From: Flavobacteriales bacterium
GTDB lineage: Bacteria; Bacteroidota; Bacteroidia; Flavobacteriales; BACL11
Assembly: GCA_002712715.1 (NCBI GenBank)
Contig: PAUF01000007.1
Coordinates: 514,134 to 578,133 of the forward strand
Reading direction: 5' to 3'
Length of the DNA: 64,000 nt
Shown here: one piece after another, positions 1 through 64,000 of the stretch
Layout of the letters: each line of letters opens with the position of its first letter
How positions within the stretch are numbered: position 1 is the first letter of the stretch
Translations under genes and position numbers: made by a program
The notes under the pieces: model-generated
Seen by the model: only the letters and a program-made list of their open reading frames with translations
What the model was told of the DNA's origin: nothing
The model's database searches: none

Positions 1-1
1 A

Positions 2-403
2 GGAATGAAACAAGAAAAATTTGGAAGAATTATTAATATTATTTCAACTTCTGTTAAAGCTCCAATTCCTGGACTAGGAGTTTCCAACACAATTAGAGCT
101 GCTGTAGCAAATTGGGCAAAAACATTATCTATTGAATTAGGTCCATATGGGATAACTGTTAACAATGTACTTCCAGGATTTACAAATACTAATAGACTTA
201 AAAGTCTGATTGAGAAAAAGTCACAAGTACAAGGTAAATCAATTGAAAATATCACTCAAATCATGCAATCTGAAGTTCCTGCAGGAAGGTTTGGAGAAGC
301 GACTGAAGTAGCTAATGCAGTTGCTTTCCTTAGCACAAAAGAAGCCGCATATATAAATGGAATCAATTTACCAGTAGATGGTGGAAGAACAAAAAGCTTA
401 TAG
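2..403 (+). CDS. Short-chain dehydrogenase/reductase (SDR) family protein, C-terminal fragment (5' end off-window)
   Basis: The ORF is open to the window start. The translation GRIINIISTSVK...ITVNNVLPGFTNT...YINGINLPVDGG is a typical SDR C-terminal half. Confidence 0.7.
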   Translation, partial: GMKQEKFGRIINIISTSVKAPIPGLGVSNTIRAAVANWAKTLSIELGPYGITVNNVLPGFTNTNRLKSLIEKKSQVQGKSIENITQIMQSEVPAGRFGEATEVANAVAFLSTKEAAYINGINLPVDGGRTKSL

Positions 404-404
404 G

Positions 405-1847
405 ATGAAAAAAATTTTAAATTATATTGATGGTGAATTAATTGAACCGATTAACGGGGAATATTTAGACAATTTCAATCCTTCTACAGGTAAAGTATAT
501 TCTGTAGTACCAGATAGTGATCATGATGATATAAATAAAGCGGTAAAGGCAGCGCAAATAGCATATAATGAATGGAGTCAAACATCAAAAGAATATCGAT
601 CTGAAATGCTCTTGAAATTAGCAAATATATTAGAACTGCATACTCAAGAATTTATTGAGGCTGAAAGTAAAGACAACGGCAAACCTGAAACTTTAGCTGC
701 AAAAGTTGACTTACCTAGAGCGTTAACTAACCTTAGATTTTTCGCTTCTGCAATTCTACATGACAGCTCGGAAATGCATGATATGGATGGAGAAGCGATT
801 AATTATACATTAAGACAACCAATAGGTGTAGCGGCATGTATTTCAGCTTGGAACCTTCCAATATATTTACTTACTTGGAAAATAGCTCCAGCTCTTGCTA
901 CTGGGAATACTGTTGTTGCAAAACCTTCTGAAATTACACCCATGACAGCATATCTTTTTAGTAAAGTATGTATTGAAGCTGGACTTCCAAAAGGAGTTTT
1001 AAATATTGTTCATGGTGCCGGAAAGAAAGTAGGGGACCCATTAACTTCTCACCCTGATGTGCCAGTCGTATCATTCACTGGAGGTACTGCAACAGGACAA
1101 CATATATCAAGCATTACATCACCCATGTTCAAAAAACTATCTTTAGAATTAGGAGGAAAAAATCCAAATATTATATTTGATGACGCTGACTTCGAAAAAT
1201 CAGTTAGTTTCGCTTCTAGAGCCGCATTTACTAATCAAGGTCAAATATGCTTATGTGGATCAAGATTATTTATTCATGAAAAAATATATGAAAAATTCAA
1301 AAAAGCTTTAATTCAAAAAGCCTCTAAGCTAAATATTGGAAACCCTAGGTCAGCTGATTCTAATCTTGGAGCTGTTGTTTCAAAAGATCATATGAACAAA
1401 ATTTTATCTAAAATAAAAGAAGCTGAAAAATTGGGAGGAAAAATACTCTTAGGAGGAACTAGAAAGATTCTTCAAGGCGATCTAAAAGAGGGTTACTACA
1501 TTAATCCAACTATTATTGAAGGATTAGATTACAAATGTTCAATAAATCAAGAAGAAATTTTTGGACCTGTTGTTTCAATTATTCCATTTAAAGACGAAGA
1601 ACAAGTAATAACAATGGCTAATTCGACTAAATACGGCCTCTCCGCTTCAATTTTCACTGAAAATATTAGTAAAGCTCATAGGGTAGCTGCAAAAATTGAC
1701 TCTGGAGTAATATGGATTAATACATGGCTTCTTAGAGATTTAAGAATTCCTTTTGGAGGAATGAAGCACTCTGGTATTGGCAGAGAGGGTGGCTTTAATT
1801 CTCTAAGATTTTTTACAGAACCAAAAAATATATGTATTAAATTATGA
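405..1847 (+). CDS. NAD-dependent aldehyde dehydrogenase, probably 2-aminomuconate-6-semialdehyde dehydrogenase
   Basis: It has the ALDH motifs ELGGKNP and FTNQGQICLCGSR (catalytic Cys). It lies inside the kynurenine operon. I place the start at ATG 405 (MKKILNYIDGE), 1 nt after the upstream TAG, rather than at ORF-track 378. Confidence 0.75.
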   Translation: MKKILNYIDGELIEPINGEYLDNFNPSTGKVYSVVPDSDHDDINKAVKAAQIAYNEWSQTSKEYRSEMLLKLANILELHTQEFIEAESKDNGKPETLAAKVDLPRALTNLRFFASAILHDSSEMHDMDGEAINYTLRQPIGVAACISAWNLPIYLLTWKIAPALATGNTVVAKPSEITPMTAYLFSKVCIEAGLPKGVLNIVHGAGKKVGDPLTSHPDVPVVSFTGGTATGQHISSITSPMFKKLSLELGGKNPNIIFDDADFEKSVSFASRAAFTNQGQICLCGSRLFIHEKIYEKFKKALIQKASKLNIGNPRSADSNLGAVVSKDHMNKILSKIKEAEKLGGKILLGGTRKILQGDLKEGYYINPTIIEGLDYKCSINQEEIFGPVVSIIPFKDEEQVITMANSTKYGLSASIFTENISKAHRVAAKIDSGVIWINTWLLRDLRIPFGGMKHSGIGREGGFNSLRFFTEPKNICIKL

Positions 1848-2260
1848 ATGGACAAAAATTTAACTCATCAAGAGCTCCACAAGCTGTTGGACTTTATCCT
1901 CATGCAAGGAAGGTTGGAAACTTGCTTTTCCTTTCTGGTGTTGGCCCAAGGAAATTTGGTCAAAATAAAATTCCTGGAGTTACACTTAATGACCAAGGTA
2001 ATATAATTAGTTATGACATTAAACAACAATGTCATTCTGTTTTTGAAAACATTAAATATATCTTAGAAGATGCCGGATCTGCATGGGAAAACATTATTGA
2101 CGTTCAAGTATTTTTGACAAACATGAAAAATGACTTTAAAATTTATAATGAAATATACGCTGAATATTTTAAAGAAAATCAACCATGTAGAACAACAATT
2201 GAAATCAATAGTTTACCTACGCCAATAGCAATAGAATTAAAAGTAATAGCGACTATTTAA
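1844..2260 (+). CDS. RidA/YjgF-family protein (candidate 2-aminomuconate deaminase)
   Basis: The 138-aa size and RidA-like sequence fit the family. A 4-nt ATGA overlap couples it to the upstream ALDH. The specific role is inferred from operon context only. Confidence 0.6.
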   Translation: MNGQKFNSSRAPQAVGLYPHARKVGNLLFLSGVGPRKFGQNKIPGVTLNDQGNIISYDIKQQCHSVFENIKYILEDAGSAWENIIDVQVFLTNMKNDFKIYNEIYAEYFKENQPCRTTIEINSLPTPIAIELKVIATI

Positions 2261-2271
2261 AAATTAAAATC

Positions 2272-2799
2272 ATGGATATACAAAAACCTTTTAACTTACA
2301 AAAATGGATTGATGAAAATAGACATCATCTTAAACCTCCTGTTGGAAATAAAAATCTATATATTGAATCGGGAGATTATATAGTTATGATAGTTGCCGGA
2401 CCGAACGCAAGGAAAGACTATCACTATAACGAAACAGAAGAATTGTTTTATCAAATAGAGGGTGATATTATTGTTAAAACCCAACAAAATGGCAAATTAG
2501 TTGAGTATGAAATAAAAGAAGGAGACATGTTTCTTTTACCTGCAAAAATACCCCACTCTCCAGTGAGGTCAGCCGGATCAATAGGATTAGTGATTGAAAA
2601 GAAAAGAAATTCTAATCATAAAGATGGGCTTATGTGGTTTTCAGATACAGCTAATGAACTACTATATGAAGAATATTTTAATCTCACTAACATAGAAAAA
2701 GACTTTCTTCCTGTTTTTAAAAAGTTTTACTCTGATGAAAAATTAAGAACCTGCCCAAAAACTGGGGAAGTTATGGAAGTAGACAAAAGATATATTTAA
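2272..2799 (+). CDS. 3-hydroxyanthranilate 3,4-dioxygenase
   Basis: Cupin sequence blocks KPPVGNKNLY, VAGPNARKDYHYNETEELFYQIEGD and FLLPAKIPHSPVR match the conserved HAAO signature. Confidence 0.9.
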   Translation: MDIQKPFNLQKWIDENRHHLKPPVGNKNLYIESGDYIVMIVAGPNARKDYHYNETEELFYQIEGDIIVKTQQNGKLVEYEIKEGDMFLLPAKIPHSPVRSAGSIGLVIEKKRNSNHKDGLMWFSDTANELLYEEYFNLTNIEKDFLPVFKKFYSDEKLRTCPKTGEVMEVDKRYI

Positions 2800-2831
2800 A
2801 ATAAATCTGTTCTTAATATATATTTATAATT

Positions 2832-3869
2832 ATGCGTATAAATGGACACGGACATATTCTACCAGAACCTTCTCAGATTCCTAAGTTTATGAGGAAAAAG
2901 AAACTTTTTTGGATAGATGAAGACAAAAAATTTATGAGACAAGGAAATTGGTCAAGGCCAATTAATGGAACAGGATTTTTCATTGATGAAAAATTAGATT
3001 GGATGAAACAACACAATATAGATCATGGAGTTATGTTATCATTGTCTCAACTATACTGCAATGGATGGAAAAAAAACGATTGCCAAGATGTTATTAGTTT
3101 TCAAAATAATTTCAATGCATCTATTCAAGAAAATCATACAGAAAAATTCACATGCGGATTTGTGGTACAACCATTGTATACGGAACAAGCCCTAAAAGAA
3201 ATTGAGCGATGTGTAAATGATCTTAATCTTAAACTATTATGTCTGCCAACTCACTACATTAACAAAAACGGAGATTGGATGTCCACTGCAGAAAAAGAAG
3301 TTGATCCAATTTTTCAATTAGCTAATGAATATAAATTAGCGGTGCAAATTCACCCATATGATGGAGAAAAAATGATTGCTCTAAAAAACGCATATTGGAG
3401 ATTTCATTTAATATGGATGATGGCTCAATGTGCAGACACATTACATTTATTTACATTAAGAGATTTACCTAACAAATATCCAAATATTCGAACTTGTTTT
3501 GCTCATGGTGGAATGCTAGGGATAGCAAACTATGGTAGAAGAATTCAGGGTTTTGATGGACGTCCAGATATATTTGAAAATTTAGAAGACCCTCGAAAAA
3601 CCTTAGGTCATAAAAATTTATATTTTGACACATTAGTACATGACTCACACACATTAGATTTAATAAAAAAACGAGTGGGTTCAAATCAACTAATAATGGG
3701 TTTAGATGACCCTTTTCCATTAGGTGAAATTGATGGAGTTGGAACCTCATATCCGGGAAGAGTATTAGACTACGCAATTCAAGTAGGAATATTTTCTAAA
3801 CAAGAAGGAAAAGATATTTGGCATAAAAACATTTTAAATTGGTTAGGCAAGGATATTATTAAGAGATGA
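2832..3869 (+). CDS. 2-amino-3-carboxymuconate-6-semialdehyde decarboxylase (ACMSD, amidohydrolase_2 family)
   Basis: The N-terminal metal motif MRINGHGHILP (HxH) and a length of about 345 aa fit the family, as does its position between the HAAO and formamidase genes. Confidence 0.75.
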   Translation: MRINGHGHILPEPSQIPKFMRKKKLFWIDEDKKFMRQGNWSRPINGTGFFIDEKLDWMKQHNIDHGVMLSLSQLYCNGWKKNDCQDVISFQNNFNASIQENHTEKFTCGFVVQPLYTEQALKEIERCVNDLNLKLLCLPTHYINKNGDWMSTAEKEVDPIFQLANEYKLAVQIHPYDGEKMIALKNAYWRFHLIWMMAQCADTLHLFTLRDLPNKYPNIRTCFAHGGMLGIANYGRRIQGFDGRPDIFENLEDPRKTLGHKNLYFDTLVHDSHTLDLIKKRVGSNQLIMGLDDPFPLGEIDGVGTSYPGRVLDYAIQVGIFSKQEGKDIWHKNILNWLGKDIIKR

Positions 3870-4666
3870 AAGCCATAATTAAAATAAAAAAAAATAATTA
3901 TGAAGTAGACTTCTCTAAAGGAAATGATATTTCTATTCCCATGATCTTTAACGGAGAACAACCTAATACTTATAATGTCAACAAAGCAGTGTCTAAGCCA
4001 TATAAGGATGGCAATTTCATTGGAGATACTCGTAAAGGTGGTCCTTGCAATTTTGAAACATACACATTAACTCCACATTGTAATGGAACTCATACAGAAT
4101 GTATAGGCCATATAACAAAAGAAAGAATTTCAATTTTAAATTCATTAAAAAAAGAACTGTTTGCATCAACATTAATTAGTATTATTCCAGAAAATTCAAA
4201 AGAAAATTATTATCCAATTCTAAATGAAAATGATAAGATTATTTCAAAGAAAATATTAGAAGAAAAATTAACTGAAATAAAACCTGAATTTTTAGAAGGA
4301 TTGATTATTAGAACATTGCCTAACAAGGTGAAAAAAAAGAATAGAAATTATATTGAAAATCCACCCTGTTTTCTTTCAATAGACGCTATGGAATATATTG
4401 TTCAGTTAGGAGTTCAACATTTACTAGTAGATATTCCATCTGTTGATAGACTTTTTGATGATGGAATACTATCTTCCCACAACATATTTTGGAAAACTAA
4501 AGAGAAGAAATTTAATGAAGAAACTATTAACAAAACTATTACTGAAATGATTTTTGTTCCTAATAAAATTTCTGATGGAACATACATTACAAACCTTCAG
4601 TGCGCTCCATTTGATTCAGACGCTTCTCCAAGTAGACCTATTTTATACAAAATCCATGGAATATAA
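3866..4666 (+). CDS. kynB: Cyclase-family protein, probable kynurenine formamidase
   Basis: The motif HCNGTHTECIGH resembles the cyclase/KynB HxGTHxDxPxH motif but deviates from it (extra residue, E for D). A 4-nt overlap couples it to ACMSD, and it sits in the operon. Confidence 0.55.
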   Translation: MKAIIKIKKNNYEVDFSKGNDISIPMIFNGEQPNTYNVNKAVSKPYKDGNFIGDTRKGGPCNFETYTLTPHCNGTHTECIGHITKERISILNSLKKELFASTLISIIPENSKENYYPILNENDKIISKKILEEKLTEIKPEFLEGLIIRTLPNKVKKKNRNYIENPPCFLSIDAMEYIVQLGVQHLLVDIPSVDRLFDDGILSSHNIFWKTKEKKFNEETINKTITEMIFVPNKISDGTYITNLQCAPFDSDASPSRPILYKIHGI

Positions 4667-5909
4667 AACAACCAAAGAGTACGCGAAAAATCTAGATAGA
4701 AAAGATACGTTAGCAAAATACCGAAATCAATTTCATATCCCACTACAAAAAAATGGAGAGGAATATATATACTTTTGCGGTAACTCATTGGGATTGCAGC
4801 CAAAAAAAACCAAAGAATATGTGGATCAAGAAATTATTGACTGGGCAAATCTTGGAGTTGAAGGGCATCTAAACGCTAAAAACCCTTGGCTTCCATATCA
4901 TGAATTTTTAAGCTCAGGCTACGCAAATTTACTTGGAGCTAAAGCATCTGAAGTAATTGCAATGAATACCTTGACAGTTAATCTTCATTTAATGATGATT
5001 TCCTTCTATAATCCTACCAAAGAAAAATTCAAAATCATAATTGAATCAGACGCCTTTCCCTCAGATATTTATGCTGTAGAATCTCAAATCAGACTTCATA
5101 ATTTAGATATAAATAAATCCTTAATTAAAATTAAACCTAGAGAAGGAGAAACGGTAATAAGAATTCAAGATATAGAAAACCTTATTGAAAAAGAAGGTGA
5201 TAAAACGACGCTTATTTTATTAGGAGGAGTCAACTATTACACTGGACAAGTTTTCGAGATGAAAAAAATCACAGAACAAGCTCAAAAGAAGAATATAAAA
5301 GTAGGTTTTGACTTGGCTCATGCTATTGGAAACATTAGATTAAATCTACACAAATGGGGAGTAGATTTTGCAGTTTGGTGCTCATATAAATATCTCAACT
5401 CTGGTCCTGGATCTATTGGAGGAGCGTATATACATGAAAAACATCACTCCGCTCATCTTCCTAGACTTTGTGGGTGGTGGGGTCATAATAAAGATGATAG
5501 ATTTAAAATGCCTAAAAAGTTTAATCCAATACAAACAGCAGAAGGATGGCAATTAAGCAACCCTCCGATTTTATCATTAGCAGCTATAAGATCATCACTT
5601 AGTATATTCGATGAAGTTAGCATGGAAAAACTAATAGTTAAATCAAAAAACCAATCTAAATATCTTAGAGATTTACTGAAAACAATAAATACCGAAAGAA
5701 TAGAAATTATAACACCTGAGGATAGCGGATGTCAAACATCGATTCGAGTAAAATATGGGAATAAACTATTATACGAGAAAATCTCGGAGGAAGGCATTAT
5801 TGCTGACTGGAGAGAACCTGATGTTATTCGAATAGCTCCTGTACCTCTTTATAATTCTTATTTAGATATATATAAATTTTATAAGATTTTACATAAATTA
5901 ATTAAATGA
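4656..5909 (+). CDS. kynU: Kynureninase (PLP-dependent)
   Basis: It has the signature WCSYKYLNSGPG (PLP-Lys) and the N-terminus MEYKTTKEYAKNLDRKDTLAKYRNQFHIP. I place the start at ATG 4656. The ORF-track extension from 4554 lies inside the upstream gene. Confidence 0.9.
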   Translation: MEYKTTKEYAKNLDRKDTLAKYRNQFHIPLQKNGEEYIYFCGNSLGLQPKKTKEYVDQEIIDWANLGVEGHLNAKNPWLPYHEFLSSGYANLLGAKASEVIAMNTLTVNLHLMMISFYNPTKEKFKIIIESDAFPSDIYAVESQIRLHNLDINKSLIKIKPREGETVIRIQDIENLIEKEGDKTTLILLGGVNYYTGQVFEMKKITEQAQKKNIKVGFDLAHAIGNIRLNLHKWGVDFAVWCSYKYLNSGPGSIGGAYIHEKHHSAHLPRLCGWWGHNKDDRFKMPKKFNPIQTAEGWQLSNPPILSLAAIRSSLSIFDEVSMEKLIVKSKNQSKYLRDLLKTINTERIEIITPEDSGCQTSIRVKYGNKLLYEKISEEGIIADWREPDVIRIAPVPLYNSYLDIYKFYKILHKLIK

Positions 5910-7240
5910 AAAAACAAATAACAATTATTGGAGCGGGACTGGTAGGTTCATTGTGCTCATTATATATGAGCAAAAGAGGTTATGATGTAAATGTATTTGA
6001 AAGAAGAAGAGATCTAAGAAACGATAACATTTCTGCAGGAAAGTCAATTAATTTAGCTCTTTCTAAAAGAGGATGGACTGCGCTAGAAAGGGTAGGTGTA
6101 GATAAAGACGTAATGAAAATCGCGATTCCTGTATACAAAAGAATCATGCATGATAAAGATGGAAATTTAACACATCAACAATATGGAAAGAAAGATGAGG
6201 CAATATATTCAGTATCAAGATCTTTAATAAACCTATTGATGATGGATTTAGCAGAAAAAAACGGTGCTAAAATCTTCTTTAACGAAAAATGCGTAGACAT
6301 AAACTTCGAAAAAACTCAAGCTATATTTGAAAACACAAATACAAAAAAAACAACAATATCTGTATCTGATTTTATAATTGGTGCGGACGGAGCTTTTTCA
6401 GAAGTGAGAAAAAAAATGGTAGAGAAATTAAAACATGAATATAGGTATGATGAAATAGAACATGACTATAAAGAATTGTTAATACCCGCGGGGGAAAACA
6501 ATAAGTACCTAATGGATAAAAACGCGCTACATATATGGCCAAGAGGTAATTTTATGCTGATGGCCTTAGCAAATTTGGATGGGAGTTTCACATGCACACT
6601 ATTTGCTCCTAAAACAGGAAATAATTCATTCGAAAAACTAAAAGATCAAAAATCAGTAGAAAAATACTTTACAAAGAACTTTTTAGACTTTAGCCAAATA
6701 GTACCTGATTTATACGAACAATGGACAAATAACCCAACATCAAAATTAGGGATAATAAAAACGTATCCATGGCATAACAAAAATAATACAATTCTATTAG
6801 GAGACTCAGCTCATGCAACAGTACCATTCTACGGACAGGGTATGAACTGTGGATTTGAAGACTGCAGAATACTTGATGAACTATTAGAAAAACATGAAAA
6901 TATAGAAGAATGCTTTAATGAATATTCTCAAATCAGAAAACCTAATGGTGATGGTGTACAAGAATTATCGATGCACAACTTTATTGTAATGAGAGATAAA
7001 ACAGCAGATCCTAATTTCTTACTTCAAAAGAAAATAGAAAATAAATTTTCAAAAAAATACCCAGAATTATGGCAACCACTATATAGTATGGTTTCGTTTA
7101 CAAATATTGAGTACTCGAAAGCAATAAAAATAGGCGAAAAACAAGAAAATATTATGAAAACTATTATGCAAGAAAAGGATATTCATTTAAACTGGGACTC
7201 AGAAGAGACAATGAAAAAAATTAAATCACTAATTACTTAA
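5906..7240 (+). CDS. kmo: Kynurenine 3-monooxygenase (FAD-dependent)
   Basis: It has the FAD fingerprint IIGAGLVGS and the block GDSAHATVPFYGQGMNCGFEDC. A 4-nt overlap couples it to kynU. Confidence 0.9.
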   Translation: MKKQITIIGAGLVGSLCSLYMSKRGYDVNVFERRRDLRNDNISAGKSINLALSKRGWTALERVGVDKDVMKIAIPVYKRIMHDKDGNLTHQQYGKKDEAIYSVSRSLINLLMMDLAEKNGAKIFFNEKCVDINFEKTQAIFENTNTKKTTISVSDFIIGADGAFSEVRKKMVEKLKHEYRYDEIEHDYKELLIPAGENNKYLMDKNALHIWPRGNFMLMALANLDGSFTCTLFAPKTGNNSFEKLKDQKSVEKYFTKNFLDFSQIVPDLYEQWTNNPTSKLGIIKTYPWHNKNNTILLGDSAHATVPFYGQGMNCGFEDCRILDELLEKHENIEECFNEYSQIRKPNGDGVQELSMHNFIVMRDKTADPNFLLQKKIENKFSKKYPELWQPLYSMVSFTNIEYSKAIKIGEKQENIMKTIMQEKDIHLNWDSEETMKKIKSLIT

Positions 7241-7355
7241 TAATTCTCGCATTATATCGATTTTTGAGCAAAATAATTCGTTTTTAAGACATTTAATGTG
7301 AAAAAAACAGTTTTTTAAAAAATAATATTTCATAAATAATATGATTTATTACATA

Positions 7356-7458
7356 TTTTTTACACATTTTTAAAGGTTTTTTACACATTTTTACACATTT
7401 TTAAAGTTTTTTTACACATTTTTACACGTTTTTACACGTTTTTACACGTTTTTACACA
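7356..7458 (+). repeat. Direct array of 8 T-tract+ACAC(A/G) units at 10/21-bp spacing
   Basis: TTTTACACA occurs at 7358, 7379, 7389, 7410 and 7450. TTTTACACG occurs at 7420, 7430 and 7440. All copies are in the same orientation. Confidence 0.9.
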
Positions 7459-7920
7459 TTTTCAAAAGCTTTTTGAGGATTTAATAAAATCAAATTATGT
7501 TATTTACACTCATTTTAAAAAAATCGAAACATATTTTTAATATAATTAAATCATTTCTAACTAAATAAATATTAAAAAAGAAGAAGTAGAAAAAAATGAA
7601 TTTATTACATTTTTTTAAACTTTTCGTTCATTTTTTTACACTTTTAGTTAATTTTTTGACACTTTAGTCTGTTTTTCAACACTATATAGTGATTTTAAAC
7701 ATCTCTCTATCAAATAAAAATCAAAAAACTATTAATATTTACAATAACTGTAGCCTTAAAAAAATAAAAAATGACTAAAAAAAGCACAAAAAGCACAAAA
7801 AAACATTAAAAAAAACATTAAAATGAAAAAAAAAGACACATTAATAAAAATTATTAACATTTAATAAGTATTAAAGAAACCATTTTTATAAATATTTATA
7901 GTTAAATGATTTTTTGTAAT

Positions 7921-7928
7921 TATATTTG
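7921..7928 (+). promoter_or_regulatory. Bacteroidota-type -7 promoter box TATATTTG
   Basis: It matches TAnnTTTG and lies 21 nt upstream of ATG 7949. Confidence 0.4.
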
Positions 7929-7948
7929 AATAATAATTTCAAGACAAA

Positions 7949-8143
7949 ATGGAACAAATTGTAAAAATAATTTCATTCGTAGTACTATTCTTTTTAATAA
8001 ATTATCTTTTAATATTTTTTATTTATAACGTGGATCCATTTATTCATATGGGCGACTATCAATGGACATTAATTACCAGTATAGCTTCTTCTTTTTTAAT
8101 AACTAATTTTGTAGTTCTAAGAATTTTCAAGAATAAGAAATGA
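7949..8143 (+). CDS. Small hypothetical membrane protein (two predicted TM helices)
   Basis: The 64-aa ORF has two hydrophobic stretches. Its stop overlaps the next start (ATGA at 8140), and a -7 box lies upstream. Confidence 0.4.
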   Translation: MEQIVKIISFVVLFFLINYLLIFFIYNVDPFIHMGDYQWTLITSIASSFLITNFVVLRIFKNKK

Positions 8144-8904
8144 ATTTAAGAAAAATTATATTTCTATTACTAATTTCTGTCATTTCGTGTAAAATTCAAT
8201 CTTCACATAAAAACGACAATATAGAATTTGATAAGACAATAATTCTTCTATCCAAATCTTCTGAAAATTATACTAAATGGCTATATGATGAAAATACAAT
8301 ATTTATTGACGCCTACAATTCTGAAAATATTGATAGCATTTTATTGATCGCCGACGGAATAGTTTTAACTGGAGGAGAAGATATTAACCCAAAAGAATAT
8401 AATGACACTTTAAACATTCCTCTTTGTGGCACCATTAATTATAGGAGAGATACACTTGAAAGAACAATTTTTAACTATGCACTTAAATCAAAAATTCCAT
8501 TCGTAGGTATATGTAGGGGTATGCAAATGATGAATGTTGCATGCGGAGGAACCCTTTATGGTGACATACCTACACAAATTGGAAACAAAGTTACACATAG
8601 AAACAAAGGAGAAGTAATGCACGACATTTATTTAGTAGACACAAGCTCCTTAATTTTCCCTATTAAAACGAATACCTTTAACGTAAATTCATGGCATCAT
8701 CAAGGATTAAATTTGATTGCAGATAACATTAGAGTATTAGCAAGATCTTATGACGGCCTCCCTGAAGCGGTAATTATGAAAAAAAAGATACATCCATATA
8801 TGATAGCAGTTCAGTTTCATCCCGAAAGACTTGGTAATCAAAACATAATAAGCAAGACAATAAAAAAAAGTTTTTACAGAGCTATAAAACAACACAATGA
8901 TTGA
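8140..8904 (+). CDS. Peptidase C26 / class-I glutamine amidotransferase-like gamma-glutamyl hydrolase, with a lipoprotein-type signal
   Basis: It has the catalytic Cys block GICRGMQMMNVACGG and the His/Glu block VQFHPE. The N-terminus MNLRKIIFLLLISVISC looks like a lipoprotein signal peptide. Confidence 0.75.
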   Translation: MNLRKIIFLLLISVISCKIQSSHKNDNIEFDKTIILLSKSSENYTKWLYDENTIFIDAYNSENIDSILLIADGIVLTGGEDINPKEYNDTLNIPLCGTINYRRDTLERTIFNYALKSKIPFVGICRGMQMMNVACGGTLYGDIPTQIGNKVTHRNKGEVMHDIYLVDTSSLIFPIKTNTFNVNSWHHQGLNLIADNIRVLARSYDGLPEAVIMKKKIHPYMIAVQFHPERLGNQNIISKTIKKSFYRAIKQHND

Positions 8905-10405
8905 AAACAAAGTTGTACTATTAATTTTAGATGGATGGGGCCATGGACAGAAGAATGCTAATAACGCTATATATACAGCCAACACTCCATTTATAGACTC
9001 TCTGTATCAAAAATACCCAAATGCTGAACTAATAACTCATGGAGAAAGTGTAGGTCTTCCAAAAGGACAAATGGGTAACTCAGAAGTAGGACACATAAAT
9101 ATTGGAGCAGGAAGAATAGTTGATCAAAGCCTAGCTAGAATTAATAAAGATTGTGAAAACAATAAAATTTTACAAAATAACAACCTTAATAAAATACTAA
9201 ACAATACCAAAAATAATCTACATTTAATTGGATTAGTTTCTGCAGGAGGAATACACTCTCATGAAAACCATCTTTATAAATTATGTGAAATAGCAAAAAA
9301 CAAAGGAATTGAACAAGTTTTCATTCATGTATTTACTGATGGCAGAGACTGTGATCCTCACAGCGCCATCGAATCGATAAAAAATTTAGAAGAAAATAGT
9401 CATGGAGCTAAAATTGCTACTATATGTGGGAGGTTTTACGCAATGGACAGAGACAACAGATGGGAAAGAACAAAAATATGTTATGAAGCATTAGTAAATG
9501 GGACCGGTGAAAAATCAAAAAATATCTACTCAAGCATAACTAATTCATACAATAATGGAATTAGCGATGAATTTATCAAACCAATAATACACGTAGACAG
9601 ATCAAATCAACCTATTGCAAAAATATGCAATGGAGACAGTATAATTTGTTTTAATTTTAGAACGGATAGATGCCGACAACTAACTAATGTTTTAACTCAA
9701 AATGATTTCCCTAAATTAGGTATGAAAAAACTCAATCTCATATATGCAACTATGACCGTTTACGATGAGAATTTTATAAACATAAACGCTATTTACGAGA
9801 AAGATAAAATCAAAAATTCAATTGGAGAGATTATATCAAAAAACAATTTAAAACAAATAAGAATAGCTGAAACAGAAAAATATCCACACGTAACGTACTT
9901 TTTTTCTGGAGGGAATGAAATAGAATTTACAAATGAAAAAAGAATTTTAACCGCTTCTCCTAATGTCACAACATATGATAAAAAACCTGAGATGAGCGCG
10001 ATTGAAGTGACTAAAAAATGTGTGAACGAAATCAATGAAAACTCAACTGACTTTATCTGTGTCAACTTAGCAAATCCTGATATGGTAGGACATACTGGTA
10101 ATTTTCAATCTATAGAAAAAGCAGTAGAAACCGTTGACAAATGCACCAAAGAAATTGTAAGAAATTCTATACAAAATAATTATTGTATTTTAATTATTGC
10201 TGACCACGGTAATGCAGAGTTTGCTAGAAATAAAGATGGGACACCAAATACAGCTCATACGAAAAACCCCGTACCTATTTTTGCAATTAATACAAAATAT
10301 AACAACATAGAAAATGGAATACTTGCAGACATAGCTCCGACAATTTTAAATATTATGGGAATTACAATACCAAAAGAAATGACTGGAAAAATTATACTAA
10401 AATGA
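8897..10405 (+). CDS. gpmI: 2,3-bisphosphoglycerate-independent phosphoglycerate mutase
   Basis: It has the motifs LLILDGWG, NSEVGHINIGAGR and ADHGNAE, and is about 500 aa long. Confidence 0.92.
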   Translation: MIENKVVLLILDGWGHGQKNANNAIYTANTPFIDSLYQKYPNAELITHGESVGLPKGQMGNSEVGHINIGAGRIVDQSLARINKDCENNKILQNNNLNKILNNTKNNLHLIGLVSAGGIHSHENHLYKLCEIAKNKGIEQVFIHVFTDGRDCDPHSAIESIKNLEENSHGAKIATICGRFYAMDRDNRWERTKICYEALVNGTGEKSKNIYSSITNSYNNGISDEFIKPIIHVDRSNQPIAKICNGDSIICFNFRTDRCRQLTNVLTQNDFPKLGMKKLNLIYATMTVYDENFININAIYEKDKIKNSIGEIISKNNLKQIRIAETEKYPHVTYFFSGGNEIEFTNEKRILTASPNVTTYDKKPEMSAIEVTKKCVNEINENSTDFICVNLANPDMVGHTGNFQSIEKAVETVDKCTKEIVRNSIQNNYCILIIADHGNAEFARNKDGTPNTAHTKNPVPIFAINTKYNNIENGILADIAPTILNIMGITIPKEMTGKIILK

Positions 10406-11799
10406 AAGAAATAAATAAATATATAAATAAAAACAAGGATAGATTTATAAATGAACTTATTAATCTATTAAAAATACCTTCAATATCTGCTGACTCGAAT
10501 TACTCTAAAGATGTTCTTTCTTGTGCAGAACATGTTTCTAAATCATTAATTAAAGCGGGCGCAGAAAATGTCGAAATCATTCCTACCGATGGATTTCCTG
10601 TAGTATATGGAGAAAAAATTTTTGATGAGAACTTACCAACTGTACTAGTATATGGACATTATGATGTACAACCAGCTGACCCCTTAGAATTATGGGAAAG
10701 CGGACCTTTTGACCCTATAATAAAAAAAACAAAAATTCACCCCGATGGAGCTATTTTTGCAAGAGGTGCATGCGACGATAAGGGTCAATTTTTTTCTCAT
10801 GTAAAAGCATTTGAAACAATGATCAATACAAATAATCTTACATGCAATGTAAAATTCATGATTGAAGGAGAAGAAGAGGTCGGATCTATAAACCTTTCAA
10901 AATTTGTCAAAGAAAATAAGCAAAAACTTTCATGTGACACTATTTTAATTTCCGATACAGGAATAATTTCTAACAACAACCCATCCATAACAACTGGATT
11001 GAAAGGGCTTAGTTATTTAGAAGTAGAAGTTACTGGGCCTAACAGAGACTTACACTCAGGACTATATGGAGGAGCTGTTGGAAACCCTATTAATATATTA
11101 TGTGAAATGATTTCCAAGCTAAAAGATAAAAATAATAAGATTACTATTCCTGGATTTTATGATAATGTTCAAGAGCTATCTGAATGTGAAAGAAAAGATA
11201 TGGGAAGAGCTCCATTTAACATTGATAAATATAAAGAAGCTTTAGAATTAAGTGATATACATGGGGAAAAAGGATATACAACTATTGAACGAACAGGAAT
11301 AAGACCTACATTAGATGTTAATGGAATATGGGGAGGATATATAGGCGAAGGAGCAAAAACAGTTATTCCTTCAAAAGCATTTGCCAAAATATCCATGCGT
11401 TTAGTGCCTAATCAAAGGGATAATGAAATTACTGAAAAATTTACAGACTTCTTCAAGTCTATAGCTCCCAAAAGTGTTTCAGTGAAGGTCTCCCCTCACC
11501 ATGGAGGAGAGCCTTATGTGTGCCCTACAGATATCCCATCGTATTTGGCCGCAAGTAAAGCAATGGAAATAACTTATAATAAAAAACCGATACCCGTAAG
11601 AAGCGGAGGAAGTATTCCTATAGTTGCTCTATTCGAAAAAGAATTGAGGGTAAAATCAATTTTACTAGGTTTTGGACTAGATTCAGACGCTATTCATTCA
11701 CCTAATGAACATTACGGAATATTCAATTACCTTAAAGGAATAGAAACAATACCATATTTCTTTAGTAATTACAGCAAACTATTTAACAAAAAAATATAA
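10402..11799 (+). CDS. M20-family metallo-dipeptidase
   Basis: It has the motifs YGHYDVQPA, GACDDKGQ and IEGEEEVGS. A 4-nt overlap couples it to gpmI. Confidence 0.8.
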   Translation: MKEINKYINKNKDRFINELINLLKIPSISADSNYSKDVLSCAEHVSKSLIKAGAENVEIIPTDGFPVVYGEKIFDENLPTVLVYGHYDVQPADPLELWESGPFDPIIKKTKIHPDGAIFARGACDDKGQFFSHVKAFETMINTNNLTCNVKFMIEGEEEVGSINLSKFVKENKQKLSCDTILISDTGIISNNNPSITTGLKGLSYLEVEVTGPNRDLHSGLYGGAVGNPINILCEMISKLKDKNNKITIPGFYDNVQELSECERKDMGRAPFNIDKYKEALELSDIHGEKGYTTIERTGIRPTLDVNGIWGGYIGEGAKTVIPSKAFAKISMRLVPNQRDNEITEKFTDFFKSIAPKSVSVKVSPHHGGEPYVCPTDIPSYLAASKAMEITYNKKPIPVRSGGSIPIVALFEKELRVKSILLGFGLDSDAIHSPNEHYGIFNYLKGIETIPYFFSNYSKLFNKKI

Positions 11800-11820
11800 T
11801 TTATAAATTTAAATCTACTA

Positions 11821-13089
11821 CTAAATAACCACAATTATAAAATAATTTTTCTTGCCTTTCTGTCCAAGAATATATTTGTCATTTAATATATGATTAGAAT
11901 TCAGATAATCAACATCTATCACTCTCTCCTTATTAATACTAACAGCATTACTATTAAACATTCTTCGAGCCTCTCCTTTGCTTGAAAAAACCTTCGTTTT
12001 TTCAGTAAGTAATTCTAATAAATTACTACTTAAGTCTTTTCTATTAATTTCATATAAAGGCACCCCTTCAAACACAGAAAGAAAGGTATCTTCATCCAAT
12101 TTCCTTAAGTCTTCTGACGTCGACTTTCCAAACAATATAGAAGAAGATTGAATAGCCATTTCTAAATCTTCTGGGGAATGAACTCTTTTAGTTACATCTT
12201 CGGCAATTGCCTTTTGCAATAAGCGAAGATGAGGTGACATTTCATGTTCTTTAATTATTAAATCTATTTCTTTTTGGGTTTTAAGTGTAAATATTTTAAT
12301 GTAATTTTTCGAATCTTCATCCGAAGCGTTAATCCAAAATTGATAAAACTTATATGCTGATGTTTTAATTTTATCCAGCCATACATTACCATCCTCAGTT
12401 TTTCCAAATTTACCACCATCTGATTTCTGAATTAGAGGAGTGGTTAAAGCAAATACCTGTCCTCCATCTTTTTTCCGTATTAACTCTATTCCAGTAACTA
12501 TATTACCCCACTGATCTGACCCACCTAATTGCACTGTACATGATTTATTTTTCCATAACCAATAAAAATCATATCCCTGCACTAATTGGTATGAAAACTC
12601 AGTAAAACTCATGCCTGTTTCAATTCTATTTTTAACTGAATCCTTAGTCATCATATAACCAATAGGTATATATTTACCTACATCTCTAATAAAACTTAAA
12701 AAATTATATGATTTAAACCAATCAAAATTATTTACAATCTCCGCTGAGTTATCTCCGCAGTTGAAATCTAAGAATTTTTCTAATTGTTTCTTAACTGCAT
12801 TAATATTATTATTTAATGTATCTTCATCTAAGAGGTTTCTCTCTTTACTTTTCCCTGAAGGATCCCCAACCATTCCAGTAGCTCCTCCAATTAAAACAAT
12901 AGGCTTGTGCCCCATTTTTTGTAAATGAACTAAAGTCATTATTTGAACAAGGCTGCCAATATGTAATGAATCAGCAGTAGGATCAAAACCAATATAAGCT
13001 GTAATCATATTGTTTTGAAAATGATCATCTGTACCAGGAACCAGGTCATGCACCATTCCTCTCCACTTCAATTCTTTCACTAAATCCAT
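11821..13089 (-). CDS. tyrS: Tyrosine--tRNA ligase
   Basis: It has the HIGH-type motif (LHIGSL), the KMSKS-type motif (KFGKT) and a C-terminal S4-like domain. Confidence 0.92.
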   Translation of the reverse strand: MDLVKELKWRGMVHDLVPGTDDHFQNNMITAYIGFDPTADSLHIGSLVQIMTLVHLQKMGHKPIVLIGGATGMVGDPSGKSKERNLLDEDTLNNNINAVKKQLEKFLDFNCGDNSAEIVNNFDWFKSYNFLSFIRDVGKYIPIGYMMTKDSVKNRIETGMSFTEFSYQLVQGYDFYWLWKNKSCTVQLGGSDQWGNIVTGIELIRKKDGGQVFALTTPLIQKSDGGKFGKTEDGNVWLDKIKTSAYKFYQFWINASDEDSKNYIKIFTLKTQKEIDLIIKEHEMSPHLRLLQKAIAEDVTKRVHSPEDLEMAIQSSSILFGKSTSEDLRKLDEDTFLSVFEGVPLYEINRKDLSSNLLELLTEKTKVFSSKGEARRMFNSNAVSINKERVIDVDYLNSNHILNDKYILGQKGKKNYFIIVVI

Positions 13090-13105
13090 TAAAATATTTT
13101 TTTCT

Positions 13106-13113
13106 CAAAATTA
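13106..13113 (-). promoter_or_regulatory. -7 promoter box (TAATTTTG on the minus strand) for tyrS
   Basis: The plus strand reads CAAAATTA, 17 nt upstream of the tyrS ATG (13089). Confidence 0.4.
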
Positions 13114-13145
13114 AAAAAATATTCTGATTAAATAACTCATTATCA

Positions 13146-13153
13146 TATCTTTG
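13146..13153 (+). promoter_or_regulatory. -7 promoter box TATCTTTG, only 4 nt from ATG 13158 (leaderless candidate)
   Basis: It is an exact TAnnTTTG match that ends 4 nt before the start codon. Confidence 0.45.
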
Positions 13154-13157
13154 CTGT

Positions 13158-14159
13158 ATGATATTTGTTACTGGCGGAACAGGTCTTGTTGGATCACACA
13201 TTTTATTAGAAATTACCAAGCAGAAAATACCTGTGAGAGCTCTTAAAAGAATTAGTAGCTCTAAAATAGTTTGTGAAAAGGTTTTTAATTACTATAAACA
13301 ATCACATCTTCTTAAAGAAATAGAGTGGATTGATGGCGATATCAATGATATTATATCTATAGAAGAAGCTATAAATGGATGTAATTATGTCATTCACGCA
13401 GCTGCTATTATATCTTTTAATCCAGATGATGTTAAAGAAATGCTTAATGTCAATATAAAAGGAACAGCTAATGTTGTTAATGCCTGCCTAGATTCTAATA
13501 TTAAAAAAATAGCATACATAAGCTCTATCGCAGCTTTAGGAAGAAATACATCAAAAGGGATTGTGAATGAGAATTGCATTTTTCAAATGAATAAATTAGA
13601 AACAAATTATTCCATATCAAAATACCACGCAGAGCTAGAATTATGGAGAGGAGCTGCAGAAGGTTTAGAGACAGTCATTTTAAATCCATCTGTAATTTTA
13701 GGTGCGGGTGATTGGTCAAAAGGCAGTTCTCAAATCTTTGAAAAATCTTTCAAAGGAATCAAATATTATAGCGAAGGAGGCACAGGGTATGTAGATGTAA
13801 TTGATGTAGCAAAATGCGCAGTTATGTTATTACATTCTGATATAAAAAATGAGAGGTTTATTATTAATTCTGAGAACATTAAATATCGAGATATTTTTGA
13901 CACTTTATCAGAAAAATTTAACAAACCAAAACCTAAAATAAAAGTCACTACACTAATGAAAGAAATCGCTTGGAGAATTGAATATGTTAAATCTTTATTT
14001 TTAGACATAAATCCTAGAATTACTAGAGAAACAGCAAATATGGCAATGTCACGAAGTGAATACTCGAATAACAAACTCCAAAAATATTTAGATTACAAAT
14101 TTATTCCAATCTCAGAAAGTTTAGAAAATTACGCTAATTGGTTTTTATCAGAGAGATAA
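13158..14159 (+). CDS. NAD-dependent epimerase/dehydratase family protein (dihydroflavonol-reductase-like)
   Basis: It has the N-terminal Rossmann motif MIFVTGGTGLVGSH and an extended-SDR YxxxK (YSISKYHAE). Confidence 0.75.
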   Translation: MIFVTGGTGLVGSHILLEITKQKIPVRALKRISSSKIVCEKVFNYYKQSHLLKEIEWIDGDINDIISIEEAINGCNYVIHAAAIISFNPDDVKEMLNVNIKGTANVVNACLDSNIKKIAYISSIAALGRNTSKGIVNENCIFQMNKLETNYSISKYHAELELWRGAAEGLETVILNPSVILGAGDWSKGSSQIFEKSFKGIKYYSEGGTGYVDVIDVAKCAVMLLHSDIKNERFIINSENIKYRDIFDTLSEKFNKPKPKIKVTTLMKEIAWRIEYVKSLFLDINPRITRETANMAMSRSEYSNNKLQKYLDYKFIPISESLENYANWFLSER

Positions 14160-14510
14160 TAAAATATTCTTTTCATTTTCTAAATCTTCTAAAATTGAAT
14201 CATAAATTTCGAGCATTAATTTCGGATTAGTTGAGTAATAATCAAAAGAATGGATAAATTCTTCATAATTAACGTTATATTTTAAAAGTATCTGTTGATA
14301 TGGACTACTAGAAGAATCAACTACATTTTGAAGATTATATGATTCTGAAAGATAGAATTCTTTCAAACAATTTCTAAAGTCTTCTTTTGATAATGGAGTA
14401 GAGTTTGAAAAATAATTATCTACCGCATTACAAGACAGGAATAAAGATAGAAATATAAAAAAAAATCGTTTCACATGACAAATATATTTTATTTTATATA
14501 TTTGCACCAA
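14148..14510 (-). CDS. Hypothetical lipoprotein (DUF4296-like)
   Basis: The signal/lipobox KRFFFIFLSLFLSC is present. The true start may be GTG at 14474, giving MKRFFF..., with a -7 box 5 nt upstream. Its 3' end overlaps the convergent epimerase gene by 12 nt. Confidence 0.55.
   Translation of the reverse strand: MVQIYKIKYICHVKRFFFIFLSLFLSCNAVDNYFSNSTPLSKEDFRNCLKEFYLSESYNLQNVVDSSSSPYQQILLKYNVNYEEFIHSFDYYSTNPKLMLEIYDSILEDLENEKNILLSL
14479..14486 (-). promoter_or_regulatory. -7 promoter box (TATATTTG on the minus strand)
   Basis: The plus strand reads CAAATATA, 5 nt upstream of the candidate GTG start at 14474. Confidence 0.35.
14497..14504 (+). promoter_or_regulatory. -7 promoter box TATATTTG for the DGGDT-repeat gene
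   Basis: It is an exact TAnnTTTG match 32 nt upstream of ATG 14536. Confidence 0.5.
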
Positions 14511-14535
14511 TTATTAACCAATTAACATCAAAAAA

Positions 14536-14781
14536 ATGGATAAGAAAAAAGGAATTATTGTAATACTTATCGCTGCAGTTGCAATCTGGTGGTTCATGAA
14601 AGAACCTGCAGAAGCTACACCAGCTGGTGATGGGGATCAAAACCCTCCAACTAATGTACCTGCTTCTACTGATGGTGGAGATACTGATGGTGGAGACACT
14701 GATGGTGGAGACACTGATGGTGGAGACACTGATGGTGGAGACACTGATGGTGGAGATACTGATGGTGGAGACACTAAGTAA
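14536..14781 (+). CDS. Small N-terminally membrane-anchored protein with an acidic (DGGDT)x7 tandem repeat
   Basis: The 81-aa protein has a TM segment IIVILIAAVAIWWF, a Pro/Thr linker and then 7 perfect pentapeptide repeats. It has its own -7 box and a strong terminator. Confidence 0.7.
   Translation: MDKKKGIIVILIAAVAIWWFMKEPAEATPAGDGDQNPPTNVPASTDGGDTDGGDTDGGDTDGGDTDGGDTDGGDTDGGDTK
14671..14775 (+). repeat. In-frame 15-bp tandem repeat x7 (GATGGTGGAGA[C/T]ACT)
   Basis: Seven head-to-tail copies differ only at one synonymous position (copies 1 and 6 carry GAT). Confidence 0.95.
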
Positions 14782-14803
14782 AATTACAATTTGAAAAAAT
14801 AAA

Positions 14804-14830
14804 GAAGACGTCTTTTAGACGTCTTTTTTT
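14804..14830 (+). terminator. Rho-independent terminator
   Basis: AGACGTCT (14806-14813) pairs with AGACGTCT (14817-14824) around a TTT loop, followed by a T-run to 14830. Confidence 0.8.
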
Positions 14831-14877
14831 ATGCAATAAATATTTTTTATAACTCATATCAATATCCTATTTAAGAA

Positions 14878-14893
14878 TATCTTTGTATCTTTG
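14878..14893 (+). promoter_or_regulatory. Tandem duplicated -7 boxes TATCTTTG TATCTTTG
   Basis: Two exact TAnnTTTG matches sit back to back, 22-30 nt upstream of ATG 14915. Confidence 0.5.
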
Positions 14894-14914
14894 TAAAAGT
14901 TAAATACAAGAATT

Positions 14915-15166
14915 ATGAAAAAAACACTATCAATACTAACAATACTTTTATTTACTTTTGCTGTTACAATCAGCTCATGTGGAGACTCTGATTCTGCAAA
15001 ACAGTGTGACAGTGCTACAGAAACTACTTCAGTAGCTACTGATGGTAAATGCTGCGGAAATGAAAAAGGATGTTGTTCTGGAGGAGAATCGCACAGTCAT
15101 AATGAAGGAGACAGCGACCATGATCACCCTTCGAATGCTGATGGAGAGGTCGAAGCTGCGGAATAA
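14915..15166 (+). CDS. Small Cys/His/Asp-rich lipoprotein (putative metal-binding)
   Basis: It has the signal plus lipobox FAVTISSC. The mature part contains KCCGNEKGCCSGG and HSHNEGDSDHDH. Confidence 0.65.
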   Translation: MKKTLSILTILLFTFAVTISSCGDSDSAKQCDSATETTSVATDGKCCGNEKGCCSGGESHSHNEGDSDHDHPSNADGEVEAAE

Positions 15167-15178
15167 ATTTTTTAGAAA

Positions 15179-16510
15179 TTATCGATTAAATAGGAGTCTT
15201 TTTCCCTTTTTATTTTCATAAAAAGAGCCATCTTCATATACTAAATTTCCATTTATAATGGTATGACTAACTTTAGAATTAAACTCATGACCCTCAAAAG
15301 GTGACCAGCCACACTTATATAAAATATTATTTTTATTAACAGTCCATTTTTTATCTAGATCAATTAACACAAGATCTGCATAATATCCCTCTCTAACATA
15401 TCCTCTATCTTCTATCTGAAAACAGATAGCAGGGTTGTGACACATTTTTTCAACTATTTTTTCTAAAGAAATTTGATCATTAAAATGAAATTCTAACATG
15501 GCATGTAACGCATGTTGAACCAAAGGACCTCCTGATGGAGCTGAAAAATAAGGGTTGTTTTTTTCTTCTAATGTATGCGGAGCATGATCCGTGGCAATAA
15601 TATCTAATTTATCAGTTAAAAGGCCTTCAAATAAAGCCGCTTTGTCTTGCTTCGACTTAACAGCTGGATTCCACTTTATAAAAGTACCTTTATCAACATA
15701 GTCAGACTCATCAAACCATAAATGATGGACACATACCTCAGATGTAATTCGCTTATCCTTCAACGAAATTGTATTATCAAAAAGCTCCAATTCTTTAGCA
15801 GTTGATATATGGAAAACATGTAACCTAGCATTATGTTTTTTCGCTAATGAAACAGCATAATAACTAGATTGATAGCATGCATTCTCACTACGAATATTAG
15901 GATGCTCAACAATTGGGACATTCTCTCCATATTTCAATTTCGCTTCTTTGATATTTTCTCTAATGATTGACTCATCTTCACAATGTACCGCTATCAACAT
16001 TTCAGATTTTTTAAATATTTCCTCTAAAACGTCCTTATTATCTACTAGCATATTACCAGTTGAAGATCCCATGAATATTTTTAAAGCTCCTACTTTTTTA
16101 GGATCTGTCGCGAGCACCTCTTCAATATTATCATTTGACACACCCATAAAGAAAGAGAAATTCGCTAAAGACATCTTGCTAGCAATCTCAAACTTGTCTT
16201 CTAACAACTTTTGAGTAAGTGTTTGAGGATTAGTATTGGGCATTTCCATATAAGAAGTGATTCCTCCAGCAACAGCCGCCTTGCTTTCAGTATAAATTTC
16301 TGCTTTATGAGTCAATCCAGGTTCCCTAAAATGCACTTGATCGTCAATTACTCCTGGAATCAGGATCTTCCCTTGTGCATTTATAATTTTATCTGCCTTA
16401 ATATCTATTAATGAAGAAATTTCTTTTATCCTTTCACCTTCAATTAAAAGGTCAGAAACAAAAACTTTTCCCTCATTAACAATAGTAGCTTGCTTGATAA
16501 GAGTTATCAT
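15179..16510 (-). CDS. pyrC: Dihydroorotase (class I amidohydrolase)
   Basis: It has the motif DDQVHFREPG, the later blocks HCED and TDHAPH, and is 443 aa long. Confidence 0.8.
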   Translation of the reverse strand: MITLIKQATIVNEGKVFVSDLLIEGERIKEISSLIDIKADKIINAQGKILIPGVIDDQVHFREPGLTHKAEIYTESKAAVAGGITSYMEMPNTNPQTLTQKLLEDKFEIASKMSLANFSFFMGVSNDNIEEVLATDPKKVGALKIFMGSSTGNMLVDNKDVLEEIFKKSEMLIAVHCEDESIIRENIKEAKLKYGENVPIVEHPNIRSENACYQSSYYAVSLAKKHNARLHVFHISTAKELELFDNTISLKDKRITSEVCVHHLWFDESDYVDKGTFIKWNPAVKSKQDKAALFEGLLTDKLDIIATDHAPHTLEEKNNPYFSAPSGGPLVQHALHAMLEFHFNDQISLEKIVEKMCHNPAICFQIEDRGYVREGYYADLVLIDLDKKWTVNKNNILYKCGWSPFEGHEFNSKVSHTIINGNLVYEDGSFYENKKGKRLLFNR

Positions 16511-17241
16511 CTCCTATTAAATTTTCTAAAAAAACTTTTGATTTTCATCTGCAAAACACCAAAAACTGCTTCAAAGAAAATACCACCACTCATTTTAGAC
16601 TCTCCCTCTGTTCTATCAGTAAAAATGACTGGAACTTCTATTATGTTAAATTGATATTTCCAAGCAGTGAACTTCATCTCTATTTGAAAAGCGTAACCTA
16701 CAAACTGAATTTTATCAAGATCGATCGTTGTCAAAACTTCTCTTCGATAACATTTGAAACCAGCAGTTGCATCATTTATAGGCATTCTAGTAATTAACTT
16801 AACATATTTTGAAGCAAAAAACGACATTAACAATCTCATCATGGGCCAATTTACTATATTAACTCCTTTAACATATCTTGAACCAATCGCTACATCCCCT
16901 CCCTGATTACTACACGCGTCATATAAACGTGTTAAATCTTTAGGGTCATGAGAAAAGTCAGCGTCCATCTCAAAAATATACTGATAATCTTTAATTAAAG
17001 CCCATTTAAATCCATGTATATAAGCAGTTCCCAGACCTAATTTACCTGTTCGTTGCTCTAAAAATAATTGTGATGCAAATTCTGATTGTAAACCCTTAAC
17101 TATATCAGCTGTTCCATCTGGGGAACCATCATCAACAATCAAAATATCAAACTTCTTTTCTAACGAAAAAATTTTTCTGATTATTTTATCAATATTTTCT
17201 TTCTCGTTATAGGTAGGTATTATAATTAAACTGTCTGACAT
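16507..17241 (-). CDS. Polyprenol-phosphate mannosyltransferase (GT2, Dpm1-like)
   Basis: The blocks IIIPTYNEKENI, VDDGSPDGT and MDADFSHDP are typical of the family. Confidence 0.8.
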   Translation of the reverse strand: MSDSLIIIPTYNEKENIDKIIRKIFSLEKKFDILIVDDGSPDGTADIVKGLQSEFASQLFLEQRTGKLGLGTAYIHGFKWALIKDYQYIFEMDADFSHDPKDLTRLYDACSNQGGDVAIGSRYVKGVNIVNWPMMRLLMSFFASKYVKLITRMPINDATAGFKCYRREVLTTIDLDKIQFVGYAFQIEMKFTAWKYQFNIIEVPVIFTDRTEGESKMSGGIFFEAVFGVLQMKIKSFFRKFNRR

Positions 17242-17401
17242 GTAATTTATATTATTCTAGGCTAAAATAACATTTGTTTTATAAAGATAATAAATATGCT
17301 ATGAATTTGTTAATTCAACATTTATATTGATAAATTTTTCTCTTTCTAATAATATTAATGTAATGCTTTTTGTAGTTTAGCTATATACAAAAACAATTAT
17401 T

Positions 17402-18313
17402 ATGAAAACAAATCTACTCTCTATATTTATTCTAATAACTTTTTTCTTGAATGCTCAAGATTGCTCCGATTTATTCATCTCAGAATATGTTGAAGGGCCT
17501 GCAAACAATAATGGTATAGAAATATATAATCCAACAAATAATTCAATAGACTTATCATCATACACTATTAATAGATATAGTAACGGATCAAGCTCAAGTC
17601 CAGAAATATTTTCACTCTCTGGATCTATTTCTGCTGGAGATGCAATCGTATTTGGTAATGGGCAATTAGATTCTGTTGATCTTGGAACTTATTGGTCACT
17701 TCCCGTAGATCCTATATTTTTTTCATATTTAGATTTTTCTTGTAATGGAGATTATGATGCAAACTCTACATTTTATTTCAACGGAGATGACGCAATGACA
17801 CTTGAAAAAAACAGCAACATTATTGATGTTTTCGGAAAAGTAGGAGAAGATCCTGGATCAGCATGGACTGATGACGCTACTGCAGGATATACAGATGCAA
17901 ATGGAGGAACATGGTGGACAAAGCGTCAAACCTTAGTAAGGAAATACAATATTAGAAAAGGAGTTAATCAAAATCCTATTGTTTTTAATCCAACTATTGA
18001 ATGGGACTCTCTTCCCGATGCTACATATAACCAAATGGGACAGCACAGTTGCGACTGTATTACATCATCTACTAATATTAACAATGAAGTTTCCTATTGG
18101 ATATATCAAAATACAAACGATCAATCCAATAGTATTAGGATTAATTCTAAAATAAGAATCAAAAACGTTGAAATATTTGACATTTTAGGAAATAGAATTG
18201 GCAATTATTCATCTAATAAAATTCCCACTATTAATCTGTCGAAAGGAATCTATTTATATAAAATTCAATTTGTTGATGGACGATTCGCCTCTAACAAACT
18301 AACTATTAAATAA
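17402..18313 (+). CDS. Secreted lamin-tail-domain (LTD) protein with a T9SS C-terminal sorting domain
   Basis: It has a signal peptide. The LTD-like block LFISEYVEGPANNNGIEIYNPT...IDLSSY resembles the N-termini of extracellular nucleases. The C-terminus GIYLYKIQFVDGRFASNKLTIK is CTD-like. Confidence 0.65.
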   Translation: MKTNLLSIFILITFFLNAQDCSDLFISEYVEGPANNNGIEIYNPTNNSIDLSSYTINRYSNGSSSSPEIFSLSGSISAGDAIVFGNGQLDSVDLGTYWSLPVDPIFFSYLDFSCNGDYDANSTFYFNGDDAMTLEKNSNIIDVFGKVGEDPGSAWTDDATAGYTDANGGTWWTKRQTLVRKYNIRKGVNQNPIVFNPTIEWDSLPDATYNQMGQHSCDCITSSTNINNEVSYWIYQNTNDQSNSIRINSKIRIKNVEIFDILGNRIGNYSSNKIPTINLSKGIYLYKIQFVDGRFASNKLTIK

Positions 18314-18335
18314 ATCCTAAAATTCATTTCAAAAA

Positions 18336-21158
18336 ATGAAACTAAAGATTGTAAGTTTTATAATAATTTCCTTGGTTTCAATAATCGCAACATCACAAAA
18401 TTTTTCTATAAGTGGAAGTGTAACAGACGGTCAAACTGGTGAAGCATTAATTGGAGCAACTGTAATCTACGGCAAAGGTAAAGGCACATCAACAGATTTA
18501 AATGGAAAATTTTCTTTTGATATCCAAAAAGGGTTTAGATCAATAATAGTTTCATATGTTGGATATAAACAATGGTCTAAATCAATTAATTTTGAAAATA
18601 ATGGCAAAATAAACATTAAATTATATCCTATAGAACTATCTGAAGTCAAAATAATTGCTGACATTGCAATAGATAGAGAAACACCTGTGGCTTTTTCTAA
18701 TATTTCTCTAAAGAAAGTTAGTGAAGAATTAGCCTCTCAAGACATTCCTATGATTTTAAATAGCACTCCAGGTGTATACGCGACACAAAGTGGAGGTGGT
18801 GATGGGGATGCTAGAATAACTATTAGAGGGTTTAACCAAAGAAATGTTGCTGTTATGATTGATGGAATTCCCGTGAATGATATGGAAAATGGTTGGGTAT
18901 ATTGGTCAAATTGGTCTGGTTTAGACGCGGTAACTTCTAGAATACAAGTACAAAGAGGGCTTGGAGCTTCTAAAATAGCAATACCATCAGTTGGCGGAAC
19001 TATGAATCTATTAACACAAGGAATAAGTAATAAAGAAAGTGGTTCTTTTAAACAAGAAATTGGATCATTTGGACGGATTAAAACATCCATTGGTTACAAC
19101 TCGGGAAAGTTCAATAATGGCTGGGGATTTACAATAGCGGGTTCATATAAAAAAGGCAATGGCTTTGTTCAAGAAACATGGACGGAAGGATATTTTTATT
19201 ATGGTAAATTACAAAAAGAAATAGGAAATCATACTCTTACATTTTCCGCAATGGGAGCTCCACAAAAACATGGTCAAAGAGGATACAAAAGTACCATATA
19301 TTCATATGATACAACTTATGCGAACAATTTGGGCATAGGTGATTCTTTAGACTATCGAGATTTTAACATAATTGATAAAGGAATTAACTATAATAAACAT
19401 TGGGGTTATATTGACAGATGGAAAATAGATGAACAAGGTGATACAATTCATAATGAATCGATATTAAATACAAGACAAAATTATTACCATAAACCCCAGT
19501 ATTCATTAAGACATCTCTGGAATGTAAATGAAAGACTGTTTGTTTCTAATATAGCATACCTATCAGTTGGTAACGGAGGAGGAACTAGAATTAGTGGAGG
19601 AAATACTAATAATTATGATAATGAAGGGCAATATAATTTACAAGAAGCTTATAACGGAAACATGCAAAATATTGATTTATTATATTCTGAAAATGAAAAT
19701 AAATCAAGTAGTTACTTAAGAAGTTCTATAAACAATCACTTTTGGTATGGATCATTATCTACTATTAATTATAATATTAATGAATCAATGAAAATATCAG
19801 GAGGAATTGATCTGAGAAAATATACTGGAGAACACTATGGAGAAGTTTACGATCTACTAGGAGGTGATTATATAATTGATGAATCAAATTCAACTCAATT
19901 ATCACAAATCAAGAAAGTAGGAGACATTGTAGGCTATCATAATGATGGACACGTAAAATGGATGGGAGGATTTAGCCAAATAGAATATAAAAATGATAAT
20001 CTTTCAACATTTATAAATTTATCCGGATCTAACTCAGGATATAAAAGACATGATTATTTTAATAAATTAGATTTAATACTTTTGGACACAACTATATCAG
20101 AAATATTAGGCACATCTGTAACAACTGAATATGTTATAGATGAAAACGGAGCTATTATTGGAGCAAATAAATCAATGATTGTAGATACTGTCGAATATAA
20201 TGGTCAAAAATATACAATGAACTCACCTGAAGCTAGACAAGATATTACTGATTGGAAATGGATACCAGGTTATACTATAAAATCTGGAATGAATTACAAT
20301 ATAGATGAATTAAATAATGTGTTTTTTAATCTTGGATATATTTCAAAAGCTCCTAGGTTCAATAATGTCTTTGACTACAACAACGAGCTCTTTCGAGATA
20401 TAAAAAATGAAAAAGTAAAAGCAATTGAAACAGGATATTCATTTCGATCCAAGATATTTTCATCCAACGTCAACGCCTATTATACATTGTGGGAAAATAA
20501 ACCTTCAAACGGTGGTGTAACTGTATTAATTGATGACGAAGCATTCAGATCTAATGTTAATGGGATGAATGCCTTACACAAAGGATTGGAAATTGATATC
20601 GCATATAAACCATTGAAAAACCTTCAAATCGAAGGACTACTATCTCTTGGAGATTGGAGATGGACATCAGCTGATACTGTTAGATTTTATGATGACAACA
20701 ATGAGATTGTAACTGATGATTTTGGAAATGAAGTTATAGCAGCGTTCGATGCTGAAGGTGTACATGTAGGTGATGCAGCGCAAACTCAATATGGGATTAG
20801 TTTAAGATATGAACCAAATAGAAAATCATACTTAAAATTAAGGGCAACTTATTTTGATGATTACTATTCTGATTTTGATCCATTAAGTTTGAATGGCAAT
20901 AACGCAGGAAGAGAAAGTTGGAAAATACCTGAGTATAGTCTTTTGGATTTACACGCAGGATACACAATAAATTTATATAAAGAAACTAAATTATCAATCA
21001 AAATAAGTGTTCTTAATTTACTGAACACAGTATATATTTCTGATGCTCAAAATAATGACCCATACAATGCTTCATTTCAAGATTTTGATGCTAAGTCCGC
21101 TGGTGTTTTCTTTGGGCTTGGTAGAAGATTTAATATAACAGCAAAAATAAACTTTTAA
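18336..21158 (+). CDS. TonB-dependent outer-membrane receptor (CarboxypepD_reg N-domain, no SusD partner)
   Basis: It has a signal peptide, the block ISGSVTDGQTGEALIGATV, a plug region, a 940-aa length and a barrel ending ...TAKINF. Confidence 0.85.
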   Translation: MKLKIVSFIIISLVSIIATSQNFSISGSVTDGQTGEALIGATVIYGKGKGTSTDLNGKFSFDIQKGFRSIIVSYVGYKQWSKSINFENNGKINIKLYPIELSEVKIIADIAIDRETPVAFSNISLKKVSEELASQDIPMILNSTPGVYATQSGGGDGDARITIRGFNQRNVAVMIDGIPVNDMENGWVYWSNWSGLDAVTSRIQVQRGLGASKIAIPSVGGTMNLLTQGISNKESGSFKQEIGSFGRIKTSIGYNSGKFNNGWGFTIAGSYKKGNGFVQETWTEGYFYYGKLQKEIGNHTLTFSAMGAPQKHGQRGYKSTIYSYDTTYANNLGIGDSLDYRDFNIIDKGINYNKHWGYIDRWKIDEQGDTIHNESILNTRQNYYHKPQYSLRHLWNVNERLFVSNIAYLSVGNGGGTRISGGNTNNYDNEGQYNLQEAYNGNMQNIDLLYSENENKSSSYLRSSINNHFWYGSLSTINYNINESMKISGGIDLRKYTGEHYGEVYDLLGGDYIIDESNSTQLSQIKKVGDIVGYHNDGHVKWMGGFSQIEYKNDNLSTFINLSGSNSGYKRHDYFNKLDLILLDTTISEILGTSVTTEYVIDENGAIIGANKSMIVDTVEYNGQKYTMNSPEARQDITDWKWIPGYTIKSGMNYNIDELNNVFFNLGYISKAPRFNNVFDYNNELFRDIKNEKVKAIETGYSFRSKIFSSNVNAYYTLWENKPSNGGVTVLIDDEAFRSNVNGMNALHKGLEIDIAYKPLKNLQIEGLLSLGDWRWTSADTVRFYDDNNEIVTDDFGNEVIAAFDAEGVHVGDAAQTQYGISLRYEPNRKSYLKLRATYFDDYYSDFDPLSLNGNNAGRESWKIPEYSLLDLHAGYTINLYKETKLSIKISVLNLLNTVYISDAQNNDPYNASFQDFDAKSAGVFFGLGRRFNITAKINF

Positions 21159-21162
21159 CAAC

Positions 21163-23325
21163 ATGATGAAAAAAACTTTAATACTAGTAATTTCAACTTT
21201 ATTTAACCTCTCAATAATTTCTCAAGACTTGTCCACTATACGTTTACAACCATTAGGAACAACAGTTACAGTAACGGGCATTGCTACAAATGGTTCTGAA
21301 CTTGGAGTAATTAGATATATAGAAGACGGAACAGCAGGCATAGCTCTATATGATTTATCTCAATCTACGGCATCACCAAATAATTATCTTACTAATATTT
21401 CCAGAGGAGACAGTATTACAATTACTGGTGAACTGGCTGATTATAACGGATTATTAGAAATTTATGTTTCAGTCCCTCCAACATTACATTCTACAAATAA
21501 TGCTTTACCGATACCTCAATTAGTTACACCCATCCAAATAGGAGAAAACACTGAAGCTGAACTTGTACAAATTGATAACGCTATTTTTAGTAATGGAGGA
21601 TCTATCTTTGCTGGCAACAGCACTCATGATTTTACTTCAAATGGAGAATCTGGCAGAGTCTATATTAAATCAGGCAGTCCTCTAGCAAACTCACTAATAC
21701 CAATGGGACCTGTTACAATTATTGGGATCTCTTCTCAATACATAAATCCAGCAAGTCCCAACATATTAACTAGCTACCAAATTATTCCAAGAGACTCCTC
21801 AGATATCATTCCTGGATCTCTAATTTTCACAACACCAGTAATGCAAACCAATATTACTTCAAATTCTTTTGACTTATCTTGGTCTGTTTCAGATTCATCT
21901 AATACTAATTGCAATTTCGGCACTAGTATAACAATGGGCAACGTCATCAATAATGCTGGAAACTCACTTTCGCATTCAATGACCTTGTCAGGACTACAAC
22001 CCGCTACCTTTTATTTTGTTCAATGCTATTCAATAAAAGGCATTGACACTGCATTTTCAAATGTGGGGATCTATAGTACTGCGTCAAATTCTACTGGAAA
22101 AATTAGGCCTTACTTCAATCATTCTGTGGATACATCATTTGCTATTATTTCAGGCACAAATGCGCAAAACATTACTACTTATTTCAATGATACAATAAAA
22201 GCATATATGGATTTAGCTCAATCAACTCTAGATATTTGCGTTTACAACGCTTCTGACGCAACTATCGCTAGCGCTATTAATGACGCTTACAATAGGGGTG
22301 TATCTGTAAGATATATAGCAGATGATGATGTAACTAATTCAATGATTGGATCGCTCAACACTAATATCCCTATAGTATATAGAAATTCATCTTTATCTGG
22401 AATCATGCATAACAAATTTGTAATTATAGATGCTAACAGTGTCAATAATTCATGGATATTAAGTGGATCTACAAATTGGACAAACCCTTCAAATCTTTTT
22501 AACGATTATAATAATTTAATATTTATTCAAGACCAAGCTTTAGCTAAAGCTTATACTATAGAATTTGAAGAAATGTGGTCTGGAATTTTTGGAAATCAAA
22601 AAGAAGACAATACCCCTCATAAATTCTCTATTGGAGGAAAAGATGTTGAATTATACTTCTCTCCATCAGATCAAACAACATCTAAAATAATCGATTTTAT
22701 TGATAAGGTTGATTACAGTTTGGAAATAGGTCTACTAAGTTTCACTAGAGATGATATTGGAGATAAAGTGATTGAAAAAGATAATCAATTTGGCGTAATT
22801 GTTAGAGGAATTATTGAACAGGAAAATGTTACTGGAAGTGAGTTTTCAAATTTAAATAGCGCAGGTGTCAATGTTAGATCTCATACGGGAGTCCAACATT
22901 CATTTCACCACAAATACGCAATAGCTGATGCTAATGTGTCAGCTGCTAATTCAGCAGTATTAACGGGATCTCATAATTGGAGCACAAATGCTGAAGTAAA
23001 TTCTGATGAAAATACACTTATAATTTATGATAATATAATTGCAAATATATATTTACAAGAATTTGAAAAAAGATGGTCTGAATTAAGTTCCACAAATTTA
23101 ACCAATGTGCATGTAAATATTTCAAGTTACCCTAATCCATCTAGAGGAAATGTGAATTTAGAATCAGACTTTGAAATACTTTATACTAATATTTATAATT
23201 ATGAAGGAAAATTGATCCGAAAAGAAAACACCAATACTTTTATAATTGATAAAGGAGGAATTTATTTTCTAAAATCATTTTTAAAAAATAACACTTTCTC
23301 ATTAAATAAAGTAATAATACAATAA
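21163..23325 (+). CDS. Secreted phospholipase-D/nuclease-family protein (2 HKD motifs) with an N-terminal OB-fold-like domain, an FN3-like domain and a T9SS CTD
   Basis: The HKD motifs are HNKFVIIDAN...GSTNWT and HHKYAIADAN...GSHNWS. The CTD begins SSYPNPSRGNVNL. Confidence 0.75.
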   Translation: MMKKTLILVISTLFNLSIISQDLSTIRLQPLGTTVTVTGIATNGSELGVIRYIEDGTAGIALYDLSQSTASPNNYLTNISRGDSITITGELADYNGLLEIYVSVPPTLHSTNNALPIPQLVTPIQIGENTEAELVQIDNAIFSNGGSIFAGNSTHDFTSNGESGRVYIKSGSPLANSLIPMGPVTIIGISSQYINPASPNILTSYQIIPRDSSDIIPGSLIFTTPVMQTNITSNSFDLSWSVSDSSNTNCNFGTSITMGNVINNAGNSLSHSMTLSGLQPATFYFVQCYSIKGIDTAFSNVGIYSTASNSTGKIRPYFNHSVDTSFAIISGTNAQNITTYFNDTIKAYMDLAQSTLDICVYNASDATIASAINDAYNRGVSVRYIADDDVTNSMIGSLNTNIPIVYRNSSLSGIMHNKFVIIDANSVNNSWILSGSTNWTNPSNLFNDYNNLIFIQDQALAKAYTIEFEEMWSGIFGNQKEDNTPHKFSIGGKDVELYFSPSDQTTSKIIDFIDKVDYSLEIGLLSFTRDDIGDKVIEKDNQFGVIVRGIIEQENVTGSEFSNLNSAGVNVRSHTGVQHSFHHKYAIADANVSAANSAVLTGSHNWSTNAEVNSDENTLIIYDNIIANIYLQEFEKRWSELSSTNLTNVHVNISSYPNPSRGNVNLESDFEILYTNIYNYEGKLIRKENTNTFIIDKGGIYFLKSFLKNNTFSLNKVIIQ

Positions 23326-23375
23326 AACTATATTACCTTTTTAAGATTAAAATACATATAGTAATAATAAAAGGT

Positions 23376-23383
23376 TAGTTTTG
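23376..23383 (+). promoter_or_regulatory. -7 promoter box TAGTTTTG
   Basis: It is an exact TAnnTTTG match 18 nt upstream of ATG 23401. Confidence 0.45.
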
Positions 23384-23400
23384 CAGTAAATTCTCTAAAG

Positions 23401-25158
23401 ATGAAATTTTCAGAAATTGGATTAAATGAAAAAATCCTGAAAGCAATAAAGGATTTAGGCTTTGAAAATCCAACGCCTGTACAAGTACAAACTATACCTT
23501 TTGTTCTTCAAGAAGAAAGGGACTTAATTTCTCTTGCTCAAACAGGAACAGGTAAAACTGCCGCATTTGGATTGCCAATTATTGAAAGAATTGATGAAAA
23601 TAGAAACCAAACTCAATCAATTATTTTATGTCCTACAAGAGAACTATGTCTTCAAATAACTAAAGATCTAAATACTTACTCTTCATACTATAAAAAATTA
23701 AAAATTACCGCTATTTATGGAGGAGCTAATATACAGCCTCAAATAAGAGCTCTAAATTCAGGCAGTCAAATTGTTGTAGGAACACCCGGCAGAGTTATTG
23801 ATTTGATTAATAGAAAAAAACTAAAACTGAAAGATGTAGAATTTCTTGTTTTAGATGAAGCAGATGAAATGCTTAACATGGGATTTAAAGAAGATTTAGA
23901 TATAATATTAGCTGAAACGCCAGAAGAAAAACAAACTCTTTTATTTTCCGCTACAATGCCAAAAGAAGTGCTTAAGATAACAAAAAACTATATGCACTCA
24001 CCCCATAGGATTGAAATAGCTAGCAGAAATGAGGGCGCTGATAACGTAGAGCATCATTACTATATAATTAACGCAAGAGATAGATATAAAGCCCTTAGAA
24101 GAATCAGTGATATAAATCCTGATATTTACGGTATTGTTTTCTGTAGAACAAGGAGAGAAACAAAAGATGTGTCGGATAAGTTAATGCAAGATGGATATAA
24201 TGCTGATGCTATTCATGGAGATTTATCACAAGCCCAAAGAGACCATGTAATGAATAGGTTTAGAAAAAAAAATCTGCAAATTCTAGTAGCTACTGATGTT
24301 GCGGCTAGAGGAATTGACATAAATGAATTAACCCATGTAATAAACTATAATCTTCCGGATGATAATGAAGTATATGTTCATCGATCTGGCAGAACAGGTA
24401 GGGCGGGAAATAAAGGAATTTCTATTATAATAGCACATAGCAGAGAGAAAAGAAAACTAATATCAATTGAAAAAATGATAAAAAAGGAACTAATCCTAAA
24501 AAAAGTTCCTAGAGGAGAAGAAATCTGTGAAGTGCAACTTATGACATTAATTGATAAAATTGTGGAAACTAAAGTAAGCCCGCAAATAGAACAGTATTTA
24601 GACGTAATTGAGGAAAAGCTATCTCATCTAAACAAAGAAGAACTATTAAAACATTTTGTTTCTGCTGAATTCAATAGATTTCTATCTTTTTACAAAAATG
24701 CTCCTGATCTAAATTGTATCGCCTCAAATAGTAAAAAAAATGAAAGATTGTCAGAAAAAGGATTTACACGTTTCTTTATTAATTTAGGAAGGAGTCATGA
24801 TCTTGAGCCTCAAAACCTAATAGGGTTAATTAATGAATATACAAGAAATAGAAATCATATTATTGGCAAAATTGATATCATGAAAAACTTTTCTTTCTTT
24901 GAAGTAGAGAAAACTGCAGAGAAAGAGATTTTATCTGGATTTTCTAAAAGTCAATGGAATGGTTTTCAATTGACTGTGGAAATTTCTAAACCAAAAAATG
25001 ATTCTAATAAAAGAAGAAATAAAAAATCCAATACTAAGAGCAAAAAAGGGGGATTGAGGGAAAATAAAAGAAAAGTATTTACTAAGAACAATTCAACAAA
25101 AAAAGGAGATTCTTTCAAAAATAAATTTAAAACAAGAGGGGGTAGAAAAAGAAGATAG
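23401..25158 (+). CDS. DEAD-box ATP-dependent RNA helicase (DeaD/CsdA-like) with a Lys/Arg-rich tail
   Basis: It has the motifs AQTGTGKT, DEAD, SAT and HRSGRTGRAG, plus a C-terminal DbpA-like region and a basic tail. Confidence 0.9.
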   Translation: MKFSEIGLNEKILKAIKDLGFENPTPVQVQTIPFVLQEERDLISLAQTGTGKTAAFGLPIIERIDENRNQTQSIILCPTRELCLQITKDLNTYSSYYKKLKITAIYGGANIQPQIRALNSGSQIVVGTPGRVIDLINRKKLKLKDVEFLVLDEADEMLNMGFKEDLDIILAETPEEKQTLLFSATMPKEVLKITKNYMHSPHRIEIASRNEGADNVEHHYYIINARDRYKALRRISDINPDIYGIVFCRTRRETKDVSDKLMQDGYNADAIHGDLSQAQRDHVMNRFRKKNLQILVATDVAARGIDINELTHVINYNLPDDNEVYVHRSGRTGRAGNKGISIIIAHSREKRKLISIEKMIKKELILKKVPRGEEICEVQLMTLIDKIVETKVSPQIEQYLDVIEEKLSHLNKEELLKHFVSAEFNRFLSFYKNAPDLNCIASNSKKNERLSEKGFTRFFINLGRSHDLEPQNLIGLINEYTRNRNHIIGKIDIMKNFSFFEVEKTAEKEILSGFSKSQWNGFQLTVEISKPKNDSNKRRNKKSNTKSKKGGLRENKRKVFTKNNSTKKGDSFKNKFKTRGGRKRR

Positions 25159-25167
25159 AACTCCAAA

Positions 25168-25824
25168 TTATACTATAGCCTCTTTCAAATAGAAAGGATC
25201 ACAATAAGCTACATCTTCAAAATCATTTTCACTAAACTTTTGGAAGGACATAGATCCCATTGATCTTGCTGATGGCATAATATCTAATAAAAAATTACCG
25301 TTGGGGATTATGTTTTTAACTTTTTCAGATCCTGTTCCAAAACAAATTACTTTCTTATAATGGTTTGTATTAAAAGAATCTTGATGGACACTAACAGACG
25401 CAATTGGTTCAACTAAATTTAAATTAATATCATACAATGCGGTATACACTTCATTTTTTCTAGAGTTAATCATTGGTCTGAATAAATCAAAACCGCTATT
25501 ATTAGATAAAACTTGGCATGTCATTATTTCTAAGGAATTTAAACCAATTAAAGGAATAGATAATGCATAGCAAAGTCCCTTTGCTGAAGCCATCCCTATT
25601 CTCAATCCAGTATAAGATCCGGGTCCTTTAGAAATAGAGATTGCTGAAATATCAGAAAAACTAACTCCATAATCATCAACAACATCTTTAATGAAAGTAG
25701 CTAGATTTTCCGAATGAGAATAATTTTCAGAACAAATTTCTTTAAAAGAAATACAATCATTTCTATTAAATAACGCAACAGAACAATTTTTTGAAGAAGT
25801 TTCTAAATTTAATATTAAAGCCAT
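25168..25824 (-). CDS. tsaB: tRNA t6A37 biosynthesis protein TsaB
   Basis: It has the blocks LNLETSSKNCSVAL and GPGSYTGLRIG and is about 218 aa long. Confidence 0.8.
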   Translation of the reverse strand: MALILNLETSSKNCSVALFNRNDCISFKEICSENYSHSENLATFIKDVVDDYGVSFSDISAISISKGPGSYTGLRIGMASAKGLCYALSIPLIGLNSLEIMTCQVLSNNSGFDLFRPMINSRKNEVYTALYDINLNLVEPIASVSVHQDSFNTNHYKKVICFGTGSEKVKNIIPNGNFLLDIMPSARSMGSMSFQKFSENDFEDVAYCDPFYLKEAIV

Positions 25825-27411
25825 TTAAAAATCGTAATATTTATTAAACATATCTGACTTAATAGCAAAGAAAGTAAAATTTGTAACTCTAGGACTATAA
25901 CTTTCATGATGAATTTGTGGATTTAAATATCTCAACAAATGACCTATCTCTAATTTCAAGTTAGTTGTAGGATTAATTAAATAAGAAATAGAGAATTTAC
26001 AAGATACAAGTTTGGTATCATTTCCCTGAAACATGTGTATTCCATAATCTGAAGGTCGATTAGAATTTGTCACGAAAATATCATCACCATAATTTGTAGG
26101 GTTGCCAGGAATTTTAGATCCATATCGAGCTCGCATATATTGTGTATTAAAATACCATTTGTTATATTTATAATCTATAAAAACTAATAGCTCATTGAAA
26201 TTAGATCCTAATGGATGAGATAAAGACTCGTAATAATGTCCATAATTTTGACTTACACTGACATGAGAATACATATAAGGTCTAGCATAGTTGTTTTCTA
26301 TTTGTAAGATTAAATTAGATATATTAAAAAGGTCATAATATTTATATCCTAACTGAAAAGAGTATTTATTGCCCCACCATCCATCACCATTTTTTATAGA
26401 TGGTTGTGAAAACTCATCCAGAACAAACTGACCATACGTATTTGAATTTTTATTAATTAAATATTTGAAATTTATTCCCATTAAATAATTATCTGAAGAA
26501 TTTAATGAAAACTCTACAGGTCTTAAGAAAATTATAGGATTTAAATAAGCGATATCAAATCCAGAAAATTCTGGAGTTCTAATATTATCCCAGATTATAG
26601 TTTCATAAAGGCCTAAATTCCATCTATCACCAATATTTATACTTAGATGATGCAGTGTCATATATTTTCGATTATAAGTAATATCTTGAGAAGGGTTAGA
26701 CATCATGTCAATATGTTCCATATATAAATTAGTATACTTAAATTTACCAATAGAGGTAACTAACTTTAAATATGGATAATTAAAAGCATTGTCAGACAAT
26801 ATCATGGATCGATACCCATCGCCAATGAAATTTTTTCCTGTACCAAATTGTACATCAAGATAATTAGACAGCTGTAACGTAAAATTAGCAGAAGACATGC
26901 TATAATCAAAAATTGAATCATTAGTCCAACGAGATTCTCCTTGGCCAGGTATTATCCATGCATTTCTATTAAAAATAAAATTATTAATATAGGTTGGGAA
27001 TCTTGATTGATTTTCAAAAAAACTAGAAGTAAAGATTAATTTATTACCAATTTTACCTTCTAAAAGAAAACCTCTGGTATTATTCCATTTATATTGTTCA
27101 GAACCAAACTCACGATCTATTTCCAAATGAACAATTGGATTAAAAGCAAAATAATATTCATGATTTTTAGATATTAAAAAATTTTCATCCATTAATTTTC
27201 TTTGTAACCAATTTTTATTCATATCAAAATTTGATATGCTATCAATTTGAAAAGAGTATAAAGGTTTTACAGCAGTATGTAAGTCACTTCCTATCTGATT
27301 TCTTTCTTTTTCATTGTGGATGACATAATCTCTATCTAAACTTTGATATAATTTTTGATTAAAAGAATTAAATGAATAGAAAAAAAATATAAGTGCAAAC
27401 AAAAACCTCAC
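25825..27411 (-). CDS. Predicted outer-membrane beta-barrel protein (possibly capsule-assembly Wzi-like)
   Basis: It has a signal peptide, an aromatic-rich alternating sequence and a C-terminal ...KYYDF. A 4-nt overlap links it to the upstream wecA-like gene. The family assignment is tentative. Confidence 0.45.
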   Translation of the reverse strand: MRFLFALIFFFYSFNSFNQKLYQSLDRDYVIHNEKERNQIGSDLHTAVKPLYSFQIDSISNFDMNKNWLQRKLMDENFLISKNHEYYFAFNPIVHLEIDREFGSEQYKWNNTRGFLLEGKIGNKLIFTSSFFENQSRFPTYINNFIFNRNAWIIPGQGESRWTNDSIFDYSMSSANFTLQLSNYLDVQFGTGKNFIGDGYRSMILSDNAFNYPYLKLVTSIGKFKYTNLYMEHIDMMSNPSQDITYNRKYMTLHHLSINIGDRWNLGLYETIIWDNIRTPEFSGFDIAYLNPIIFLRPVEFSLNSSDNYLMGINFKYLINKNSNTYGQFVLDEFSQPSIKNGDGWWGNKYSFQLGYKYYDLFNISNLILQIENNYARPYMYSHVSVSQNYGHYYESLSHPLGSNFNELLVFIDYKYNKWYFNTQYMRARYGSKIPGNPTNYGDDIFVTNSNRPSDYGIHMFQGNDTKLVSCKFSISYLINPTTNLKLEIGHLLRYLNPQIHHESYSPRVTNFTFFAIKSDMFNKYYDF

Positions 27412-28520
27412 TTTCTTGTTTCTCTAATTCTTAATAAAATAAATGGAAATGACATACAGCTTAAGACAAAAGCAGATAAAGCAAAAATAGCTAATGAATG
27501 CTCATATTGAATCAATTGATAAGAAATACAAATAATTACTATGCTAAATATCCATAAAATAATACTTGATGTTCTATGGCCAAATCCTAAATCTAAAAGA
27601 GCATGATGAATATGATTTCTATCAGCATGTAAAGGATTGTATCCAGAAAGGGACCTAATTATAAATATCCTAAAAGTGTCGTATAATGGTACAGCTAAAA
27701 TTGCAATAGCCATAAAAGGACCCCTTTTACCGAAACGACTTTCATTTATCAAATCATCTCCAAAGGGCAAAGCAACTCCTTCGTTAATTAATCTTATTGC
27801 AAAAATAGACAATATCATTCCTACAACAAGTGAGCCTGTATCTCCCATAAAAATAGAAGCTGGATTAAAATTAAATCTCAAAAAAGCTAATAAGGATCCA
27901 ATAACTGCAAAAGATAAAATAGTAAAGCCATAGTCTTGATTTAAAAAAAACAAAAAACCAAAAAAAGCTGAAGATATTACCCCTAGACCTCCAGCAAGAC
28001 CATCAATTCCATCTATTAAATTATATGCATTTGTAATAACAATTACTACAAAAATTGTAAAAAATATTGATAACGACATCGGTAAAGCTTGAATTCCTAA
28101 AACCCCCATCATACTTTTTATTTCCAATCCACCCAAAAAAATAAGTATTAAAACAGCTACAATCTGAGATATTAATTTTTTTATAGGAGTTAAGGAAAGT
28201 AAGTCATCAATTAATCCCGTAAAAAAGATAATTATAATACTAAAAATAATTGCCAATCCTATCTTAAGATCTTGAACAATAATACTTACATCTTCATTCT
28301 CTATCCACAACAATGTCCTCCAAATTAATAACGACATAAGTATACCAACAAAAATACCGGCCCCTCCAAAAATAGGGACTTTTCCTTTATGAGAATGTCT
28401 TCCAGCCTTCGCTGCGTACAACCTTGAATTCTTAGCGAATTGAATAATTTTAGGAATAGCAAAATATGTTATAACAAAGGATGTTAACATTGGAGCAATA
28501 AATATTTTCAAAATCTCCAT
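27408..28520 (-). CDS. Polyprenyl-phosphate HexNAc-1-phosphate transferase (WecA/MraY family, initiating transferase)
   Basis: It has about 10 TM helices and the motifs NAYNLIDGIDGLAGG and FMGDTGS. Confidence 0.8.
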   Translation of the reverse strand: MEILKIFIAPMLTSFVITYFAIPKIIQFAKNSRLYAAKAGRHSHKGKVPIFGGAGIFVGILMSLLIWRTLLWIENEDVSIIVQDLKIGLAIIFSIIIIFFTGLIDDLLSLTPIKKLISQIVAVLILIFLGGLEIKSMMGVLGIQALPMSLSIFFTIFVVIVITNAYNLIDGIDGLAGGLGVISSAFFGFLFFLNQDYGFTILSFAVIGSLLAFLRFNFNPASIFMGDTGSLVVGMILSIFAIRLINEGVALPFGDDLINESRFGKRGPFMAIAILAVPLYDTFRIFIIRSLSGYNPLHADRNHIHHALLDLGFGHRTSSIILWIFSIVIICISYQLIQYEHSLAIFALSAFVLSCMSFPFILLRIRETRK

Positions 28521-28527
28521 TTTTTAT

Positions 28528-29565
28528 CTATTTCTTAAAATGTTTAATATTATTAATATCAGATGCAACCATTTCTTCACAAATATTAGATATTGAAACA
28601 TTAGGACTCCAACCAAGTAGTGATTTTGCTTTGGAATAATCGCCAATCAAAGCATCAACTTCTGCATGCCTAAATAATTTTTTATTTACTCTCACAATTA
28701 TTTTACCTGTATTAACATCTACCCCAACTTCCTCTACTCCCTTTCCTTCCCAAACAACATCAATGTCAACTATTTTAAAAGCCATCTCTGCAAATTGTCT
28801 TACAGTAAACGCCTCCCCTGTGGCTAAAACAAATGTATCTGGTTTATCATTTTGCATCATTCGAAACATTCCTTCTACATACTCGGGAGCGTACCCCCAA
28901 TCTCTACTAGCGTCCAAGTTACCTAATTCTAAATATTCTATTTCACCTTTTAATATTTTTGCAACACCTACAGAAATTTTCCTAGTAACAAATTCCATTC
29001 CTCTTAGAGGGGATTCGTGATTAAAAAGAATTCCACTACATGCAAAAATACCATAAGACTCTCGATAATTTGTTACCATCCAATGAGCATACAGTTTAGA
29101 AATACCATAAGGACTTCTGGGATAAAAAGGTGTAGATTCTTTTTGAGGAAACTCTAACGCTTTTCCATATAACTCTGATGTAGATGCTTGATAGAATTTA
29201 ATTTTCGTATCAACTAATCTTATTGCTTCTAACATATGTGTAACTCCAAGACCCGTAATCATACTAGTAGCAATTGGCTGATCAAATGATACATGTACAA
29301 AGCTTTGGGCGGCTAAATTATAAATCTCATCAGGATTAATACTTTGTACCATGCGAACTGTACTTAAAGGATCTATCAAATCATGCTCAACTAATTGCAA
29401 TCGGTCATGATTATTTATTTTCAAATATTCAATTCTCCAAAAATTCTGAGAACTTGTTCTTCTATACGCTCCATATACCATATATCCCTTATCTAACAAT
29501 AGCTTAGCTAAATAAGCTCCATCCTGTCCGGTAATTCCTGTAATTATTGCTTTTTTCATTATCAA
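28528..29565 (-). CDS. gmd: GDP-mannose 4,6-dehydratase family enzyme (may act on GDP-heptose)
   Basis: It has the blocks [27 protein letters not shown] and [16 protein letters not shown]. The start may be the third codon (MKKAIITG, 29559). Confidence 0.85.
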
Positions 29566-29590
29566 TTATGGTTAAGAATGGTAAAGATAC

Positions 29591-30097
29591 TTATTTTATA
29601 TAAGTAAATAAATTACTCCAGTTTTTTAATGTGAAATTTTCAGATAATTTAATAGATTTAATACCCATAGAGAGTCCCGCTTCAATATCCGAATCTGAAT
29701 CTCCTAATAAATAAGATTTTTTAAAATCAATGTCGGGAAATTCTTGAGCAGCTTGAATTATCATTCCAGGTTTTGGCTTTCTACAATTACATTCGAAATT
29801 TTCTAGATGAGGACAAAAATATATTTTATCAATTTTAACATTATATTTACTCAACTCATCTAACATTTGAGAATGTAAATTTAACAAATCGTTTTCTGTC
29901 ATTAATCCTTTTCCTATACCTTGCTGATTAGTAATGATTATAATTCTTTGAAATTTTTTACTTAAAATTCTCAGAGAGTCAAAAACTCCATCTATAAAAT
30001 TAAACTCTTCATAACTACTAATATAACCTGAAATCTTCTTGTTAATTACTCCGTCTCTATCCAGAAATAGAGTGGAAAACTCAACTTCATGACTCAT
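29591..30097 (-). CDS. gmhB: D-glycero-D-manno-heptose 1,7-bisphosphate phosphatase (HAD)
   Basis: It has the blocks FLDRDGVIN and CxCRKPKPGM. I place the start at ATG 30097 (MSHEV), 1 nt after the gmhA stop. The ORF-track extension to 30142 overlaps gmhA. Confidence 0.8.
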   Translation of the reverse strand: MSHEVEFSTLFLDRDGVINKKISGYISSYEEFNFIDGVFDSLRILSKKFQRIIIITNQQGIGKGLMTENDLLNLHSQMLDELSKYNVKIDKIYFCPHLENFECNCRKPKPGMIIQAAQEFPDIDFKKSYLLGDSDSDIEAGLSMGIKSIKLSENFTLKNWSNLFTYIK

Positions 30098-30098
30098 A

Positions 30099-30671
30099 TT
30101 AAAATAATTTTTTTTCAATAATTTCACATAAAATGTGACCAAATAAAATATGTGACTCCTGAACTCTAGCGGTATTATTTGATGGGGATTTTACTGATAT
30201 ATTACACAAATCACTTAACTTGCTCTTGTCTTTTCCTGTAAAACAAACACTCACAATCCCTAACTTATTTGCCTCAATAACAGCATTTACAATATTCTCT
30301 GAATTTCCTGAAGTTGATATCGCAATCAAAACATCACCTTTCATGCCCATAGCCTTCAACATGCGAGAGTAAACATTTTCGTATCCATAGTCATTAGCAA
30401 CTGCTGTAACATATGAGGAGTTTACATGTAATGCTTCTGCAAATAGTGGTTCTCTATCCATATTAAACCTGCCACTTAACTCCGCAGCGATATGCTGAGC
30501 ATCAGCAGCGCTGCCTCCATTTCCGCATAAGAGCAGCTTATTTCCCCTTTTATATGCATCTATAACACTTTCTACAGATAATTGAAGATTATCTAATATG
30601 TTTTTATCTTCTAATATTAGTGATTTTACACTAATTGAATCATTAATTAATTTTACAATTTGCTCATTCAT
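30099..30671 (-). CDS. gmhA: Phosphoheptose isomerase (SIS domain)
   Basis: It has the blocks CGNGGSAADAQHIAAEL and ISTSGNS and is 190 aa long. Confidence 0.88.
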   Translation of the reverse strand: MNEQIVKLINDSISVKSLILEDKNILDNLQLSVESVIDAYKRGNKLLLCGNGGSAADAQHIAAELSGRFNMDREPLFAEALHVNSSYVTAVANDYGYENVYSRMLKAMGMKGDVLIAISTSGNSENIVNAVIEANKLGIVSVCFTGKDKSKLSDLCNISVKSPSNNTARVQESHILFGHILCEIIEKKLF

Positions 30672-30713
30672 ATTAAATGATATTCAAGTTACATTGCTAA
30701 TATATACATATTA

Positions 30714-31856
30714 TCACAATAAGTTTTTGTATACTTCAGATGTTTTGTGCCCTATAATTTTCCAATCATAATGATTGATAATAAATTCTCTTCCTTTATC
30801 ATTAATCCTAATTAAATCCTCAAAATTCTGGAAAATATGATCTATTTTAGAAGATAAAGAAGAAGGAGATCCATTTTTAAATACATAACCTGTGTCATTG
30901 TCAATAATAACCTCAATTAAGGGTTCTAAATCTGAAACCAATACTGGCTTATTATAACTCATGCTCATCAACAAAACTCCACTTTGATAAATACGAGTAT
31001 ATGGTAAAACTACCAAATCAGCTGCCGAATAATAAAACTTAACATCCTCATGGGAAATGAAATAATTATGAATAATACAATAATCTGATAATTTATTATC
31101 ATTAATTATTTTTTGATAATAAGAAAAATCATCTTTCCAAGCTCTGCCAGCAATGACTAACACAAGATCTTGATTATTCTTAACTACTTCTTTCAATGAT
31201 TTCAACAAAACATCCAAACCTTTATTTTTTTTGATCATTCCAAAAAACAACAACACTTTTTTACTTTCATCAATTCCTATTTTTTTTCTCGAATCGGACT
31301 TATCTACATTTAATTTTACAAAGGGAATATAATTGCCGTGAGGAACTATTTCAACATCGGTTAAATAATAATTTTCTAATAATATTTTTCTAGAAAAACT
31401 ATTATGAGTCAACAACTTATCAGCTCTTTTAAACAACCATTTATTTAATTTTTTATTTGACATTTTATCATCAAAACTAATTACATCATGTATTGTATAA
31501 ACTAATTTCATTGACAAAATTTTCACTAAGAGAAAATCAACTATATTTAATAAATTTGGATGAAAAATATGAAAATGACAAATTTTAGATCCTGAAATCT
31601 TAGCATGAAAAATAGATCTAACTGAACCTATTATATATCTAAAAGCTCTCAATATACGATTATCATTAGAGTAAATTTTATTATAAAATTGATGAAAATT
31701 CAAACCCTTAATTTCTGGATTAGAAGTTATTTCATTAGTATATAAATTTACTTCTACACCAGCATTAATCAAACCGCTTGATTGACCGAACAAGTAATAA
31801 TGATGCGAACTTCCATGAGCACCTAAAGGGTCTATTATTGATACTTTTTGTCTCAT
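30714..31856 (-). CDS. Glycosyltransferase, GT4/GT-B fold
   Basis: At 380 aa, it has a C-terminal GT-B donor-binding region (…SGVLLMSMSYNKPVLVSDLEPLIEVI…). Confidence 0.7.
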   Translation of the reverse strand: MRQKVSIIDPLGAHGSSHHYYLFGQSSGLINAGVEVNLYTNEITSNPEIKGLNFHQFYNKIYSNDNRILRAFRYIIGSVRSIFHAKISGSKICHFHIFHPNLLNIVDFLLVKILSMKLVYTIHDVISFDDKMSNKKLNKWLFKRADKLLTHNSFSRKILLENYYLTDVEIVPHGNYIPFVKLNVDKSDSRKKIGIDESKKVLLFFGMIKKNKGLDVLLKSLKEVVKNNQDLVLVIAGRAWKDDFSYYQKIINDNKLSDYCIIHNYFISHEDVKFYYSAADLVVLPYTRIYQSGVLLMSMSYNKPVLVSDLEPLIEVIIDNDTGYVFKNGSPSSLSSKIDHIFQNFEDLIRINDKGREFIINHYDWKIIGHKTSEVYKNLL

Positions 31857-31857
31857 A

Positions 31858-32766
31858 TTATAATTTTAATCCTTCAAAAAAGGATTTATTAATTAATTTC
31901 CAAGTACTGAAGTTTTTCTGAATATCAATTCTGATAAAAAACTTTAAATTATTCTTAAAAAATAAATAACTAATATATAGGTAAGAGTAAAAAGTACCTA
32001 CTTTTTTTAAAAAATATACATGATTTCGAGTATTCTGTTTAATAAAAAAATCTCCCCTAAAATTTTTATTATTTATGGATTTAAATGATTTAGTAAGTCC
32101 TCCTACTTTATGAAAAAACAACACGTCTGAGAAATAAAAAAGCTTATGTTTTTTATGCTTATAAACTCTATATAAAAAATCAGTATCGTCAAAATAAACA
32201 AAATACTTTTCATCCATATAACCAATATCATGAAAAACAGTATCCTTAATTAACAAACAGCATGTAGGCGCATACTGAGTTTGAAAAATACCATCATACA
32301 ATTGACTATCAGGCTTGCGATTTCCAAAATGGATAGGCAATAATCCTTTAGATTTCACAAAATTACTTCCTGCATACCAAATAATCGAATTATCATCATG
32401 ATATAATATTTTTGGGGCTACCATTGAACAATTATTATTATATTGAATCTCAACCATTTTTTTTATTAAATCATGCTCACATTTAATATCATTGTTAAGT
32501 AATAAAACATTACTACAGTAATCCTCAAGCGCTGCTTTTATTCCTATATTATTTGCTTTAGCTACTCCATAATTAATATTATTACATATTAATTTTACAC
32601 GATTATCTTTCTTTTTTTTTATTAGGCCAATAGTGTTATCTTGAGAGTTATTATCAATAATGTATATATTAAAATTATCATATGACTGATTCAAGATTGA
32701 GTCAAAAAAATCTTCTAAAAATTTCTCAGAATTATATGTAACAGTTACAATACCTATTTTTTCCAC
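31858..32766 (-). CDS. Glycosyltransferase family 2
   Basis: It has the blocks IGIVTVTYNSEKFL and IIDNNSQDNT and a GT-A fold. Confidence 0.8.
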   Translation of the reverse strand: MEKIGIVTVTYNSEKFLEDFFDSILNQSYDNFNIYIIDNNSQDNTIGLIKKKKDNRVKLICNNINYGVAKANNIGIKAALEDYCSNVLLLNNDIKCEHDLIKKMVEIQYNNNCSMVAPKILYHDDNSIIWYAGSNFVKSKGLLPIHFGNRKPDSQLYDGIFQTQYAPTCCLLIKDTVFHDIGYMDEKYFVYFDDTDFLYRVYKHKKHKLFYFSDVLFFHKVGGLTKSFKSINNKNFRGDFFIKQNTRNHVYFLKKVGTFYSYLYISYLFFKNNLKFFIRIDIQKNFSTWKLINKSFFEGLKL

Positions 32767-33611
32767 AGTATTAGATTCTTATTCATAGCTTTCTCAAGCT
32801 TTTCTATATCATTAATATAATACTTAATTATCTTTTTTCTTAACTTATTACACAATATAGGCTTTTTAGAATCTGAAAAAAGATTTTTTTTCACAATGCT
32901 TGTAAATTTTACTGGAAGAATATTTTTCAACAACCTTCTCAAGAAAATCATTGAATATACTTTTCTGATAATTTTATTTTTGGGCAGACTAAAAGCATTG
33001 TGTTTTGTTTGAAGAATTGTATTTTTTTTAATATTAACAGACAAAAATTTATACGTTTTTTGTAATTCTTTTGTTCCAAATTCTACAAAATCTTCATACC
33101 AAATAATCTGAATTCTATCTTTATCAAAATTACTTAAGTATCTCATAACTTGCTCATAATAATTACCTATTTCAAAATACTGTTGAAAAAACAAGCTATC
33201 ACTTTTATTAAATATAGATTCAAAATCTTGATCTACCAAACCTAATTTATAATCCATTAAATAATGAGAAAAAGCTCTATCTACTGGGTTTCTTAGCATA
33301 ATTATAATCTTAGCATTTGTATTATATTGCTTGATTTTTTTTGCTACTAAAGGGTAAAACAAATAAGAAACAGAAGCCTCTCCTCTAATTTGACAATTTG
33401 AATCATCAAACAAATCATGATAATCCTCGATGTTTTCTATGGGATTTTTTCCATAATATAGAGGGTTTTTTAACAATTCATCTTTTGTGAAAAAATCAGG
33501 TTCTTTTATAGCGCTCATGCAAATTACTGAATGTTGTTTTAAATATTCATATAGAGAAGTTGTACCTGCCTTAGGAGCTCCAACAATAAAAAAATCAACT
33601 ATTTTCCGCAT
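32754..33611 (-). CDS. PAPS-dependent sulfotransferase (Sulfotransfer_1-like), copy 1
   Basis: It has the 5'-PSB loop VGAPKAGTTS and the 3'-PB block LRNPVDRAFSHY. Its start overlaps the 3' end of the upstream GH-A-like gene... no: its 3' end overlaps the start of the downstream GT2 gene by 13 nt. Confidence 0.8.
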   Translation of the reverse strand: MRKIVDFFIVGAPKAGTTSLYEYLKQHSVICMSAIKEPDFFTKDELLKNPLYYGKNPIENIEDYHDLFDDSNCQIRGEASVSYLFYPLVAKKIKQYNTNAKIIIMLRNPVDRAFSHYLMDYKLGLVDQDFESIFNKSDSLFFQQYFEIGNYYEQVMRYLSNFDKDRIQIIWYEDFVEFGTKELQKTYKFLSVNIKKNTILQTKHNAFSLPKNKIIRKVYSMIFLRRLLKNILPVKFTSIVKKNLFSDSKKPILCNKLRKKIIKYYINDIEKLEKAMNKNLILWKK

Positions 33612-33627
33612 ACAATATGTATTATAA

Positions 33628-35109
33628 TCAATATAAAAATAAAGAAATACTATGAGGTTTCAATAAAAAAGAATGATTTTGATCGAACTGATTAAATTCA
33701 AACAATTGTTGATATACCAATGTCTCTCTTGGATTAATATAGTAAGAATCACTATTGGTATCAAAAAGATTATTAGAAAAATAAGCGCAAACAAGAGTTT
33801 CTCGATTATTATTTTCGGGTATATTAAACTTTGGATCTAGAGAGTCCAAAGAATCTGAGATATCAATTTCCATATTTGACCAGTTAATAATAAATACTAA
33901 TCTTAAACTATTTTCACTATCAAAACAATAGTATGCAAAAACATCAGAATTTATTTTAACTTTTTCAATTTCATATATTTTGTTAAGAAAAATTTCATTT
34001 AATAAAGTGAATGGGATAAATGTAGAGTGGATATTAAATGTATCCATATTGTTCTTAAATATTGAGCCTGAAATATCTCTTCCAGCTAAATTATGATAGC
34101 TAGCGATAGTAATATTTTTCAATTCAGAAGATGAAAATAGTTCCATCATAAAGTGAGAAACAAAAAGAGATTGCAGCATTGTGTTTCCTGTTGTTTTTGA
34201 CATTTGCAAATTCCATTCAGTTAACCAAATTTCAACATCACCAAAAATCTCAATATATTCATTGATTTTTGACTTAAATCCTATATCTAATTCATGCAGA
34301 ATGATCTCCTTGTATAAAGAGAATTTTTTTTCAATAGGGATTTCAACGCTTTCTTCAAAAATCATTTGACCTGCTTCCGCTACTCCGCTAATAACCTTTG
34401 TATAAGAGTGATGAATAATAGCGTCAAAAAAATCATATTTCGCCAATTCCGAATTCCAATTCTTAATTCTGCTTGGCATATTTTTTTTAATTGGTGCCGC
34501 CACAACAGCAATTTTAAGTTCCGGATGATTTAATCTTATTTTTGAAGCAAATTTTTTAGATAAAATAAGATAGTCATCTATGTCTTTAATTTTTTTTGAA
34601 AAAGCTCTATTTGACAATTCACAACCTAACTCTACTCCAACTATCTCAATTTTTTCTGATTTTAATCGATCTATCATAGTCAATATCTCATCAGTATCTG
34701 CAGTAATAATATTAGCAACAACTAAAGCTTTAGCATTAACTTCTTTAATCAATCTTATATAATCATTAATATAGTTATGATTGTGTCCTTTTCTATTCTG
34801 ATCTTTTATCAATCCCCTAACACGTTTAGGCATTTTCTGAGAATGCCATTTATCTACTTCACTGATTTTAAATCCATAAGCAGGGCCGCTTACATGATAA
34901 AAGTTAGATATATTACCTCCAGGGAATCTCAAAATATTTGGAGATATAAAATTAATTTTATCTAAAAATTCCTTATCATTTACATCAAAATAAGTAAATG
35001 TATTAGATGTATTAAAACCAAATAAGTTTTTATTAATAGATGCTGATTGAGGAAAAACAAATAAAGTACAAAAAAATATGAGAATACAACAAAAAATTCT
35101 TTTCATCAT
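33628..35109 (-). CDS. Secreted (beta/alpha)8 clan GH-A-like glycoside hydrolase
   Basis: It has a signal peptide and the blocks ILRFPGGN, VGVELGCE (where the acid/base NE is expected) and IWLTEWN (nucleophile position). Confidence 0.5.
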   Translation of the reverse strand: MMKRIFCCILIFFCTLFVFPQSASINKNLFGFNTSNTFTYFDVNDKEFLDKINFISPNILRFPGGNISNFYHVSGPAYGFKISEVDKWHSQKMPKRVRGLIKDQNRKGHNHNYINDYIRLIKEVNAKALVVANIITADTDEILTMIDRLKSEKIEIVGVELGCELSNRAFSKKIKDIDDYLILSKKFASKIRLNHPELKIAVVAAPIKKNMPSRIKNWNSELAKYDFFDAIIHHSYTKVISGVAEAGQMIFEESVEIPIEKKFSLYKEIILHELDIGFKSKINEYIEIFGDVEIWLTEWNLQMSKTTGNTMLQSLFVSHFMMELFSSSELKNITIASYHNLAGRDISGSIFKNNMDTFNIHSTFIPFTLLNEIFLNKIYEIEKVKINSDVFAYYCFDSENSLRLVFIINWSNMEIDISDSLDSLDPKFNIPENNNRETLVCAYFSNNLFDTNSDSYYINPRETLVYQQLFEFNQFDQNHSFLLKPHSISLFLY

Positions 35110-36233
35110 TTTATCATACCTTTATTTTTTAATTCAATTACTGATTCCTTATATCTATCCATCATAACATCCTGACATTCAACCCATTTTACAAAATTTT
35201 TAATCCCAGAATCAAAGTCCGTTTTAGATTCAAAACCTAAATACGCCTTTGATTTTTTTACATCCGCAAAATTATGTCTAATATCACCGACTCTATATCT
35301 ACCCGAAATATTAATTTCAATGCTTGAATTATATAAATCCCTCAATTTTCTTGCTACATCAATAACCTTAATTCCTTTACCACTACCAACATTAAAAATA
35401 TCTTGTTGAATATCAGATGATTTAATAGATGAAAAAATAGATTCTATCACATCATCTATATAAATAAAATCTCTAGTTTGATTTCCGTCTTCATAAATTT
35501 CTATATTATTAGAATTTAAAATATTTGTGGAAAATACTGACAAAATTCCAGTATAAGGGTTAGATAAAGATTGTCCAGGACCATATACATTTTGAAACCT
35601 TAGAGAAATTGCAGAAATATCTAATGATTTACCTAAAAGAAGCACCATCTGTTCTTGTTGATATTTATTCATCCCGTAAATTGAATTAGGATTTATTTTA
35701 GATAATTCATCAGTATTAATAGCTTCCATATTCAAATTTGAACTTGGACATTTAACTTCAAAGTCATGGTTTTTCAAATTAATTTCTGATCTACTAAGTG
35801 GATATTGAAACCCTAATTTTTGAGAATAATACTTGCCTTCACCATATACAGCTCGAGATGAAGCTATAATTAATTTCTGTATATTATGACTTGTATTTAA
35901 TATAGACTCTAATAGAGTAGAAGTCCCCATTATATTGACATCATTATAATGATTAATTTTATACATTGATTGTCCAGTACCTGTTTCAGCTGCTAAATGA
36001 ATAATAATATCTTGATTTTTTATGGATTGAGAGCATTTTTCTGCATCTCTCACGTCACCAATAATTAATTTACTTATCTCTTGCAATTCACGAATTGTCT
36101 GCTTTGGATTTTCACCATGAATTTGGGTTGAAAGATTATCTAATATAGTAATATTATATCCATTACAATATAAGAACTTCGTTAATGCTTTCCCTATAAA
36201 TCCAGCTCCTCCTGTAATTAAAATATTTTTCAT
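35106..36233 (-). CDS. NAD-dependent sugar-nucleotide epimerase/dehydratase/reductase
   Basis: It has the Rossmann motif ILITGGAGFIGKAL and the YxxxK motif YGMNKYQQE. It is 375 aa long. Confidence 0.75.
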   Translation of the reverse strand: MKNILITGGAGFIGKALTKFLYCNGYNITILDNLSTQIHGENPKQTIRELQEISKLIIGDVRDAEKCSQSIKNQDIIIHLAAETGTGQSMYKINHYNDVNIMGTSTLLESILNTSHNIQKLIIASSRAVYGEGKYYSQKLGFQYPLSRSEINLKNHDFEVKCPSSNLNMEAINTDELSKINPNSIYGMNKYQQEQMVLLLGKSLDISAISLRFQNVYGPGQSLSNPYTGILSVFSTNILNSNNIEIYEDGNQTRDFIYIDDVIESIFSSIKSSDIQQDIFNVGSGKGIKVIDVARKLRDLYNSSIEINISGRYRVGDIRHNFADVKKSKAYLGFESKTDFDSGIKNFVKWVECQDVMMDRYKESVIELKNKGMIK

Positions 36234-36237
36234 ATGA

Positions 36238-37551
36238 TTATTTTGTAAATCTACTAAAAAAGGAAATCATTCCTGAAATAATGAATATTAGAAAAAATGG
36301 TCTAAATAATACTGGCTCAAAAAAAACTGAAATTATTATAATGAAGAGAAATAATTTTTTTCTTTCTGTAAATAAAGTTTGATTTAATAAAAAATAAAAG
36401 AAAATAAAAAATACAGGGAAACCCATAGTAGCCATCATTCCAGTAAGAGAATTAGTACTTCCTTTATCTGAAAATTCTGGCTTAAGTTTAAAACTTGTTA
36501 TATTCTCTACAAATTCAAGAGCATTTCTGCAGCTTCCTTTCATTGTATAACCCTTTCGAAATTCTCTAAATGCAACTAAATCTAAACCAACTCCGGAAAG
36601 TGGGTAGTCAGATGCAATACATGGACATTGTATTAAATCAAACATTCTTTTCTGAAATGAACTTTCTTCATTACCTACCGCTTTATTAAGGACATTAGGA
36701 ATAATAATATTTTTTCCTATATAATAAGCCGAAACAATTAGAGATGCTGATATTAAAATTACAATTAAAGGGTTTCTACGAACAATATTTTGATAAATAG
36801 AATCCATGTAGAGCGATAGAATTAATACTACCATTATAATGAAACCAGATGTTGAAAAAGTGGTAAATATTGAGAAAATAATCAAAAGTATTATCCATTT
36901 TTTTTTCTGTTTAAACACAAAACCTTCAAGAAAAAGTAAAATATTCAAATATATTTGATTTATACCTGGTTCCCAAAACCATCCTTGGTTCCTCACCAAA
37001 TCTATACCAAAAAATGTATACTCATGTTTAAGATCATAAAAAAACAAATAATTAAAATGCTGGACAGTATGAGAAGGAATAATCCATTTAGGTAAATTAG
37101 ATAAATATGAATTTCCAACAACGATTCCCAAAATGAAAGTTATTAAAGAAATAATTAAAATTATTCTCAAAACAGTTCTCAAATATACAAGGAACTTATC
37201 TATACCTATATTATTAAATATATGGATGCAAATTAAAACACACGTCATAATATTTAACAAGTAGAAACCATATTTTATCGCTTCCTGCGGTAAAGGACCT
37301 GCAAGTAAATAATTATATAAAATAATTATATAGGTAAAAATTAAAGTAACTATCGAAGCGCTAAATACAACTCTCTTCAAAGGTTTTTTATATAATAACA
37401 ATGTTAATAATGATACAGCACATAATAATAAATAAGCTGGTTTCTTAAAATAAACGAAAAATATACCTCCTCCACTCAAAGTTAATAGCAAGAATAAAAA
37501 TATATTTAATTTGTTATATATCGAACTCAGTCTCATATTTTTTGATGCCAA
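36238..37551 (-). CDS. wzy: Polytopic membrane protein, O-antigen/repeat-unit polymerase (Wzy)-like
   Basis: It has 10 or more hydrophobic segments and a large loop, and sits between sulfotransferase and epimerase genes in a Wzx locus. Confidence 0.55.
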   Translation of the reverse strand: MASKNMRLSSIYNKLNIFLFLLLTLSGGGIFFVYFKKPAYLLLCAVSLLTLLLYKKPLKRVVFSASIVTLIFTYIIILYNYLLAGPLPQEAIKYGFYLLNIMTCVLICIHIFNNIGIDKFLVYLRTVLRIILIISLITFILGIVVGNSYLSNLPKWIIPSHTVQHFNYLFFYDLKHEYTFFGIDLVRNQGWFWEPGINQIYLNILLFLEGFVFKQKKKWIILLIIFSIFTTFSTSGFIIMVVLILSLYMDSIYQNIVRRNPLIVILISASLIVSAYYIGKNIIIPNVLNKAVGNEESSFQKRMFDLIQCPCIASDYPLSGVGLDLVAFREFRKGYTMKGSCRNALEFVENITSFKLKPEFSDKGSTNSLTGMMATMGFPVFFIFFYFLLNQTLFTERKKLFLFIIIISVFFEPVLFRPFFLIFIISGMISFFSRFTK

Positions 37552-38435
37552 TCAAATTGTTTTTTTACCAACTTTTCAAATTTAAATATATCGTTTTTAA
37601 AATATTTCATATACATTGATTTTTTTATTTTTTCAGGCAATTCATCATAAATAAATGGTTTCGTATTAAGTGATTGAATTCTATTTCTAATAATCTGTCG
37701 ATATTTTAATGATGGGATTAGCGTTTTAACAACGTTATTCCACCATCCTTTTTTATTTAATACTTTTTTAAGAAACTTCATTCTAGATTTACTAGAAGGA
37801 TTACTTAAGTGATCTAAATTAAAATCAAAAGATTCTAAACCCATAAATAATATTAAATTATCTATTGTTTCCTTTCTGTTATTAATAAAATCAGCTTCAA
37901 AATCTATAATGAAAAAATTTTCCAAAGAAAAGTACTCTAAATATCTCTCCATCATCAATCCATATAGACTCTGGTTATAATATGAATGACGAAGCGATGA
38001 TATATTATTATTGTTAATACTATATTGATATAATCTTGTATCCTCCTCAGCAATAGCCTGTAAGAAGGTTAATGGTTCTTCTTCATCTCTTTTGGAATGC
38101 AAATAATGTGAATAAGCGCGATCTATAGGATCTCTCAATATTAAAACAAACTTCATATCTCCGCCAAAAGCATTGAAAATTCTTCTTGGCGCTTTACTAC
38201 AAAAAAAATACGACGGAGTATAATCAACACTTATTTTTTGATTAACATCTTTATAATATGTAGACTCATACCAGGATAAACCCTTTTCATAATTTTCATC
38301 AATATCAAAAAAATGTGGTTCTTTAAAAGAGGGAGAATAAATATTTGGATGCTGCCTTAAAATATTAAACAGACTAGTAGTACCACTTTTAGCGGCTCCA
38401 ACACACATTATATTTGGACAATTTAACTTAACCAA
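37533..38435 (-). CDS. PAPS-dependent sulfotransferase, copy 2
   Basis: It has the blocks VGAAKSGTTS, KEPHFF and LRDPIDRAYSHY. Confidence 0.8.
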   Translation of the reverse strand: MVKLNCPNIMCVGAAKSGTTSLFNILRQHPNIYSPSFKEPHFFDIDENYEKGLSWYESTYYKDVNQKISVDYTPSYFFCSKAPRRIFNAFGGDMKFVLILRDPIDRAYSHYLHSKRDEEEPLTFLQAIAEEDTRLYQYSINNNNISSLRHSYYNQSLYGLMMERYLEYFSLENFFIIDFEADFINNRKETIDNLILFMGLESFDFNLDHLSNPSSKSRMKFLKKVLNKKGWWNNVVKTLIPSLKYRQIIRNRIQSLNTKPFIYDELPEKIKKSMYMKYFKNDIFKFEKLVKKQFDWHQKI

Positions 38436-39325
38436 TGTTGTAAATCTTTTTTCAAAAATTTTGAAAGTTTTAAAATATCTTTTTCATAATAATCTTTCAA
38501 AACTTTTCTTTCTATATATGACATTTCAGATGTTTTAAAACTGTATGAATCAACTAATCTATTACGTATCAATTTTCTTAATTTTTTAAAGGGAATAACA
38601 AATTTGAAGAATTGTTTTAACTTATTTTTACTAACTAATAAATTTTTAACATAATTATTTGTCCAATTCCACCCACCAACCATATATTTATTTTCTTGAT
38701 CTACTAATATAGAAGAAATTCCTAAAAAACAAAAAATGGAATCCATCTCATTCTGAGAATTATGTTTAAAATCTTCAAAAAAAACTATCTTAACATTATC
38801 AAATTCTTCTCTATATTTCTTTACCTGTTCATAATACATCCCCAAAGTTTTATACCTACTTGCAGGAGTCATTAAATTATCTTGTAAATACCTTTCCTCG
38901 CATACATTCCAAGCGCTCAAAAAATTTTCATTGGTTTCTTTAACATTATACCTTCTTACATGATGATATCCAGAATAAGCTCTATCAATTGGGTTTCTCA
39001 ATGCTATAATTATTTTGACATCATCTCCAAAATGATATTTTATTTTGGGAATCACTATTTCAGGATACATTAAATACATTACTGATGATTCTCCTCTATA
39101 AGTTAATGACTTTCCTTTATAAAACAAATCATAATATTCTTCTGAATTAATAACTCCTGAAGGTATTCGATTTACTCCTATCTCTTTATTAATTAAAAAA
39201 TGTGGTTCCTTTGGGGTGCACATATGAATTTCAGGGTGTTGATTTAAATAATTATGAATAGAAGTAGTTCCACTTTTTGCAGCGCCTACTATAAATAAAT
39301 TGGGACTAACTAATTCTCTATCCAT
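38423..39325 (-). CDS. PAPS-dependent sulfotransferase, copy 3
   Basis: It has the blocks VGAAKSGTTS, KEPHFL and LRNPIDRAYSGY. Confidence 0.8.
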   Translation of the reverse strand: MDRELVSPNLFIVGAAKSGTTSIHNYLNQHPEIHMCTPKEPHFLINKEIGVNRIPSGVINSEEYYDLFYKGKSLTYRGESSVMYLMYPEIVIPKIKYHFGDDVKIIIALRNPIDRAYSGYHHVRRYNVKETNENFLSAWNVCEERYLQDNLMTPASRYKTLGMYYEQVKKYREEFDNVKIVFFEDFKHNSQNEMDSIFCFLGISSILVDQENKYMVGGWNWTNNYVKNLLVSKNKLKQFFKFVIPFKKLRKLIRNRLVDSYSFKTSEMSYIERKVLKDYYEKDILKLSKFLKKDLQHWLS

Positions 39326-40221
39326 TTTGACAAATCTTTTTTTAACAAATTACCCAATTTCATTACATCATCCTTATAAAATTGCTTTAGTTTGGCTCTT
39401 GTTTCTAAATTCATATCATCTACCTTTTTCTTAGAAAAATTTTCTAAATTTTTTCTGATATTTTTTCTTGAATTAGAGTTAAATAGACTCTTAGAAGTTC
39501 TTCTAATTAAATTATCTCTCATAAATATTTTTTTAACAAAATCATTCTTCCATTGCAAACCCCCTACATTATGTTTTACGGAAAAATCAATTTTTTGGTT
39601 AGGGTATACTTCTAAAAAATCAAATGTTTTCTTTAACTCAAACTCTGTATTATCTTTAAAGTCATCATGAAAAATTATATGAATATTTTCAAATTCATTT
39701 TTATAATAGTTAACCATTTTATAATAAAGGCCCATATCTTGATACATTACCATTGGAGTAAGCTGCTGATCACGCTCCAATCTATCTTTTTCTAACATTA
39801 AAGCTTCTTCAAAAGAAAATGATTCCTTTAACCCCCTAGATACATGAACATATGCCGAATATGCACGATCCACTGGATTTCTCAGCATAATTATAATCTT
39901 CACATCTGATCCTAAGTATTTCTTGATGTTATTAATAGCATGCTCATAATAATATAAGTATAATACGGTGGATTCTCCTACAGCTTTGAAATCACTTGAA
40001 GATTTAAATAAGTTCTTATACTCATTCCAATCCCAAACTCCACTATGTATTCTTTTTTTCACAAGATCTTTAATAAAAAACCTTGGCTCTTTCACTTTTA
40101 AACCATTTTCAGTATATGAAGGTAAGAAAATATCATTATGCTGATTAAGATAATTATGTAAAGATGAAGTCCCACTTTTTGCAGCTCCTACAATTAAAAA
40201 ATTTGGTAATTTTAAATTCAT
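39310..40221 (-). CDS. PAPS-dependent sulfotransferase, copy 4
   Basis: It has the blocks VGAAKSGTSS, KEPRFF and LRNPVDRAYSAY. Confidence 0.8.
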   Translation of the reverse strand: MNLKLPNFLIVGAAKSGTSSLHNYLNQHNDIFLPSYTENGLKVKEPRFFIKDLVKKRIHSGVWDWNEYKNLFKSSSDFKAVGESTVLYLYYYEHAINNIKKYLGSDVKIIIMLRNPVDRAYSAYVHVSRGLKESFSFEEALMLEKDRLERDQQLTPMVMYQDMGLYYKMVNYYKNEFENIHIIFHDDFKDNTEFELKKTFDFLEVYPNQKIDFSVKHNVGGLQWKNDFVKKIFMRDNLIRRTSKSLFNSNSRKNIRKNLENFSKKKVDDMNLETRAKLKQFYKDDVMKLGNLLKKDLSKWIEN

Positions 40222-41603
40222 AATCTTATAAAAGGTAAATAAAATGTAAAAAATCCGAATTTCTTCTTAATAAAAAGAACCATAGTTAGATTCCAAAAGA
40301 TCAAACTAGACATTGTTGCGATAGCGGCTCCTAATATCCCATACTTTGGAATTAATATAAAATTTAAACCTATATTTAATATTGCCCCAAGAGACAAGAT
40401 GATAAAATAAATATTTTGATTACCAGTCATTTGAAGTATATTTCCTACAGATCCTGAAATTGAACTAACAAACCTTCCTATTGATAACAGTATAAAAGCG
40501 CTAACTCCGTATTGAGCGAATTGTGGACCAAATAATCCTAAAATAAACTCAGGGAACATAAAAAAAATAATTAATAATGGTAATGTAGTCCAGAAAATCA
40601 ATTTGGTTGATTGAAATGACACCTTTTTTAATCCCTGTAAATCATTTCTACTATACATTTCTGCAAATTTTGGTGCTGCAATACTATTTATTGCCATTAA
40701 AGAAATAGCGGCAAACATAGACAGTCGAAAAGCAGCATGGTATATACCCACTTCTGTTTTCGTATCAGCGACAAGACCATCAACAACGTTTGGAGATTTT
40801 ATAGCGCCTAACATCAACTTATCTGTCCATGACATTATGAATTGAGCAGACTGAGCAAACATTAATGGAATGGATATTTTAATAATTGTTGAATCGTTAA
40901 TTTTTTCTACTAATGAATCATAAGAAATATTTTTATAAATAGCATATCTCATAGAGAAAAACGAAAGAATAGAGACAATAAGTATACTTATTAAAAACGC
41001 ATATAATGGAACGTTATACTGATGAGCATCTTCTATTAAAAAAAATTCATGAATTATATAGAGAATAATTAATGTAAACAAAGTAATAGAAACTCGAAAA
41101 AAAAAGGAAAACATAGCAATTTTCTTCAGTCCTCTTAAACTCTGATAATGGAGTACAAACAAAGACATCGGGGTAACAAAAAAAGCTAGTAATTGTAAAA
41201 TTGAAGAATCAATATTCACAATTTCAGAAATTTGATGAGATAAAAAATACATCAGGAATGAACTCAATATAGAAGAAATGGTAATTATTTGAATCATTTG
41301 GCTATTTAGCTTAAGTATACTATACCATCTTTTCTTTGTAGCAAATGAAGAGAAAAAACGAATTGCTGTAGTATCTATGCCTAATTTTCCAAAAACAACA
41401 AAAATTTTTAAAACTGTTATAGCAAGAACATATTCTCCAAGACTATCAGCACCATATTTACGAGCTATAAAAAAAGTCAATAAATAGCCTATAGCTAAAC
41501 CTGTTATTCTTAAAATAAATGATATTGAGCTTCCCCTAAATATTTCATTGAAGTCAGAGTCTCTTAGCAAACCATTTATTTTATTCTTAATATTTGAAAT
41601 CAT
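40218..41603 (-). CDS. wzx: Polysaccharide repeat-unit flippase (Wzx, MOP superfamily)
   Basis: The 461-aa protein has about 12 TM segments and a typical polysaccharide-biosynthesis-protein layout. Confidence 0.7.
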   Translation of the reverse strand: MISNIKNKINGLLRDSDFNEIFRGSSISFILRITGLAIGYLLTFFIARKYGADSLGEYVLAITVLKIFVVFGKLGIDTTAIRFFSSFATKKRWYSILKLNSQMIQIITISSILSSFLMYFLSHQISEIVNIDSSILQLLAFFVTPMSLFVLHYQSLRGLKKIAMFSFFFRVSITLFTLIILYIIHEFFLIEDAHQYNVPLYAFLISILIVSILSFFSMRYAIYKNISYDSLVEKINDSTIIKISIPLMFAQSAQFIMSWTDKLMLGAIKSPNVVDGLVADTKTEVGIYHAAFRLSMFAAISLMAINSIAAPKFAEMYSRNDLQGLKKVSFQSTKLIFWTTLPLLIIFFMFPEFILGLFGPQFAQYGVSAFILLSIGRFVSSISGSVGNILQMTGNQNIYFIILSLGAILNIGLNFILIPKYGILGAAIATMSSLIFWNLTMVLFIKKKFGFFTFYLPFIRL

Positions 41604-41610
41604 CTATATG

Positions 41611-42444
41611 CTATTCTACCAAAAACCATGGGTTTAAAAGATTTTTCTTGTTATAATTTAACTCTTGTTCAGAATTATACTTACAAACTTTGAATCCAGC
41701 AAATTTAACAATAGCATGCCCTGAAGCAGTGTCCCACTCCATAGTTGGAGCATATCTAGGATAAGCATCAGCATTGCCTTCAGCAACCATACATAACTTT
41801 AAAGAAGATCCTACACTTAGAATATCAATTTTATTATGCGTTTTTTTCTTTTGCTGAAAAAAATGTTCAGTTTCATTAGACATATGAGAACGAGAACCAA
41901 CTATTGTATAAGTTTCTCTAGTATTTTTTGCCGGTAATTTTTTAGCATTAGACATAAGCTGGTTAAAATTTTTAATTGTATGCATAATTTTAGTTTTCTT
42001 ATATGAACCCAAATCTGACATACCAAAATATAATTCTTGCTTTACAGGAACATATATAACCCCAAGTACAGGAGTGTCATTATGTATTAAAGCAATATTT
42101 ACAGTAAATTCGCCATTTCTTTTAACAAATTCTTTTGTCCCATCAAGAGGATCCACAAGCCAAAAGAAGGTCCAATCTTTTCTTTTTTCATAAGAGATCT
42201 TAGATCCTTCCTCACTTAAAATTGGAAGGTTAGTATCTCTTAACATTTTCTCAATTATATCATTACAATTTCTATCAGCCATTGTCAAGGGAGAATTATC
42301 TTTTTTGGTCTCAACAATAAAATCAGAAGCGTATACATCCATTATTTCCTTGCCTCCACTAAGAGCAGCATTTACCGATGTAATTAATAAAGATTGTGAT
42401 ACAGACTGAAATTCTAAATCGTGAATACTATTCTTGTTTTTCAT
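41611..42444 (-). CDS. cysQ: 3'(2'),5'-bisphosphate nucleotidase (PAP phosphatase, inositol-monophosphatase fold)
   Basis: It has the blocks ILSEE and WLVDPLDGTKEF. Its context is cysC and the sulfotransferases. Confidence 0.8.
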   Translation of the reverse strand: MKNKNSIHDLEFQSVSQSLLITSVNAALSGGKEIMDVYASDFIVETKKDNSPLTMADRNCNDIIEKMLRDTNLPILSEEGSKISYEKRKDWTFFWLVDPLDGTKEFVKRNGEFTVNIALIHNDTPVLGVIYVPVKQELYFGMSDLGSYKKTKIMHTIKNFNQLMSNAKKLPAKNTRETYTIVGSRSHMSNETEHFFQQKKKTHNKIDILSVGSSLKLCMVAEGNADAYPRYAPTMEWDTASGHAIVKFAGFKVCKYNSEQELNYNKKNLLNPWFLVE

Positions 42445-43151
42445 TGGTTTTCATTTAAAATTTGGAAAGCTTTGGAAGTTCCTATTCTGGAAGCTCCAGC
42501 ATCAATTAAACATTTACATTGCTCTATATTTTCGATACCTCCTGAGGCTTTAATTTCAAGCCCACTAATTGAAGATTTTATTAGTTTAACATGATATTCT
42601 TTTGCACCGAATCCACCATAATAGCCAGTGCATGTTTTAATATATACATTCCTCACAAAAGGTTGGAAATATTTATTAACTAAATAACTTATTCTAGAAG
42701 AAATTCCTGCAATTTGATTATCACTAAGAGCTGGAGTTTCTATAATCCACTTAACCGGAATATTTTTCTCATATCCAATCCTGGTTCCTTCAATAATAAC
42801 AATGTCAAACTTGTCAAAATTTTTATCCTTGTATGATCTGTAATCTGCGACATAATCCAATTCATCTGCTCCCATAGAAATCGCTTCTAAAGCGTCTTTA
42901 ACAACATTTTTTATTGGATCATTACCTTTTGGGAAATTAATCACAGTACCTAGAATAACATTTTTCTTTGAATGATCAATAATCTTTTTAGCTAAAGTGA
43001 GGTGATTAGAACGGATCATAACAGCCAAGAAGTTATTGTTAATAGCTTCAGTAACTAAATCAATTACCTTTAGTCTATTTTCCTCAGGCGTCAAACAAGC
43101 TTCTTTAGGAAGTTTAAGATAAGTAGATTCTAAATATCTGTCAATTCTCAT
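42441..43151 (-). CDS. Deoxyribose-phosphate aldolase (DeoC) family class-I aldolase
   Basis: It has the Schiff-base Lys block YIKTCTGY and the block IKASGGI...AGASRIGTS. A 4-nt overlap couples it to cysQ. Confidence 0.65.
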   Translation of the reverse strand: MRIDRYLESTYLKLPKEACLTPEENRLKVIDLVTEAINNNFLAVMIRSNHLTLAKKIIDHSKKNVILGTVINFPKGNDPIKNVVKDALEAISMGADELDYVADYRSYKDKNFDKFDIVIIEGTRIGYEKNIPVKWIIETPALSDNQIAGISSRISYLVNKYFQPFVRNVYIKTCTGYYGGFGAKEYHVKLIKSSISGLEIKASGGIENIEQCKCLIDAGASRIGTSKAFQILNENQ

Positions 43152-43173
43152 TTACAATATACATGATTTTGAG

Positions 43174-43181
43174 CAAATCTA
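43174..43181 (-). promoter_or_regulatory. -7 promoter box (TAGATTTG on the minus strand)
   Basis: The plus strand reads CAAATCTA, 23 nt upstream of ATG 43151. Confidence 0.4.
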
Positions 43182-43213
43182 GTAATTTTAAAGGAATTTA
43201 TTAAAAGAGTCTA

Positions 43214-43687
43214 TTATAAAACGATGCTACTATCAGAAAGATACTTCTCAACATCAGACTGAATAGATTCATCTACTAGTTCTCTCCATTCATGATTTCC
43301 TTCTTTAATAGAGTCCCTTATTTTAGTTGCAGAAATCCAACCAATATTTGGTGGGGGTGTAAACTCATTAATCTCATACCCTACACCTCTACCAAAATTA
43401 ACACTCTCGATATCAGGTATTATAATAACTTTAACGTCATGACCATGTGCTTCATGATATTTCTGTATCATCGCAACTGTTTGTTCAGTTGTGAAAGGAT
43501 TCTTAGCATCTGGATCAATATCTCTAACCATTATAAGCGCAGGGATTCCATCATTGATTTTTTGCATAATTAATGAAATATGCCCTTGATGATAAGGTTG
43601 AAATCTACCTACAAATATCGAATATTTTTTACTTTCATTACTAGTAGGTTCTCCACCATGATTAATTACGTCCCACTTTTTTTCCAT
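43214..43687 (-). CDS. Small HxGH nucleotidyltransferase (cytidylyltransferase-like superfamily, NMNAT-like)
   Basis: It has the motifs FVGRFQPYHQGH and ISATKIRD and is 157 aa long. The substrate is unknown. Confidence 0.6.
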   Translation of the reverse strand: MEKKWDVINHGGEPTSNESKKYSIFVGRFQPYHQGHISLIMQKINDGIPALIMVRDIDPDAKNPFTTEQTVAMIQKYHEAHGHDVKVIIIPDIESVNFGRGVGYEINEFTPPPNIGWISATKIRDSIKEGNHEWRELVDESIQSDVEKYLSDSSIVL

Positions 43688-43693
43688 AATTTC

Positions 43694-44290
43694 TTATTTT
43701 ATAATATTATTTTCTTTTAAATAATCGACAACTATTTGAGCACATTCGTCAATACCTTGTTGATCAGTTCTAATAGATAATTCTGGATTAGTGGGTACTT
43801 CATATGGAGCATCAATACCTGTAAAACCTTTAATTTCTCCGGATCTTGCTTTTTTATATAATCCTTTAGGGTCTCTGCTTTCACATACATCAAGAGGAGT
43901 ATCAACAAACACTTCAACAAAGTCTTCTCCTATAACTTTTCGGGCAGATTCTCGATCTTCAAGATAAGGAGAAATAAATGCTGTAAGAACTAAAATACCA
44001 GCGTCAGCAAACAAATTGGATACTTCAGTAATTCTTCGTATATTTTCAGTTCTATCTTCTGGAGAAAAACCTAAATCTTTATTCAATCCCATTCTAACAT
44101 TATCTCCATCTAATATATAAGTATGAATTCCCATATCATGTAATAATTTTTCTGTCGCATTAGCGATAGTAGATTTACCAGATCCTGATAAACCTGTAAA
44201 CCAAATTACACGAGATTGATGTAGGTTTTTTTTCTCTTTTAAATCTCTTGGAACACGATGTTTATGAAAATATAAATTATCTGCACTCAT
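43694..44290 (-). CDS. cysC: Adenylyl-sulfate (APS) kinase
   Basis: It has the P-loop [11 protein letters not shown] and the block [17 protein letters not shown]. Confidence 0.92.
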
Positions 44291-44309
44291 AAATTTAATT
44301 TTAGGATTG

Positions 44310-44317
44310 CAAATCTA
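44310..44317 (-). promoter_or_regulatory. -7 promoter box (TAGATTTG on the minus strand) ahead of cysC and the glycan locus
   Basis: The plus strand reads CAAATCTA, 20 nt upstream of ATG 44290. Confidence 0.45.
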
Positions 44318-44365
44318 CAATTTTATTTGAGATTTACATGAAATCAAGATGTTTTTATGAAAATA

Positions 44366-45055
44366 CTACCCAAGAGTACACCTAATTGGCACCGTATATT
44401 TTACTGGGACAGCTTTACCAATTTGTCTACCTGGAGTAAATTCTGGTAATTTATTAATCACCTCGATAGCCGCCTCATCTACATATTTATCCAAACCCTT
44501 AAGTATTTTAACCCTTCCTACTTCTCCATTCTTCTCAACAACAAACTCAAGAATAACTTTTCCTTCTACTCCATTAGCTTTAGCTATTTCAGGATACCTA
44601 AAGTTCCTGGCAATAAATTTCATAATCTCTGTTTGAGTGCACTGCTCATCTTCGCAATTACCTAACAACGGCATCTGCTCTACAGAAATAAAAGGCTCGG
44701 CAAATTCCTCTTCATACATTTCAAATTCATCATCTTCATCTGTCTCCGAGGAAGTGAGATCTAATTCATTTTCTAACTCTTCATCATCTTCCTTAACCTC
44801 AATTTCTTCTGGCAACTCTGGAGGAGGCTGCTCCTTTGGGGGAGGAGGTGGTGGCTTCTGCTCTTCAGGTCTAGTAATTTCTATATCCTCCTCGTCTATT
44901 TCTTCAAAATTAGATGCGAATCTATTAGTTTTAATATCTACTGAAGTTATATTAAGTAAAATCAAAATTAAAGACGCTGCTGCTAGTAACGAAACTGGAA
45001 AGAATATAGGTTTCCAAATATTAATATCTACTTTGGGATTTTTCTTTGAATCCAT
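44366..45055 (-). CDS. tonB: TonB-family energy transducer
   Basis: It has an N-terminal TM anchor, a Pro/Glu-rich spacer KPPPPPPKEQPPPELPEE and a C-terminal TonB domain (YPEIAKANGVEGKV...). Confidence 0.8.
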   Translation of the reverse strand: MDSKKNPKVDINIWKPIFFPVSLLAAASLILILLNITSVDIKTNRFASNFEEIDEEDIEITRPEEQKPPPPPPKEQPPPELPEEIEVKEDDEELENELDLTSSETDEDDEFEMYEEEFAEPFISVEQMPLLGNCEDEQCTQTEIMKFIARNFRYPEIAKANGVEGKVILEFVVEKNGEVGRVKILKGLDKYVDEAAIEVINKLPEFTPGRQIGKAVPVKYTVPIRCTLG

Positions 45056-45059
45056 CTCG

Positions 45060-45437
45060 CTAAGATACTAAATTTTTATAGTCTTCTGCAGATAACAATG
45101 TATCTATCTCATTAGAATCAATATTTGACAATTTAACAATCCACCCTTCCCTATATGGGTCAGTATTAATTAGCTCAGGATTATCTTCCAACATAGTATT
45201 CACTTCCAAAACTAAACCAGAAATAGGCATGAACAGGTCAGAAACAGTCTTAACAGCTTCAATTGTGCCAAATACTTCTTCTTGATCTAATTCTTCATCT
45301 AATGAATCTACTTCCACAAAAACTATTTCTCCTAACTCTTTTTGAGCAAAATCAGTTATTCCAACCGTAGCTATATTTCCTTCTATTTTAATCCACTCGT
45401 GATCTTTTGTATACTTTAATTTATCTGGCAAGTTCAT
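45060..45437 (-). CDS. gcvH: Glycine cleavage system H protein
   Basis: At 125 aa, it has the lipoyl-Lys block [11 protein letters not shown]. Confidence 0.9.
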
Positions 45438-45479
45438 TTTAAAATTTTTTTGCTAAAATACAACTTTATGAGTTCACTG

Positions 45480-45487
45480 CAAAACTA
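45480..45487 (-). promoter_or_regulatory. -7 promoter box (TAGTTTTG on the minus strand) for gcvH-tonB
   Basis: The plus strand reads CAAAACTA, 43 nt upstream of ATG 45437. It overlaps the sprA stop. Confidence 0.35.
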
Positions 45488-48400
45488 ACCCGCTAAAGTA
45501 AATCGCAGACTGAAACCAGCGTTAGTTATCGCTCCTGGATAACTTGTAGAAATAAATGGATTCGTTATAACTTTATCATAAAACAACTTGAAATTTAACC
45601 TAGAACTAACAACATAATCTGTCGAAAATTTTATACTAATAGATTGTTGGCCCATCGTAATTTGCTCTACGTCCTCTATCACTTTTCTAATAACTGTTTT
45701 ATTATTTCTAATATTTAAATCTAATTTTATATCAAGGTCACTTGAAATTGTTTTCGAGGAACCCGCTGCTTTATATTTAAACTTCAAATCTTTAATCCTA
45801 TACCCAGTCCCAATCACATATTCACTTCCGTTAATTTCTGTAATCTGATTATTGGACATAGATAAATTTAAAGTTCTATTTTTCTTAATCTCTAATTTTG
45901 TCATTAAACTATTTTTCCAAGTTAAATCTAACTTAATCAAAGGACTAAATTGTTCATTAATCGTTACCTGCCCAATCTCGTATTTTGAAAAGAAGTTCCC
46001 AGTATTTTCATTAATATTGGATGACCAACCATCATTCTCAATATAATCTAAACTAGAAGTAAATGATCCAACAGAATAAGTGCTTCTGTAAGCGTGAGCT
46101 AAAGTAAATGTTTTAAAATATTTCTTAATGAATTTCAACCTCATTAATCCATCATAATTAACTCGCCAGTTTGGTAATGGTAATTTAGGCATGCTGCTTA
46201 AGGATGATGAAATTGGATTCTTTCCACCATATGCGGCTAAAAAGGCAGGTATTAAAACATCAGGTGAAGCTAATCCATATCCTTGAGGAAAACCAGTAGA
46301 ATCATATAATCCAGAAAAATTTGGATTCGCGGATGCAAGTCGCTTCGCTATCTCATTCCTATAATTTCTAAAATCCTGGAATGATTGTGAACTGAAATTT
46401 TCATTATCTCTCATAAAAGCAGTCTTCCATGAAATAAATGATATACTATAACTTCCATTCTGAATCGGACTTACTGAATTAAACATATTATCACTTTCAG
46501 ACCATCTAAAATATTCCTGCTGATTAAATGAATTTGTCTTATTAGCCGTAAGTTCGATTCTAAATTTCTTAATTGGCTCTACAGTACTTCTAATAATTAA
46601 ATTAGACGATGAAGTTTTGCTAAATAATGTGTTAATATTCTGATTTTGTGATAGCCATCCATTGGTAGATGCTTGATATCGAATATCTTTTTGACTTCCA
46701 AGCACAAAGGGTATACCAGGAGCCATCTCTGCCCAATTTTGACCAAAAAAATTCGACTCCGGCATAAATCCAGGAATAAAAGTACCTTCATTTCTTGTTA
46801 AATTTACTGAAATATTTTTTACAGACAAAAAAACATTCAATAATGATCTAGCTAATTTATACTGATCTTTTTTCTTATTTTCCTTGGGATTCTCTTCGGA
46901 TCTAATTCTTGAGGTTCTTCTGTTATTATTTCTCTTATTAGAAGAATTTAAAACTTTCTTAAAATAAGGCACTTTATTGTATAAAGTATTCATATTAATC
47001 TGTCCATTATGCTGAATATTATTTGAATTTTGAATTGTATTCCCAAAATCTTGCATTGATAAAGCTGCACTATTCCAATCATAATTTGCATTATATCGAG
47101 TTGTTAAACTTAAAAAATTCACTAGTGGGATTTTGCTAAAAGGCCATTGATAATTTAAAGCCAAATCATGATGATATAATGTTGGCCTTCCTAAATTCCA
47201 GAAATTTTTCCATATAGTATCTCTTTTCTCTTTAAATAAAGGGTCTTGCCTATCTATTCTACCAACTGGTTCATCAATACTTGATTGGTTTCTGACAGAA
47301 AAATCTAACTTTAAAGTTCTTGTAATATCATATTTAAGATCATATGATCTGTTCCAATTAAAATACTTATTGTAAGTAGGAGAAATTATCATATAGGAAT
47401 TATTAATATTTCTAAGTAACGTCTCATTATACATCCTTTCAATATCAGTACGATATGAAAAAGATTTTGGAATTGCATAAAAATTAATATCCTTGATTAA
47501 TCTAGCGTAAGGACCTTTTCCTATTTTTAATTTTGAAAATGGTTTAATATTTTTAGGCCTCGAACTATAATTATATGTAATCGCTCCCCTATAATTTTTT
47601 GTCCTATTATATTCAGTATTAATATTTCGAAAAAATGTTTCATTATTAGAATAAGAAATTGTAAAATTCTCTAAATCGTAAATTTTTGGCTTCTTTATCT
47701 CTTCACCTTTCTTTTGCACTTTAGTTTTTCTAATATTGGTTAGATTAATACTTTTTCTACTAACGTAATCTTGGGAAACAAATCTAAATGAATCTCTTTC
47801 TGCTTTATTTTCAAGAGAAGAGAGAGTTGTCTTAAATAAAATATCAGGATCTAATGGATTATACTGTGGGTTACTAATCTGTTCGGAAACCCCAATATAC
47901 AAAGGAATTCTAACTCCATAATCATCAGCAAAAAACTTCCCTAACTCCAAATTAGAAGACATGTCATATTGAAAATCATTAGATTTTTGTCTCTCATTTA
48001 CCTTTTTCTCAATTGAACCAAATCCAACAGTACTCATATTTCCTGCTAAAGTGACAGTTCCAAAATCTGCCATCTTAGTAGTTACTCTAGCATTGGCTGC
48101 CCATCCACCATATTCATCAAAATCAGCTAAACGCAATTCGTTTACCCAAATCTCTCCGCACTTTGCGTTCCCATCATCATCTGATGACGTAGATAGTTTT
48201 TTAGGATTCTTGACTCCTATCATTATTGTTTTTATTCTACTAAGATTAGGGTTGCCAACTACAGTAATTTTATCTCCATTAGATAGATAAGTAATAAAGG
48301 GAGTCGTTGCATCATTAGTGTTAAAATTTCTTTGCTGTTTAGCAAATTGAAATTGCTCAAATTCAATATCTATATTATTTTCAACTGGCCACACTTCGTT

Positions 48401-51400
48401 TCTAGAACTCTCACCATGATTAGTAACTTTTAAAGGCAACTCATATTCATAATAATTCGACGTAAAGTCAGTACCTAATCTAATAAAGCATGATAAATCA
48501 CCATCTAACAAATCATCCTCAGCTCCCTCAGCATGTACAAACATCTTAAGTCTTTTATATGTTCTTACATCAAGATCTGAAGTTTTGTATGCTGCTCGCG
48601 CGTCCCCATCATTTAAATTACATACTTTTAATACTAAAGATTGTTCATTATCTCTACGTAATGTAGTAGTAGTATTGTCAATATTTTGTTCTATACCTGG
48701 AGGCAGTACATAATTAATTGGTATTCTCTGTCCATTTTCCTCAATGTTAACAGACGTCACATCAAATAAAGTTTCATCTGTTTCATCATTTGGTATATAT
48801 TCTCCTGGCTCTTGCAGACTAAAATTATACCTTCTCCATTCACCTCTCACTAACTCCATAGTAGCGAATCGACATACTATAGGCTCATTAAAATCTGTCA
48901 ATATCATTCTCATAAATCTTATAGATTTAAAATCTTGAATACTTCCAACCACCTTTTCTGGATTATATACAGGAACTCTAAATTGATACCATTTAATTAT
49001 TCGATCATCACCGTTTTTTGTAGTAACATTAGTTTCTAATACATCAGAAATGTTAGGGTTACTTATATTTAATTCTGATGGAGATATTGATATTTTATAT
49101 TGAAAATAACTTTCTGACTCACCAAGAGTATTGTCACGATTAATGTCCTCAGAGTTTGGAATGGTAGTTGCAGATGTAGAATATGATTCATTAGATTGTT
49201 CAGTTGTTGCAGAATTTCCATCAAGTCCATTATATCTTTTATATCTTGTTAAAATTGATGTTTCCTGATTGTCAAAATCAGTACTTCTAAAATATAGGTA
49301 ATTATCACCAGATGGATCCTCAATCGCGTTTTGATATGCTAATGAGGAAACTCCTAAAGCAGGATTATTAACTATTTTTTGTATATAAATACTATCAAAA
49401 AATAATTTTTCATCTTCATCACTCAATCCATCAATCCCAACATCTTGATATTGTCTTGAGAGTGGGTCATTATCAAAAGCTTCTACTATTGAATAGTTTG
49501 TTGGGACTCGCCCCCATGCTGTAGTATCAACATCTATTATATTATCATCGATTGGTAATCCGTTTTCAAAACTTTTATATCCATCTTTTAATATGTCTTC
49601 TGAAACATTTCCTAAGTGAATATACATTTCTCCTCCCTCATGATTAATATTACCATCATCAGGATTAAACGGATCCATCATCCAAAACTCTATAAATTCT
49701 ATATTAGCTGTTTCAAAATCATTGGTTTCTATCTTTCTCATAATACCACCCCAATTTTTAGCAGGGTTCATCAATTCTCCAGTAAACGTCAATTGATCAA
49801 CATTATAATTATATGGACCTCTTTCATTTGGATAATATGCTAAGTCTAATATTGAAAGATTAGTAATTTGACTCCCATACTGAGGGTCCTTATTTGGAAA
49901 TACTTCCTTTTCTAATATTTCTCGACTATAATGATAAGACTGTTGAGCAATTTGATTGCCATTTGGTAAATCAATTAAATTATCAACTCCAGGAGGAGTC
50001 ACAGAGGAAGTTCTAAAAAAAACTGATGGATCTATTGTGTACCAAGAAATTAAACCTCTACGGAAGCCAGTAGATAAATCATTATTCAGATTCGAATTTT
50101 CAAATATTGAATTTTGTCCCTGAGGAATTGACGCAATATTCCATGATCTAACATTTTTAATATCAATAGAACTCCTACTAGCTTCAAAATCATCGATATA
50201 GGAGACACCTCCATCACCATTATCAATTCTCCTATGGTGTCCTGGTATTAATCTAGCTATCTCAGCGTTAGCTATTACTCTAGATTTTGTTTTAGTTTCA
50301 ATTAAAGGCAATTTGTCTATTAACTTAGTAATTAAAGGAGATTCTGATTGATAAGTCCCATCAATACCGAGAATTGTATTTGATATAGGTTCATCACCGG
50401 CATTTATTTTATTTACATATGGAGCCTCAGACAATCTTAACAATGTACCTCCAAGAATAAAGTCTTTATTTATTTTATAATCAGCGTGAAAACCCAGCAA
50501 ACTTTTATCCTGTATACCAAACATTGCATTATTCTCTAGTGAAATTTTAATTGGAATACCCGAATTAAGAATGCCTTCATCAATAATTGTAACTCTTCCC
50601 AACATATAATCAACCGTATAATGCTGATTTTCAATTAGCTTTTGAGACCCTGCTGAAACCGTAACAGACCCTTCCGGGACATTCATAGCATTTAAAGAAA
50701 TCTCTGACCCAGCTGAAGATTTATAAGATCCTTTAAGTCTAAACTTATTTAACTGAGGATATTGCCTAGCTATTGTAAGGGTTGAATCATAAAGATAATC
50801 ATAAACATATTTATTCGCGATATTATTATCATTGAATTTTTCTCTAAGATCTGATCCAAATGGCTCTAATGTTGGAAATATCACTCGACCATTTGAAGAT
50901 TTAGCGGTAACTCCTTCAATAAAATCAAATATTCCATCAGAAACATCATTCTGCTGCTGATTTAAATTATCAAGATTTAATAATTTGATTAATGGAACTC
51001 CATCAATATTTCCCTCAGGAATATAATTAGTCAATCCACCAGATACCTCAGTGTTTTCATAAATAACGTCTAATATAAACTCATTCGCACTCATCTGATA
51101 CGCTCCTAACGCATAAATATTCTTCATCATTAAATCCCAATTAATTAGTTTCGGAGAAAATGTGGTGCCTTTAATTAATTTGAGTATTAATGATTGTGGA
51201 GCGGTAGGACCATTATTAGTTAGCTCACCTACTTGGAAGGTTTCATTACCTATAGTATATTGAAATGCTACCGCAAGCACTTCATCATTGTTTAAAGCTT
51301 GATTCAATGATATATATCCAAGCTGAGGGTGTAAAGTATACTCAGATTCATTTAACTTCCTGGCTCTTTCTAACTTTTCATAGTCTTGTCCAGCAATGAA

Positions 51401-52612
51401 ATTAATAGAAGACAAAGGTCCTAACTCAGAATTTACTTGGCTTATATCTCTAATTCCTGGATATTGCGATAATAATTTTTGATACATATCATTAGCCTGA
51501 TCATTATCTGGAAATGGAGAAGTAAATGAAGTGGTAAAGTTATTGTTTTGAATATTGCCCTGAGTTTCTCCAAGATCCATAAACGACAAAATATTTCTAC
51601 TATTTTCTGTAACACCTGTTTTATTAGTGATCCACACCTCTACTCTAGTTATATTTATTGAAGAATTTATAAATGGTAAATTTTCTAAAGCTGAATTATA
51701 GTTATCTTTAAAATAGTGAGATAAGAAAAAATGCTTATTTGCTTCGTACTGATCTGCATAAATATCAAAATCAGTAGTTTGCGCTCCTCCTGTAACTTCA
51801 ACTTCAGATGTTGTAGACTTTTGCTGAGAAAGAATACCTGTAATAGTTGTTTTTCCAAACTGAAGTTTCGTTTTTAATCCAAATAAACTTTGACTTCCAG
51901 TAATTAAGGTTCCATTAAGAGGCAAACTAACATTTCCGATTTCTATTTTCTTTATAATCTCATCTTCAAATCCTGTATACTCTAATTTCATGTCATTTTC
52001 AAAATTAAAGGTAGCTTCGGTATTGAAATTAGTAGTTAATTTTAGCTTTTCTCCAATTTTACCAATTACATTCATCTGAATTTTTTCTTGAAAATCAAAA
52101 GACGCTGTCCTTCTTTGTTCAACAGTATAGTTTGGATTGTCTAAACGATTAACTCGAACTGAAAAAATTAATTCAGCAGAACCTTGGGGTCTAATATCTA
52201 CAGTATTACCACCAAAAACCTTATCAAATGCATCACTACCAATAAACAATTTAGGTCTTCCATAATTGCGATCAACTAAGCCTCTCCTTTGTTCTGATTG
52301 TGATTTCCAATAATTAGACTGTGAATTTGAAGTTTGATAATTTAGATATTCACTAAACGACATAACCGTTTTATTAAAAATATCTGTATTACCTATTCGG
52401 GAATAGATAATATATTTTCCAGTTTTAGGATTATATACAACCTCTTTCTGAAAATTATTTGGTAGTTCCATGTATAAGCCTCCATATTGAGTTGAACTAA
52501 ATGGAAACGCAAGATGGTTTTTTGTAGTATCATCAACAGTCATTGCATGCAATGAGCTACTTAAGAAAAAGATGCTTAAAAAAACAGGTATATAAAAAAT
52601 ATTGCTTTTCAA
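45485..52612 (-). CDS. sprA: T9SS translocon / cell-surface protein SprA
   Basis: The 2375-aa protein has a signal peptide and beta-rich composition to the C-terminus. Its size and its gcvH/ruvA neighbourhood are typical of Flavobacteriia sprA. Confidence 0.85.
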   Translation of the reverse strand: MKSNIFYIPVFLSIFFLSSSLHAMTVDDTTKNHLAFPFSSTQYGGLYMELPNNFQKEVVYNPKTGKYIIYSRIGNTDIFNKTVMSFSEYLNYQTSNSQSNYWKSQSEQRRGLVDRNYGRPKLFIGSDAFDKVFGGNTVDIRPQGSAELIFSVRVNRLDNPNYTVEQRRTASFDFQEKIQMNVIGKIGEKLKLTTNFNTEATFNFENDMKLEYTGFEDEIIKKIEIGNVSLPLNGTLITGSQSLFGLKTKLQFGKTTITGILSQQKSTTSEVEVTGGAQTTDFDIYADQYEANKHFFLSHYFKDNYNSALENLPFINSSINITRVEVWITNKTGVTENSRNILSFMDLGETQGNIQNNNFTTSFTSPFPDNDQANDMYQKLLSQYPGIRDISQVNSELGPLSSINFIAGQDYEKLERARKLNESEYTLHPQLGYISLNQALNNDEVLAVAFQYTIGNETFQVGELTNNGPTAPQSLILKLIKGTTFSPKLINWDLMMKNIYALGAYQMSANEFILDVIYENTEVSGGLTNYIPEGNIDGVPLIKLLNLDNLNQQQNDVSDGIFDFIEGVTAKSSNGRVIFPTLEPFGSDLREKFNDNNIANKYVYDYLYDSTLTIARQYPQLNKFRLKGSYKSSAGSEISLNAMNVPEGSVTVSAGSQKLIENQHYTVDYMLGRVTIIDEGILNSGIPIKISLENNAMFGIQDKSLLGFHADYKINKDFILGGTLLRLSEAPYVNKINAGDEPISNTILGIDGTYQSESPLITKLIDKLPLIETKTKSRVIANAEIARLIPGHHRRIDNGDGGVSYIDDFEASRSSIDIKNVRSWNIASIPQGQNSIFENSNLNNDLSTGFRRGLISWYTIDPSVFFRTSSVTPPGVDNLIDLPNGNQIAQQSYHYSREILEKEVFPNKDPQYGSQITNLSILDLAYYPNERGPYNYNVDQLTFTGELMNPAKNWGGIMRKIETNDFETANIEFIEFWMMDPFNPDDGNINHEGGEMYIHLGNVSEDILKDGYKSFENGLPIDDNIIDVDTTAWGRVPTNYSIVEAFDNDPLSRQYQDVGIDGLSDEDEKLFFDSIYIQKIVNNPALGVSSLAYQNAIEDPSGDNYLYFRSTDFDNQETSILTRYKRYNGLDGNSATTEQSNESYSTSATTIPNSEDINRDNTLGESESYFQYKISISPSELNISNPNISDVLETNVTTKNGDDRIIKWYQFRVPVYNPEKVVGSIQDFKSIRFMRMILTDFNEPIVCRFATMELVRGEWRRYNFSLQEPGEYIPNDETDETLFDVTSVNIEENGQRIPINYVLPPGIEQNIDNTTTTLRRDNEQSLVLKVCNLNDGDARAAYKTSDLDVRTYKRLKMFVHAEGAEDDLLDGDLSCFIRLGTDFTSNYYEYELPLKVTNHGESSRNEVWPVENNIDIEFEQFQFAKQQRNFNTNDATTPFITYLSNGDKITVVGNPNLSRIKTIMIGVKNPKKLSTSSDDDGNAKCGEIWVNELRLADFDEYGGWAANARVTTKMADFGTVTLAGNMSTVGFGSIEKKVNERQKSNDFQYDMSSNLELGKFFADDYGVRIPLYIGVSEQISNPQYNPLDPDILFKTTLSSLENKAERDSFRFVSQDYVSRKSINLTNIRKTKVQKKGEEIKKPKIYDLENFTISYSNNETFFRNINTEYNRTKNYRGAITYNYSSRPKNIKPFSKLKIGKGPYARLIKDINFYAIPKSFSYRTDIERMYNETLLRNINNSYMIISPTYNKYFNWNRSYDLKYDITRTLKLDFSVRNQSSIDEPVGRIDRQDPLFKEKRDTIWKNFWNLGRPTLYHHDLALNYQWPFSKIPLVNFLSLTTRYNANYDWNSAALSMQDFGNTIQNSNNIQHNGQINMNTLYNKVPYFKKVLNSSNKRNNNRRTSRIRSEENPKENKKKDQYKLARSLLNVFLSVKNISVNLTRNEGTFIPGFMPESNFFGQNWAEMAPGIPFVLGSQKDIRYQASTNGWLSQNQNINTLFSKTSSSNLIIRSTVEPIKKFRIELTANKTNSFNQQEYFRWSESDNMFNSVSPIQNGSYSISFISWKTAFMRDNENFSSQSFQDFRNYRNEIAKRLASANPNFSGLYDSTGFPQGYGLASPDVLIPAFLAAYGGKNPISSSLSSMPKLPLPNWRVNYDGLMRLKFIKKYFKTFTLAHAYRSTYSVGSFTSSLDYIENDGWSSNINENTGNFFSKYEIGQVTINEQFSPLIKLDLTWKNSLMTKLEIKKNRTLNLSMSNNQITEINGSEYVIGTGYRIKDLKFKYKAAGSSKTISSDLDIKLDLNIRNNKTVIRKVIEDVEQITMGQQSISIKFSTDYVVSSRLNFKLFYDKVITNPFISTSYPGAITNAGFSLRFTLAG

Positions 52613-52624
52613 CTTATTTATTTT

Positions 52625-53200
52625 CTACCCTAAAGATTTTTTTACTAAATCCTCAACTGAAAGAGATTGATCTGAAGTCTTCAGAACTTTATCAATTTTA
52701 TTTTCAGCCATCTTTTTAGTAAATCCTAGAGCAAGTAATGCTGATAACGCTTCATCTTTAATTGTATTGTCTTGACTAAACAATAAATCTGATTTTTCAA
52801 TACCCTTACCTACTTTATCTTTTAAATCAATAATAATTCTTTGGGCAGTTTTACCTCCAATTCCCTTAATGTTTTGTATCGCACCAACATCAGCGCTTAT
52901 GATATGATGAACAATTTCATCAGCACTATATGTAGAGAGTATTACTCTAGCAGTACTGGGACCTACTCCAGAAACTGAGATTAAATGTCTAAATAATCCT
53001 CTTTCATCTTCAGAACAAAATCCATAAAGTGTATGAGAATCTTCCTTAACAGCTAAATGAGTAAATAGAAAACAATTTTCTGAATTTATAGAAGAGTATG
53101 TCTGAAGTGATATGTTTATCTTATATCCCACTCCATTACAGTCTATTACTACATAGGTTGGGGTTTTCTCTACTAATTTTCCTTGTATATGAGCTATCAT
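52625..53200 (-). CDS. ruvA: Holliday junction DNA helicase subunit RuvA
   Basis: It has an OB-fold N-terminus and the HhH blocks VSGVGPSTARVIL and IKGIGGKTAQRI. Confidence 0.9.
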   Translation of the reverse strand: MIAHIQGKLVEKTPTYVVIDCNGVGYKINISLQTYSSINSENCFLFTHLAVKEDSHTLYGFCSEDERGLFRHLISVSGVGPSTARVILSTYSADEIVHHIISADVGAIQNIKGIGGKTAQRIIIDLKDKVGKGIEKSDLLFSQDNTIKDEALSALLALGFTKKMAENKIDKVLKTSDQSLSVEDLVKKSLG

Positions 53201-53232
53201 GTATTTTATAAAAAGTTAATTTTCATTTAATA

Positions 53233-53240
53233 CAAATATA
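53233..53240 (-). promoter_or_regulatory. -7 promoter box (TATATTTG on the minus strand) for ruvA-sprA
   Basis: The plus strand reads CAAATATA, 33 nt upstream of ATG 53200. Confidence 0.45.
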
Positions 53241-53248
53241 ATGACAGC

Positions 53249-53275
53249 AAAAAAAAACCCCTTATAAAAAAGGGG
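53249..53275 (-). terminator. Rho-independent terminator (minus strand)
   Basis: CCCCTT (53258-53263) pairs with AAGGGG (53270-53275) around a 6-nt loop. A 9-nt T-run follows on the minus strand (A-run 53249-53257). Confidence 0.75.
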
Positions 53276-53298
53276 TAATTATATTAATAATTTACAAG

Positions 53299-54003
53299 TC
53301 ACTTGTTAATAATTAACTTCTTAATATCAAATAACTCTTCTCCTTCAAATATATTTACAAAATAAACTCCATTTGTAAAGTTATCTAAATTTACAATTGT
53401 TTCTATATCTTTCTGAATAACAATAGTTTTTAAACAGTTTCCTAAAATGTCTGATATTTGTATCTTTATATTAGACCCATGATAAGAAAAAACCTTAGTA
53501 AAATCGGTTGCTGGATTTGGATAAAAAGTAATTATATCCTGTTTTTCTTCTAACATACTAGTAGTATTCTCATTAGCGTGATAAGTTACAGTAACACAAG
53601 ACCTATCAGTAGGATTTTCTGATGGATAAAAACAATACTCTACAACTCCTGTTCCGGGAGCTGCGGGTCCTGGAATAAATGGATGGAAATATCCAGTAAA
53701 TCCATTTGTTTGTTCACCTGGAGACAAGGTATCCATTTTTGTAGAAATCATTGTTCCAGATCCATAACAAGTACCTCCCCAACAAAAATCATTACTCGCT
53801 GTAGAAGGTTCTGAAATTACTGTTTTTTCGCATAAAACGGTAACTGTATTAGAACTCACATTTTTTACAATAGCATGAGCTTCAATACCAAAATCATCAA
53901 TAGATCCGTATACTAAAGTATCACCCGTAACCATTAAAGACTGAGAGAAAACAGTATTGACTAAAAAAAGACTACTAACTAGAAGAAATAATTTTGATTT
54001 CAT
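53299..54003 (-). CDS. Hypothetical secreted protein with a T9SS C-terminal sorting domain
   Basis: It has a signal peptide, and the CTD begins ITFYPNPATDFTKV. Confidence 0.7.
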   Translation of the reverse strand: MKSKLFLLVSSLFLVNTVFSQSLMVTGDTLVYGSIDDFGIEAHAIVKNVSSNTVTVLCEKTVISEPSTASNDFCWGGTCYGSGTMISTKMDTLSPGEQTNGFTGYFHPFIPGPAAPGTGVVEYCFYPSENPTDRSCVTVTYHANENTTSMLEEKQDIITFYPNPATDFTKVFSYHGSNIKIQISDILGNCLKTIVIQKDIETIVNLDNFTNGVYFVNIFEGEELFDIKKLIINK

Positions 54004-54023
54004 ATTTTATTATTTATTAATTA

Positions 54024-54031
54024 CAAAGATA
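54024..54031 (-). promoter_or_regulatory. -7 promoter box (TATCTTTG on the minus strand)
   Basis: The plus strand reads CAAAGATA, 21 nt upstream of ATG 54003. Confidence 0.45.
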
Positions 54032-54094
54032 TAATAATAAATTATTATTATTATTTATTAGATACGAAATATCAAATATAAAGTTATCTTTTAG

Positions 54095-54102
54095 TATATT
54101 TG
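54095..54102 (+). promoter_or_regulatory. -7 promoter box TATATTTG
   Basis: It is an exact TAnnTTTG match 38 nt upstream of ATG 54140. Confidence 0.45.
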
Positions 54103-54139
54103 CTATACACTTGTTTTATAAATTTAAATTAATCTAGAT

Positions 54140-56011
54140 ATGAAAAAACTTATACCCTTAATGATATTAGCTATATTTTCTTTAATTGCTAATGCACAAA
54201 CATTTGTCAGTACATCTCCAGAAAATAAAAATGTTATTTTAGAAGAATTCACTGGAATCTATTGCGTATGGTGTCCAGCTGGACACTTAATTGGTCAACA
54301 GCTACATGACGCTAATCCTAATGATGTCTTTCTCATTAACATACATACTGGTGGATTCGCAACTCCAGGGGCTGGCGACCCAGACTTCAGAGTTGATCCA
54401 ATAGGTGCAAACATAGCTAGTCAATCAAATTTATCAGGATATCCTGCCGGTACAGTAAATCGTCATCTATTTTCAATGACACAAAATGGTGGCACTGCTA
54501 TGAGTAGATCGGATTGGTCTGCTGCTAGCAATCAAATATTAGCTCAATCATCTCCAGTCAATGTTGGGGCTCAAGCAAGTATTGATATGGCTACCAATGT
54601 TTTAACCGTAGATGTAGAAGTTTATTATACTGGAAGCCAAACAGTTAATAGTAACATGCTAAATGTAGCGGTTCTACAAAATAACGTTGAAGGACCTCAA
54701 ACTGGTGGAGCTAGTAATAATCCTGGATCTATGAATTCCAATGGGACTTATAATCACAATCACATGTTAAGACATATGATGACAGGGCAGTGGGGAGAAC
54801 AAATTTCTAACATTAGTCCTGGGTCTTTATATTCTAATACTTTTACATGGACAATACCTCCTAGTGTTAATGGAGTTATTCTTGACCCAACAAATATTTC
54901 AATAATTGCTTTTGTCGCAGAAGGTCAACAGGAAATATTAAGTGGAACTGAAGCTACTCCAAATGTTATATTCGCTAATTCATTTGACGCATACTGTATG
55001 AGCGCAAATGCTAATGACGCAATTTGTGGATCAAGTACAGATATTAATGTTACTTTTAGAAACTATGGAAATCAAAACTTGACCTCTCTAGACATTAACT
55101 ATTCAATTAATGGAGGATCAAATAGTACATATCCATGGACAGGGAATTTAGCTCCTGCAGGAACTGAAACGATCATTATACCTGGTGTAACATTTACTCC
55201 TCAAGCAAATAACAATATTAGCGTTTCAACCTCTAACCCTAATGGAAATACAGATCAAAATAGTTCTAATGACAATACATCCACTTCATTCTCACAATAT
55301 GACGCTGCCGGTCAAGTACAGTCAGGGGTTACTGTTGGAAATATTACTATTAATGTTACAACAGATCAATATGGTAGTTCTGAAAATTCATGGGAATTAA
55401 TGGATGATAATGGAAATATTATAGCTTCTGTAGCTCAAGGAAGTATGTCCTCAAGCGCTCCTCAAGCTCCTGTAAATGCTAATATCCAAGCTAACACATG
55501 TTACTCATTTAAATTCTATGATTCATATGGTGATGGTATATGCTGCTCATATGGTCAAGGATCTTACACTGTTACAGACGCTTCAGGAACTGTTATTGCG
55601 GGTGGAGGAAGTAATACAAGTTTTTCAAATTTCAATGAAAGAGCTGATTTCTTTAAAACAGGATCATCTACCCCTGCGGCTTCATGGAATTGTGATAATG
55701 GTAATTGTATTGATCCAGGCGATGGAAGCGGAATATATGGTTCATATACTCAATGTATGTCTGCTTGTAATTCTACATCTATCAATGATGATTCATTTAA
55801 AGGAATCTCTATTTTCCCAAATCCTGCTAAAAATATAATTAATATAGAAGGAACGTTTGAAACTATACAGTTGTATGACATTTCTGGAAAATTATTAGTA
55901 AATACTAATTACAAGACTATAAACATTCAAAATTTATCGGAAGGAATATACCTGCTACATATAGTAACAACTGATGAATTGATTGTTGAGAAAGTAACTA
56001 TTTCTAAATAG
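54140..56011 (+). CDS. Multidomain T9SS-secreted protein with an Omp28-like CxxC N-domain
   Basis: It has a signal peptide and the block EEFTGIYCVWCPAGH. It also has an Ig/CARDB-like middle, the Cys-rich module YGDGICCSYGQGSY, and a CTD beginning ISIFPNPAKNIINI. Confidence 0.7.
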   Translation: MKKLIPLMILAIFSLIANAQTFVSTSPENKNVILEEFTGIYCVWCPAGHLIGQQLHDANPNDVFLINIHTGGFATPGAGDPDFRVDPIGANIASQSNLSGYPAGTVNRHLFSMTQNGGTAMSRSDWSAASNQILAQSSPVNVGAQASIDMATNVLTVDVEVYYTGSQTVNSNMLNVAVLQNNVEGPQTGGASNNPGSMNSNGTYNHNHMLRHMMTGQWGEQISNISPGSLYSNTFTWTIPPSVNGVILDPTNISIIAFVAEGQQEILSGTEATPNVIFANSFDAYCMSANANDAICGSSTDINVTFRNYGNQNLTSLDINYSINGGSNSTYPWTGNLAPAGTETIIIPGVTFTPQANNNISVSTSNPNGNTDQNSSNDNTSTSFSQYDAAGQVQSGVTVGNITINVTTDQYGSSENSWELMDDNGNIIASVAQGSMSSSAPQAPVNANIQANTCYSFKFYDSYGDGICCSYGQGSYTVTDASGTVIAGGGSNTSFSNFNERADFFKTGSSTPAASWNCDNGNCIDPGDGSGIYGSYTQCMSACNSTSINDDSFKGISIFPNPAKNIINIEGTFETIQLYDISGKLLVNTNYKTINIQNLSEGIYLLHIVTTDELIVEKVTISK

Positions 56012-56028
56012 CACTTCGTTTATATTCT

Positions 56029-56058
56029 AAAACCTCATCTTTTCAGATGAGGTTTTTT
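56029..56058 (+). terminator. Rho-independent terminator
   Basis: AACCTCATCT (56031-56040) pairs with AGATGAGGTT (56045-56054) around a TTTC loop, followed by a T-run. Confidence 0.8.
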
Positions 56059-56090
56059 AGAATAAATATACTTGTATTACGTTAAAGCAA

Positions 56091-56098
56091 TATCTTTG
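56091..56098 (+). promoter_or_regulatory. -7 promoter box TATCTTTG
   Basis: It is an exact TAnnTTTG match 21 nt upstream of ATG 56119. Confidence 0.5.
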
Positions 56099-56118
56099 TA
56101 TAACTAAAAAATATAACT

Positions 56119-56610
56119 ATGAAAAGGTATCTATTATTTACAATTCTCTTTTTTTTCTTGTCTCAATATATTTTTTCCCAAGAAAAATTACCAAATATTT
56201 CCGTTAAAAACTTAAACGGTAAGAAAGTTAATATACAAGATATCAATAATGAAGGAAGCCCTATTGTTTTAAATTTCTGGGCTACTTGGTGTAAGCCATG
56301 CAAATTAGAGCTCAATACAATTGCTGAAGACTATGAAGATTGGCAAGATGAAACCGGAGTAAAAATAATTGCTGTTTCAATTGATGACAGTAGATCTATG
56401 TCAAAAGTTGCTCCCTATATAAACTCTGTTGGATGGGATTATGAAATCTATCTTGATCCAAATAGAGATTTAGCCAGATCTTTAGGTGTTTCAACAGTAC
56501 CACATACATTCCTACTGAATGAAAAAAAAGAAATTGTTTGGGAACATAGAGGATATATCCCTGGAGATGAACATAAATTATTAGAAAAAATAGAATCTTT
56601 AGTCAAATAA
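56119..56610 (+). CDS. Exported TlpA/ResA-like thiol-disulfide oxidoreductase (thioredoxin fold)
   Basis: It has a signal peptide and the active site WATWCKPC. Confidence 0.85.
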   Translation: MKRYLLFTILFFFLSQYIFSQEKLPNISVKNLNGKKVNIQDINNEGSPIVLNFWATWCKPCKLELNTIAEDYEDWQDETGVKIIAVSIDDSRSMSKVAPYINSVGWDYEIYLDPNRDLARSLGVSTVPHTFLLNEKKEIVWEHRGYIPGDEHKLLEKIESLVK

Positions 56611-56613
56611 AAA

Positions 56614-58266
56614 ATGAAGTTCAAAAACTTTTTATACATTATTTTTTTGACAACATACTACAGTTTTTCTCAAGAAAATAATAGTAGCATTAATGGTGAC
56701 TTCATTAATAACTTTCAAAGCTATAATGATGATCCATTAATTGGTGCCATTGCACCGGAAGAAAAAGTACTCAATAATGCATACTTAAATGTAATCTATA
56801 CAAAAAACAATTTCTCCATTGGCCTAAGATACGAGAGCTATCTTAATGCTCTGATGGACTTTGATTCAGAGTTTCAAGGTAATGGCATCCCATATCGATA
56901 TATTACATATACCGCTGATGGATTAGAGGTTACAGCTGGAAATTACTATGAACAGTTTGGGAGTGGACTTATACTCAGAACTTACGAAGATAAAGGACTA
57001 GGAATTGATAACGCAATGGATGGCATTAAACTTCGATTAAATCCAATATCTGGTGTTTATTTGAAATCTTTTATTGGCAGAAGTAGAACCTATTTTAATT
57101 ATTCTGAAGGCATTATTAGGGGAGTAGACATGGAAATGGACATCAACGAAATGTTAAGGATTGAAAATAACGGATCATATATATTTGGATCTAGTATAGT
57201 AAGTAGATTTCAAGAAGATAATAATCCTAAGTTTAATCTCCCACAAAATGTTGCTGCGTTTTCAAATAGATTAAATATCATGCATAGTGGATTTAATTAC
57301 TATATTGAATACGCCTATAAATTTAATGATCCAGTTGGTTCATTCTCTCTAGAAAGTAACAATTATGCTCCTGGCAAGGCTTTATTAAGTAATCTTAGTT
57401 ATTCCAAAAAAGGAATTGGTATAAATATTGAAAGCCATTGGATAGATCACATGGAATTCCGATCAGAAAGAGCTAAAGAAAAGGAATTTATTATAAATTA
57501 CATTCCGACAATATCTAAACAACATACCTATACACTTTTAGCTTTATATCCAGCTTCAACACAAATGGAAGGAGAATTTGGTGTACAAGCTGATATTTTC
57601 TATAAATTAAAAAAAGGGTCTTTACTTGGAGGAAAATACGGAACTAAAATCAATATTAATTTTTCTAAAATTAATGCAATTAAAAATGGAACTTCATTCC
57701 TAAATGATAGCCTAAATATAAGATCGCCTTTTCTAAGCTATGATAATGATAAATTATATTTTACTGATTTTAACATAGAGATTAATAAGAAGTTAGATAA
57801 AAAGACAAAAATTAATTTTATAGTTTCCAATCAAAAATACAATAAAGATATATTAGAAGGAAAGACACCGGGAGAATATGGAACAATACAATCAACAATT
57901 GGAGTTGTAGATATAAGCTATAAAATTAAGAAAGGTCATACTATTAGAATTGAAAGTCAAGCACTACGTTCTAAACCTGATCCCAATGCGACAAAAAAAG
58001 GCGACGGTCACTGGGTAATGTTATTATCAGAATACACGATCTCTCCTAATTGGTTTTTCTCTATTCAAGATATGTACAATTTTGGAAATTATGATCAAAC
58101 TCAAAGATTACACTACATAAACGCTACATTTGGATACATAATAGGATCTAATAGATTTGAAATTGGTTATGGTAAAAAAAGAGCAGGCATTTTCTGTGTT
58201 GGAGGAGTTTGTAAAGAAGTTCCCGCTTCTAATGGTTTAAATATTAATATCTCTTCAAGTTTTTAA
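56614..58266 (+). CDS. Predicted outer-membrane beta-barrel protein (DUF6029-like)
   Basis: It has a signal peptide, an alternating amphipathic pattern and a C-terminal ...NISSSF. Confidence 0.55.
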   Translation: MKFKNFLYIIFLTTYYSFSQENNSSINGDFINNFQSYNDDPLIGAIAPEEKVLNNAYLNVIYTKNNFSIGLRYESYLNALMDFDSEFQGNGIPYRYITYTADGLEVTAGNYYEQFGSGLILRTYEDKGLGIDNAMDGIKLRLNPISGVYLKSFIGRSRTYFNYSEGIIRGVDMEMDINEMLRIENNGSYIFGSSIVSRFQEDNNPKFNLPQNVAAFSNRLNIMHSGFNYYIEYAYKFNDPVGSFSLESNNYAPGKALLSNLSYSKKGIGINIESHWIDHMEFRSERAKEKEFIINYIPTISKQHTYTLLALYPASTQMEGEFGVQADIFYKLKKGSLLGGKYGTKININFSKINAIKNGTSFLNDSLNIRSPFLSYDNDKLYFTDFNIEINKKLDKKTKINFIVSNQKYNKDILEGKTPGEYGTIQSTIGVVDISYKIKKGHTIRIESQALRSKPDPNATKKGDGHWVMLLSEYTISPNWFFSIQDMYNFGNYDQTQRLHYINATFGYIIGSNRFEIGYGKKRAGIFCVGGVCKEVPASNGLNINISSSF

Positions 58267-59199
58267 ATGATGAAAAATACATTTTCTTTAATTGCTGTAT
58301 TTAGTATAACAATACTTATAATATTCCCTAAATGTGATATTGTTGAATCTCCATATATGACAAGTAATAACAATACAATTAACGATACTAATTCTTTCAT
58401 AAAGAAAGTCCTTATTGAAGATTTTACAGGTCATCGATGTCAAAACTGCCCTGAGGCAGCTGAAGAGATAAAATCTCTCCAATCATTTTATGAAGGACAA
58501 ATTATTGCTTTAGCAATACATCCTAATACTACATTCTCGATTCCAAGCCCAATTGGTTCATCTTCATATACATATGATTTTAGAACAGAATGGGGAAATG
58601 AAATAGATAATATTTTCAACATTTCTATGGATGGATTACCTGCGGGAATGGTAAGTAGGAGTGGATTTAATACTGAACACCGATTAGGGAAGGATGAATG
58701 GTCTAATATTGTTCTACAGGAATTATCTAAGGATCCATACTTTGGTATAACACTAAATTCAAACTATTCAAACAATATCGCAAATATCTCTATAGAAATT
58801 GAATCACTATCAAATCTTTCTGATGAGTATAATGTTGTAGTTTGCCTTGCTGAGAATAACATTGTCAACTGGCAAAAAAATACTAATACTGATTTAGAAG
58901 ATTATCAACATAACCATGTGCTTAGATCAATTATTAATTCAACATTAGGAGAAAGTATTGGCAGTAGCTTTCAAATTGGTCAAAAGTGGAATAAAGACTA
59001 TATAATAAACATTAATGATTTAGAATTATACAATAATAATTATTCAATAAATAATTTACTTGCAGGAAATGGAAATTGCGGTGGATGGATAGCTGAAAAT
59101 ATGGAAATCATCGTATATGTGTATAATACTTCTAACTACGCGATTGAACAAGTAGAATCTATTCCTCTAATAACAGAAACTATTCTCCCTAATAAATAA
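58267..59199 (+). CDS. Omp28-like CxxC protein, probable lipoprotein
   Basis: The N-terminus is ...ILIIFPKCD. The block EDFTGHRCQNCPEA is paralogous to the N-domain of the 54140 ORF. Confidence 0.6.
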   Translation: MMKNTFSLIAVFSITILIIFPKCDIVESPYMTSNNNTINDTNSFIKKVLIEDFTGHRCQNCPEAAEEIKSLQSFYEGQIIALAIHPNTTFSIPSPIGSSSYTYDFRTEWGNEIDNIFNISMDGLPAGMVSRSGFNTEHRLGKDEWSNIVLQELSKDPYFGITLNSNYSNNIANISIEIESLSNLSDEYNVVVCLAENNIVNWQKNTNTDLEDYQHNHVLRSIINSTLGESIGSSFQIGQKWNKDYIININDLELYNNNYSINNLLAGNGNCGGWIAENMEIIVYVYNTSNYAIEQVESIPLITETILPNK

Positions 59200-59206
59200 T
59201 TATATA

Positions 59207-60160
59207 ATGAAAAAAATAATTTTAATTCCATTATTGATTTTTTGTAATTACAGTATTGCACAAACCAATAGCGCTTCAGTAAATGAAATAGATGCAAGTA
59301 ATTTTCTTGAAGCGTACTTTTCTCCTTTAACCAAAAGTTTAGAATCCGGACTAACTAGTGGTTGGTACAATACGGGAAAACCTCATAAATTAGGTGGCTT
59401 CGACATTACTGCAACTATTAATACAATTTCAGTTCCTAATGAACAATTAACTTTTGATCCAAATAGTATACCAAATTTTAATTCAAATAGTAGTGCGACC
59501 TCAACAATTATTGGATCTGGTAATAGTACTGATATTCAATATCAAGGCAATACTTTTTCTATGCCTTCTCAAACATCCTCGATTAATAAAATGTATATTC
59601 CAATGATGAATGCAAGTATTGGGTTAGCTAAAAAAACTGATTTTGGATTCAGATATATACCAGAATATACAAATAAGTTTGGTAATTCATTTAAAGGGTC
59701 AATTTCTTTATGGGGAGCTAGCATAAAACACGATCTATTGCAATGGATTCCTTTCGGAAACAGCGTCCCAGCTGATTTGTCTTTTCATATAGGACATACA
59801 TCATTAAAGACTAACTTTGATGTTAATATTTCTGATGTCAAACAAGTGGTTGATTTGAATATTCGATCTACATCACTTAGCTTAATTGCATCAAAGAAAT
59901 TTCTAATGATTACTGCTTATGGATCACTGGGATACAATACTTCATCTACAATTTTCAATAGTACTACATCGTTTCAAGTTGGAACAGGATCAAATACATT
60001 AGACTTTAATGTGCCGTTGGATATTGATTTCGCGAAAAATAATTACCTAAAAGGAAATTTAGGAATACGTGCAAAACTAGCTTTTTTCACTCTTCATTTT
60101 GAAAGAACCTTTGCTAACTACCCGATATCAACTTTAGGAATAGGTTTTAGTTTTAGATAA
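59207..60160 (+). CDS. Hypothetical outer-membrane protein
   Basis: It has a signal peptide ending SIAQ and a beta-rich sequence. Confidence 0.5.
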   Translation: MKKIILIPLLIFCNYSIAQTNSASVNEIDASNFLEAYFSPLTKSLESGLTSGWYNTGKPHKLGGFDITATINTISVPNEQLTFDPNSIPNFNSNSSATSTIIGSGNSTDIQYQGNTFSMPSQTSSINKMYIPMMNASIGLAKKTDFGFRYIPEYTNKFGNSFKGSISLWGASIKHDLLQWIPFGNSVPADLSFHIGHTSLKTNFDVNISDVKQVVDLNIRSTSLSLIASKKFLMITAYGSLGYNTSSTIFNSTTSFQVGTGSNTLDFNVPLDIDFAKNNYLKGNLGIRAKLAFFTLHFERTFANYPISTLGIGFSFR

Positions 60161-60161
60161 G

Positions 60162-60758
60162 ATGAAACAATACTGCTCTATATTTCTTGTACTATTTTGC
60201 ATTTCATCTTTTTCCCAAAGCTTTAATGGAGGTTTAATTTCAGGAATTGCAACATCGCAGGTGTCTGGCGATAATTTAGGTGGATACAATAAAGCTGGAT
60301 TTTTATTTGGCATATACACACAATATCCTTTATCTGAAATTAGCAATTTACAATTAGAAATTAATTATATTGAAAAGGGAAGTAACAATCCCAAAATGAT
60401 TGAAAACAATATCCCTGACATTAGCTTATCATACATTGAAATTCCATTAATTTTCAATTACAATCAAAATGAAAAAATGAATTTTGAATTTGGGATTCAA
60501 TCTGCTCTATTAATATCCTCAAGCGACAATGACATTATTGGCCCTATTAACCCAATTAATTCAATTGAATTCAAAAAATATGACACTGGTCTTCTCTTAG
60601 GGATGAGTTATCTTCTTAATCAAAAAATTGCATTAAACACGCGGATTAGCAATTCTATTTTACCAATGAGAAAGCACGCTGAAGGAAATACATACCTCTT
60701 TAACAAAGGACAGTACAATACTGTTCTAAGTTTTTCACTAAAATTTATAATTATATGA
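60162..60758 (+). CDS. Small outer-membrane beta-barrel (porin/PorT-like family)
   Basis: It has a signal peptide and is about 198 aa long with 8-strand-barrel-like periodicity. Confidence 0.5.
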   Translation: MKQYCSIFLVLFCISSFSQSFNGGLISGIATSQVSGDNLGGYNKAGFLFGIYTQYPLSEISNLQLEINYIEKGSNNPKMIENNIPDISLSYIEIPLIFNYNQNEKMNFEFGIQSALLISSSDNDIIGPINPINSIEFKKYDTGLLLGMSYLLNQKIALNTRISNSILPMRKHAEGNTYLFNKGQYNTVLSFSLKFIII

Positions 60759-61327
60759 AAAATAAACATAAAATAGTACTAGGGATAACGGGAGCTAGTG
60801 GATCAATCTATGCAAAAGTTCTACTAGATAAACTAATTAATTTAAATGATCAAATAGAAGAAGTTGGAATTATTATGTCTGAAAACGCAAAATTTGTTTG
60901 GAGGACAGAGCTTAATAATTCAGAATTTGAAAAAGTACCATTCAAATTCTACAATAAAGATGACTTCAAGGCTCCATTTGCAAGTGGCTCTGCGAATTAT
61001 AATACAATGATTATCTGTCCTTGTTCTATGGGAACTCTTGGAAGAATTTCCACTGGGATTTCTAATGATCTAATTACTAGATCAGCTGATGTTATTTTAA
61101 AAGAAAGACGACAGCTTATTTTAGTAACAAGAGAAACTCCACTAAGCCTAATTCATATTAACAATATGAAAAAAATAACCGAATCAGGAGGAATTATTTG
61201 TCCAGCTTCTCCCTCTTTTTATAGTAATCCTAATACATTTAATCAATTAGCTGCTACGGTAATAGATAGGGTAATTAATCTTTCTGGCTTAACAAATAAT
61301 TCATATAGTTGGGGAGAAACACAATAA
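60755..61327 (+). CDS. ubiX: Flavin prenyltransferase UbiX
   Basis: It has the blocks ITGASGSIYA and CPCSMGTLGRISTG and is about 190 aa long. Confidence 0.88.
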   Translation: MKNKHKIVLGITGASGSIYAKVLLDKLINLNDQIEEVGIIMSENAKFVWRTELNNSEFEKVPFKFYNKDDFKAPFASGSANYNTMIICPCSMGTLGRISTGISNDLITRSADVILKERRQLILVTRETPLSLIHINNMKKITESGGIICPASPSFYSNPNTFNQLAATVIDRVINLSGLTNNSYSWGETQ

Positions 61328-61369
61328 AATAAAAAATTGATAGTTCTTCTAATATAAATTTACAATTAT

Positions 61370-61555
61370 ATGTTAGAATTCAGTAAAAAAGTACTCTCAA
61401 AAGTTAGTTTCGATAAAATACTTTTTCAAAAAGAATTAGAAAAAAGTGTGAGATGGGTAAAAAAGAGAGAGATAAATCATCTAAAAGTATGGGCCTTAAC
61501 ATCTTTTTCTCAATATAAAAGCCTAATTATTGAAGTATTTGATGGGATAAACTAA
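61370..61555 (+). CDS. Hypothetical small protein (may be spurious)
   Basis: This 61-aa ORF lies in the only gap between ubiX and ruvB and has no recognisable motif. Confidence 0.25.
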
Positions 61556-62574
61556 AATAAAGTGCTCTGATCATTAGATTTTGTAATTCCCAAATGACTA
61601 AAAGCCTTATCAGTAGCTTGTCTGCCTCGCGGCGTACGCATAAGATATCCTTCCTGTATTAAATAAGGCTCATAAACTTCTTCAATGGTACCTGCTTGCT
61701 CTCCTACAACTGTAGCTATTGTATTTATACCTACAGGCCCACCTTTATATTTTTCTATAATAGCTGATAAAATTCTATTATCCATATCATCAAGTCCATT
61801 TTCATCAACATTTAAAGAGTTTAATGAGTATTTCGTAATTTCTTTATCAATATTACCATCTCCTTTTACTTGAGCAAAGTCTCGTACCCTTCTTAGCAAC
61901 GAATTAGAAATTCTAGGAGTGCCCCTACTTCTGCCAGCTATTTCTAAAGAAGCCTCTTGACTAATATTAACTTCTAGGATTGCAGAAGATCTATTTACTA
62001 TTTCAGATAATAATGATTTATTATAGTATTCTAAACGTGAATTAATTCCAAAACGAGCTCTTAAAGGCGCTGTTAATAAACCTGATCTTGTAGTAGCTCC
62101 TACTAAAGTAAAAGGATTAATTTTTATTTGAACAGAGCGCGCATTAGGTCCTGAATCAATCATAATGTCAATCTGATAATCTTCCATAGCTGAATACAAA
62201 TACTCTTCTATTATTGGATTAAGTCTATGAATCTCATCAATAAACAAGACATCATTATCATCTAAATTTGTCAATAAACCGGCTAAGTCTGCTGGTTTAT
62301 CTAAAACTGGACCTGAGGTAGTAATTATATTTACCTCTAACTCATTTGCAACAATATTTGCTAAAGTAGTTTTGCCTAAACCTGGTGGTCCATGAAGTAA
62401 GACATGGTCTAAAGCATCTCCTCTTTCTTTTGCGGCTTGAATAAAAACCTTTAAATTTTCTACTATCTGATCCTGTCCTTTGAAGTCAATAAAGCCTTTT
62501 GGTCTTAATACTTGATCAAAATCTTCTGATTCAAAACTACTATCTAAATCATTCTTTAAATCATCATCATTCAT
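61552..62574 (-). CDS. ruvB: Holliday junction DNA helicase RuvB
   Basis: It has the Walker A motif [11 protein letters not shown] and the Walker B motif LFIDEIH, with an AAA+ layout. Confidence 0.93.
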
Positions 62575-62578
62575 ATAA

Positions 62579-62586
62579 CAAATGTA
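62579..62586 (-). promoter_or_regulatory. -7 promoter box (TACATTTG on the minus strand), 5 nt from the ruvB ATG (leaderless candidate)
   Basis: The plus strand reads CAAATGTA at 62579-62586. The ruvB ATG is at 62574. Confidence 0.4.
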
Positions 62587-62642
62587 GGAAGAAATTTAAA
62601 AACAAATGAGACAATAAACTACTAAGTTAGAATGAAAATCTA

Positions 62643-64000
62643 TTAATGAGAATCCTCATGAGGGTAAGAATGCAGATTTTTACTCTCATCTAAATATGGA
62701 TGATTTTTTGTTTCTAATGGTACTTTACTTAATGATTGGAAAACAATATAAATAAAAGCTCCAACAAAACCTAAACCAGTAGCTATTTCAGTCCAACCAA
62801 TATTACCATGTGTATTAAGAGAACCAGGGGCTACTAATAAATATGAATTAAGCCAATGGCCAATTAAAATAACAATACTAACAAAAATTAATCTTTTATG
62901 ATTTGTCTTAGAAGGAGCGCTCATTAATAAAATTAATGGCAATATGAAGCTAATTAACATGCTAAACCAAAATAAAAATCTATAATTGTCAACCTCTAAT
63001 CTAGCTGTATAATACGCGACTTCCTCAGGTATATTTGAATACCAAATTAACATATATTGACAAAACCAAGTATAAGTCCAAACTAAAGAAAATGCAAAAA
63101 CCCATTTTCCTAAATCATGAATATGACTATTGTTGACATATTTTAAATAGCCTTGGCTTTTTAAATATAATGTAATCAATAAAATAGTAGTAAACCCGAT
63201 CGCAGCCCATTCCGCAAATATAAACCATCCAAAAATTGTACTGAACCAATGTGAGTCAATAGACATAATCCAATCCCAAGAAGCAACGGAAGATGTTACA
63301 GCAAAGAAAACAATAAACCACGCTGATGTTTTAATACTTTTATTATAATAATTGATTCCTCCATTTAAATCTTCAGTTAAAGATAAAGATTTAAGTTTGC
63401 GAGCAAAATAAATCCAACCTACAACATATATCAGGGATCTTATTAAAAAGAAAGTAACGTCTAAAAATGCGGATTTTCCATCAATAATTTTATCATAAGG
63501 CTTATATACTCCTATACTATATGTTTGATCTATTACTCCTTCCGCCATCCAATGATAAATGTGATGCCAATGCAAAGCTCCAGCTACAGCGATTACAAGC
63601 ATCATTATTCCCGTATATGGAAGGAATGAAAGAACAGCCTCGGGAATTCTCTTAATAACAATTGACCATGCCGCCTCAGAGACATATTGTAATGCAATGA
63701 AGAAAACAGCAAAAATTGATATTCCTAAAAAGAAATAATTATTAAACAACAAAGATGTCCAAGGCTTTGATAATTTTGTATGATAAAATTTTCTTAACTT
63801 TTTCTCAAGTTCATATAAAGAGCTAATTGATTTTATTTCTTTGTTTTTTAAATGAAAATGCATACTCGACTCTGCTGTATCAATAATGGCATTTAAAATA
63901 GATGTATCTAACTTTAACTTTGAAGCCGCCATATATCTTAAATCTGTACGACCAGCTTGCTTTGAAAAAATATCCGCTGTATCCTTAGCTGGGTATATAC
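62643..64000 (-). CDS. Polytopic membrane protein resembling the alternative complex III quinol:cytochrome c oxidoreductase subunit ActF. Possibly 5'-truncated by the window edge.
   Basis: It has multiple TM helices, and the block HIYHWM...KIIDGKSAFLDVTFFLIRSLIYVVGWIYF is reminiscent of ActF. The first ATG is at 63932, but the frame has no stop through 64000. Confidence 0.5.
   Translation of the reverse strand, partial: IYPAKDTADIFSKQAGRTDLRYMAASKLKLDTSILNAIIDTAESSMHFHLKNKEIKSISSLYELEKKLRKFYHTKLSKPWTSLLFNNYFFLGISIFAVFFIALQYVSEAAWSIVIKRIPEAVLSFLPYTGIMMLVIAVAGALHWHHIYHWMAEGVIDQTYSIGVYKPYDKIIDGKSAFLDVTFFLIRSLIYVVGWIYFARKLKSLSLTEDLNGGINYYNKSIKTSAWFIVFFAVTSSVASWDWIMSIDSHWFSTIFGWFIFAEWAAIGFTTILLITLYLKSQGYLKYVNNSHIHDLGKWVFAFSLVWTYTWFCQYMLIWYSNIPEEVAYYTARLEVDNYRFLFWFSMLISFILPLILLMSAPSKTNHKRLIFVSIVILIGHWLNSYLLVAPGSLNTHGNIGWTEIATGLGFVGAFIYIVFQSLSKVPLETKNHPYLDESKNLHSYPHEDSH

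Follow-up and report, generated by a model that had tools for sequence, protein, structure and literature searches.

Phased A-tract curved DNA is known from the bends of trypanosomatid kinetoplast minicircles and from curved DNA upstream of bacterial promoters, as at plc of Clostridium perfringens and in UP regions of the rrnB P1 type. Other kinds of element also come close to the locus described here, bacterial VNTRs or minisatellites among them. In Escherichia coli oriC the R boxes are accompanied by two opposed arrays of low-affinity sites with a 2-bp spacing, for which the consensus is TT(A/T)TNCACA, and among the plasmid iterons and centromeres the 11-bp repeats of R1 parC, the parC of pSK41 and the tubC of pBtoxis are examples. 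The locus is placed in a stretch of 64 kb (hereafter the window, by which we mean the whole stretch of DNA that was analysed). It carries eight closely packed copies of TTTTACACR, which the first-pass annotation had read both as an array of relaxed DnaA boxes, possibly marking an origin, and as strongly curved DNA. As a side observation, the organism belongs to the Bacteroidota, and among the products of the window are SprA and a number of proteins that bear T9SS sorting domains.

No ORF-free stretch of the window is longer than the one in which the repeats are found, a stretch being counted as ORF-free when it is covered by no ORF of at least 60 aa. This spacer has 708 bp, against 160 bp for the runner-up and a median gap of 22 bp, is also among the most AT-rich of the window, and divides the kynurenine-pathway operon from the next operon, which runs in the same direction. 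The landmarks are the following.

5906-7240, plus strand: kynurenine 3-monooxygenase-like FAD monooxygenase (KMO), the last gene of the kynurenine operon, recognised by Pfam; left synteny anchor.
7241-7948, no strand: intergenic spacer of 708 bp with 17% G+C.
7921-7928, plus strand: TATATTTG, the sole match in the spacer to the -7 element TAnnTTTG, 21 nt before the ATG at 7949.
7949-8904, plus strand: an ORF of 64 aa, hydrophobic (7949-8143), and then a peptidase C26/GATase (8140-8904); right synteny anchor.

The kynurenine operon (378-7240) comprises, according to Pfam, a complete set of genes for kynurenine/tryptophan catabolism, all on the plus strand: aldehyde dehydrogenase, 3-HAO, amidohydrolase, cyclase, kynureninase and KMO. 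The downstream operon continues on the plus strand with gpmI and then an M20 peptidase. TAnnTTTG is the -7 promoter element of Bacteroidetes, and from its sequence TATATTTG is the putative promoter of this second operon; a scan of the spacer for sigma-70 promoters gave the same counts as shuffled sequences. No hairpin terminator was found in the spacer, while clear hairpin terminators exist elsewhere in the window. The earlier statement that nothing coding explains the repeats was confirmed, the spacer (7241-7948) having no ORF longer than 34 aa, over the repeats or elsewhere, and no Rfam family at threshold; the only match at E<=1 was a chance one to a CRISPR-DR family (E 0.68).

Within the spacer the following repeat features were identified.

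7297-7305, minus strand: isolated TTTTTCACA, an inverted match to the relaxed box, from a motif scan.
7344-7474, plus strand: main T-tract minisatellite, about 12 units of 10-11 bp, from Tandem Repeats Finder, spacing and curvature.
7358-7458, plus strand: eight copies of TTTTACACR (five TTTTACACA and three TTTTACACG), from a motif scan.
7601-7696, plus strand: second T-tract array with a 21-bp period, from Tandem Repeats Finder (7601-7665 and 7609-7696).
7757-7850, minus strand: A-tract arrays, from Tandem Repeats Finder, with A-runs about every 10 bp.

A re-scan returned every position previously given for these motifs: on the plus strand TTTTACACA starts at 7358, 7379, 7389, 7410 and 7450 and TTTTACACG at 7420, 7430 and 7440, and the inverted TTTTTCACA is where it had been placed. 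The consensus fit was likewise reproduced, TTWTNCACA being matched exactly by the five copies of TTTTACACA and with one mismatch by the three of TTTTACACG. The perfect 10-bp tandem does exist, but it is made of five units (7409-7458) instead of the four (7419-7458) first counted. From start to start the eight copies are spaced by 21, 10, 21, 10, 10, 10 and 10 bp, and the spacings of 21 bp are explained by the fact that some units are of a variant type, ATTTTTAAAGK, which is devoid of the ACAC core. Tandem Repeats Finder accordingly reports a single array of period 10 (7344-7462, 11.5 copies), as well as a higher-order period of 31 bp, built as 11+10+10, over 7345-7474 (4.2 copies).

TTTTACACR is matched 10 times on both strands of the 64-kb window, where dinucleotide shuffles give 1.5 +/- 1.2, and as many as 8 of these matches are packed into 101 bp; chance is nevertheless an unnatural null for this count because the array is a tandem repeat. 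The relaxed consensus TTWTNCACA has 13 matches window-wide where 9.3 are expected, so that those outside the array are at chance level. This includes TTTTTCACA at 7297-7305, a single match in AT-rich DNA which nothing ties to the array.

The main array contains 12 T-runs of at least 4 nt, whose 3' ends are on average 10.27 bp apart (successive distances of 10, 11, 10, 10, 11, 10, 10, 10, 10, 9 and 12 bp), and its T-tracts are therefore placed on one face of the helix. It has, in other words, the A/T runs of 4 nt or more at every 10-11 bp by which phased A-tracts are recognised. The second T-array has a unit composed of two half-units, T6-7 ACAC and TTTTAGTT, and its TTTTAGT half resembles the unit type of some relatives (L138 and the L122 type). 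In the A-tract arrays AAAAAGCAC is repeated 2.6 times at 7779-7801 and AAAAAAACATTA 2.2 times at 7797-7823. Since they read as T-tracts on the minus strand, these arrays are inverted with respect to the T-arrays on the left, and their reverse complement, TTTTTGTGC, resembles the TTTTAGTGC of relatives. The cores thus differ inside one and the same spacer, being T5-ACAC in the left arrays and T5-GTGC (as reverse complement) in the right ones.

T-tracts that share one face of the helix lead to the prediction of strong intrinsic curvature. Two dinucleotide wedge models were used to calculate the ratio of end-to-end distance to contour length for each 105-bp segment of the 64-kb window, with wedge parameters that are said to be those of Bolshoy/Trifonov 1991. 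In both models the segment 7356-7460 ranks first among all segments of the window, with a ratio of 0.44 against a window median of 0.96 and a first percentile of 0.83, and its modelled bend is equivalent to that of a planar arc which turns through roughly 230 degrees within 105 bp. The A-arrays (7741-7845) rank second in both models, with ratios of 0.61 and 0.59, and the second T-array (7581-7685) is among the top curved segments (0.77 and 0.67), so that in spacer order there are three predicted curved blocks: T-array, T-array and inverted A-arrays. A measure that needs no parameters agrees with this: for the Fourier power of A4/T4 runs at periods of 10-11 bp, the three best windows are all inside the spacer. 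None of 200 dinucleotide-preserving shuffles of the spacer matched the observed curvature, which with the reported parameters is far above both the window background and composition-matched shuffles. The claim of strong curvature is consequently backed by computation, and the main array should be intrinsically strongly curved DNA.

The nearest sequences to the window are marine metagenome assemblies, and relatives were collected from metagenomes by means of KMO. The 12 loci in which KMO is 66-71% identical (given by their L numbers where they have to be told apart) mostly keep the order KMO, spacer, a small ORF in some cases, C26, gpmI and M20. All 12 have phased T-tract and/or A-tract arrays in the spacer that follows KMO. 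The AT-rich arrays of 10-bp period in these loci are all placed 0-470 bp past the KMO stop, none being found elsewhere in them, and in 12 of 12 this spacer also contains the most curved segment of the locus, with a ratio of 0.38-0.71 against 0.66-0.89 for the best segment elsewhere. In L133 and L128 the exact repeats have decayed, with the T-tract phase and the predicted curvature retained. Six more distant loci (KMO at most 63% identical) have no arrays and ratios of 0.87-0.91, so that the array is dispensable outside the clade.

Across genomes the repeat units form a graded family, in which the A-arrays are inverted T-units. Their cores include TTTTAGTGC, TTTTATTAC and TTTTTACAA, and in the orthologous arrays AGTGC, AGCGC, ATTAC, ACAA and GTGTC are found. 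The units of the relatives are as follows.

L122, T-unit: TTTTAGTGCG.
L124, T-units: ATTTTAGCGC and ATTTTATCGC.
L125, T-units: TTTTATTACA and TTTTTACAAC.
L127, T-unit: TTTTAGTGCA.
L138, T-unit: TTTTCTTACAC.
Relatives' units on the other strand: AAAAACACTA, AAAAAGACAC, AAAAATCATA, AAAAACGCAT and AAAAATGTAA.

Within an array the units are 80-100% identical, and between genomes they diverge fast. The ACACA core, from which the match to the DnaA box arises, is confined to the window's own population. That population is represented by one further locus, L121, which is 99.7% identical to the window, without indels and with the same copy number; as it is the only other population sample found, it informs little on the dynamics of the array. 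Among relatives the arrays measure from about 30 to more than 110 bp, and the spacers are 150-900 bp long. In several relatives a T-array begins 3-25 nt past the KMO stop (107 nt for the main array of the window), L129 and L131 have A-arrays only, and in L124 a tandem duplication of about 360 bp spans the whole module. The periods, in the window and in the relatives, are all of 10-11 bp or multiples of it, and the 31-bp super-period of 11+10+10, which has a T-type unit in the window, is also seen in L131, where the unit is of the A type and unrelated. An all-against-all blastn of the orthologous spacers found shared blocks outside the arrays only in promoter-proximal sequence and in the small ORF, and, as no other block is conserved, there is no conserved ncRNA. 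The same curved position with differing cores means that conservation extends to the phasing but not to the core that resembles a DnaA box; position, T-tract phasing and predicted curvature are the conserved properties.

The proposal that the repeats are a DnaA-box array belonging to an oriC found no support in strict boxes, in conservation of the cores, in DnaA-trios, in skew or in gene content. Ori-Finder-style scoring, which the first-pass annotation had suggested, gave no box in the spacer, there being none with at most one mismatch from TTATCCACA in 7241-8139, and 12 of 14 orthologous spacers also have no such box. An initiator motif is not conserved in the orthologous spacers, whose cores differ. 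A BUS is defined as a box, an interval of up to 16 bp and at least three NAN trios (PMC8287927). The spacer has three matches to this BUS/DnaA-trio pattern, against 1.7 +/- 1.25 in shuffles, and none of them is at the end of the array. An eye-catching AAGAAGAAGTAGAAAAAA at 7577-7595 was set aside, with no adjoining box in the required orientation.

The location of dnaA and dnaN had also been proposed as a check. Neither is present in the 64-kb window, and mnmG is absent as well (Pfam, and for dnaA also tblastn with a validated query). The absence of dnaA is weak evidence, and not decisive against an oriC, because in Bacteroidetes oriC is commonly distant from dnaA (PMC4755523). In a flavobacterium oriC was reported to be linked to mnmG (PMC12843772). 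An ORF of 623 aa at 54140 was considered as a candidate mnmG that would mark the true origin, and it proved to be an Omp28/T9SS protein; it is situated at a local minimum of cumulative skew between divergent genes, and this minimum tracks gene orientation.

The strongest evidence against an origin is the GC skew at third codon positions (GC3 skew). On the plus strand it is about -0.25 over 8-64 kb, that is, over the 56 kb to the right, whichever strand the genes occupy, and this region for that reason belongs to one replichore, in which the plus strand is the lagging one. The three genes to the right of the spacer have values of -0.33, -0.40 and -0.25, which is the opposite of the right side of an origin, and the six genes to its left average -0.02. 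Among the relatives the GC3 skew is positive on both flanks in L122, L124, L125, L126, L127 and L138 and goes from weakly positive to negative across the spacer in L130, L131 and L123. The change from negative to positive that is expected of an origin was seen in no genome, neither in the window nor in the relatives. A conserved terminus was also considered and rejected, there being no consistent skew switch among the relatives and no dif-like site in the spacer.

A separate observation concerns the kynurenine genes, whose GC3 skew exceeds that of the remaining genes on the plus strand of the window by about 0.2 (p about 0.002). A similar contrast between kynurenine genes and others is present in L130, and a tendency of the kynurenine genes to more positive values is also seen in relatives in which both flanks belong to the leading strand. 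The difference is therefore probably a gene-specific bias.

A scan of a genome collection for three copies of TTTTACACR found at least 120 loci in very diverse taxa, including archaea. Among the loci listed none has dnaA in the 8-kb block and none is syntenic with the window, and their contexts are heterogeneous (T9SS cargo, TonB receptor and GNAT genes). With such contexts and no dnaA among the matches listed, a TTTTACACR array is not diagnostic of anything. An oriC with same-orientation DnaA boxes could still appeal to the relaxed matches at helical spacing, to the length and AT-richness of the spacer and to its two opposed arrays, which recall the low-affinity arrays of E. coli oriC. Against these stand a GC3 skew of the wrong sign on the right and near zero on the left, with no switch in any relative, a spacer in which no box comes as close to TTATCCACA as a single mismatch, the cores of the relatives, which are not DnaA boxes, a trio count not above that of shuffles, the missing replication genes of the window and the lack of dnaA around the TTTTACACR loci listed; we consider this reading extremely unlikely.

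Other explanations do not involve an origin. The main rival of the best reading given below, possible though not probable, is that the array is a neutral or selfish minisatellite, in which an ancestral 10-bp T-rich unit was seeded in the spacer and goes on growing, shrinking and being homogenised through slippage, and both the curvature and the likeness to DnaA boxes are functionless by-products. The high identity within arrays together with the fast divergence of units between genomes, the duplication of the whole module in L124, the variable size of array and spacer and the absence of arrays from the more distant relatives are what such a process would leave behind, and the shared ancestry of one 10-bp unit could explain the periods of about 10 bp, as an inheritance, without selection. 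Nevertheless, a spacer of 150-900 bp persists in 12 of 12 relatives at approximately genus-level divergence in a compact genome, phasing and curvature outlast the decay of the repeats in L133 and L128, no period other than 10-11 bp or its multiples is seen, the 31-bp super-period arose twice, and the copy number is unchanged in the second population sample. The array could also, in line with the other array-forming binder of which the first-pass annotation spoke, carry a sequence-specific protein that forms a filament on one face of the DNA, in the style of an iteron, centromere or operator, its specificity co-evolving with the unit. Direct repeats once per helical turn, in two opposed sets, would suit such a protein, and the units of the relatives have a weak common pattern (T4-5, A or G, and 3-4 nt that are often GTG/TGC/CAC). 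We find it improbable, as no DNA-binding, rep or par gene is adjacent in the window or in the relatives, the neighbours being metabolic, the cores vary widely even among the arrays of the window's own spacer, and decayed arrays hold the phase and lose the sequence. Blastn against 72,556 plasmids and 50,697 phages gave no match, in a search whose low-complexity filter masks the arrays themselves.

A cluster of DnaA boxes outside the origin, of the datA/DARS or B. subtilis cluster type, which would titrate or modulate DnaA in this lineage only, would agree with the five exact and three one-mismatch copies of TT(A/T)TNCACA in 101 bp and with a position away from the origin, as is the case for datA-type sites. 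Moreover, the repeat unit differs at one permissive position from the E. coli R2 box, TTATACACA. However, the CACA core is in no orthologous array, and whatever is conserved here would for this reason not be the binding of DnaA; no box differs from TTATCCACA by one mismatch or less, and the 9-mers are separated by 1 bp, more tightly than the 2 bp of the E. coli low-affinity arrays, all of which makes this reading quite improbable. We also judge very unlikely a hairpin-less transcription stop, in which U5 tracts, in the transcript of the kynurenine operon and in antisense transcripts across the A-arrays, would pause and release RNA polymerase so as to form a bidirectional terminator or insulator. 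It is consistent with the lack of a hairpin terminator after KMO, with the T-arrays that begin a few nucleotides past the KMO stop in several relatives and with their polarity, the T-arrays facing left-hand and the A-arrays right-hand transcription, but bacterial intrinsic termination normally requires a hairpin, the array of the window starts 107 nt past the stop, and L129 and L131 have only A-arrays.

The best reading, in our opinion, and one for which the chances seem about even, is that of a structural curved-DNA element with an architectural or regulatory role. The eight repeats would be those units of a T-tract minisatellite in helical phase that bear ACAC. Its T-tracts, being on one face of the helix, would curve the array strongly, and the three curved blocks would together fill the unusually long spacer that leads from the kynurenine operon to the promoter of its neighbour. 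Selection would act on the shape of the DNA and not on the letters after the T-tract, since position and phasing are conserved and those letters are not; the relaxed match to the DnaA box would then be a lineage-specific coincidence of the present repeat unit. Slippage or unequal exchange may turn the units over and homogenise each array by concerted evolution. Regarding its role, the element may provide upstream curved DNA for the promoter at about 7921, or a platform, at that promoter, for RNA polymerase or for nucleoid proteins that sense curvature, or a physical boundary between two operons that have no hairpin terminator between them. The main array is 460-570 bp upstream of the sole promoter-like element, which is far for a classical upstream activating bend. 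A bolder proposal, which we regard as doubtful, is that the inverted phased T/A-tract arrays are a dedicated, shape-encoded architectural locus of the chromosome in a marine flavobacterial clade, which would insulate the operons from each other mechanically or topologically, or on which an array-forming protein would load or bind (in nucleoid organisation, segregation or lineage-specific titration of DnaA).

Literature searches found no description of such arrays in flavobacteria. The locus shows that an array of DnaA boxes may look like one from a textbook and still lead to a false call of an origin, as the relaxed consensus is met five times and yet the comparative and skew data exclude an origin, and it calls for caution in motif-based prediction in AT-rich Bacteroidota. 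It also offers a clean natural case in which several genera have kept a DNA shape, the helical phasing of T-tracts, at one syntenic position in spite of drift in the sequence, in the setting of a compact genome that tolerates almost no other non-coding DNA. If the curvature is functional, the locus would be an example, accessible to experiment, of selection that acts on the intergenic DNA of bacteria through its shape alone.

Compared with the known systems, the locus has in common with oriC DnaA-box arrays that TTTTACACA fits the relaxed consensus, in the same orientation and at roughly helical spacing, and that an opposed array is present in the spacer. It departs from them in lacking a skew switch, a high-affinity consensus box and a DnaA-trio signal above that of shuffles; moreover, the core is not conserved, the 9-mers have 1-bp gaps and replication genes are not nearby. 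Plasmid iterons and centromeres are similar in that their short direct repeats keep helical register and are grouped into more than one cluster, on which a protein filament could form along one side. Unlike them, the locus is chromosomal and placed between metabolic operons, has no blastn match to plasmid DNA under a filter that masks the arrays and its repeat is not conserved between the arrays of one spacer; nor is there a cognate Rep/Par gene, the neighbours being KMO, the 64-aa membrane peptide, peptidase C26, gpmI and the M20 peptidase.

Bacterial VNTRs or minisatellites are similar in their head-to-tail 10-bp units, high identity within arrays, fast divergence and module duplication (L124), but here the period follows the helical repeat strictly, a compact genome has long conserved the position, the phase outlives the identity of the repeats and the copy number is the same in the one other population sample. 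To phased A-tract curved DNA the locus is alike in that one face of its helix presents a run of 4-7 T (or A) at intervals of 10-10.5 bp, in its strong, planar-like predicted curvature and in its intergenic position upstream of a promoter. It differs from typical bacterial promoter bends in that its tracts are the units of an exact minisatellite and follow one another 12 times, a number that those bends reach only in small part, and in having its main block about 0.5 kb from the promoter, and from phased A-tract bends in general in its three blocks of inverted T/A polarity and in the retention of one syntenic spacer across a clade while the unit sequence turns over. What sets the element apart is thus that the array is long and exact, that its blocks are inverted and helix-locked, and that in a compact marine flavobacterial genome it is conserved by position and shape only.

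In relative L124, a marine metagenome locus fetched via the kynurenine 3-monooxygenase-like gene (KMO), a tandem duplication of ~360 bp spans the whole module of phased T-tracts and inverted A-tracts (L124:1831-2515), so that the copied stretch comprises ~20 nt from the 3' end of KMO, then a T-array, a spacer, an A-array and a promoter-like TAAATTTG. The module can thus be copied as a single unit.

The following features were found in the window:

14536-14781, plus strand: 81-aa ORF with a signal/TM-like N-terminus and (TDGGD)x7 as its C-terminal half
~14785-14830, both strands: perfect palindromic hairpin GACGTCT...AGACGTC, flanked by A-runs and T-runs
27408-44290, minus strand: large polysaccharide gene cluster
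45485-52612, minus strand: SprA (2375 aa), type IX secretion translocon
~56012-56060, both strands: perfect palindromic hairpin CCTCATCT...AGATGAGG, flanked by A-runs and T-runs

The two hairpins can be read as bidirectional intrinsic terminators, which shows that canonical terminators are in use in this genome; no such hairpin lies after KMO. The (TDGGD)x7 stretch is encoded by a 15-bp tandem repeat (14668-14775, 96% identical). The polysaccharide cluster, which holds four sulfotransferase genes and genes for an APS kinase, a CysQ-like phosphatase, glycosyltransferases, a Wzy-like protein and a flippase, looks like sulfated surface polysaccharide machinery. Several proteins with a Por_Secre_tail domain are also encoded in the window and, together with SprA, they place the organism in the Bacteroidota.

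Two further sites were considered in connection with a replication origin. A 41-bp tandem repeat (54003-54087, 2.1 copies) lies inside a 136-bp spacer of 12% G+C between two divergent genes for T9SS-sorted proteins. An origin at this place was rejected, since the local cumulative GC-skew minimum tracks gene orientation, and the adjoining 623-aa gene is not mnmG, its product being an Omp28-like protein. At 7577-7595, AAGAAGAAGTAGAAAAAA forms six DnaA-trio-like triplets in a row (3'-[G/A]A[T/A]-5'), with no DnaA box in the required orientation beside it, and the run is probably due to chance, given DNA of 83% A+T. The plus-strand GC3 skew is about -0.02 in the six kynurenine-operon genes (378-7240) versus a mean of -0.22 in all other plus-strand genes (8140-64000; p ~0.002), and a similar left/right contrast is seen in relative L130. 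This offset could reflect a gene-specific bias, recent acquisition or a replichore boundary nearby, to the left of the window.

In the collection scan for TTTTACACR arrays, the matches listed include dozens of arrays over many contigs of MAG CBDDTI01 (L013, L018, L035, L040, L045, L047, L059, L095, L105 and L118), with as many as 20 pattern matches per 8 kb, which looks like a genome-wide satellite. Also among the matches listed are eight loci of other Bacteroidota (L011, L022, L023, L025, L036, L038, L093 and L099) with arrays of 21-bp period, frequently at contig ends and, in L023 and L036, upstream of T9SS-cargo or TonB-receptor genes. Each unit begins with TTTTACAC[A/G], followed by ~12 variable nt, the presence of TTTTACAC being an ascertainment effect because the search pattern selected for it; in the Prevotellaceae locus L022, the unit has TGTGGAT as well. 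What is notable is the two-turn period common to these eight loci.

What the first reader, a model, noticed from the sequence alone, without database searches (positions are those of the whole stretch)
17402..23325. LTD protein, TonB-dependent receptor and OB-fold/double-HKD T9SS protein: a candidate extracellular-DNA capture and uptake locus
Three consecutive plus-strand genes are separated by only 22 and 4 nt.
- **Gene 1** is a T9SS-secreted protein whose N-domain (LFISEYVEG..NGIEIYNPT..IDLSSY) is the lamin-tail-type domain found at the front of bacterial extracellular nucleases.
- **Gene 2** is a SusD-less TonB-dependent transporter.
- **Gene 3** is a T9SS-secreted protein. It has an OB-fold-like N-domain, an FN3-like domain and two HKD motifs, as in PLD-superfamily nucleases such as Nuc.

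This looks like a polysaccharide-utilisation-locus-style module aimed at a nucleic-acid or phosphodiester substrate. It could harvest phosphorus or nucleotides from dissolved DNA.
Basis: inference. Interest (0 to 1): 0.6.

Follow-up and report, generated by a model that had tools for sequence, protein, structure and literature searches.

The report
Surface DNA-cutting and uptake gene trio
Three adjacent genes of a marine Flavobacteriales bacterium most likely form a cell-surface kit that binds extracellular DNA, cuts it and imports the pieces. It is an undescribed variant, widespread in the ocean, of the DNA-utilisation and DNA-uptake loci recently found in gut Bacteroides and in Riemerella.

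Summary
Three plus-strand ORFs lie at 17402-18313, 18336-21158 and 21163-23325, separated by 22 and 4 nt.

- **Gene 1** is a lamin-tail-domain (LTD) protein with a T9SS sorting tail.
- **Gene 2** is a TonB-dependent transporter with no SusD partner.
- **Gene 3** has a DUF5689 domain, an FN3 domain, two intact HKD halves of the Nuc/Zucchini/NucT type, and a T9SS tail.

This is the family of DdbD in the Bacteroides ddb DNA-utilisation locus, and of the Riemerella protein needed for natural transformation.

Comparative evidence strongly supports a nucleic-acid substrate:

- In 80 transporter-anchored metagenome loci, an LTD gene lies directly upstream in 58 of 61 testable cases.
- The downstream gene is a T9SS nuclease in at least 51 of 55 testable cases. 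It is either DUF5689-PLD (21) or an Endonuclease I protein (30), so the nuclease domain is swapped in the same slot.
- Some single proteins fuse LTD, DUF5689 and PLD.
- The transporter's barrel profile matches transporters that sit next to stand-alone DUF5689 proteins, but not other transporters.

The PLD protein also occurs without a transporter in 36 of 64 testable genomes.

No activity has been measured. Whether the module serves nutrition or transformation is unresolved. Verdict: a new variant of a known kind; interest 0.55.

The parts
17402..18313 (+). Gene 1: a secreted, non-catalytic LTD protein with a T9SS tail. It is the near-constant upstream partner of this transporter clade.
   Evidence: ORF. 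Pfam LTD and NCBIfam TIGR04183. An orthologue lies directly upstream of the transporter in 58 of 61 testable loci.
17453..17839 (+). Lamin tail domain (residues 18-146 by Pfam). The conserved region runs on to the HxCDC motif near residue 219. Cys21 and Cys219 are invariant.
   Evidence: E 3.6e-14. (ExeM N-terminus, E 5e-19). (alignment A4, invariant columns).
18101..18310 (+). T9SS type A C-terminal sorting domain of gene 1 (residues 234-303).
   Evidence: TIGR04183, 27.0 bits against a cut-off of 23. In one search, the family profile's best solved match is the sorting domain of F. johnsoniae NucA bound in the T9SS translocon (8glk_D).
18336..21158 (+). Gene 2: TonB-dependent outer-membrane transporter with no SusD partner.
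   Evidence: No SusD-type neighbour.
18408..18626 (+). N-terminal carboxypeptidase-regulatory-like extension (residues 25-97).
   Evidence: PF13715, E 1e-15. (matches the N-terminal extensions of SusC homologues 8aa4 and 9hfj).
18675..18998 (+). Plug domain (residues 114-221).
   Evidence: PF07715, E 2.9e-13.
18999..21155 (+). Divergent barrel region (about residues 222-940). Pfam barrel models and solved transporters do not recognise it. It is related to the barrels of transporters that sit next to stand-alone DUF5689 proteins.
   Evidence: only the N-terminal extension and plug match. (profile hits L016, L035 and L053 over the barrel; the C-terminal piece scores E about 1e-22).
21163..23325 (+). 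Gene 3: secreted protein with DUF5689, FN3, a double-HKD nuclease and a T9SS tail.
   Evidence: AlphaFold model with pLDDT 90.8.
21223..21822 (+). DUF5689 domain (about residues 21-220). In the model it forms two consecutive all-beta modules. It is the predicted DNA-binding part.
   Evidence: PF18942, E 7.6e-10; weak OB-fold hits. (family members carry 1-4 copies, with OB-fold hits at 1e-5). (strands 34-110 and 134-217).
21826..22077 (+). FN3-like beta sandwich (about residues 222-305), probably a spacer.
   Evidence: fn3, 23.4 bits, below the cut-off. (orthologues pass)..
22102..22587 (+). First PLD half. Its HKD motif HNKFVIID lies at nt 22408-22431.
22618..23088 (+). Second PLD half. Its HKD motif HHKYAIAD lies at nt 22906-22929.
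   Evidence: best solved relatives are Zucchini/MitoPLD at E 2e-14, and Nuc..
23119..23322 (+). T9SS type A C-terminal sorting domain of gene 3 (about residues 653-720).
   Evidence: TIGR04183, 24.4 bits against a cut-off of 23. (orthologues score 32-38 bits). (beta sandwich).
23376..23383 (+). Perfect Bacteroidota -7 promoter box (TAGTTTTG), 17 nt before the next gene, a DEAD-box helicase. It marks the 3' limit of the three-gene unit.
   Evidence: No such box lies in the gaps between genes 1 and 2 or between genes 2 and 3.
45485..52612 (-). SprA, the T9SS translocon. It shows the organism has the secretion system that genes 1 and 3 need.
   Evidence: PF14349 SprA_N, E 8e-201.

Best explanation
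**What it is.** The three genes form one transcription unit. It encodes a cell-surface module that captures extracellular nucleic acid, cuts it and imports the fragments.

**Gene 3.**
- It is exported through Sec and the T9SS, and is probably tethered to the cell surface by its C-terminus.
- Its DUF5689 domain holds DNA.
- Its two HKD halves fold into one Nuc-like active site that cleaves the phosphodiester backbone.

**Gene 2.** A TonB-energised transporter of the clade that partners with DUF5689 proteins. It carries the fragments into the periplasm.

**Gene 1.** A surface-tethered, non-catalytic LTD protein. It is the near-constant partner of this transporter clade, so it most likely acts as the transporter's substrate-binding accessory or lid.

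**Likely use.** In this free-living marine Flavobacteriales bacterium, the most likely purpose is scavenging nucleotides, phosphorus and nitrogen from dissolved DNA, and perhaps RNA.

**Shown here:**
- domain content and intact catalytic motifs;
- conserved gene order across orders of Bacteroidota;
- nuclease-domain swapping in the same gene slot;
- domain fusions;
- the family link to DdbD / RA0C_RS04920.

**Inferred, not shown:** the substrate, surface tethering, which protein caps the transporter, the size of the imported product, the physiological purpose and the regulation.
For: **1. Domains.**

**2. The catalytic domain resembles nucleases, not lipases.**
- The best NCBIfam match is nuclease NucT (E 5e-20).
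- The best solved sequence relatives are Zucchini/MitoPLD, Nuc and NucT.
- In the model, Zucchini is the closest by identity (29%, TM 0.79), and the ssDNA exonuclease PLD3 is among the top two-HKD matches.
- The HKD residues are invariant.

**3. The DUF5689 link.**
- DUF5689 is the family of DdbD, the predicted DNA-binding partner of transporter DdbC in the experimentally required ddbABCDEF locus (PMC12478041).
- It is also the family of RA0C_RS04920, which is essential for Riemerella transformation together with the adjacent transporter RA0C_RS04915 (PMC8459023).

**4. Transporter-anchored loci**.
- LTD upstream in 58 of 61.
- Downstream gene: 21 DUF5689-PLD and 30 Endonuclease I plus T9SS tail, out of 55.

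**5. PLD-anchored genomes**.
- There are 19 full triads, including one with permuted gene order (L051).
- They span at least five orders, with unrelated flanking genes.

**6. A ddbBCD-like arrangement.** L016, L035 and L053 carry an EEP nuclease, a transporter, a stand-alone DUF5689 protein and a DUF5689-PLD protein.

**7. Transporter clade.** The gene 2 profile matches those transporters across the barrel (E 1e-57 to 1e-63). It matches unrelated transporters only in the N-terminal extension and plug.

**8. Domain fusions.** Single proteins carry LTD, DUF5689, FN3, two PLD halves and a T9SS tail in L054, L063, L070 and L074.

**9. Secretion system.** The T9SS translocon SprA is encoded in the same window.

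**10. Operon signals.** The gaps are 22 and 4 nt, and the next promoter box lies after gene 3.
Against: - No biochemical or expression data exist for any member of this variant.
- The PLD protein has no adjacent transporter in 36 of 64 testable genomes. It can therefore work as a free-standing nuclease, and its DUF5689 domain need not dock on a transporter.
- Fourteen of the 30 Endonuclease I variants have no detectable DUF5689. DUF5689 is therefore not required by this transporter clade.
- Gene 2 could not be compared directly with DdbC or RA0C_RS04915.
- No phosphatase, nucleotidase or nucleoside transporter lies nearby, so the downstream pathway is not visible.
- In B. thetaiotaomicron, DNA was a poor sole source of carbon, nitrogen or phosphorus (PMC12478041).
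- The nearest solved relative, MitoPLD, has also been reported to hydrolyse cardiolipin (deposited name).
Confidence: 0.7

Rival explanations
1. The module is the outer-membrane stage of natural transformation, as in Riemerella anatipestifer. The LTD and DUF5689 proteins would capture DNA. The transporter would carry long DNA into the periplasm for ComEC. The PLD nuclease would process the incoming DNA, as NucT is proposed to do in Helicobacter.
For: - The only genetic phenotype known for a transporter plus DUF5689 pair in Flavobacteriales is complete loss of transformation (PMC8459023, read).
- The best NCBIfam match of the gene 3 catalytic domain is NucT.
- The stand-alone DUF5689 protein of L016 matches the Riemerella-named lipoprotein family NF052645 over its whole length, and it carries a choice-of-anchor J domain.
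Against: - No ComEC, DprA, ComF or helix-hairpin-helix gene lies within 10 kb. Riemerella ComEC is four genes from its transporter.
- Gene 3 lacks the DUF5017 / choice-of-anchor J part of RA0C_RS04920.
- A surface endonuclease, either PLD or the non-specific Endonuclease I, is present in at least 51 of 55 loci. That fits degradation better than preserving long DNA.
- The ddb locus of the same family serves catabolism, and gut Bacteroidales showed no reliable DNA uptake (PMC12478041).
Confidence: 0.17
2. Gene 3 is a secreted nuclease used for something other than uptake, such as remodelling or escaping extracellular-DNA matrices or biofilms, or competing with other microbes. The neighbouring transporter would import an unrelated substrate.
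For: - The PLD protein stands alone in 36 of 64 testable genomes.
- Secreted nucleases of Bacteroidota are known in biofilm and host-defence settings. The ddbF homologue is cited for bile-dependent biofilm formation in PMC12478041.
Against: - From the transporter's side, a T9SS nuclease gene lies directly downstream in at least 51 of 55 loci despite a change of nuclease family.
- The gap is 4 nt here.
- The transporter clade is the one that pairs with DUF5689 proteins.
- LTD-DUF5689-PLD fusions tie the parts together.
Confidence: 0.08
3. The double-HKD domain acts on a substrate that is not a nucleic acid, such as phospholipid, polyphosphate or a glycerophosphodiester polymer. The module would then import that product.
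For: - The PLD superfamily includes lipases, phospholipid synthases and polyphosphate kinase.
- The best whole-domain Foldseek matches include a phospholipase D, phosphatidylserine synthase and PPK1.
Against: - Those matches have only 12-16% identity. The nuclease members reach 19-29% and lead every sequence-based search.
- The domain is fused to DUF5689, a predicted nucleic-acid-binding domain.
- It is interchangeable in the same locus position with Endonuclease I.
Confidence: 0.05

Closest known systems
ddbABCDEF DNA-utilisation locus of Bacteroides thetaiotaomicron (PMC12478041, 2025)
   Same: - PUL-like logic, with a nucleic acid as the polymer.
- A TonB-dependent transporter followed immediately by a gene encoding DUF5689, the DdbD family.
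- Secreted nucleases in the same locus.
- Three related loci found here (L016, L035, L053) combine a ddbBCD-like core with a gene 3 homologue.
   Different: - Three genes instead of six.
- DUF5689 is fused to the nuclease rather than being a separate protein.
- The nuclease is of the PLD (HKD) type.
- Surface proteins use T9SS sorting tails, whereas the ddb surface proteins DdbA, DdbE and DdbF use SPII lipoprotein signals.
- An LTD protein is the constant partner.
- No periplasmic nuclease is encoded in the locus.
- The host is a marine Flavobacteriales bacterium rather than a gut Bacteroidales.
- Identity to DdbC was not measured.
Riemerella anatipestifer natural-transformation pair RA0C_RS04915 / RA0C_RS04920 (PMC8459023, 2021)
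   Same: - An outer-membrane protein that domain searches recognise only by its carboxypeptidase-regulatory-like domain. Gene 2 also shows a Plug domain.
- It is followed by a DUF5689 protein in one operon.
- The organism is also in the order Flavobacteriales.
   Different: - RA0C_RS04920 carries DUF5017 / choice-of-anchor J and no nuclease.
- Gene 3 carries FN3 plus a PLD nuclease and has no DUF5017.
- No competence genes lie near the window's locus.
- The function there is transformation.
Nuc (Salmonella plasmid), NucT (Helicobacter) and Zucchini/MitoPLD: PLD-family nucleases
   Same: - The HxK(x)4D catalytic motif.
- The PLDc_2 fold.
- The highest sequence similarity of any characterised proteins.
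   Different: - Those enzymes have one HKD per chain and act as homodimers.
- Gene 3 has two HKD halves in one chain, preceded by DUF5689 and FN3 and followed by a T9SS tail.
ExeM/NucH extracellular nucleases (Shewanella ExeM, PMC6085458)
   Same: - An N-terminal LTD next to OB-type nucleic-acid-binding regions and a nuclease domain.
- The gene 1 N-terminus aligns to the ExeM N-terminus.
- Some relatives of gene 3 carry LTD in the same chain.
   Different: - ExeM uses an EEP nuclease domain and a GlyGly-CTERM anchor, and it is not paired with a transporter.
- Here the LTD is a separate, non-catalytic T9SS protein.
SusC/SusD polysaccharide-utilisation loci
   Same: - A surface enzyme, a surface binding protein and a TonB-dependent transporter with a SusC-like N-terminal extension.
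- All encoded side by side.
   Different: - No SusD.
- The barrel is not recognisably SusC-like.
- The enzyme is a nuclease.
- Anchoring is by T9SS tails rather than lipidation.
Flavobacterium johnsoniae NucA (Fjoh_4723), an Endonuclease I T9SS cargo seen in the SprA translocon (PMC10994853, PDB 8GLK)
   Same: - It is the same kind of protein as the Endonuclease I alternative found downstream of gene 2-type transporters.
- Its sorting domain is the best solved match to the gene 1 family tail.
   Different: - Its genomic context could not be retrieved.
- It is therefore unknown whether it sits in such a triad.

Membership tests
PLD superfamily, nuclease branch (Nuc/NucT/Zucchini) | Two HxK(x)4D motifs forming one active site | tested here: met
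   HNKFVIID and HHKYAIAD. H416, K418, D423, H582 and K584 are invariant and D589 is nearly invariant in 55 homologues. Two PLDc_2 stretches, E 6e-36.
PLD superfamily, nuclease branch (Nuc/NucT/Zucchini) | Closer to nuclease members than to lipases or synthases | tested here: met
   The significant NCBIfam matches are NucT models. The best solved sequences are Zucchini, Nuc and NucT. In Foldseek, nucleases show 19-29% identity against 12-16% for lipases, synthases and PPK.
PLD superfamily, nuclease branch (Nuc/NucT/Zucchini) | Nuclease activity | not testable with these tools
   Needs a recombinant protein assay.
T9SS type A cargo (genes 1 and 3) | C-terminal sorting domain passing TIGR04183 | tested here: met
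   Gene 1 scores 27.0 bits against a cut-off of 23. The gene 3 tail scanned alone scores 24.4 against 23. Pfam Por_Secre_tail falls below its cut-off in both, but orthologues pass it.
T9SS type A cargo (genes 1 and 3) | T9SS machinery in the same genome | tested here: met
   SprA lies at 45485-52612.
T9SS type A cargo (genes 1 and 3) | N-terminal Sec signal peptide | tested here: inconclusive
   Hydrophobic N-termini followed by Gln (LNA/QD and IIS/QD) are visible in the sequence. No signal-peptide predictor was run.
TonB-dependent transporter (gene 2) | Plug domain | tested here: met
   PF07715, E 2.9e-13.
TonB-dependent transporter (gene 2) | 22-strand beta barrel | tested here: inconclusive
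   No Pfam barrel model and no solved transporter matches beyond residue about 287. About 720 residues follow the plug and are conserved among orthologues. No structure was predicted.
SusC/SusD polysaccharide-utilisation locus | Adjacent SusD-family lipoprotein gene | tested here: not met
   No SusD-type Pfam family appears on any gene within 10 kb.
ddb-type DNA-utilisation locus | DUF5689 protein encoded next to the transporter | tested here: met
   The N-terminal 240 residues of gene 3 hit PF18942 at 39.5 bits against a cut-off of 28.6. The gene starts 4 nt after the transporter. Here DUF5689 is a fused domain, not a separate protein.
ddb-type DNA-utilisation locus | Transporter homologous to DdbC | tested here: inconclusive
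   Indirect only. The gene 2 family profile matches transporters that precede stand-alone DUF5689 proteins across the barrel, at E 1e-57 to 1e-63. The DdbC and RA0C_RS04915 sequences were not obtainable.
ddb-type DNA-utilisation locus | Secreted nuclease(s) in the locus | tested here: met
   Gene 3, by homology only.
ddb-type DNA-utilisation locus | Locus required for depletion of exogenous DNA | not testable with these tools
   Needs genetics in a cultured carrier.
Riemerella-type transformation uptake pair | DUF5689 partner also carrying DUF5017 / choice-of-anchor J | tested here: not met
   No such hit in gene 3. These domains are present in L016 and in a protein upstream of the L045 triad.
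Riemerella-type transformation uptake pair | Competence genes (ComEC, DprA, ComF) in the genome or nearby | tested here: inconclusive
   None within 10 kb. The rest of the genome is not available.
Lamin tail domain proteins (gene 1) | Match to PF00932 above its cut-off | tested here: met
   53.5 bits against a cut-off of 34.3.

The most novel reading that the evidence does not exclude
The gene 2 clade of TonB-dependent transporters, together with its LTD partner, could be a pilus-independent gate that brings long DNA across the outer membrane. This would make abundant marine Flavobacteriales and many other Bacteroidota naturally transformable. The tethered PLD or Endonuclease I nuclease would generate the entry ends. 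The same three-gene module would then serve both gene transfer and feeding in the ocean.
Probability: 0.15. Interest if true: 0.8.

Novelty: new variant of a known kind. Interest (0 to 1): 0.55.

Why it matters
**Ecological gap.** Dissolved DNA is a large pool of organic phosphorus and nitrogen in the sea, and Flavobacteriia are major polymer degraders. How they take up DNA has not been described.

**What this module offers.**
- It is compact and easy to recognise: an LTD protein, a transporter, and a T9SS nuclease of PLD or Endonuclease I type.
- The gene 3 family occurs in at least 556 species genomes. More than 584 metagenome stretches encode relatives of the transporter.
- It therefore provides a marker for DNA foraging in metagenomes and metatranscriptomes.

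**What it extends.**
- It takes the DNA-utilisation-locus concept, established in 2025 for gut Bacteroides, to environmental Bacteroidota.
- It shows that such loci can be built from T9SS-tethered parts rather than lipoproteins.
- It points to the bacterial lamin tail domain, whose role is unknown, as a candidate transporter accessory for nucleic acids.
- It offers a natural experiment in nuclease-domain swapping.

**Open question it makes testable.** Is TonB-dependent DNA uptake in Bacteroidota used for food, for transformation, or for both?

Tried and rejected
- **Sigma-70 promoter and terminator scan.** It found 42 sites against 40 expected, which is uninformative for an AT-rich Bacteroidota genome. 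I replaced it with a search for the Bacteroidota -7 box.
- **First AlphaFold run.** It used a shallow alignment of 63-85% identical sequences and gave pLDDT 63, with residues 118-220 unmodelled. I discarded it in favour of the diverse-alignment model, pLDDT 90.8.
- **Whole-protein hmmscan of gene 3.** It did not list DUF5689. The domain scanned alone passes the cut-off.
- **F. johnsoniae NucA.** I tried to retrieve it through the 73-residue sorting-domain sequence from PDB 8GLK, to see whether it sits in a triad. The search returned only an unrelated 89-residue fragment.
- **Solved LTD relatives of gene 1.** Sequence and profile searches found none. Only the sorting tail matches.
- **My own 'LTD' profile.** It was built from full-length gene 1 orthologues, so it also hits T9SS tails. 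I disregarded LTD labels on Endonuclease I proteins unless Pfam confirmed them. Pfam did not confirm any.
- **Literature searches.** They found no description of an LTD-transporter-PLD locus.
- **Horizontal acquisition.** I considered and rejected it. GC content (0.30-0.33) matches the flanks, and the upstream synteny is shared with relatives.

Full report
**1.

The window contains three plus-strand ORFs at exactly the reported coordinates: 17402-18313 (303 aa), 18336-21158 (940 aa) and 21163-23325 (720 aa). They are separated by 22 and 4 nt. GC content across them (0.30-0.33) matches the flanks.

The flanking genes are housekeeping:
- Upstream and divergent: a GT2 glycosyltransferase and a dihydroorotase-like amidohydrolase.
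- Downstream: a DEAD-box helicase.

The helicase has its own perfect Bacteroidota -7 box (TAGTTTTG, nt 23376). No such box lies in the two internal gaps. The sequence comes from a marine Flavobacteriales MAG; the identical protein is named CMP51_04255.

**2. Domain content**

*Gene 1*
- Pfam LTD on residues 18-146 (E 3.6e-14).
- The N-terminus aligns to the N-terminus of the extracellular nuclease ExeM (E 5e-19).
- It has a T9SS type A tail above the NCBIfam cut-off and no catalytic domain.
- Orthologues keep two invariant cysteines, C21 and C219.

*Gene 2*
- It has the carboxypeptidase-regulatory-like N-terminal extension and the Plug of a TonB-dependent transporter.
- Neither Pfam nor any solved transporter recognises its barrel.

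*Gene 3*
- Two PLDc_2 halves with intact HKD motifs, invariant in 55 homologues.
- An FN3-like sandwich and a T9SS tail.
- An N-terminal region which, scanned alone, is Pfam DUF5689 above its cut-off.

A high-confidence model (pLDDT 90.8, pTM 0.77) shows, in order:
- two all-beta modules;
- an FN3-like sandwich;
- two PLD halves;
- a C-terminal sandwich.

The T9SS translocon gene sprA lies in the same window.

**3. What kind of PLD**

- The best NCBIfam match is nuclease NucT.
- The best solved sequence relatives are Zucchini/MitoPLD, Nuc and NucT.
- In Foldseek, the two-HKD enzymes cover the whole catalytic region at 12-16% identity. These are a phospholipase D, the ssDNA exonuclease PLD3, vaccinia F13, PPK1 and phosphatidylserine synthase.
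- The single-HKD nucleases match each half at 19-29% identity, with TM up to 0.79.

The domain is therefore a fused pseudo-dimer of the nuclease branch. This is an inference from similarity, not a measurement.

**4. The key literature link**

DUF5689 appears in only two works in the searchable literature.
- **Riemerella anatipestifer.** The adjacent genes RA0C_RS04915 and RA0C_RS04920 are both essential for natural transformation (PMC8459023). The first is an outer-membrane protein annotated only by its carboxypeptidase-regulatory-like domain. The second carries DUF5689 plus DUF5017.
- **Bacteroides thetaiotaomicron.** The ddbABCDEF locus is required for depletion of exogenous DNA. DdbC is a TonB-dependent transporter. 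DdbD (DUF5689) is predicted to cap it and resembles the DNA-binding HIN domain of p202 (PMC12478041).

Gene 3 therefore carries the signature domain of these systems, fused to a nuclease and encoded 4 nt behind a transporter.

**5. How large and how uniform is the gene 3 family**

- An exhaustive search found 7116 clusters at E<=1e-3 and 706 at E<=1e-30.
- The best 150 are nearly all full-length matches of 34-53% identity.
- Longer members carry two to four DUF5689 copies.

**6. Is the triad conserved? Anchoring on gene 3**

A scan of one genome per species found at least 556 carriers. The best 80 span Flavobacteriales, Chryseobacterium, Saprospiraceae, Chitinophagales, Bacteroidales, Cytophagales, Thermonema and Ignavibacteriales.

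Of 64 loci with enough upstream sequence:
- 28 have the gene directly behind a transporter. Nineteen of these are full LTD-transporter-PLD triads, one with permuted order.
- 36 have no adjacent transporter.

The association is phylogenetically structured. Among nearest-neighbour pairs, 22 are linked-linked, 24 unlinked-unlinked and 8 mixed. Relatives of 63-66% identity keep the triad while the downstream genes differ.

**7. Is the triad conserved? Anchoring on the transporter**

This is the more telling direction. It used 80 metagenome loci with transporters 40-73% identical to gene 2.
- An LTD gene is directly upstream in 58 of 61 testable cases.
- The gene directly downstream, in 55 testable cases, is:
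  - a DUF5689-FN3-PLD-tail protein in 21;
  - an Endonuclease I (PF04231) protein of about 710-800 aa with a T9SS tail in 30, some of which also carry DUF5689;
  - unclear in 4.

Two unrelated nuclease folds thus occupy the same slot behind the same transporter. This is strong evidence that the PLD domain acts on nucleic acid, and that nuclease and transporter work together.

**8. Links between the parts**

- L016, L035 and L053 carry an EEP-family nuclease, a transporter, a stand-alone DUF5689 protein (E 1e-56 to 1e-133) and a gene 3 homologue. This is a ddbBCD-like core plus the PLD protein.
- The stand-alone DUF5689 protein of L016 matches, over its whole length, the NCBIfam family named after Riemerella gene M949_1556. 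It also contains a choice-of-anchor J domain, the annotation of RA0C_RS04920.
- A profile of gene 2 orthologues matches those three transporters across the barrel (E 1e-57 to 1e-63; C-terminal piece about 1e-22). It matches unrelated transporters in the same loci only in the N-terminal extension and plug.
- Single proteins in Ignavibacteria-type and Bacteroidota genomes combine LTD, DUF5689 (one or two copies), FN3, two PLD halves and a T9SS tail.
- An LTD-DUF5017-DUF5689-tail protein precedes the triad in L045.

**9. Mechanism proposed**

1. Genes 1 and 3 are exported by Sec and the T9SS, and probably remain tethered to the surface by their C-termini.
2. Gene 3 binds DNA through DUF5689 and cleaves it at a single Nuc-like site formed by its two halves.
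3. Gene 2 imports the fragments using TonB energy.

Which protein caps the transporter is open. The LTD gene accompanies this transporter clade in 95% of loci, whereas DUF5689 is undetectable in 14 of the 30 Endonuclease I variants. The LTD protein is therefore the better candidate for the accessory or lid. This is an inference. In ExeM, the LTD aids DNA degradation in vitro but is not essential for it, and its role is unknown (PMC6085458).

The purpose is unresolved:
- **For feeding:** the endonuclease is always present, no competence genes lie nearby, and the catabolic ddb locus is a precedent. A flavobacterium (Lutibacter) also incorporated 13C-labelled DNA in marine sediment (PMC8289736).
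- **For transformation:** the Riemerella phenotype, and the similarity to NucT.

**10. Comparison and novelty**

The locus works like a ddb DNA-utilisation locus and shares its signature domain. It differs in five ways:
- it is minimal, with three genes;
- it uses T9SS tails rather than lipoprotein anchors;
- it fuses DUF5689 to a PLD nuclease;
- it has an LTD partner;
- it comes from a marine free-living lineage.

No paper in the library describes this arrangement. I rate it a new variant of a known kind.

**11. Limits**

- No activity, localisation or expression data exist.
- DdbC and RA0C_RS04915 could not be compared directly.
- Gene calls in the related loci are my own simple ORF calls.
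- Counts come from the best 80 loci of each scan, not from a census.

Noticed in passing
window 45485-52612 (-): A 2375-aa ORF is SprA, the T9SS translocon (PF14349, E 8e-201). It lies 22 kb from the two T9SS cargo genes of the finding.
   Followed up: partly
window 15179-17241 (-); also L004-L009, L031, L041, L043, L048, L070: A GT2 glycosyltransferase plus a dihydroorotase-like amidohydrolase lies next to the triad or the PLD gene in Flavobacteriales. In Bacteroidales (L041, L043) the pair lies on the other side of the triad. The GT2 cluster occurs in 13 loci and the amidohydrolase cluster in 10. This may be ancestral synteny or a link to pyrimidine metabolism.
   Followed up: no
L097, L103, L104, L106, L112, L119, L130, L134, L140, L151 (gene directly after the transporter): These are large Endonuclease I proteins (about 710-800 aa) with T9SS tails. 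The nuclease domain sits at the N-terminus in some and near the C-terminus in others. Several have roughly 400 N-terminal residues with only weak Ig-like (ASH/Cep192) hits.
   Followed up: partly
L063:9086-12817, L070:8933-12196, L054:8825-12244, L074:9062-12799: In Ignavibacteria-type and Bacteroidota MAGs, single proteins of 1088-1245 aa combine LTD, DUF5689 (one or two copies), FN3, two PLD halves and a T9SS tail. L063 also has a Big_5 domain. L074 was labelled only by my own profiles; the other three were confirmed by Pfam. None has an adjacent transporter.
   Followed up: partly
L065, L066, L069, L078, L083: These are shorter gene 3 homologues (about 530-565 aa) that start at the FN3 domain and lack DUF5689. 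Two of them (L065, L069) still lie directly behind a transporter.
   Followed up: no
window 25825-45055 (-): A long minus-strand cluster of glycosyltransferases, epimerases, a sulfotransferase and SIS/HAD sugar-phosphate enzymes, probably for surface polysaccharide synthesis (Pfam labels, which cover only part of it). It includes a 528-aa ORF with no Pfam hit (25825-27411).
   Followed up: no
window 54140-56011 and 56614-58266 (+): A further T9SS cargo (Omp28-like domain plus Por_Secre_tail), followed by a DUF6029 protein (E 1e-172).
   Followed up: no
window 4554-7240 (+): A kynureninase-like gene lies next to an FAD-dependent monooxygenase gene, with an aldehyde dehydrogenase at 378-1847. 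This suggests a tryptophan/kynurenine degradation segment.
   Followed up: no
window 17402-17470, 18336-18400, 21163-21230: In all three proteins the hydrophobic leader is followed by Gln (LNA-QD, ATS-QN, IIS-QD). This fits the Bacteroidota habit of signal peptidase I substrates beginning with Gln. That habit is from my own knowledge and was not tested here.
   Followed up: no
window 21163-23322 (technical): hmmscan of the whole 720-aa protein did not report DUF5689 even at E<=0.1. The first 240 residues scanned alone score 39.5 bits. Whole-protein scans can therefore miss this domain.
   Followed up: yes

Follow-up and report, generated by a model that had tools for sequence, protein, structure and literature searches.

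A probable locus for the Wzx/Wzy-dependent assembly of a multiply sulfated surface polysaccharide, conserved in uncultured marine Flavobacteriales

The multiply sulfated, Wzx/Wzy-dependent glycan is a known kind of system. In Campylobacter a CysC homologue, Cj1415, makes the phosphoramidate donor for the capsules, whilst the A-LPS of Porphyromonas and ECA offer analogies for a glycan that is kept throughout a lineage. Gene clusters for sulfated CPS/EPS have already been published from Vibrio, Cobetia and Synechocystis. The locus described here lies in a stretch of 64,000 nucleotides (the window) from a bacterium of the Flavobacteriales and is likely to encode the machinery that assembles, by the Wzx/Wzy route, a multiply sulfated surface polysaccharide, conserved in an uncultured marine clade of that order. 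The original prediction held that such loci are rarely described, which is true of the literature but not of the genomes, where the sulfotransferase family has at least 580 matches in GTDB and where Wzx together with CysC-CysDN is present in several of the loci that were read.

The locus consists of 19 tightly packed open reading frames that fill the window from 44290 down to 25825, all on the minus strand as first predicted; 18 genes had been announced, although the accompanying list also held 19 items. By their coordinates the junctions overlap or span no more than 45 nt, in agreement with the close spacing claimed earlier, with the single exception of a 62-nt gap between the nucleotidyltransferase and deoC. 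Searches with the HMMs of Pfam and NCBIfam assigned most of the genes to families. The last product, a 528-aa protein (25825..27411) that overlaps wecA by 4 nt and is a candidate member of the locus, had been labelled an OM barrel, but the protein matches nothing in Pfam, NCBIfam or PDB. A scan for promoters and terminators gave a result at chance level and the minus-strand gene run extends past both ends, from SprA to TsaB, both counting against the assembly-line reading.

The components expected of a Wzx/Wzy-type glycan locus are present, as had been predicted for this marine Flavobacteriales genome. The WecA/MraY-family initiating polyprenyl-phosphate HexNAc-1-P transferase (27408..28520; PF00953, E 8e-41) has orthologues of 45–49% identity at the end of the locus in L011, L013, L014, L016 and L021, five of the sister loci compared. 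The flippase Wzx (40218..41603) passes PF01943 (Polysacc_synt) with 33.7 against a cut-off of 28.2 and also matches MatE. The wzy-like polymerase (36238..37551) reaches 28.3 bits with Wzy_C, under the cut-off of 31.7 and a further point against the proposed reading; its assignment draws also on its predicted hydrophobic segments and on its position, which is occupied in relatives by orthologues of 31–42% identity. About 11 such segments are predicted in WecA and about 10 each in Wzx and Wzy, in contrast to none in the sulfotransferases. Two glycosyltransferases complete the set, a GT2 (31858..32766; PF00535, E 6e-25; orthologues 39–56% identical) and a GT4 (30714..31856; PF00534, E 7e-27, and PF13439). 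The absence of Wza and Wzc from the window, noted previously, was borne out: neither they nor CysD, CysN or Sat occur among its large ORFs scanned against Pfam. The window also lacks a chain-length regulator, an export pair and a ligase, which likewise counts against the proposal.

Four proteins pass Sulfotransfer_1 with 44–72 bits against a cut-off of 22, namely ST1 (39310..40221, which also matches Sulfotransfer_3), ST2 (38423..39325; 57 bits), ST3 (37533..38435; 62.9 bits) and ST4 (32754..33611; 71.6 bits). Both PAPS motifs quoted originally are kept, VGAxKxGTxS and LR[ND]PxDRA[YF]S being invariant in all four, as is KEPxF; in ST1 the 5'-PSB, 3'-PB and KEPxF motifs are all found. With PAPS-binding and catalytic motifs intact, the four appear to be competent PAPS-dependent sulfotransferases, as judged from their sequences. 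The nearest solved structures to ST1 are 3rnl (E 3e-38) and then heparan sulfate NDST and 3-OST, enzymes that the locus proteins match in the PAPS-binding loops and the catalytic glutamate of KEPxF. The paralogues are 30–43% identical to ST1, and each can be matched to a separate counterpart in most relatives, commonly with 44–60% identity (36–55% for the ST2 orthologues of sister loci), although the ST3 position is empty in L012–L014, L016 and L017. They would thus seem to represent distinct sulfotransferase lineages.

The acceptor of these enzymes might instead be a lipid, a sterol-like molecule or a small metabolite. There is a precedent within the Bacteroidota, where a PAPS cluster is paired with a cholesterol sulfotransferase (Bacteroides Bt_0411-0416; PMC9417993), and specificity is unreadable from sequence. 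However, the four genes are intermixed with wzx, wzy, the hydrolase and the glycosyltransferases, stop and start codons overlapping, and this intermixing persists in about 20 species. Among characterised proteins the closest to them are carbohydrate sulfotransferases, those of heparan sulfate; a non-glycan acceptor is therefore highly improbable.

The donor for a sulfated polysaccharide would be PAPS, and the two dedicated genes that had been proposed, for an APS kinase and a PAP phosphatase, both pass curated cut-offs. CysC (43694..44290; 198 aa) matches APS_kinase PF01583 (E 2e-71), NF003013 (289 bits against 163) and TIGR00455 (277 against 139). CysQ, a 3'(2'),5'-bisphosphate nucleotidase (41611..42444), scores 261.6 against 228.8 with TIGR01331 and matches PF00459 (E 4e-49), its orthologues (52–66% identical) lying directly upstream of wzx in L007–L030. 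The claim of a PAPS module belonging to the locus holds for these two genes but is incomplete by canonical standards, as neither CysDN nor Sat is in the window. In sister species cysC at the same site is followed by cysD-cysN, whereas here their place is taken by a 157-aa HxGH nucleotidyltransferase, NT157 (43214..43687). Two loci, L011 and L017, have flanking genes in common, yet the former carries cysC-NT157 and the latter cysC-cysD-cysN. The CysC of the present locus is 67–77% identical to that of NT157-bearing sister loci, compared with 50–56% for CysC linked to cysDN, and a homologue on a viral contig is 64% identical.

The nucleotidyltransferase had been listed correctly but without a role. 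It belongs to CTP_transf_like (PF01467; 27.6 bits against 21), and its association is with APS kinase rather than with the heptose genes. Of 150 representatives of the family, 39 are fusions with APS kinase, in two orders (26 and 13), and at least 120 fusion clusters bear only the name ‘adenylyl-sulfate kinase’. In Omnitrophota the fusion adjoins sulfotransferases. An APS kinase accompanies NT157 in 51 of the 80 metagenomic loci, as an adjacent gene in most, and is fused or no more than two genes away in 74 of 80 viral (IMG/VR) loci; CysD is absent from both sets and CysN from the viral one, and the neighbouring genes include sulfotransferases. Because members of the family so often adjoin APS kinase or are fused to it, viral contigs included, we infer from this context that NT157 is probably an unrecognised sulfate adenylyltransferase that replaces the normal ATP sulfurylase.

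A different assignment is tentatively possible and carries appreciable weight, namely that the PAPS module is incomplete here, NT157 being an NMN (or other) adenylyltransferase that travels with cysC whilst APS comes from CysDN or Sat elsewhere. The best solved relatives of NT157 are archaeal NMNAT (E 7e-16) and PPAT (about 1e-6), and its GRFQPxHxGH motif has the NMNAT form. It shows no real similarity to Sat: E is only 0.21 with the sulfurylase domain of PAPSS1, and in an hhalign comparison with bacterial Sat the HxxH motif alone aligns; the AF2 model of NT157 is too poor for a binding site to be read. Three sister loci (L018, L019 and L024) lack both CysC and NT157 at the site, so PAPS can come from elsewhere, and CysDN or Sat may lie elsewhere in the 591-kb contig or the genome. 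Against this, NT157 falls far below every NCBIfam NMNAT equivalog cut-off (50 versus 127), and the NMNAT ‘FNSIWVSY’ stretch is exchanged for a family-specific N[YF]GR.VGY, with a nearly invariant Arg. Moreover, the in-situ exchange with cysDN, the two independent fusion orders and the near-obligate viral pairing are hard to fit to an NAD enzyme.

The kinase and NT157 might also make another 3'-phospho-nucleotide donor, in which case the decoration would be only partly sulfate. The pairing of a nucleotidyltransferase with an APS-kinase-like 3'-kinase follows a logic shared with the MeOPN pathway of Campylobacter and with PPAT plus dephospho-CoA kinase, and some fusion contexts contain sugar genes, with sulfotransferases absent within 8 kb. 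Yet the kinase clears the APS-kinase cut-offs by a wide margin, and its neighbours include CysQ and four sulfotransferases that have PAPS-binding loops; in viral NT157 loci, sulfotransferases rank among the commonest recognisable neighbours. The locus has no glutamine kinase, amidohydrolase-type genes appearing only at least 10 kb outside it, and such a donor is considered very unlikely. The NT157 family, which is unannotated, is also common in marine viruses.

Synteny of the locus as a whole extends to about 20 species-level MAGs (GTDB species) of marine Flavobacteriales, in the order CysQ-Wzx-ST1-ST2-(ST3)-Wzy-SDR-GH-ST4-GT2-GT4-GmhA-GmhB-WecA and at 30–66% amino-acid identity. Chance can be set aside, since this gene order is found again in independent marine assemblies and in these other species. 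Only the numbers of sulfotransferases and acetyltransferases vary, and synteny in so many species, at the same site wherever the flank is visible, therefore points to a lineage glycan and not a hypervariable O-antigen. It is possible, if unlikely, that the product is, instead of a variable O-antigen or capsule, a lineage-wide anionic glycan of the ‘common antigen’ type, which might anchor type IX secretion cargo by analogy with the A-LPS of Porphyromonas. The conserved backbone genes, with variation confined to decoration (an extra sulfotransferase, an acetyltransferase), and the abundance in the window of T9SS cargo bearing Por_Secre_tail domains agree with this, as does the SprA-GcvH-TonB neighbour position kept in most loci with a visible upstream flank (GcvH and TonB precede all of these except L011 and L017). 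The sprA adjacency may, however, be plain synteny, because gcvH and a tonB-like gene stand between, and ligase, PorU/PorZ-type and Wzz genes are all missing from the window.

The epimerase/reductase of the original prediction is indeed an SDR (35106..36233; Epimerase, E 1e-46, in two stretches, 4–135 and ~173–352, with a ~40-aa insertion) and can be narrowed, being closest to UDP-GlcNAc/UDP-hexose 4-epimerases (6wjb/6wj9, E 4e-36; 4zrm UDP-glucose 4-epimerase; WbgU; WbpP). The suggestion of heptose retains only its GmhA- and GmhB-like genes. The former, a GmhA-family sedoheptulose-7-P isomerase (30099..30671), scores below cut-off with NF010546 (187 bits against 276) and TIGR00441 (180 against 209), its best solved matches being phosphoheptose isomerases (E 4e-45); the latter, a GmhB-family HAD-IIIA phosphatase (29591..30142), reaches 156.5 bits against 178 with NF006506, and its public gene call is 168 aa with a start just past gmhA. 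No heptose kinase or heptose-1-P nucleotidyltransferase was found in the locus or the window ORFs scanned. Gmd (28528..29565; TIGR01472, 454.6 against 415; 2z1m, E 5e-127) is an ordinary GDP-mannose 4,6-dehydratase and an accessory gene, missing from most orthologous loci; among relatives only L021 has it, followed by a 288-aa SDR-like ORF. The DeoC-like aldolase (42441..43151, short form) passes the deoxyribose-phosphate aldolase equivalog (TIGR00126, 130.4 against 117.3; only 19 bits with Pfam DeoC) but has no evident glycan role and is probably a passenger. In all relatives whose locus reaches that far, a DeoC stands immediately upstream of cysQ, as a short form or as a long form with two aldehyde dehydrogenases.

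In the proposed assembly line, NT157 would convert ATP and sulfate into APS and PPi, and CysC would then phosphorylate the 3'-OH of APS to give cytoplasmic PAPS. A repeat unit of perhaps three sugars would be built on undecaprenyl phosphate, starting with HexNAc-1-P, from precursors tuned by the SDR, Gmd and the GmhA/GmhB-like pair. Each sulfotransferase would modify one defined position of the lipid-linked unit, before flipping since PAPS is cytoplasmic, which may give the high charge density predicted earlier, and CysQ would clear the inhibitory by-product PAP. After flipping by Wzx and polymerisation by Wzy, the polymer may end as an O-antigen, a capsule or a surface-protein anchor, and would be trimmed or released outside the cytoplasm by the secreted hydrolase (33628..35109).

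This hydrolase belongs to an unannotated family and matches nothing in Pfam or NCBIfam above the cut-offs; few of its 296 homologues are named, and those few are hypothetical proteins of Flavobacteriales MAGs. The AF2 model (pLDDT 80, pTM 0.85) finds GH51, GH79 and GH30 enzymes in Foldseek at E 1e-13 to 1e-9 and TM 0.45–0.6, and the protein has an N-terminal hydrophobic segment (1–26), in keeping with the secreted GH-A-like enzyme foreseen. E160, E164 and E298 are invariant across 28 sequences, and on the model the protein has a clan GH-A fold and keeps both catalytic glutamates.

The 19 open reading frames of the locus lie on the minus strand, from 44290 down to 25825, in the order CysC, NT157 (a 157-aa NMNAT-like HxGH nucleotidyltransferase), DeoC, CysQ, Wzx, three sulfotransferases (ST1–ST3), a Wzy-like protein, an SDR resembling UDP-sugar 4-epimerases, GH493 (a 493-aa GH-A-like protein), a fourth sulfotransferase (ST4), GT2 and GT4. 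These are followed by GmhA-family and GmhB-family proteins, Gmd, a WecA/MraY-family transferase and a 528-aa protein. The tight packing described in the original prediction is borne out, as every junction overlaps or is no longer than 45 nt with the single exception of the 62 nt between NT157 and deoC. The same-strand run extends beyond the locus, taking in SprA, GcvH and a TonB-like gene on the upstream side and TsaB on the downstream side, and gene orientation therefore sets no operon limits. A consensus promoter and terminator scan of 25000–44999, which does not cover promoters of the Bacteroidota type, returned counts equal to the shuffled expectation and is thus uninformative on operon structure. 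The locus most likely directs the synthesis of a surface glycan that is multiply sulfated and Wzx/Wzy-dependent, a reading that we regard as probable. The gene content and motifs first reported for the locus were recovered; the interpretation placed on them is supported in part only.

The initiating polyprenyl-phosphate sugar-1-P transferase belongs to the WecA/MraY family (PF00953, E 8e-41) and has about 11 hydrophobic segments. The Wzx flippase, of the MOP superfamily, scores 33.7 bits against PF01943, for which the cut-off is 28.2, and also matches MatE. The Wzy-like membrane protein has about 10 hydrophobic segments and a Wzy_C score of 28.3 bits, below the cut-off of 31.7; its orthologues also give weak Wzy_C matches. 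No Wza, Wzc, Wzz or O-antigen ligase is found among the large ORFs scanned in the 64-kb window, which agrees with the earlier remark that the window holds no Wza/Wzc export pair, and the genes for a chain-length regulator, export pair or ligase may lie elsewhere in the genome. The 528-aa protein (25825–27411, minus strand), previously taken for an outer-membrane barrel, matches nothing in Pfam, NCBIfam or the PDB, shows no similarity to the window's DUF6029 outer-membrane protein and is left without an assignment. A 429-aa ORF at 62643–63932 (minus strand) is also without a Pfam match.

All four sulfotransferases score above the Sulfotransfer_1 cut-off, with ST2–ST4 being 30–43% identical to ST1. 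The 5'-phosphosulfate-binding loop (KxGT[TS]) and the 3'-phosphate-binding block (RxPxxRxxS), both of which had been said to be kept, are indeed invariant in all four, as is a KEPxF block (K44-E45-P46-x-F48), whose glutamate we take to be the catalytic base of the NDST/3-OST enzymes (E-x-H-F-F region). The nearest structure to ST1 is that of a bacterial sulfotransferase (3rnl, E 3e-38), with the heparan sulfate N-sulfotransferase and 3-O-sulfotransferase families as the next matches; for 1nst and 1t8t the E values are 1e-7 to 2e-3. A carbohydrate acceptor would fit these heparan-sulfate-type relatives. The sulfotransferases contain no hydrophobic segment, compared with 10–11 in WecA, Wzx and Wzy, and are thus expected to be cytoplasmic.

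A scan of GTDB, with the sulfotransferase alignment as query and one genome per species, returned at least 580 sulfotransferase relatives from many phyla, the best 24 loci coming from marine Flavobacteriales and other Bacteroidota MAGs, four Chitinophagales among them. About 20 of these best 24 loci keep the arrangement CysQ-Wzx-ST1-ST2-(ST3)-Wzy-SDR-GH493-ST4-GT2-GT4-GmhA-GmhB-WecA at 30–66% amino acid identity, and in most relatives each sulfotransferase paralogue has a counterpart of its own, often 44–60% identical. In all loci with a visible upstream flank except two (L011 and L017), GcvH and TonB stand ahead of the locus. ST3 is missing in some species, others have an extra Sulfotransfer_3-like or hexapeptide acetyltransferase-like gene, identified by reading the sequences, and Gmd is present, among the related loci, only in that of the window and in L021. 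The locus behaves unlike hypervariable O-antigen loci and looks like the determinant of a conserved lineage glycan with tunable substitution. Its proteins are also found in Tara Oceans and other marine assemblies, and NT157, GH493 and ST1 are annotated as 'hypothetical' in an NCBI MAG named "Flavobacteriales bacterium". The Chitinophagales MAGs (L020, L023, L026 and L028) have four to six sulfotransferase genes packed around Wzx, and are without Wzy, SDR and GH493 of the Flavobacteriales type.

The closest solved relatives of the SDR, which has an insertion of about 40 residues, are UDP-GlcNAc/UDP-hexose 4-epimerases (6wj9/6wjb, 4zrm, WbgU and WbpP). GH493 (33628–35109) starts with a signal-like hydrophobic segment. 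Its family comprises about 300 sequences, and those few that are named are hypothetical proteins of Flavobacteriales MAGs. The predicted model of GH493 (pLDDT 80, pTM 0.85) consists of a (beta/alpha)8 barrel and a beta-sandwich and matches GH51, GH79 (beta-glucuronidase, heparanase) and GH30 with a probability of 1.00. Three glutamates, E160, E164 and E298, are invariant within the motifs 'ELGSE' and 'TEWN', which would place GH493 in the clan GH-A fold with its catalytic glutamates, E164 and E298, on strands 4 and 7, the strands having been assigned from the motifs. The acid/base motif 'ELGSE' resembles the 'ELGNE' of GH79, and 'TEWN' presumably supplies the nucleophile. Although the GH79 heparanase/beta-glucuronidase and GH51 arabinofuranosidase have the same barrel and sandwich, they are only 11–15% identical to GH493, with a TM of about 0.55–0.6. 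GH493 falls in no named CAZy or Pfam GH family (Glyco_hydro_cc gives 17 bits against a cut-off of 21) and has no NCBIfam match, and the model points to a new GH-A-fold family. As with the PslG-type periplasmic hydrolases of EPS loci, GH493 is secreted and encoded in a polysaccharide locus. Hydrolases in other exopolysaccharide loci have a role in trimming or release, and GH493 would similarly act in the periplasm or at the surface, trimming the polymer or releasing it.

The proposal that the glycan contains heptose has GmhA- and GmhB-like genes behind it. The GmhA-family protein matches its family at E 4e-55 and solved phosphoheptose isomerases at E 4e-45, falling below the equivalog cut-offs, and the GmhB-family protein scores 156.5 bits against a cut-off of 178. 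The other two steps have no assigned gene: neither the locus nor the rest of the scanned window ORFs includes a heptose-7-P kinase (HddA/HldA, GHMP or PfkB), and no heptose-1-P nucleotidyltransferase (HddC/HldC) is found among the same ORFs, where NT157 is the sole nucleotidyltransferase. NT157 was considered for this last role and rejected, since its presence follows APS kinase and fails to track GmhA and GmhB, six loci that keep both (L007, L016–L019 and L024) being without it. Gmd passes its family cut-off as a GDP-mannose 4,6-dehydratase. It was likewise considered as a GDP-heptose dehydratase and rejected, since its strong matches are all ordinary GDP-mannose dehydratases and it is absent from most of the orthologous loci; the locus holds no reductase partner for it. 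Given these gaps on both the heptose and the Gmd side, heptose and 6-deoxyhexose are possible components of the glycan, named here as candidates from gene content. DeoC (42441–43151) stands just upstream of cysQ in every relative with a locus reaching that far (L008–L014 and L087–L089), either in a short form of 236 aa or in a long form of about 300 aa that is followed by two aldehyde dehydrogenase genes. A part for it in a sugar pathway found no support: it passes the DeoC equivalog model TIGR00126, and aldehyde dehydrogenases accompany it in the relatives.

The locus had been credited with a PAPS module of its own, of which the APS kinase and the PAP phosphatase stand: CysC scores above the APS-kinase cut-offs TIGR00455 and NF003013, and CysQ passes TIGR01331. 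The module does not extend to a canonical ATP sulfurylase, as no CysD, CysN or PF01747 (Sat) protein occurs among the window ORFs scanned. Nine sister loci have a divergent cysC-cysD-cysN operon at the locus head, the 301- and 422-aa products of which read as CysD and CysN. In the window and in L008, L011, L012, L013, L027 and L086–L090, cysC is instead followed by NT157 and there is no cysDN. L011 and L017 have orthologous flanks of 54–75% identity and differ exactly in having cysC-NT157 and cysC-cysD-cysN, respectively. In comparisons with L007–L030, the cysC-NT157 cassette of sister species is 67–84% identical to that of the window, against 30–66% for the surrounding genes, whereas between the window CysC and the CysC that sister species have linked to cysDN the identity is only 50–56%.

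The association with APS kinase is not confined to this clade. An exhaustive search gave 1069 representatives of the NT157 family, and the best 150 of these include 26 proteins in which APS kinase precedes the NT157-like domain (NT) and 13 with the reverse order (NT-APSK); of 10 fusions checked with Pfam, 8 were confirmed. The NT-APSK architecture is found in at least 120 clusters, whose names, where given, are only "adenylyl-sulfate kinase", the named ones belonging to Omnitrophota and one Woesearchaeota archaeon. In Omnitrophota the fusion adjoins two sulfotransferases. A metagenome scan for NT157-like genes, with an 8-sequence alignment as query, provided 80 loci (L095–L174), 51 of which contain an APS kinase, mostly directly beside the NT gene; CysD is present in none of the 80 and a CysN-like gene in one. 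Two family members (P0247 and P0294) have long Cys-rich N-terminal regions that are HNH or homing-endonuclease-like and may represent merged gene calls in viral genomes.

NT157 (43214–43687) is most similar, among solved structures, to archaeal NMN adenylyltransferases (E 7e-16) and then to PPAT, and falls below every NCBIfam NMNAT cut-off (NF002243, 50 bits against 127; TIGR01527, 43 bits against 181). It has in common with its closest solved relative, the archaeal/NadM-type NMNAT MJ0541 (1f9a), the motifs GRFQPxHxGH, NPFT and a C-terminal (I/Y)S(A/G)TxIR. Unlike MJ0541, it is without about 25 residues ahead of the last motif, has N[YF]GR.VGY in place of FNSIWVSY and has APS kinase as its genomic partner. 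The family is characterised by the motifs VRD..PD..NP[FY]T and IPDIESVN[YF]GR.VGY, in the second of which one Arg is nearly invariant. The 'FNSIWVSY' stretch of MJ0541, which we take to hold NMN-pocket residues, aligns with 'FGR.GVGY' of NT157. An AF2 model of NT157 made from a shallow alignment (pLDDT 50) is too poor for a fold search or for inspection of the binding site.

NT157 was also considered as a divergent Sat. The PAPSS1 ATP-sulfurylase domain reaches only E 0.21 against the NT157 family profile, NT157 gives no match to PF01747, and an hhalign comparison with the bacterial Sat from L056 aligns no more than the HxxH motif, over 18 columns and with a probability of 0.75%. NT157 thus stands outside the Sat family. 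Like the bifunctional PAPS synthases, such as human PAPSS1 (2qjf), the NT157 family couples an HxxH nucleotidyltransferase-fold domain to APS kinase, here by fusion in one or the other order or by adjacency of the two genes. The NT157 domain differs in being small (about 130 aa) and without a PUA-like domain. NMNAT, PPAT and ATP sulfurylase all transfer an adenylyl group from ATP to an oxyanion. With cysDN displaced, fusions in two orders and the genomic neighbourhoods described, a candidate sulfate adenylyltransferase is the most economical reading of NT157, one that we hold tentatively and at slightly less than even weight. On this sulfate-activating reading, which has a similar and not quite even standing when put in its full form, the family could be a third, minimal class of ATP sulfurylase, in which an NMNAT-derived domain of about 130 aa would make a two-gene or fused PAPS synthase with APS kinase and would have replaced cysDN in this clade; the cassette also occurs in Omnitrophota and in at least one Woesearchaeota genome and is widespread among viruses of the sea. 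A search of the literature, within the searchable library, for this type of nucleotidyltransferase family as a sulfate-activating enzyme found none.

The pair is also very common, and sometimes fused, in viral contigs of 30–500 kb. At least 592 stretches of IMG/VR viral contigs were matched, and in 74 of the 80 loci read (L175–L254) an APS kinase is fused to the NT gene or lies within two genes of it. None of these 80 loci has CysD, CysN or CysQ, and around the pair lie genes for glycan modification, Sulfotransfer_1, _2 and _3 being among the commonest families. In comparisons with L231 and L192, the identity between window and viral copies is 75.5% for NT157 and 64% for CysC. Since the window copies are nearer to the viral ones than to cysDN-linked cysC, viruses appear to share the cassette, and these identities suggest that it has been exchanged with them. 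The viral pair looks like an unrecognised auxiliary module for sulfation, which would drive sulfation of host or viral glycans. A PHROGs scan of the genes near the metagenomic pairs was nearly empty, the viral origin of such pairs being shown by the IMG/VR scan. Two contigs of 394 and 219 kb (L093 and L094) have NT-APSK fusions among nonulosonic-acid and other sugar genes, together with a topoisomerase, HNH genes and a methylase and with no sulfotransferase within 8 kb; they look like huge phages.

The general design of the locus is known and widespread, as both published precedents and the loci of our own scan attest. Synechan (xss) of Synechocystis sp. PCC 6803 is a sulfated polysaccharide made by a Wzx/Wzy-type EPS system with glycosyltransferases and the sulfotransferases XssA and XssE (PMC13125312). 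Both systems have Wzx/Wzy machinery, glycosyltransferases and dedicated sulfotransferases, but the synechan cluster is cyanobacterial, plasmid-borne and controlled by XssQ/R/S, and its PAPS supply is taken to come from host sulfur assimilation (PMC13125312). The present locus, in contrast, has cysC, cysQ, NT157, four paralogous HS-type sulfotransferases and a GH-A hydrolase, and is conserved clade-wide. In Vibrio sp. KMM 8419 and Cobetia marina KMM 1449, PAPS-synthesis genes and sulfotransferases lie together in a polysaccharide cluster, a combination that has been proposed as a hallmark of sulfated polysaccharide synthesis (PMC11641403, PMC11766843). These are clusters of Gammaproteobacteria, and the capsule cluster of the Vibrio has Kps ABC transporter export and canonical cysNDC and, unlike the present locus, is strain-specific and not conserved across species. 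Within the same phylum, Bt_0411–Bt_0416 of Bacteroides thetaiotaomicron also has PAPS genes directly beside a sulfotransferase, but there is only one such enzyme, there are no glycan-assembly genes and the acceptor is cholesterol (PMC9417993). Pontiella is a published precedent for sulfated exopolymers.

Our own scan found CysQ-CysC-CysDN-Wzx-sulfotransferase loci in Formosa sp. 4Alg 33, Cryomorphaceae, Acidobacteria and elsewhere. In Formosa sp. 4Alg 33 (L077, NZ_CP174605.1, about 1.225–1.246 Mb) the order is CysQ-x-CysC-CysD-CysN-Wzx-sulfotransferase, followed by unassigned ORFs, and this cultured marine flavobacterium could serve as a model for experiments on how Flavobacteriia make sulfated glycans. 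The Formosa and Cryomorphaceae loci share with the present one the head of cysQ, cysC, wzx and an HS-type sulfotransferase, but differ in having canonical CysDN and other downstream genes and no GH493 family member. They also vary in sulfotransferase number, with one in Formosa and in L062 and five in the Cryomorphaceae L050 and L059. What is distinctive of the present locus is its clade-wide conservation at a chromosomal site fixed in most members, its four conserved HS-type sulfotransferase lineages acting on a probably short repeat, its predicted new GH-A-fold family and a cysC-NT157 cassette where cysDN would stand.

The interest lies mainly in two things, the conservation of the locus among these uncultured marine Flavobacteriales and the nucleotidyltransferase family associated with APS kinase. 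Research on marine Flavobacteriia has treated them as consumers of sulfated polysaccharides from algae, and a conserved clade-wide pathway for a densely sulfated glycan would make them producers too, with a bearing on dissolved organic matter in the sea, on the stickiness of particles, on phage adsorption and on sulfur cycling. A conserved backbone with variable sulfation and acetylation would provide a natural series for learning sulfotransferase specificity, knowledge of use in glycosaminoglycan-like biomanufacturing. If NT157 does activate sulfate, sulfur-assimilation and PAPS pathways would be under-called in genomes seemingly without ATP sulfurylase, a compact two-domain PAPS synthase would be available for engineering, and a common, unrecognised viral auxiliary metabolic module would gain a function.

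Elsewhere in the window, a type IX secretion neighbourhood occupies 17402–23325 and 45485–56011, with a SprA of 2375 aa and five Por_Secre_tail sorting-domain proteins that include a PLD-like nuclease/phospholipase with an fn3 domain, a lamin-tail-domain protein and an Omp28-domain protein. SprA and the several Por_Secre_tail proteins confirm a Bacteroidota host with type IX secretion. On the plus strand, 378–7240 encodes an aldehyde dehydrogenase, an Amidohydro_2 protein, a formamidase-like cyclase, a kynureninase and an FAD monooxygenase, a set that resembles the kynurenine pathway and may function in breaking down tryptophan or in making NAD de novo. An outer-membrane-type cluster at 56614–60758, also on the plus strand, consists of a DUF6029 protein (550 aa), an Omp28-like protein, a DUF6588 protein and a small beta-barrel.
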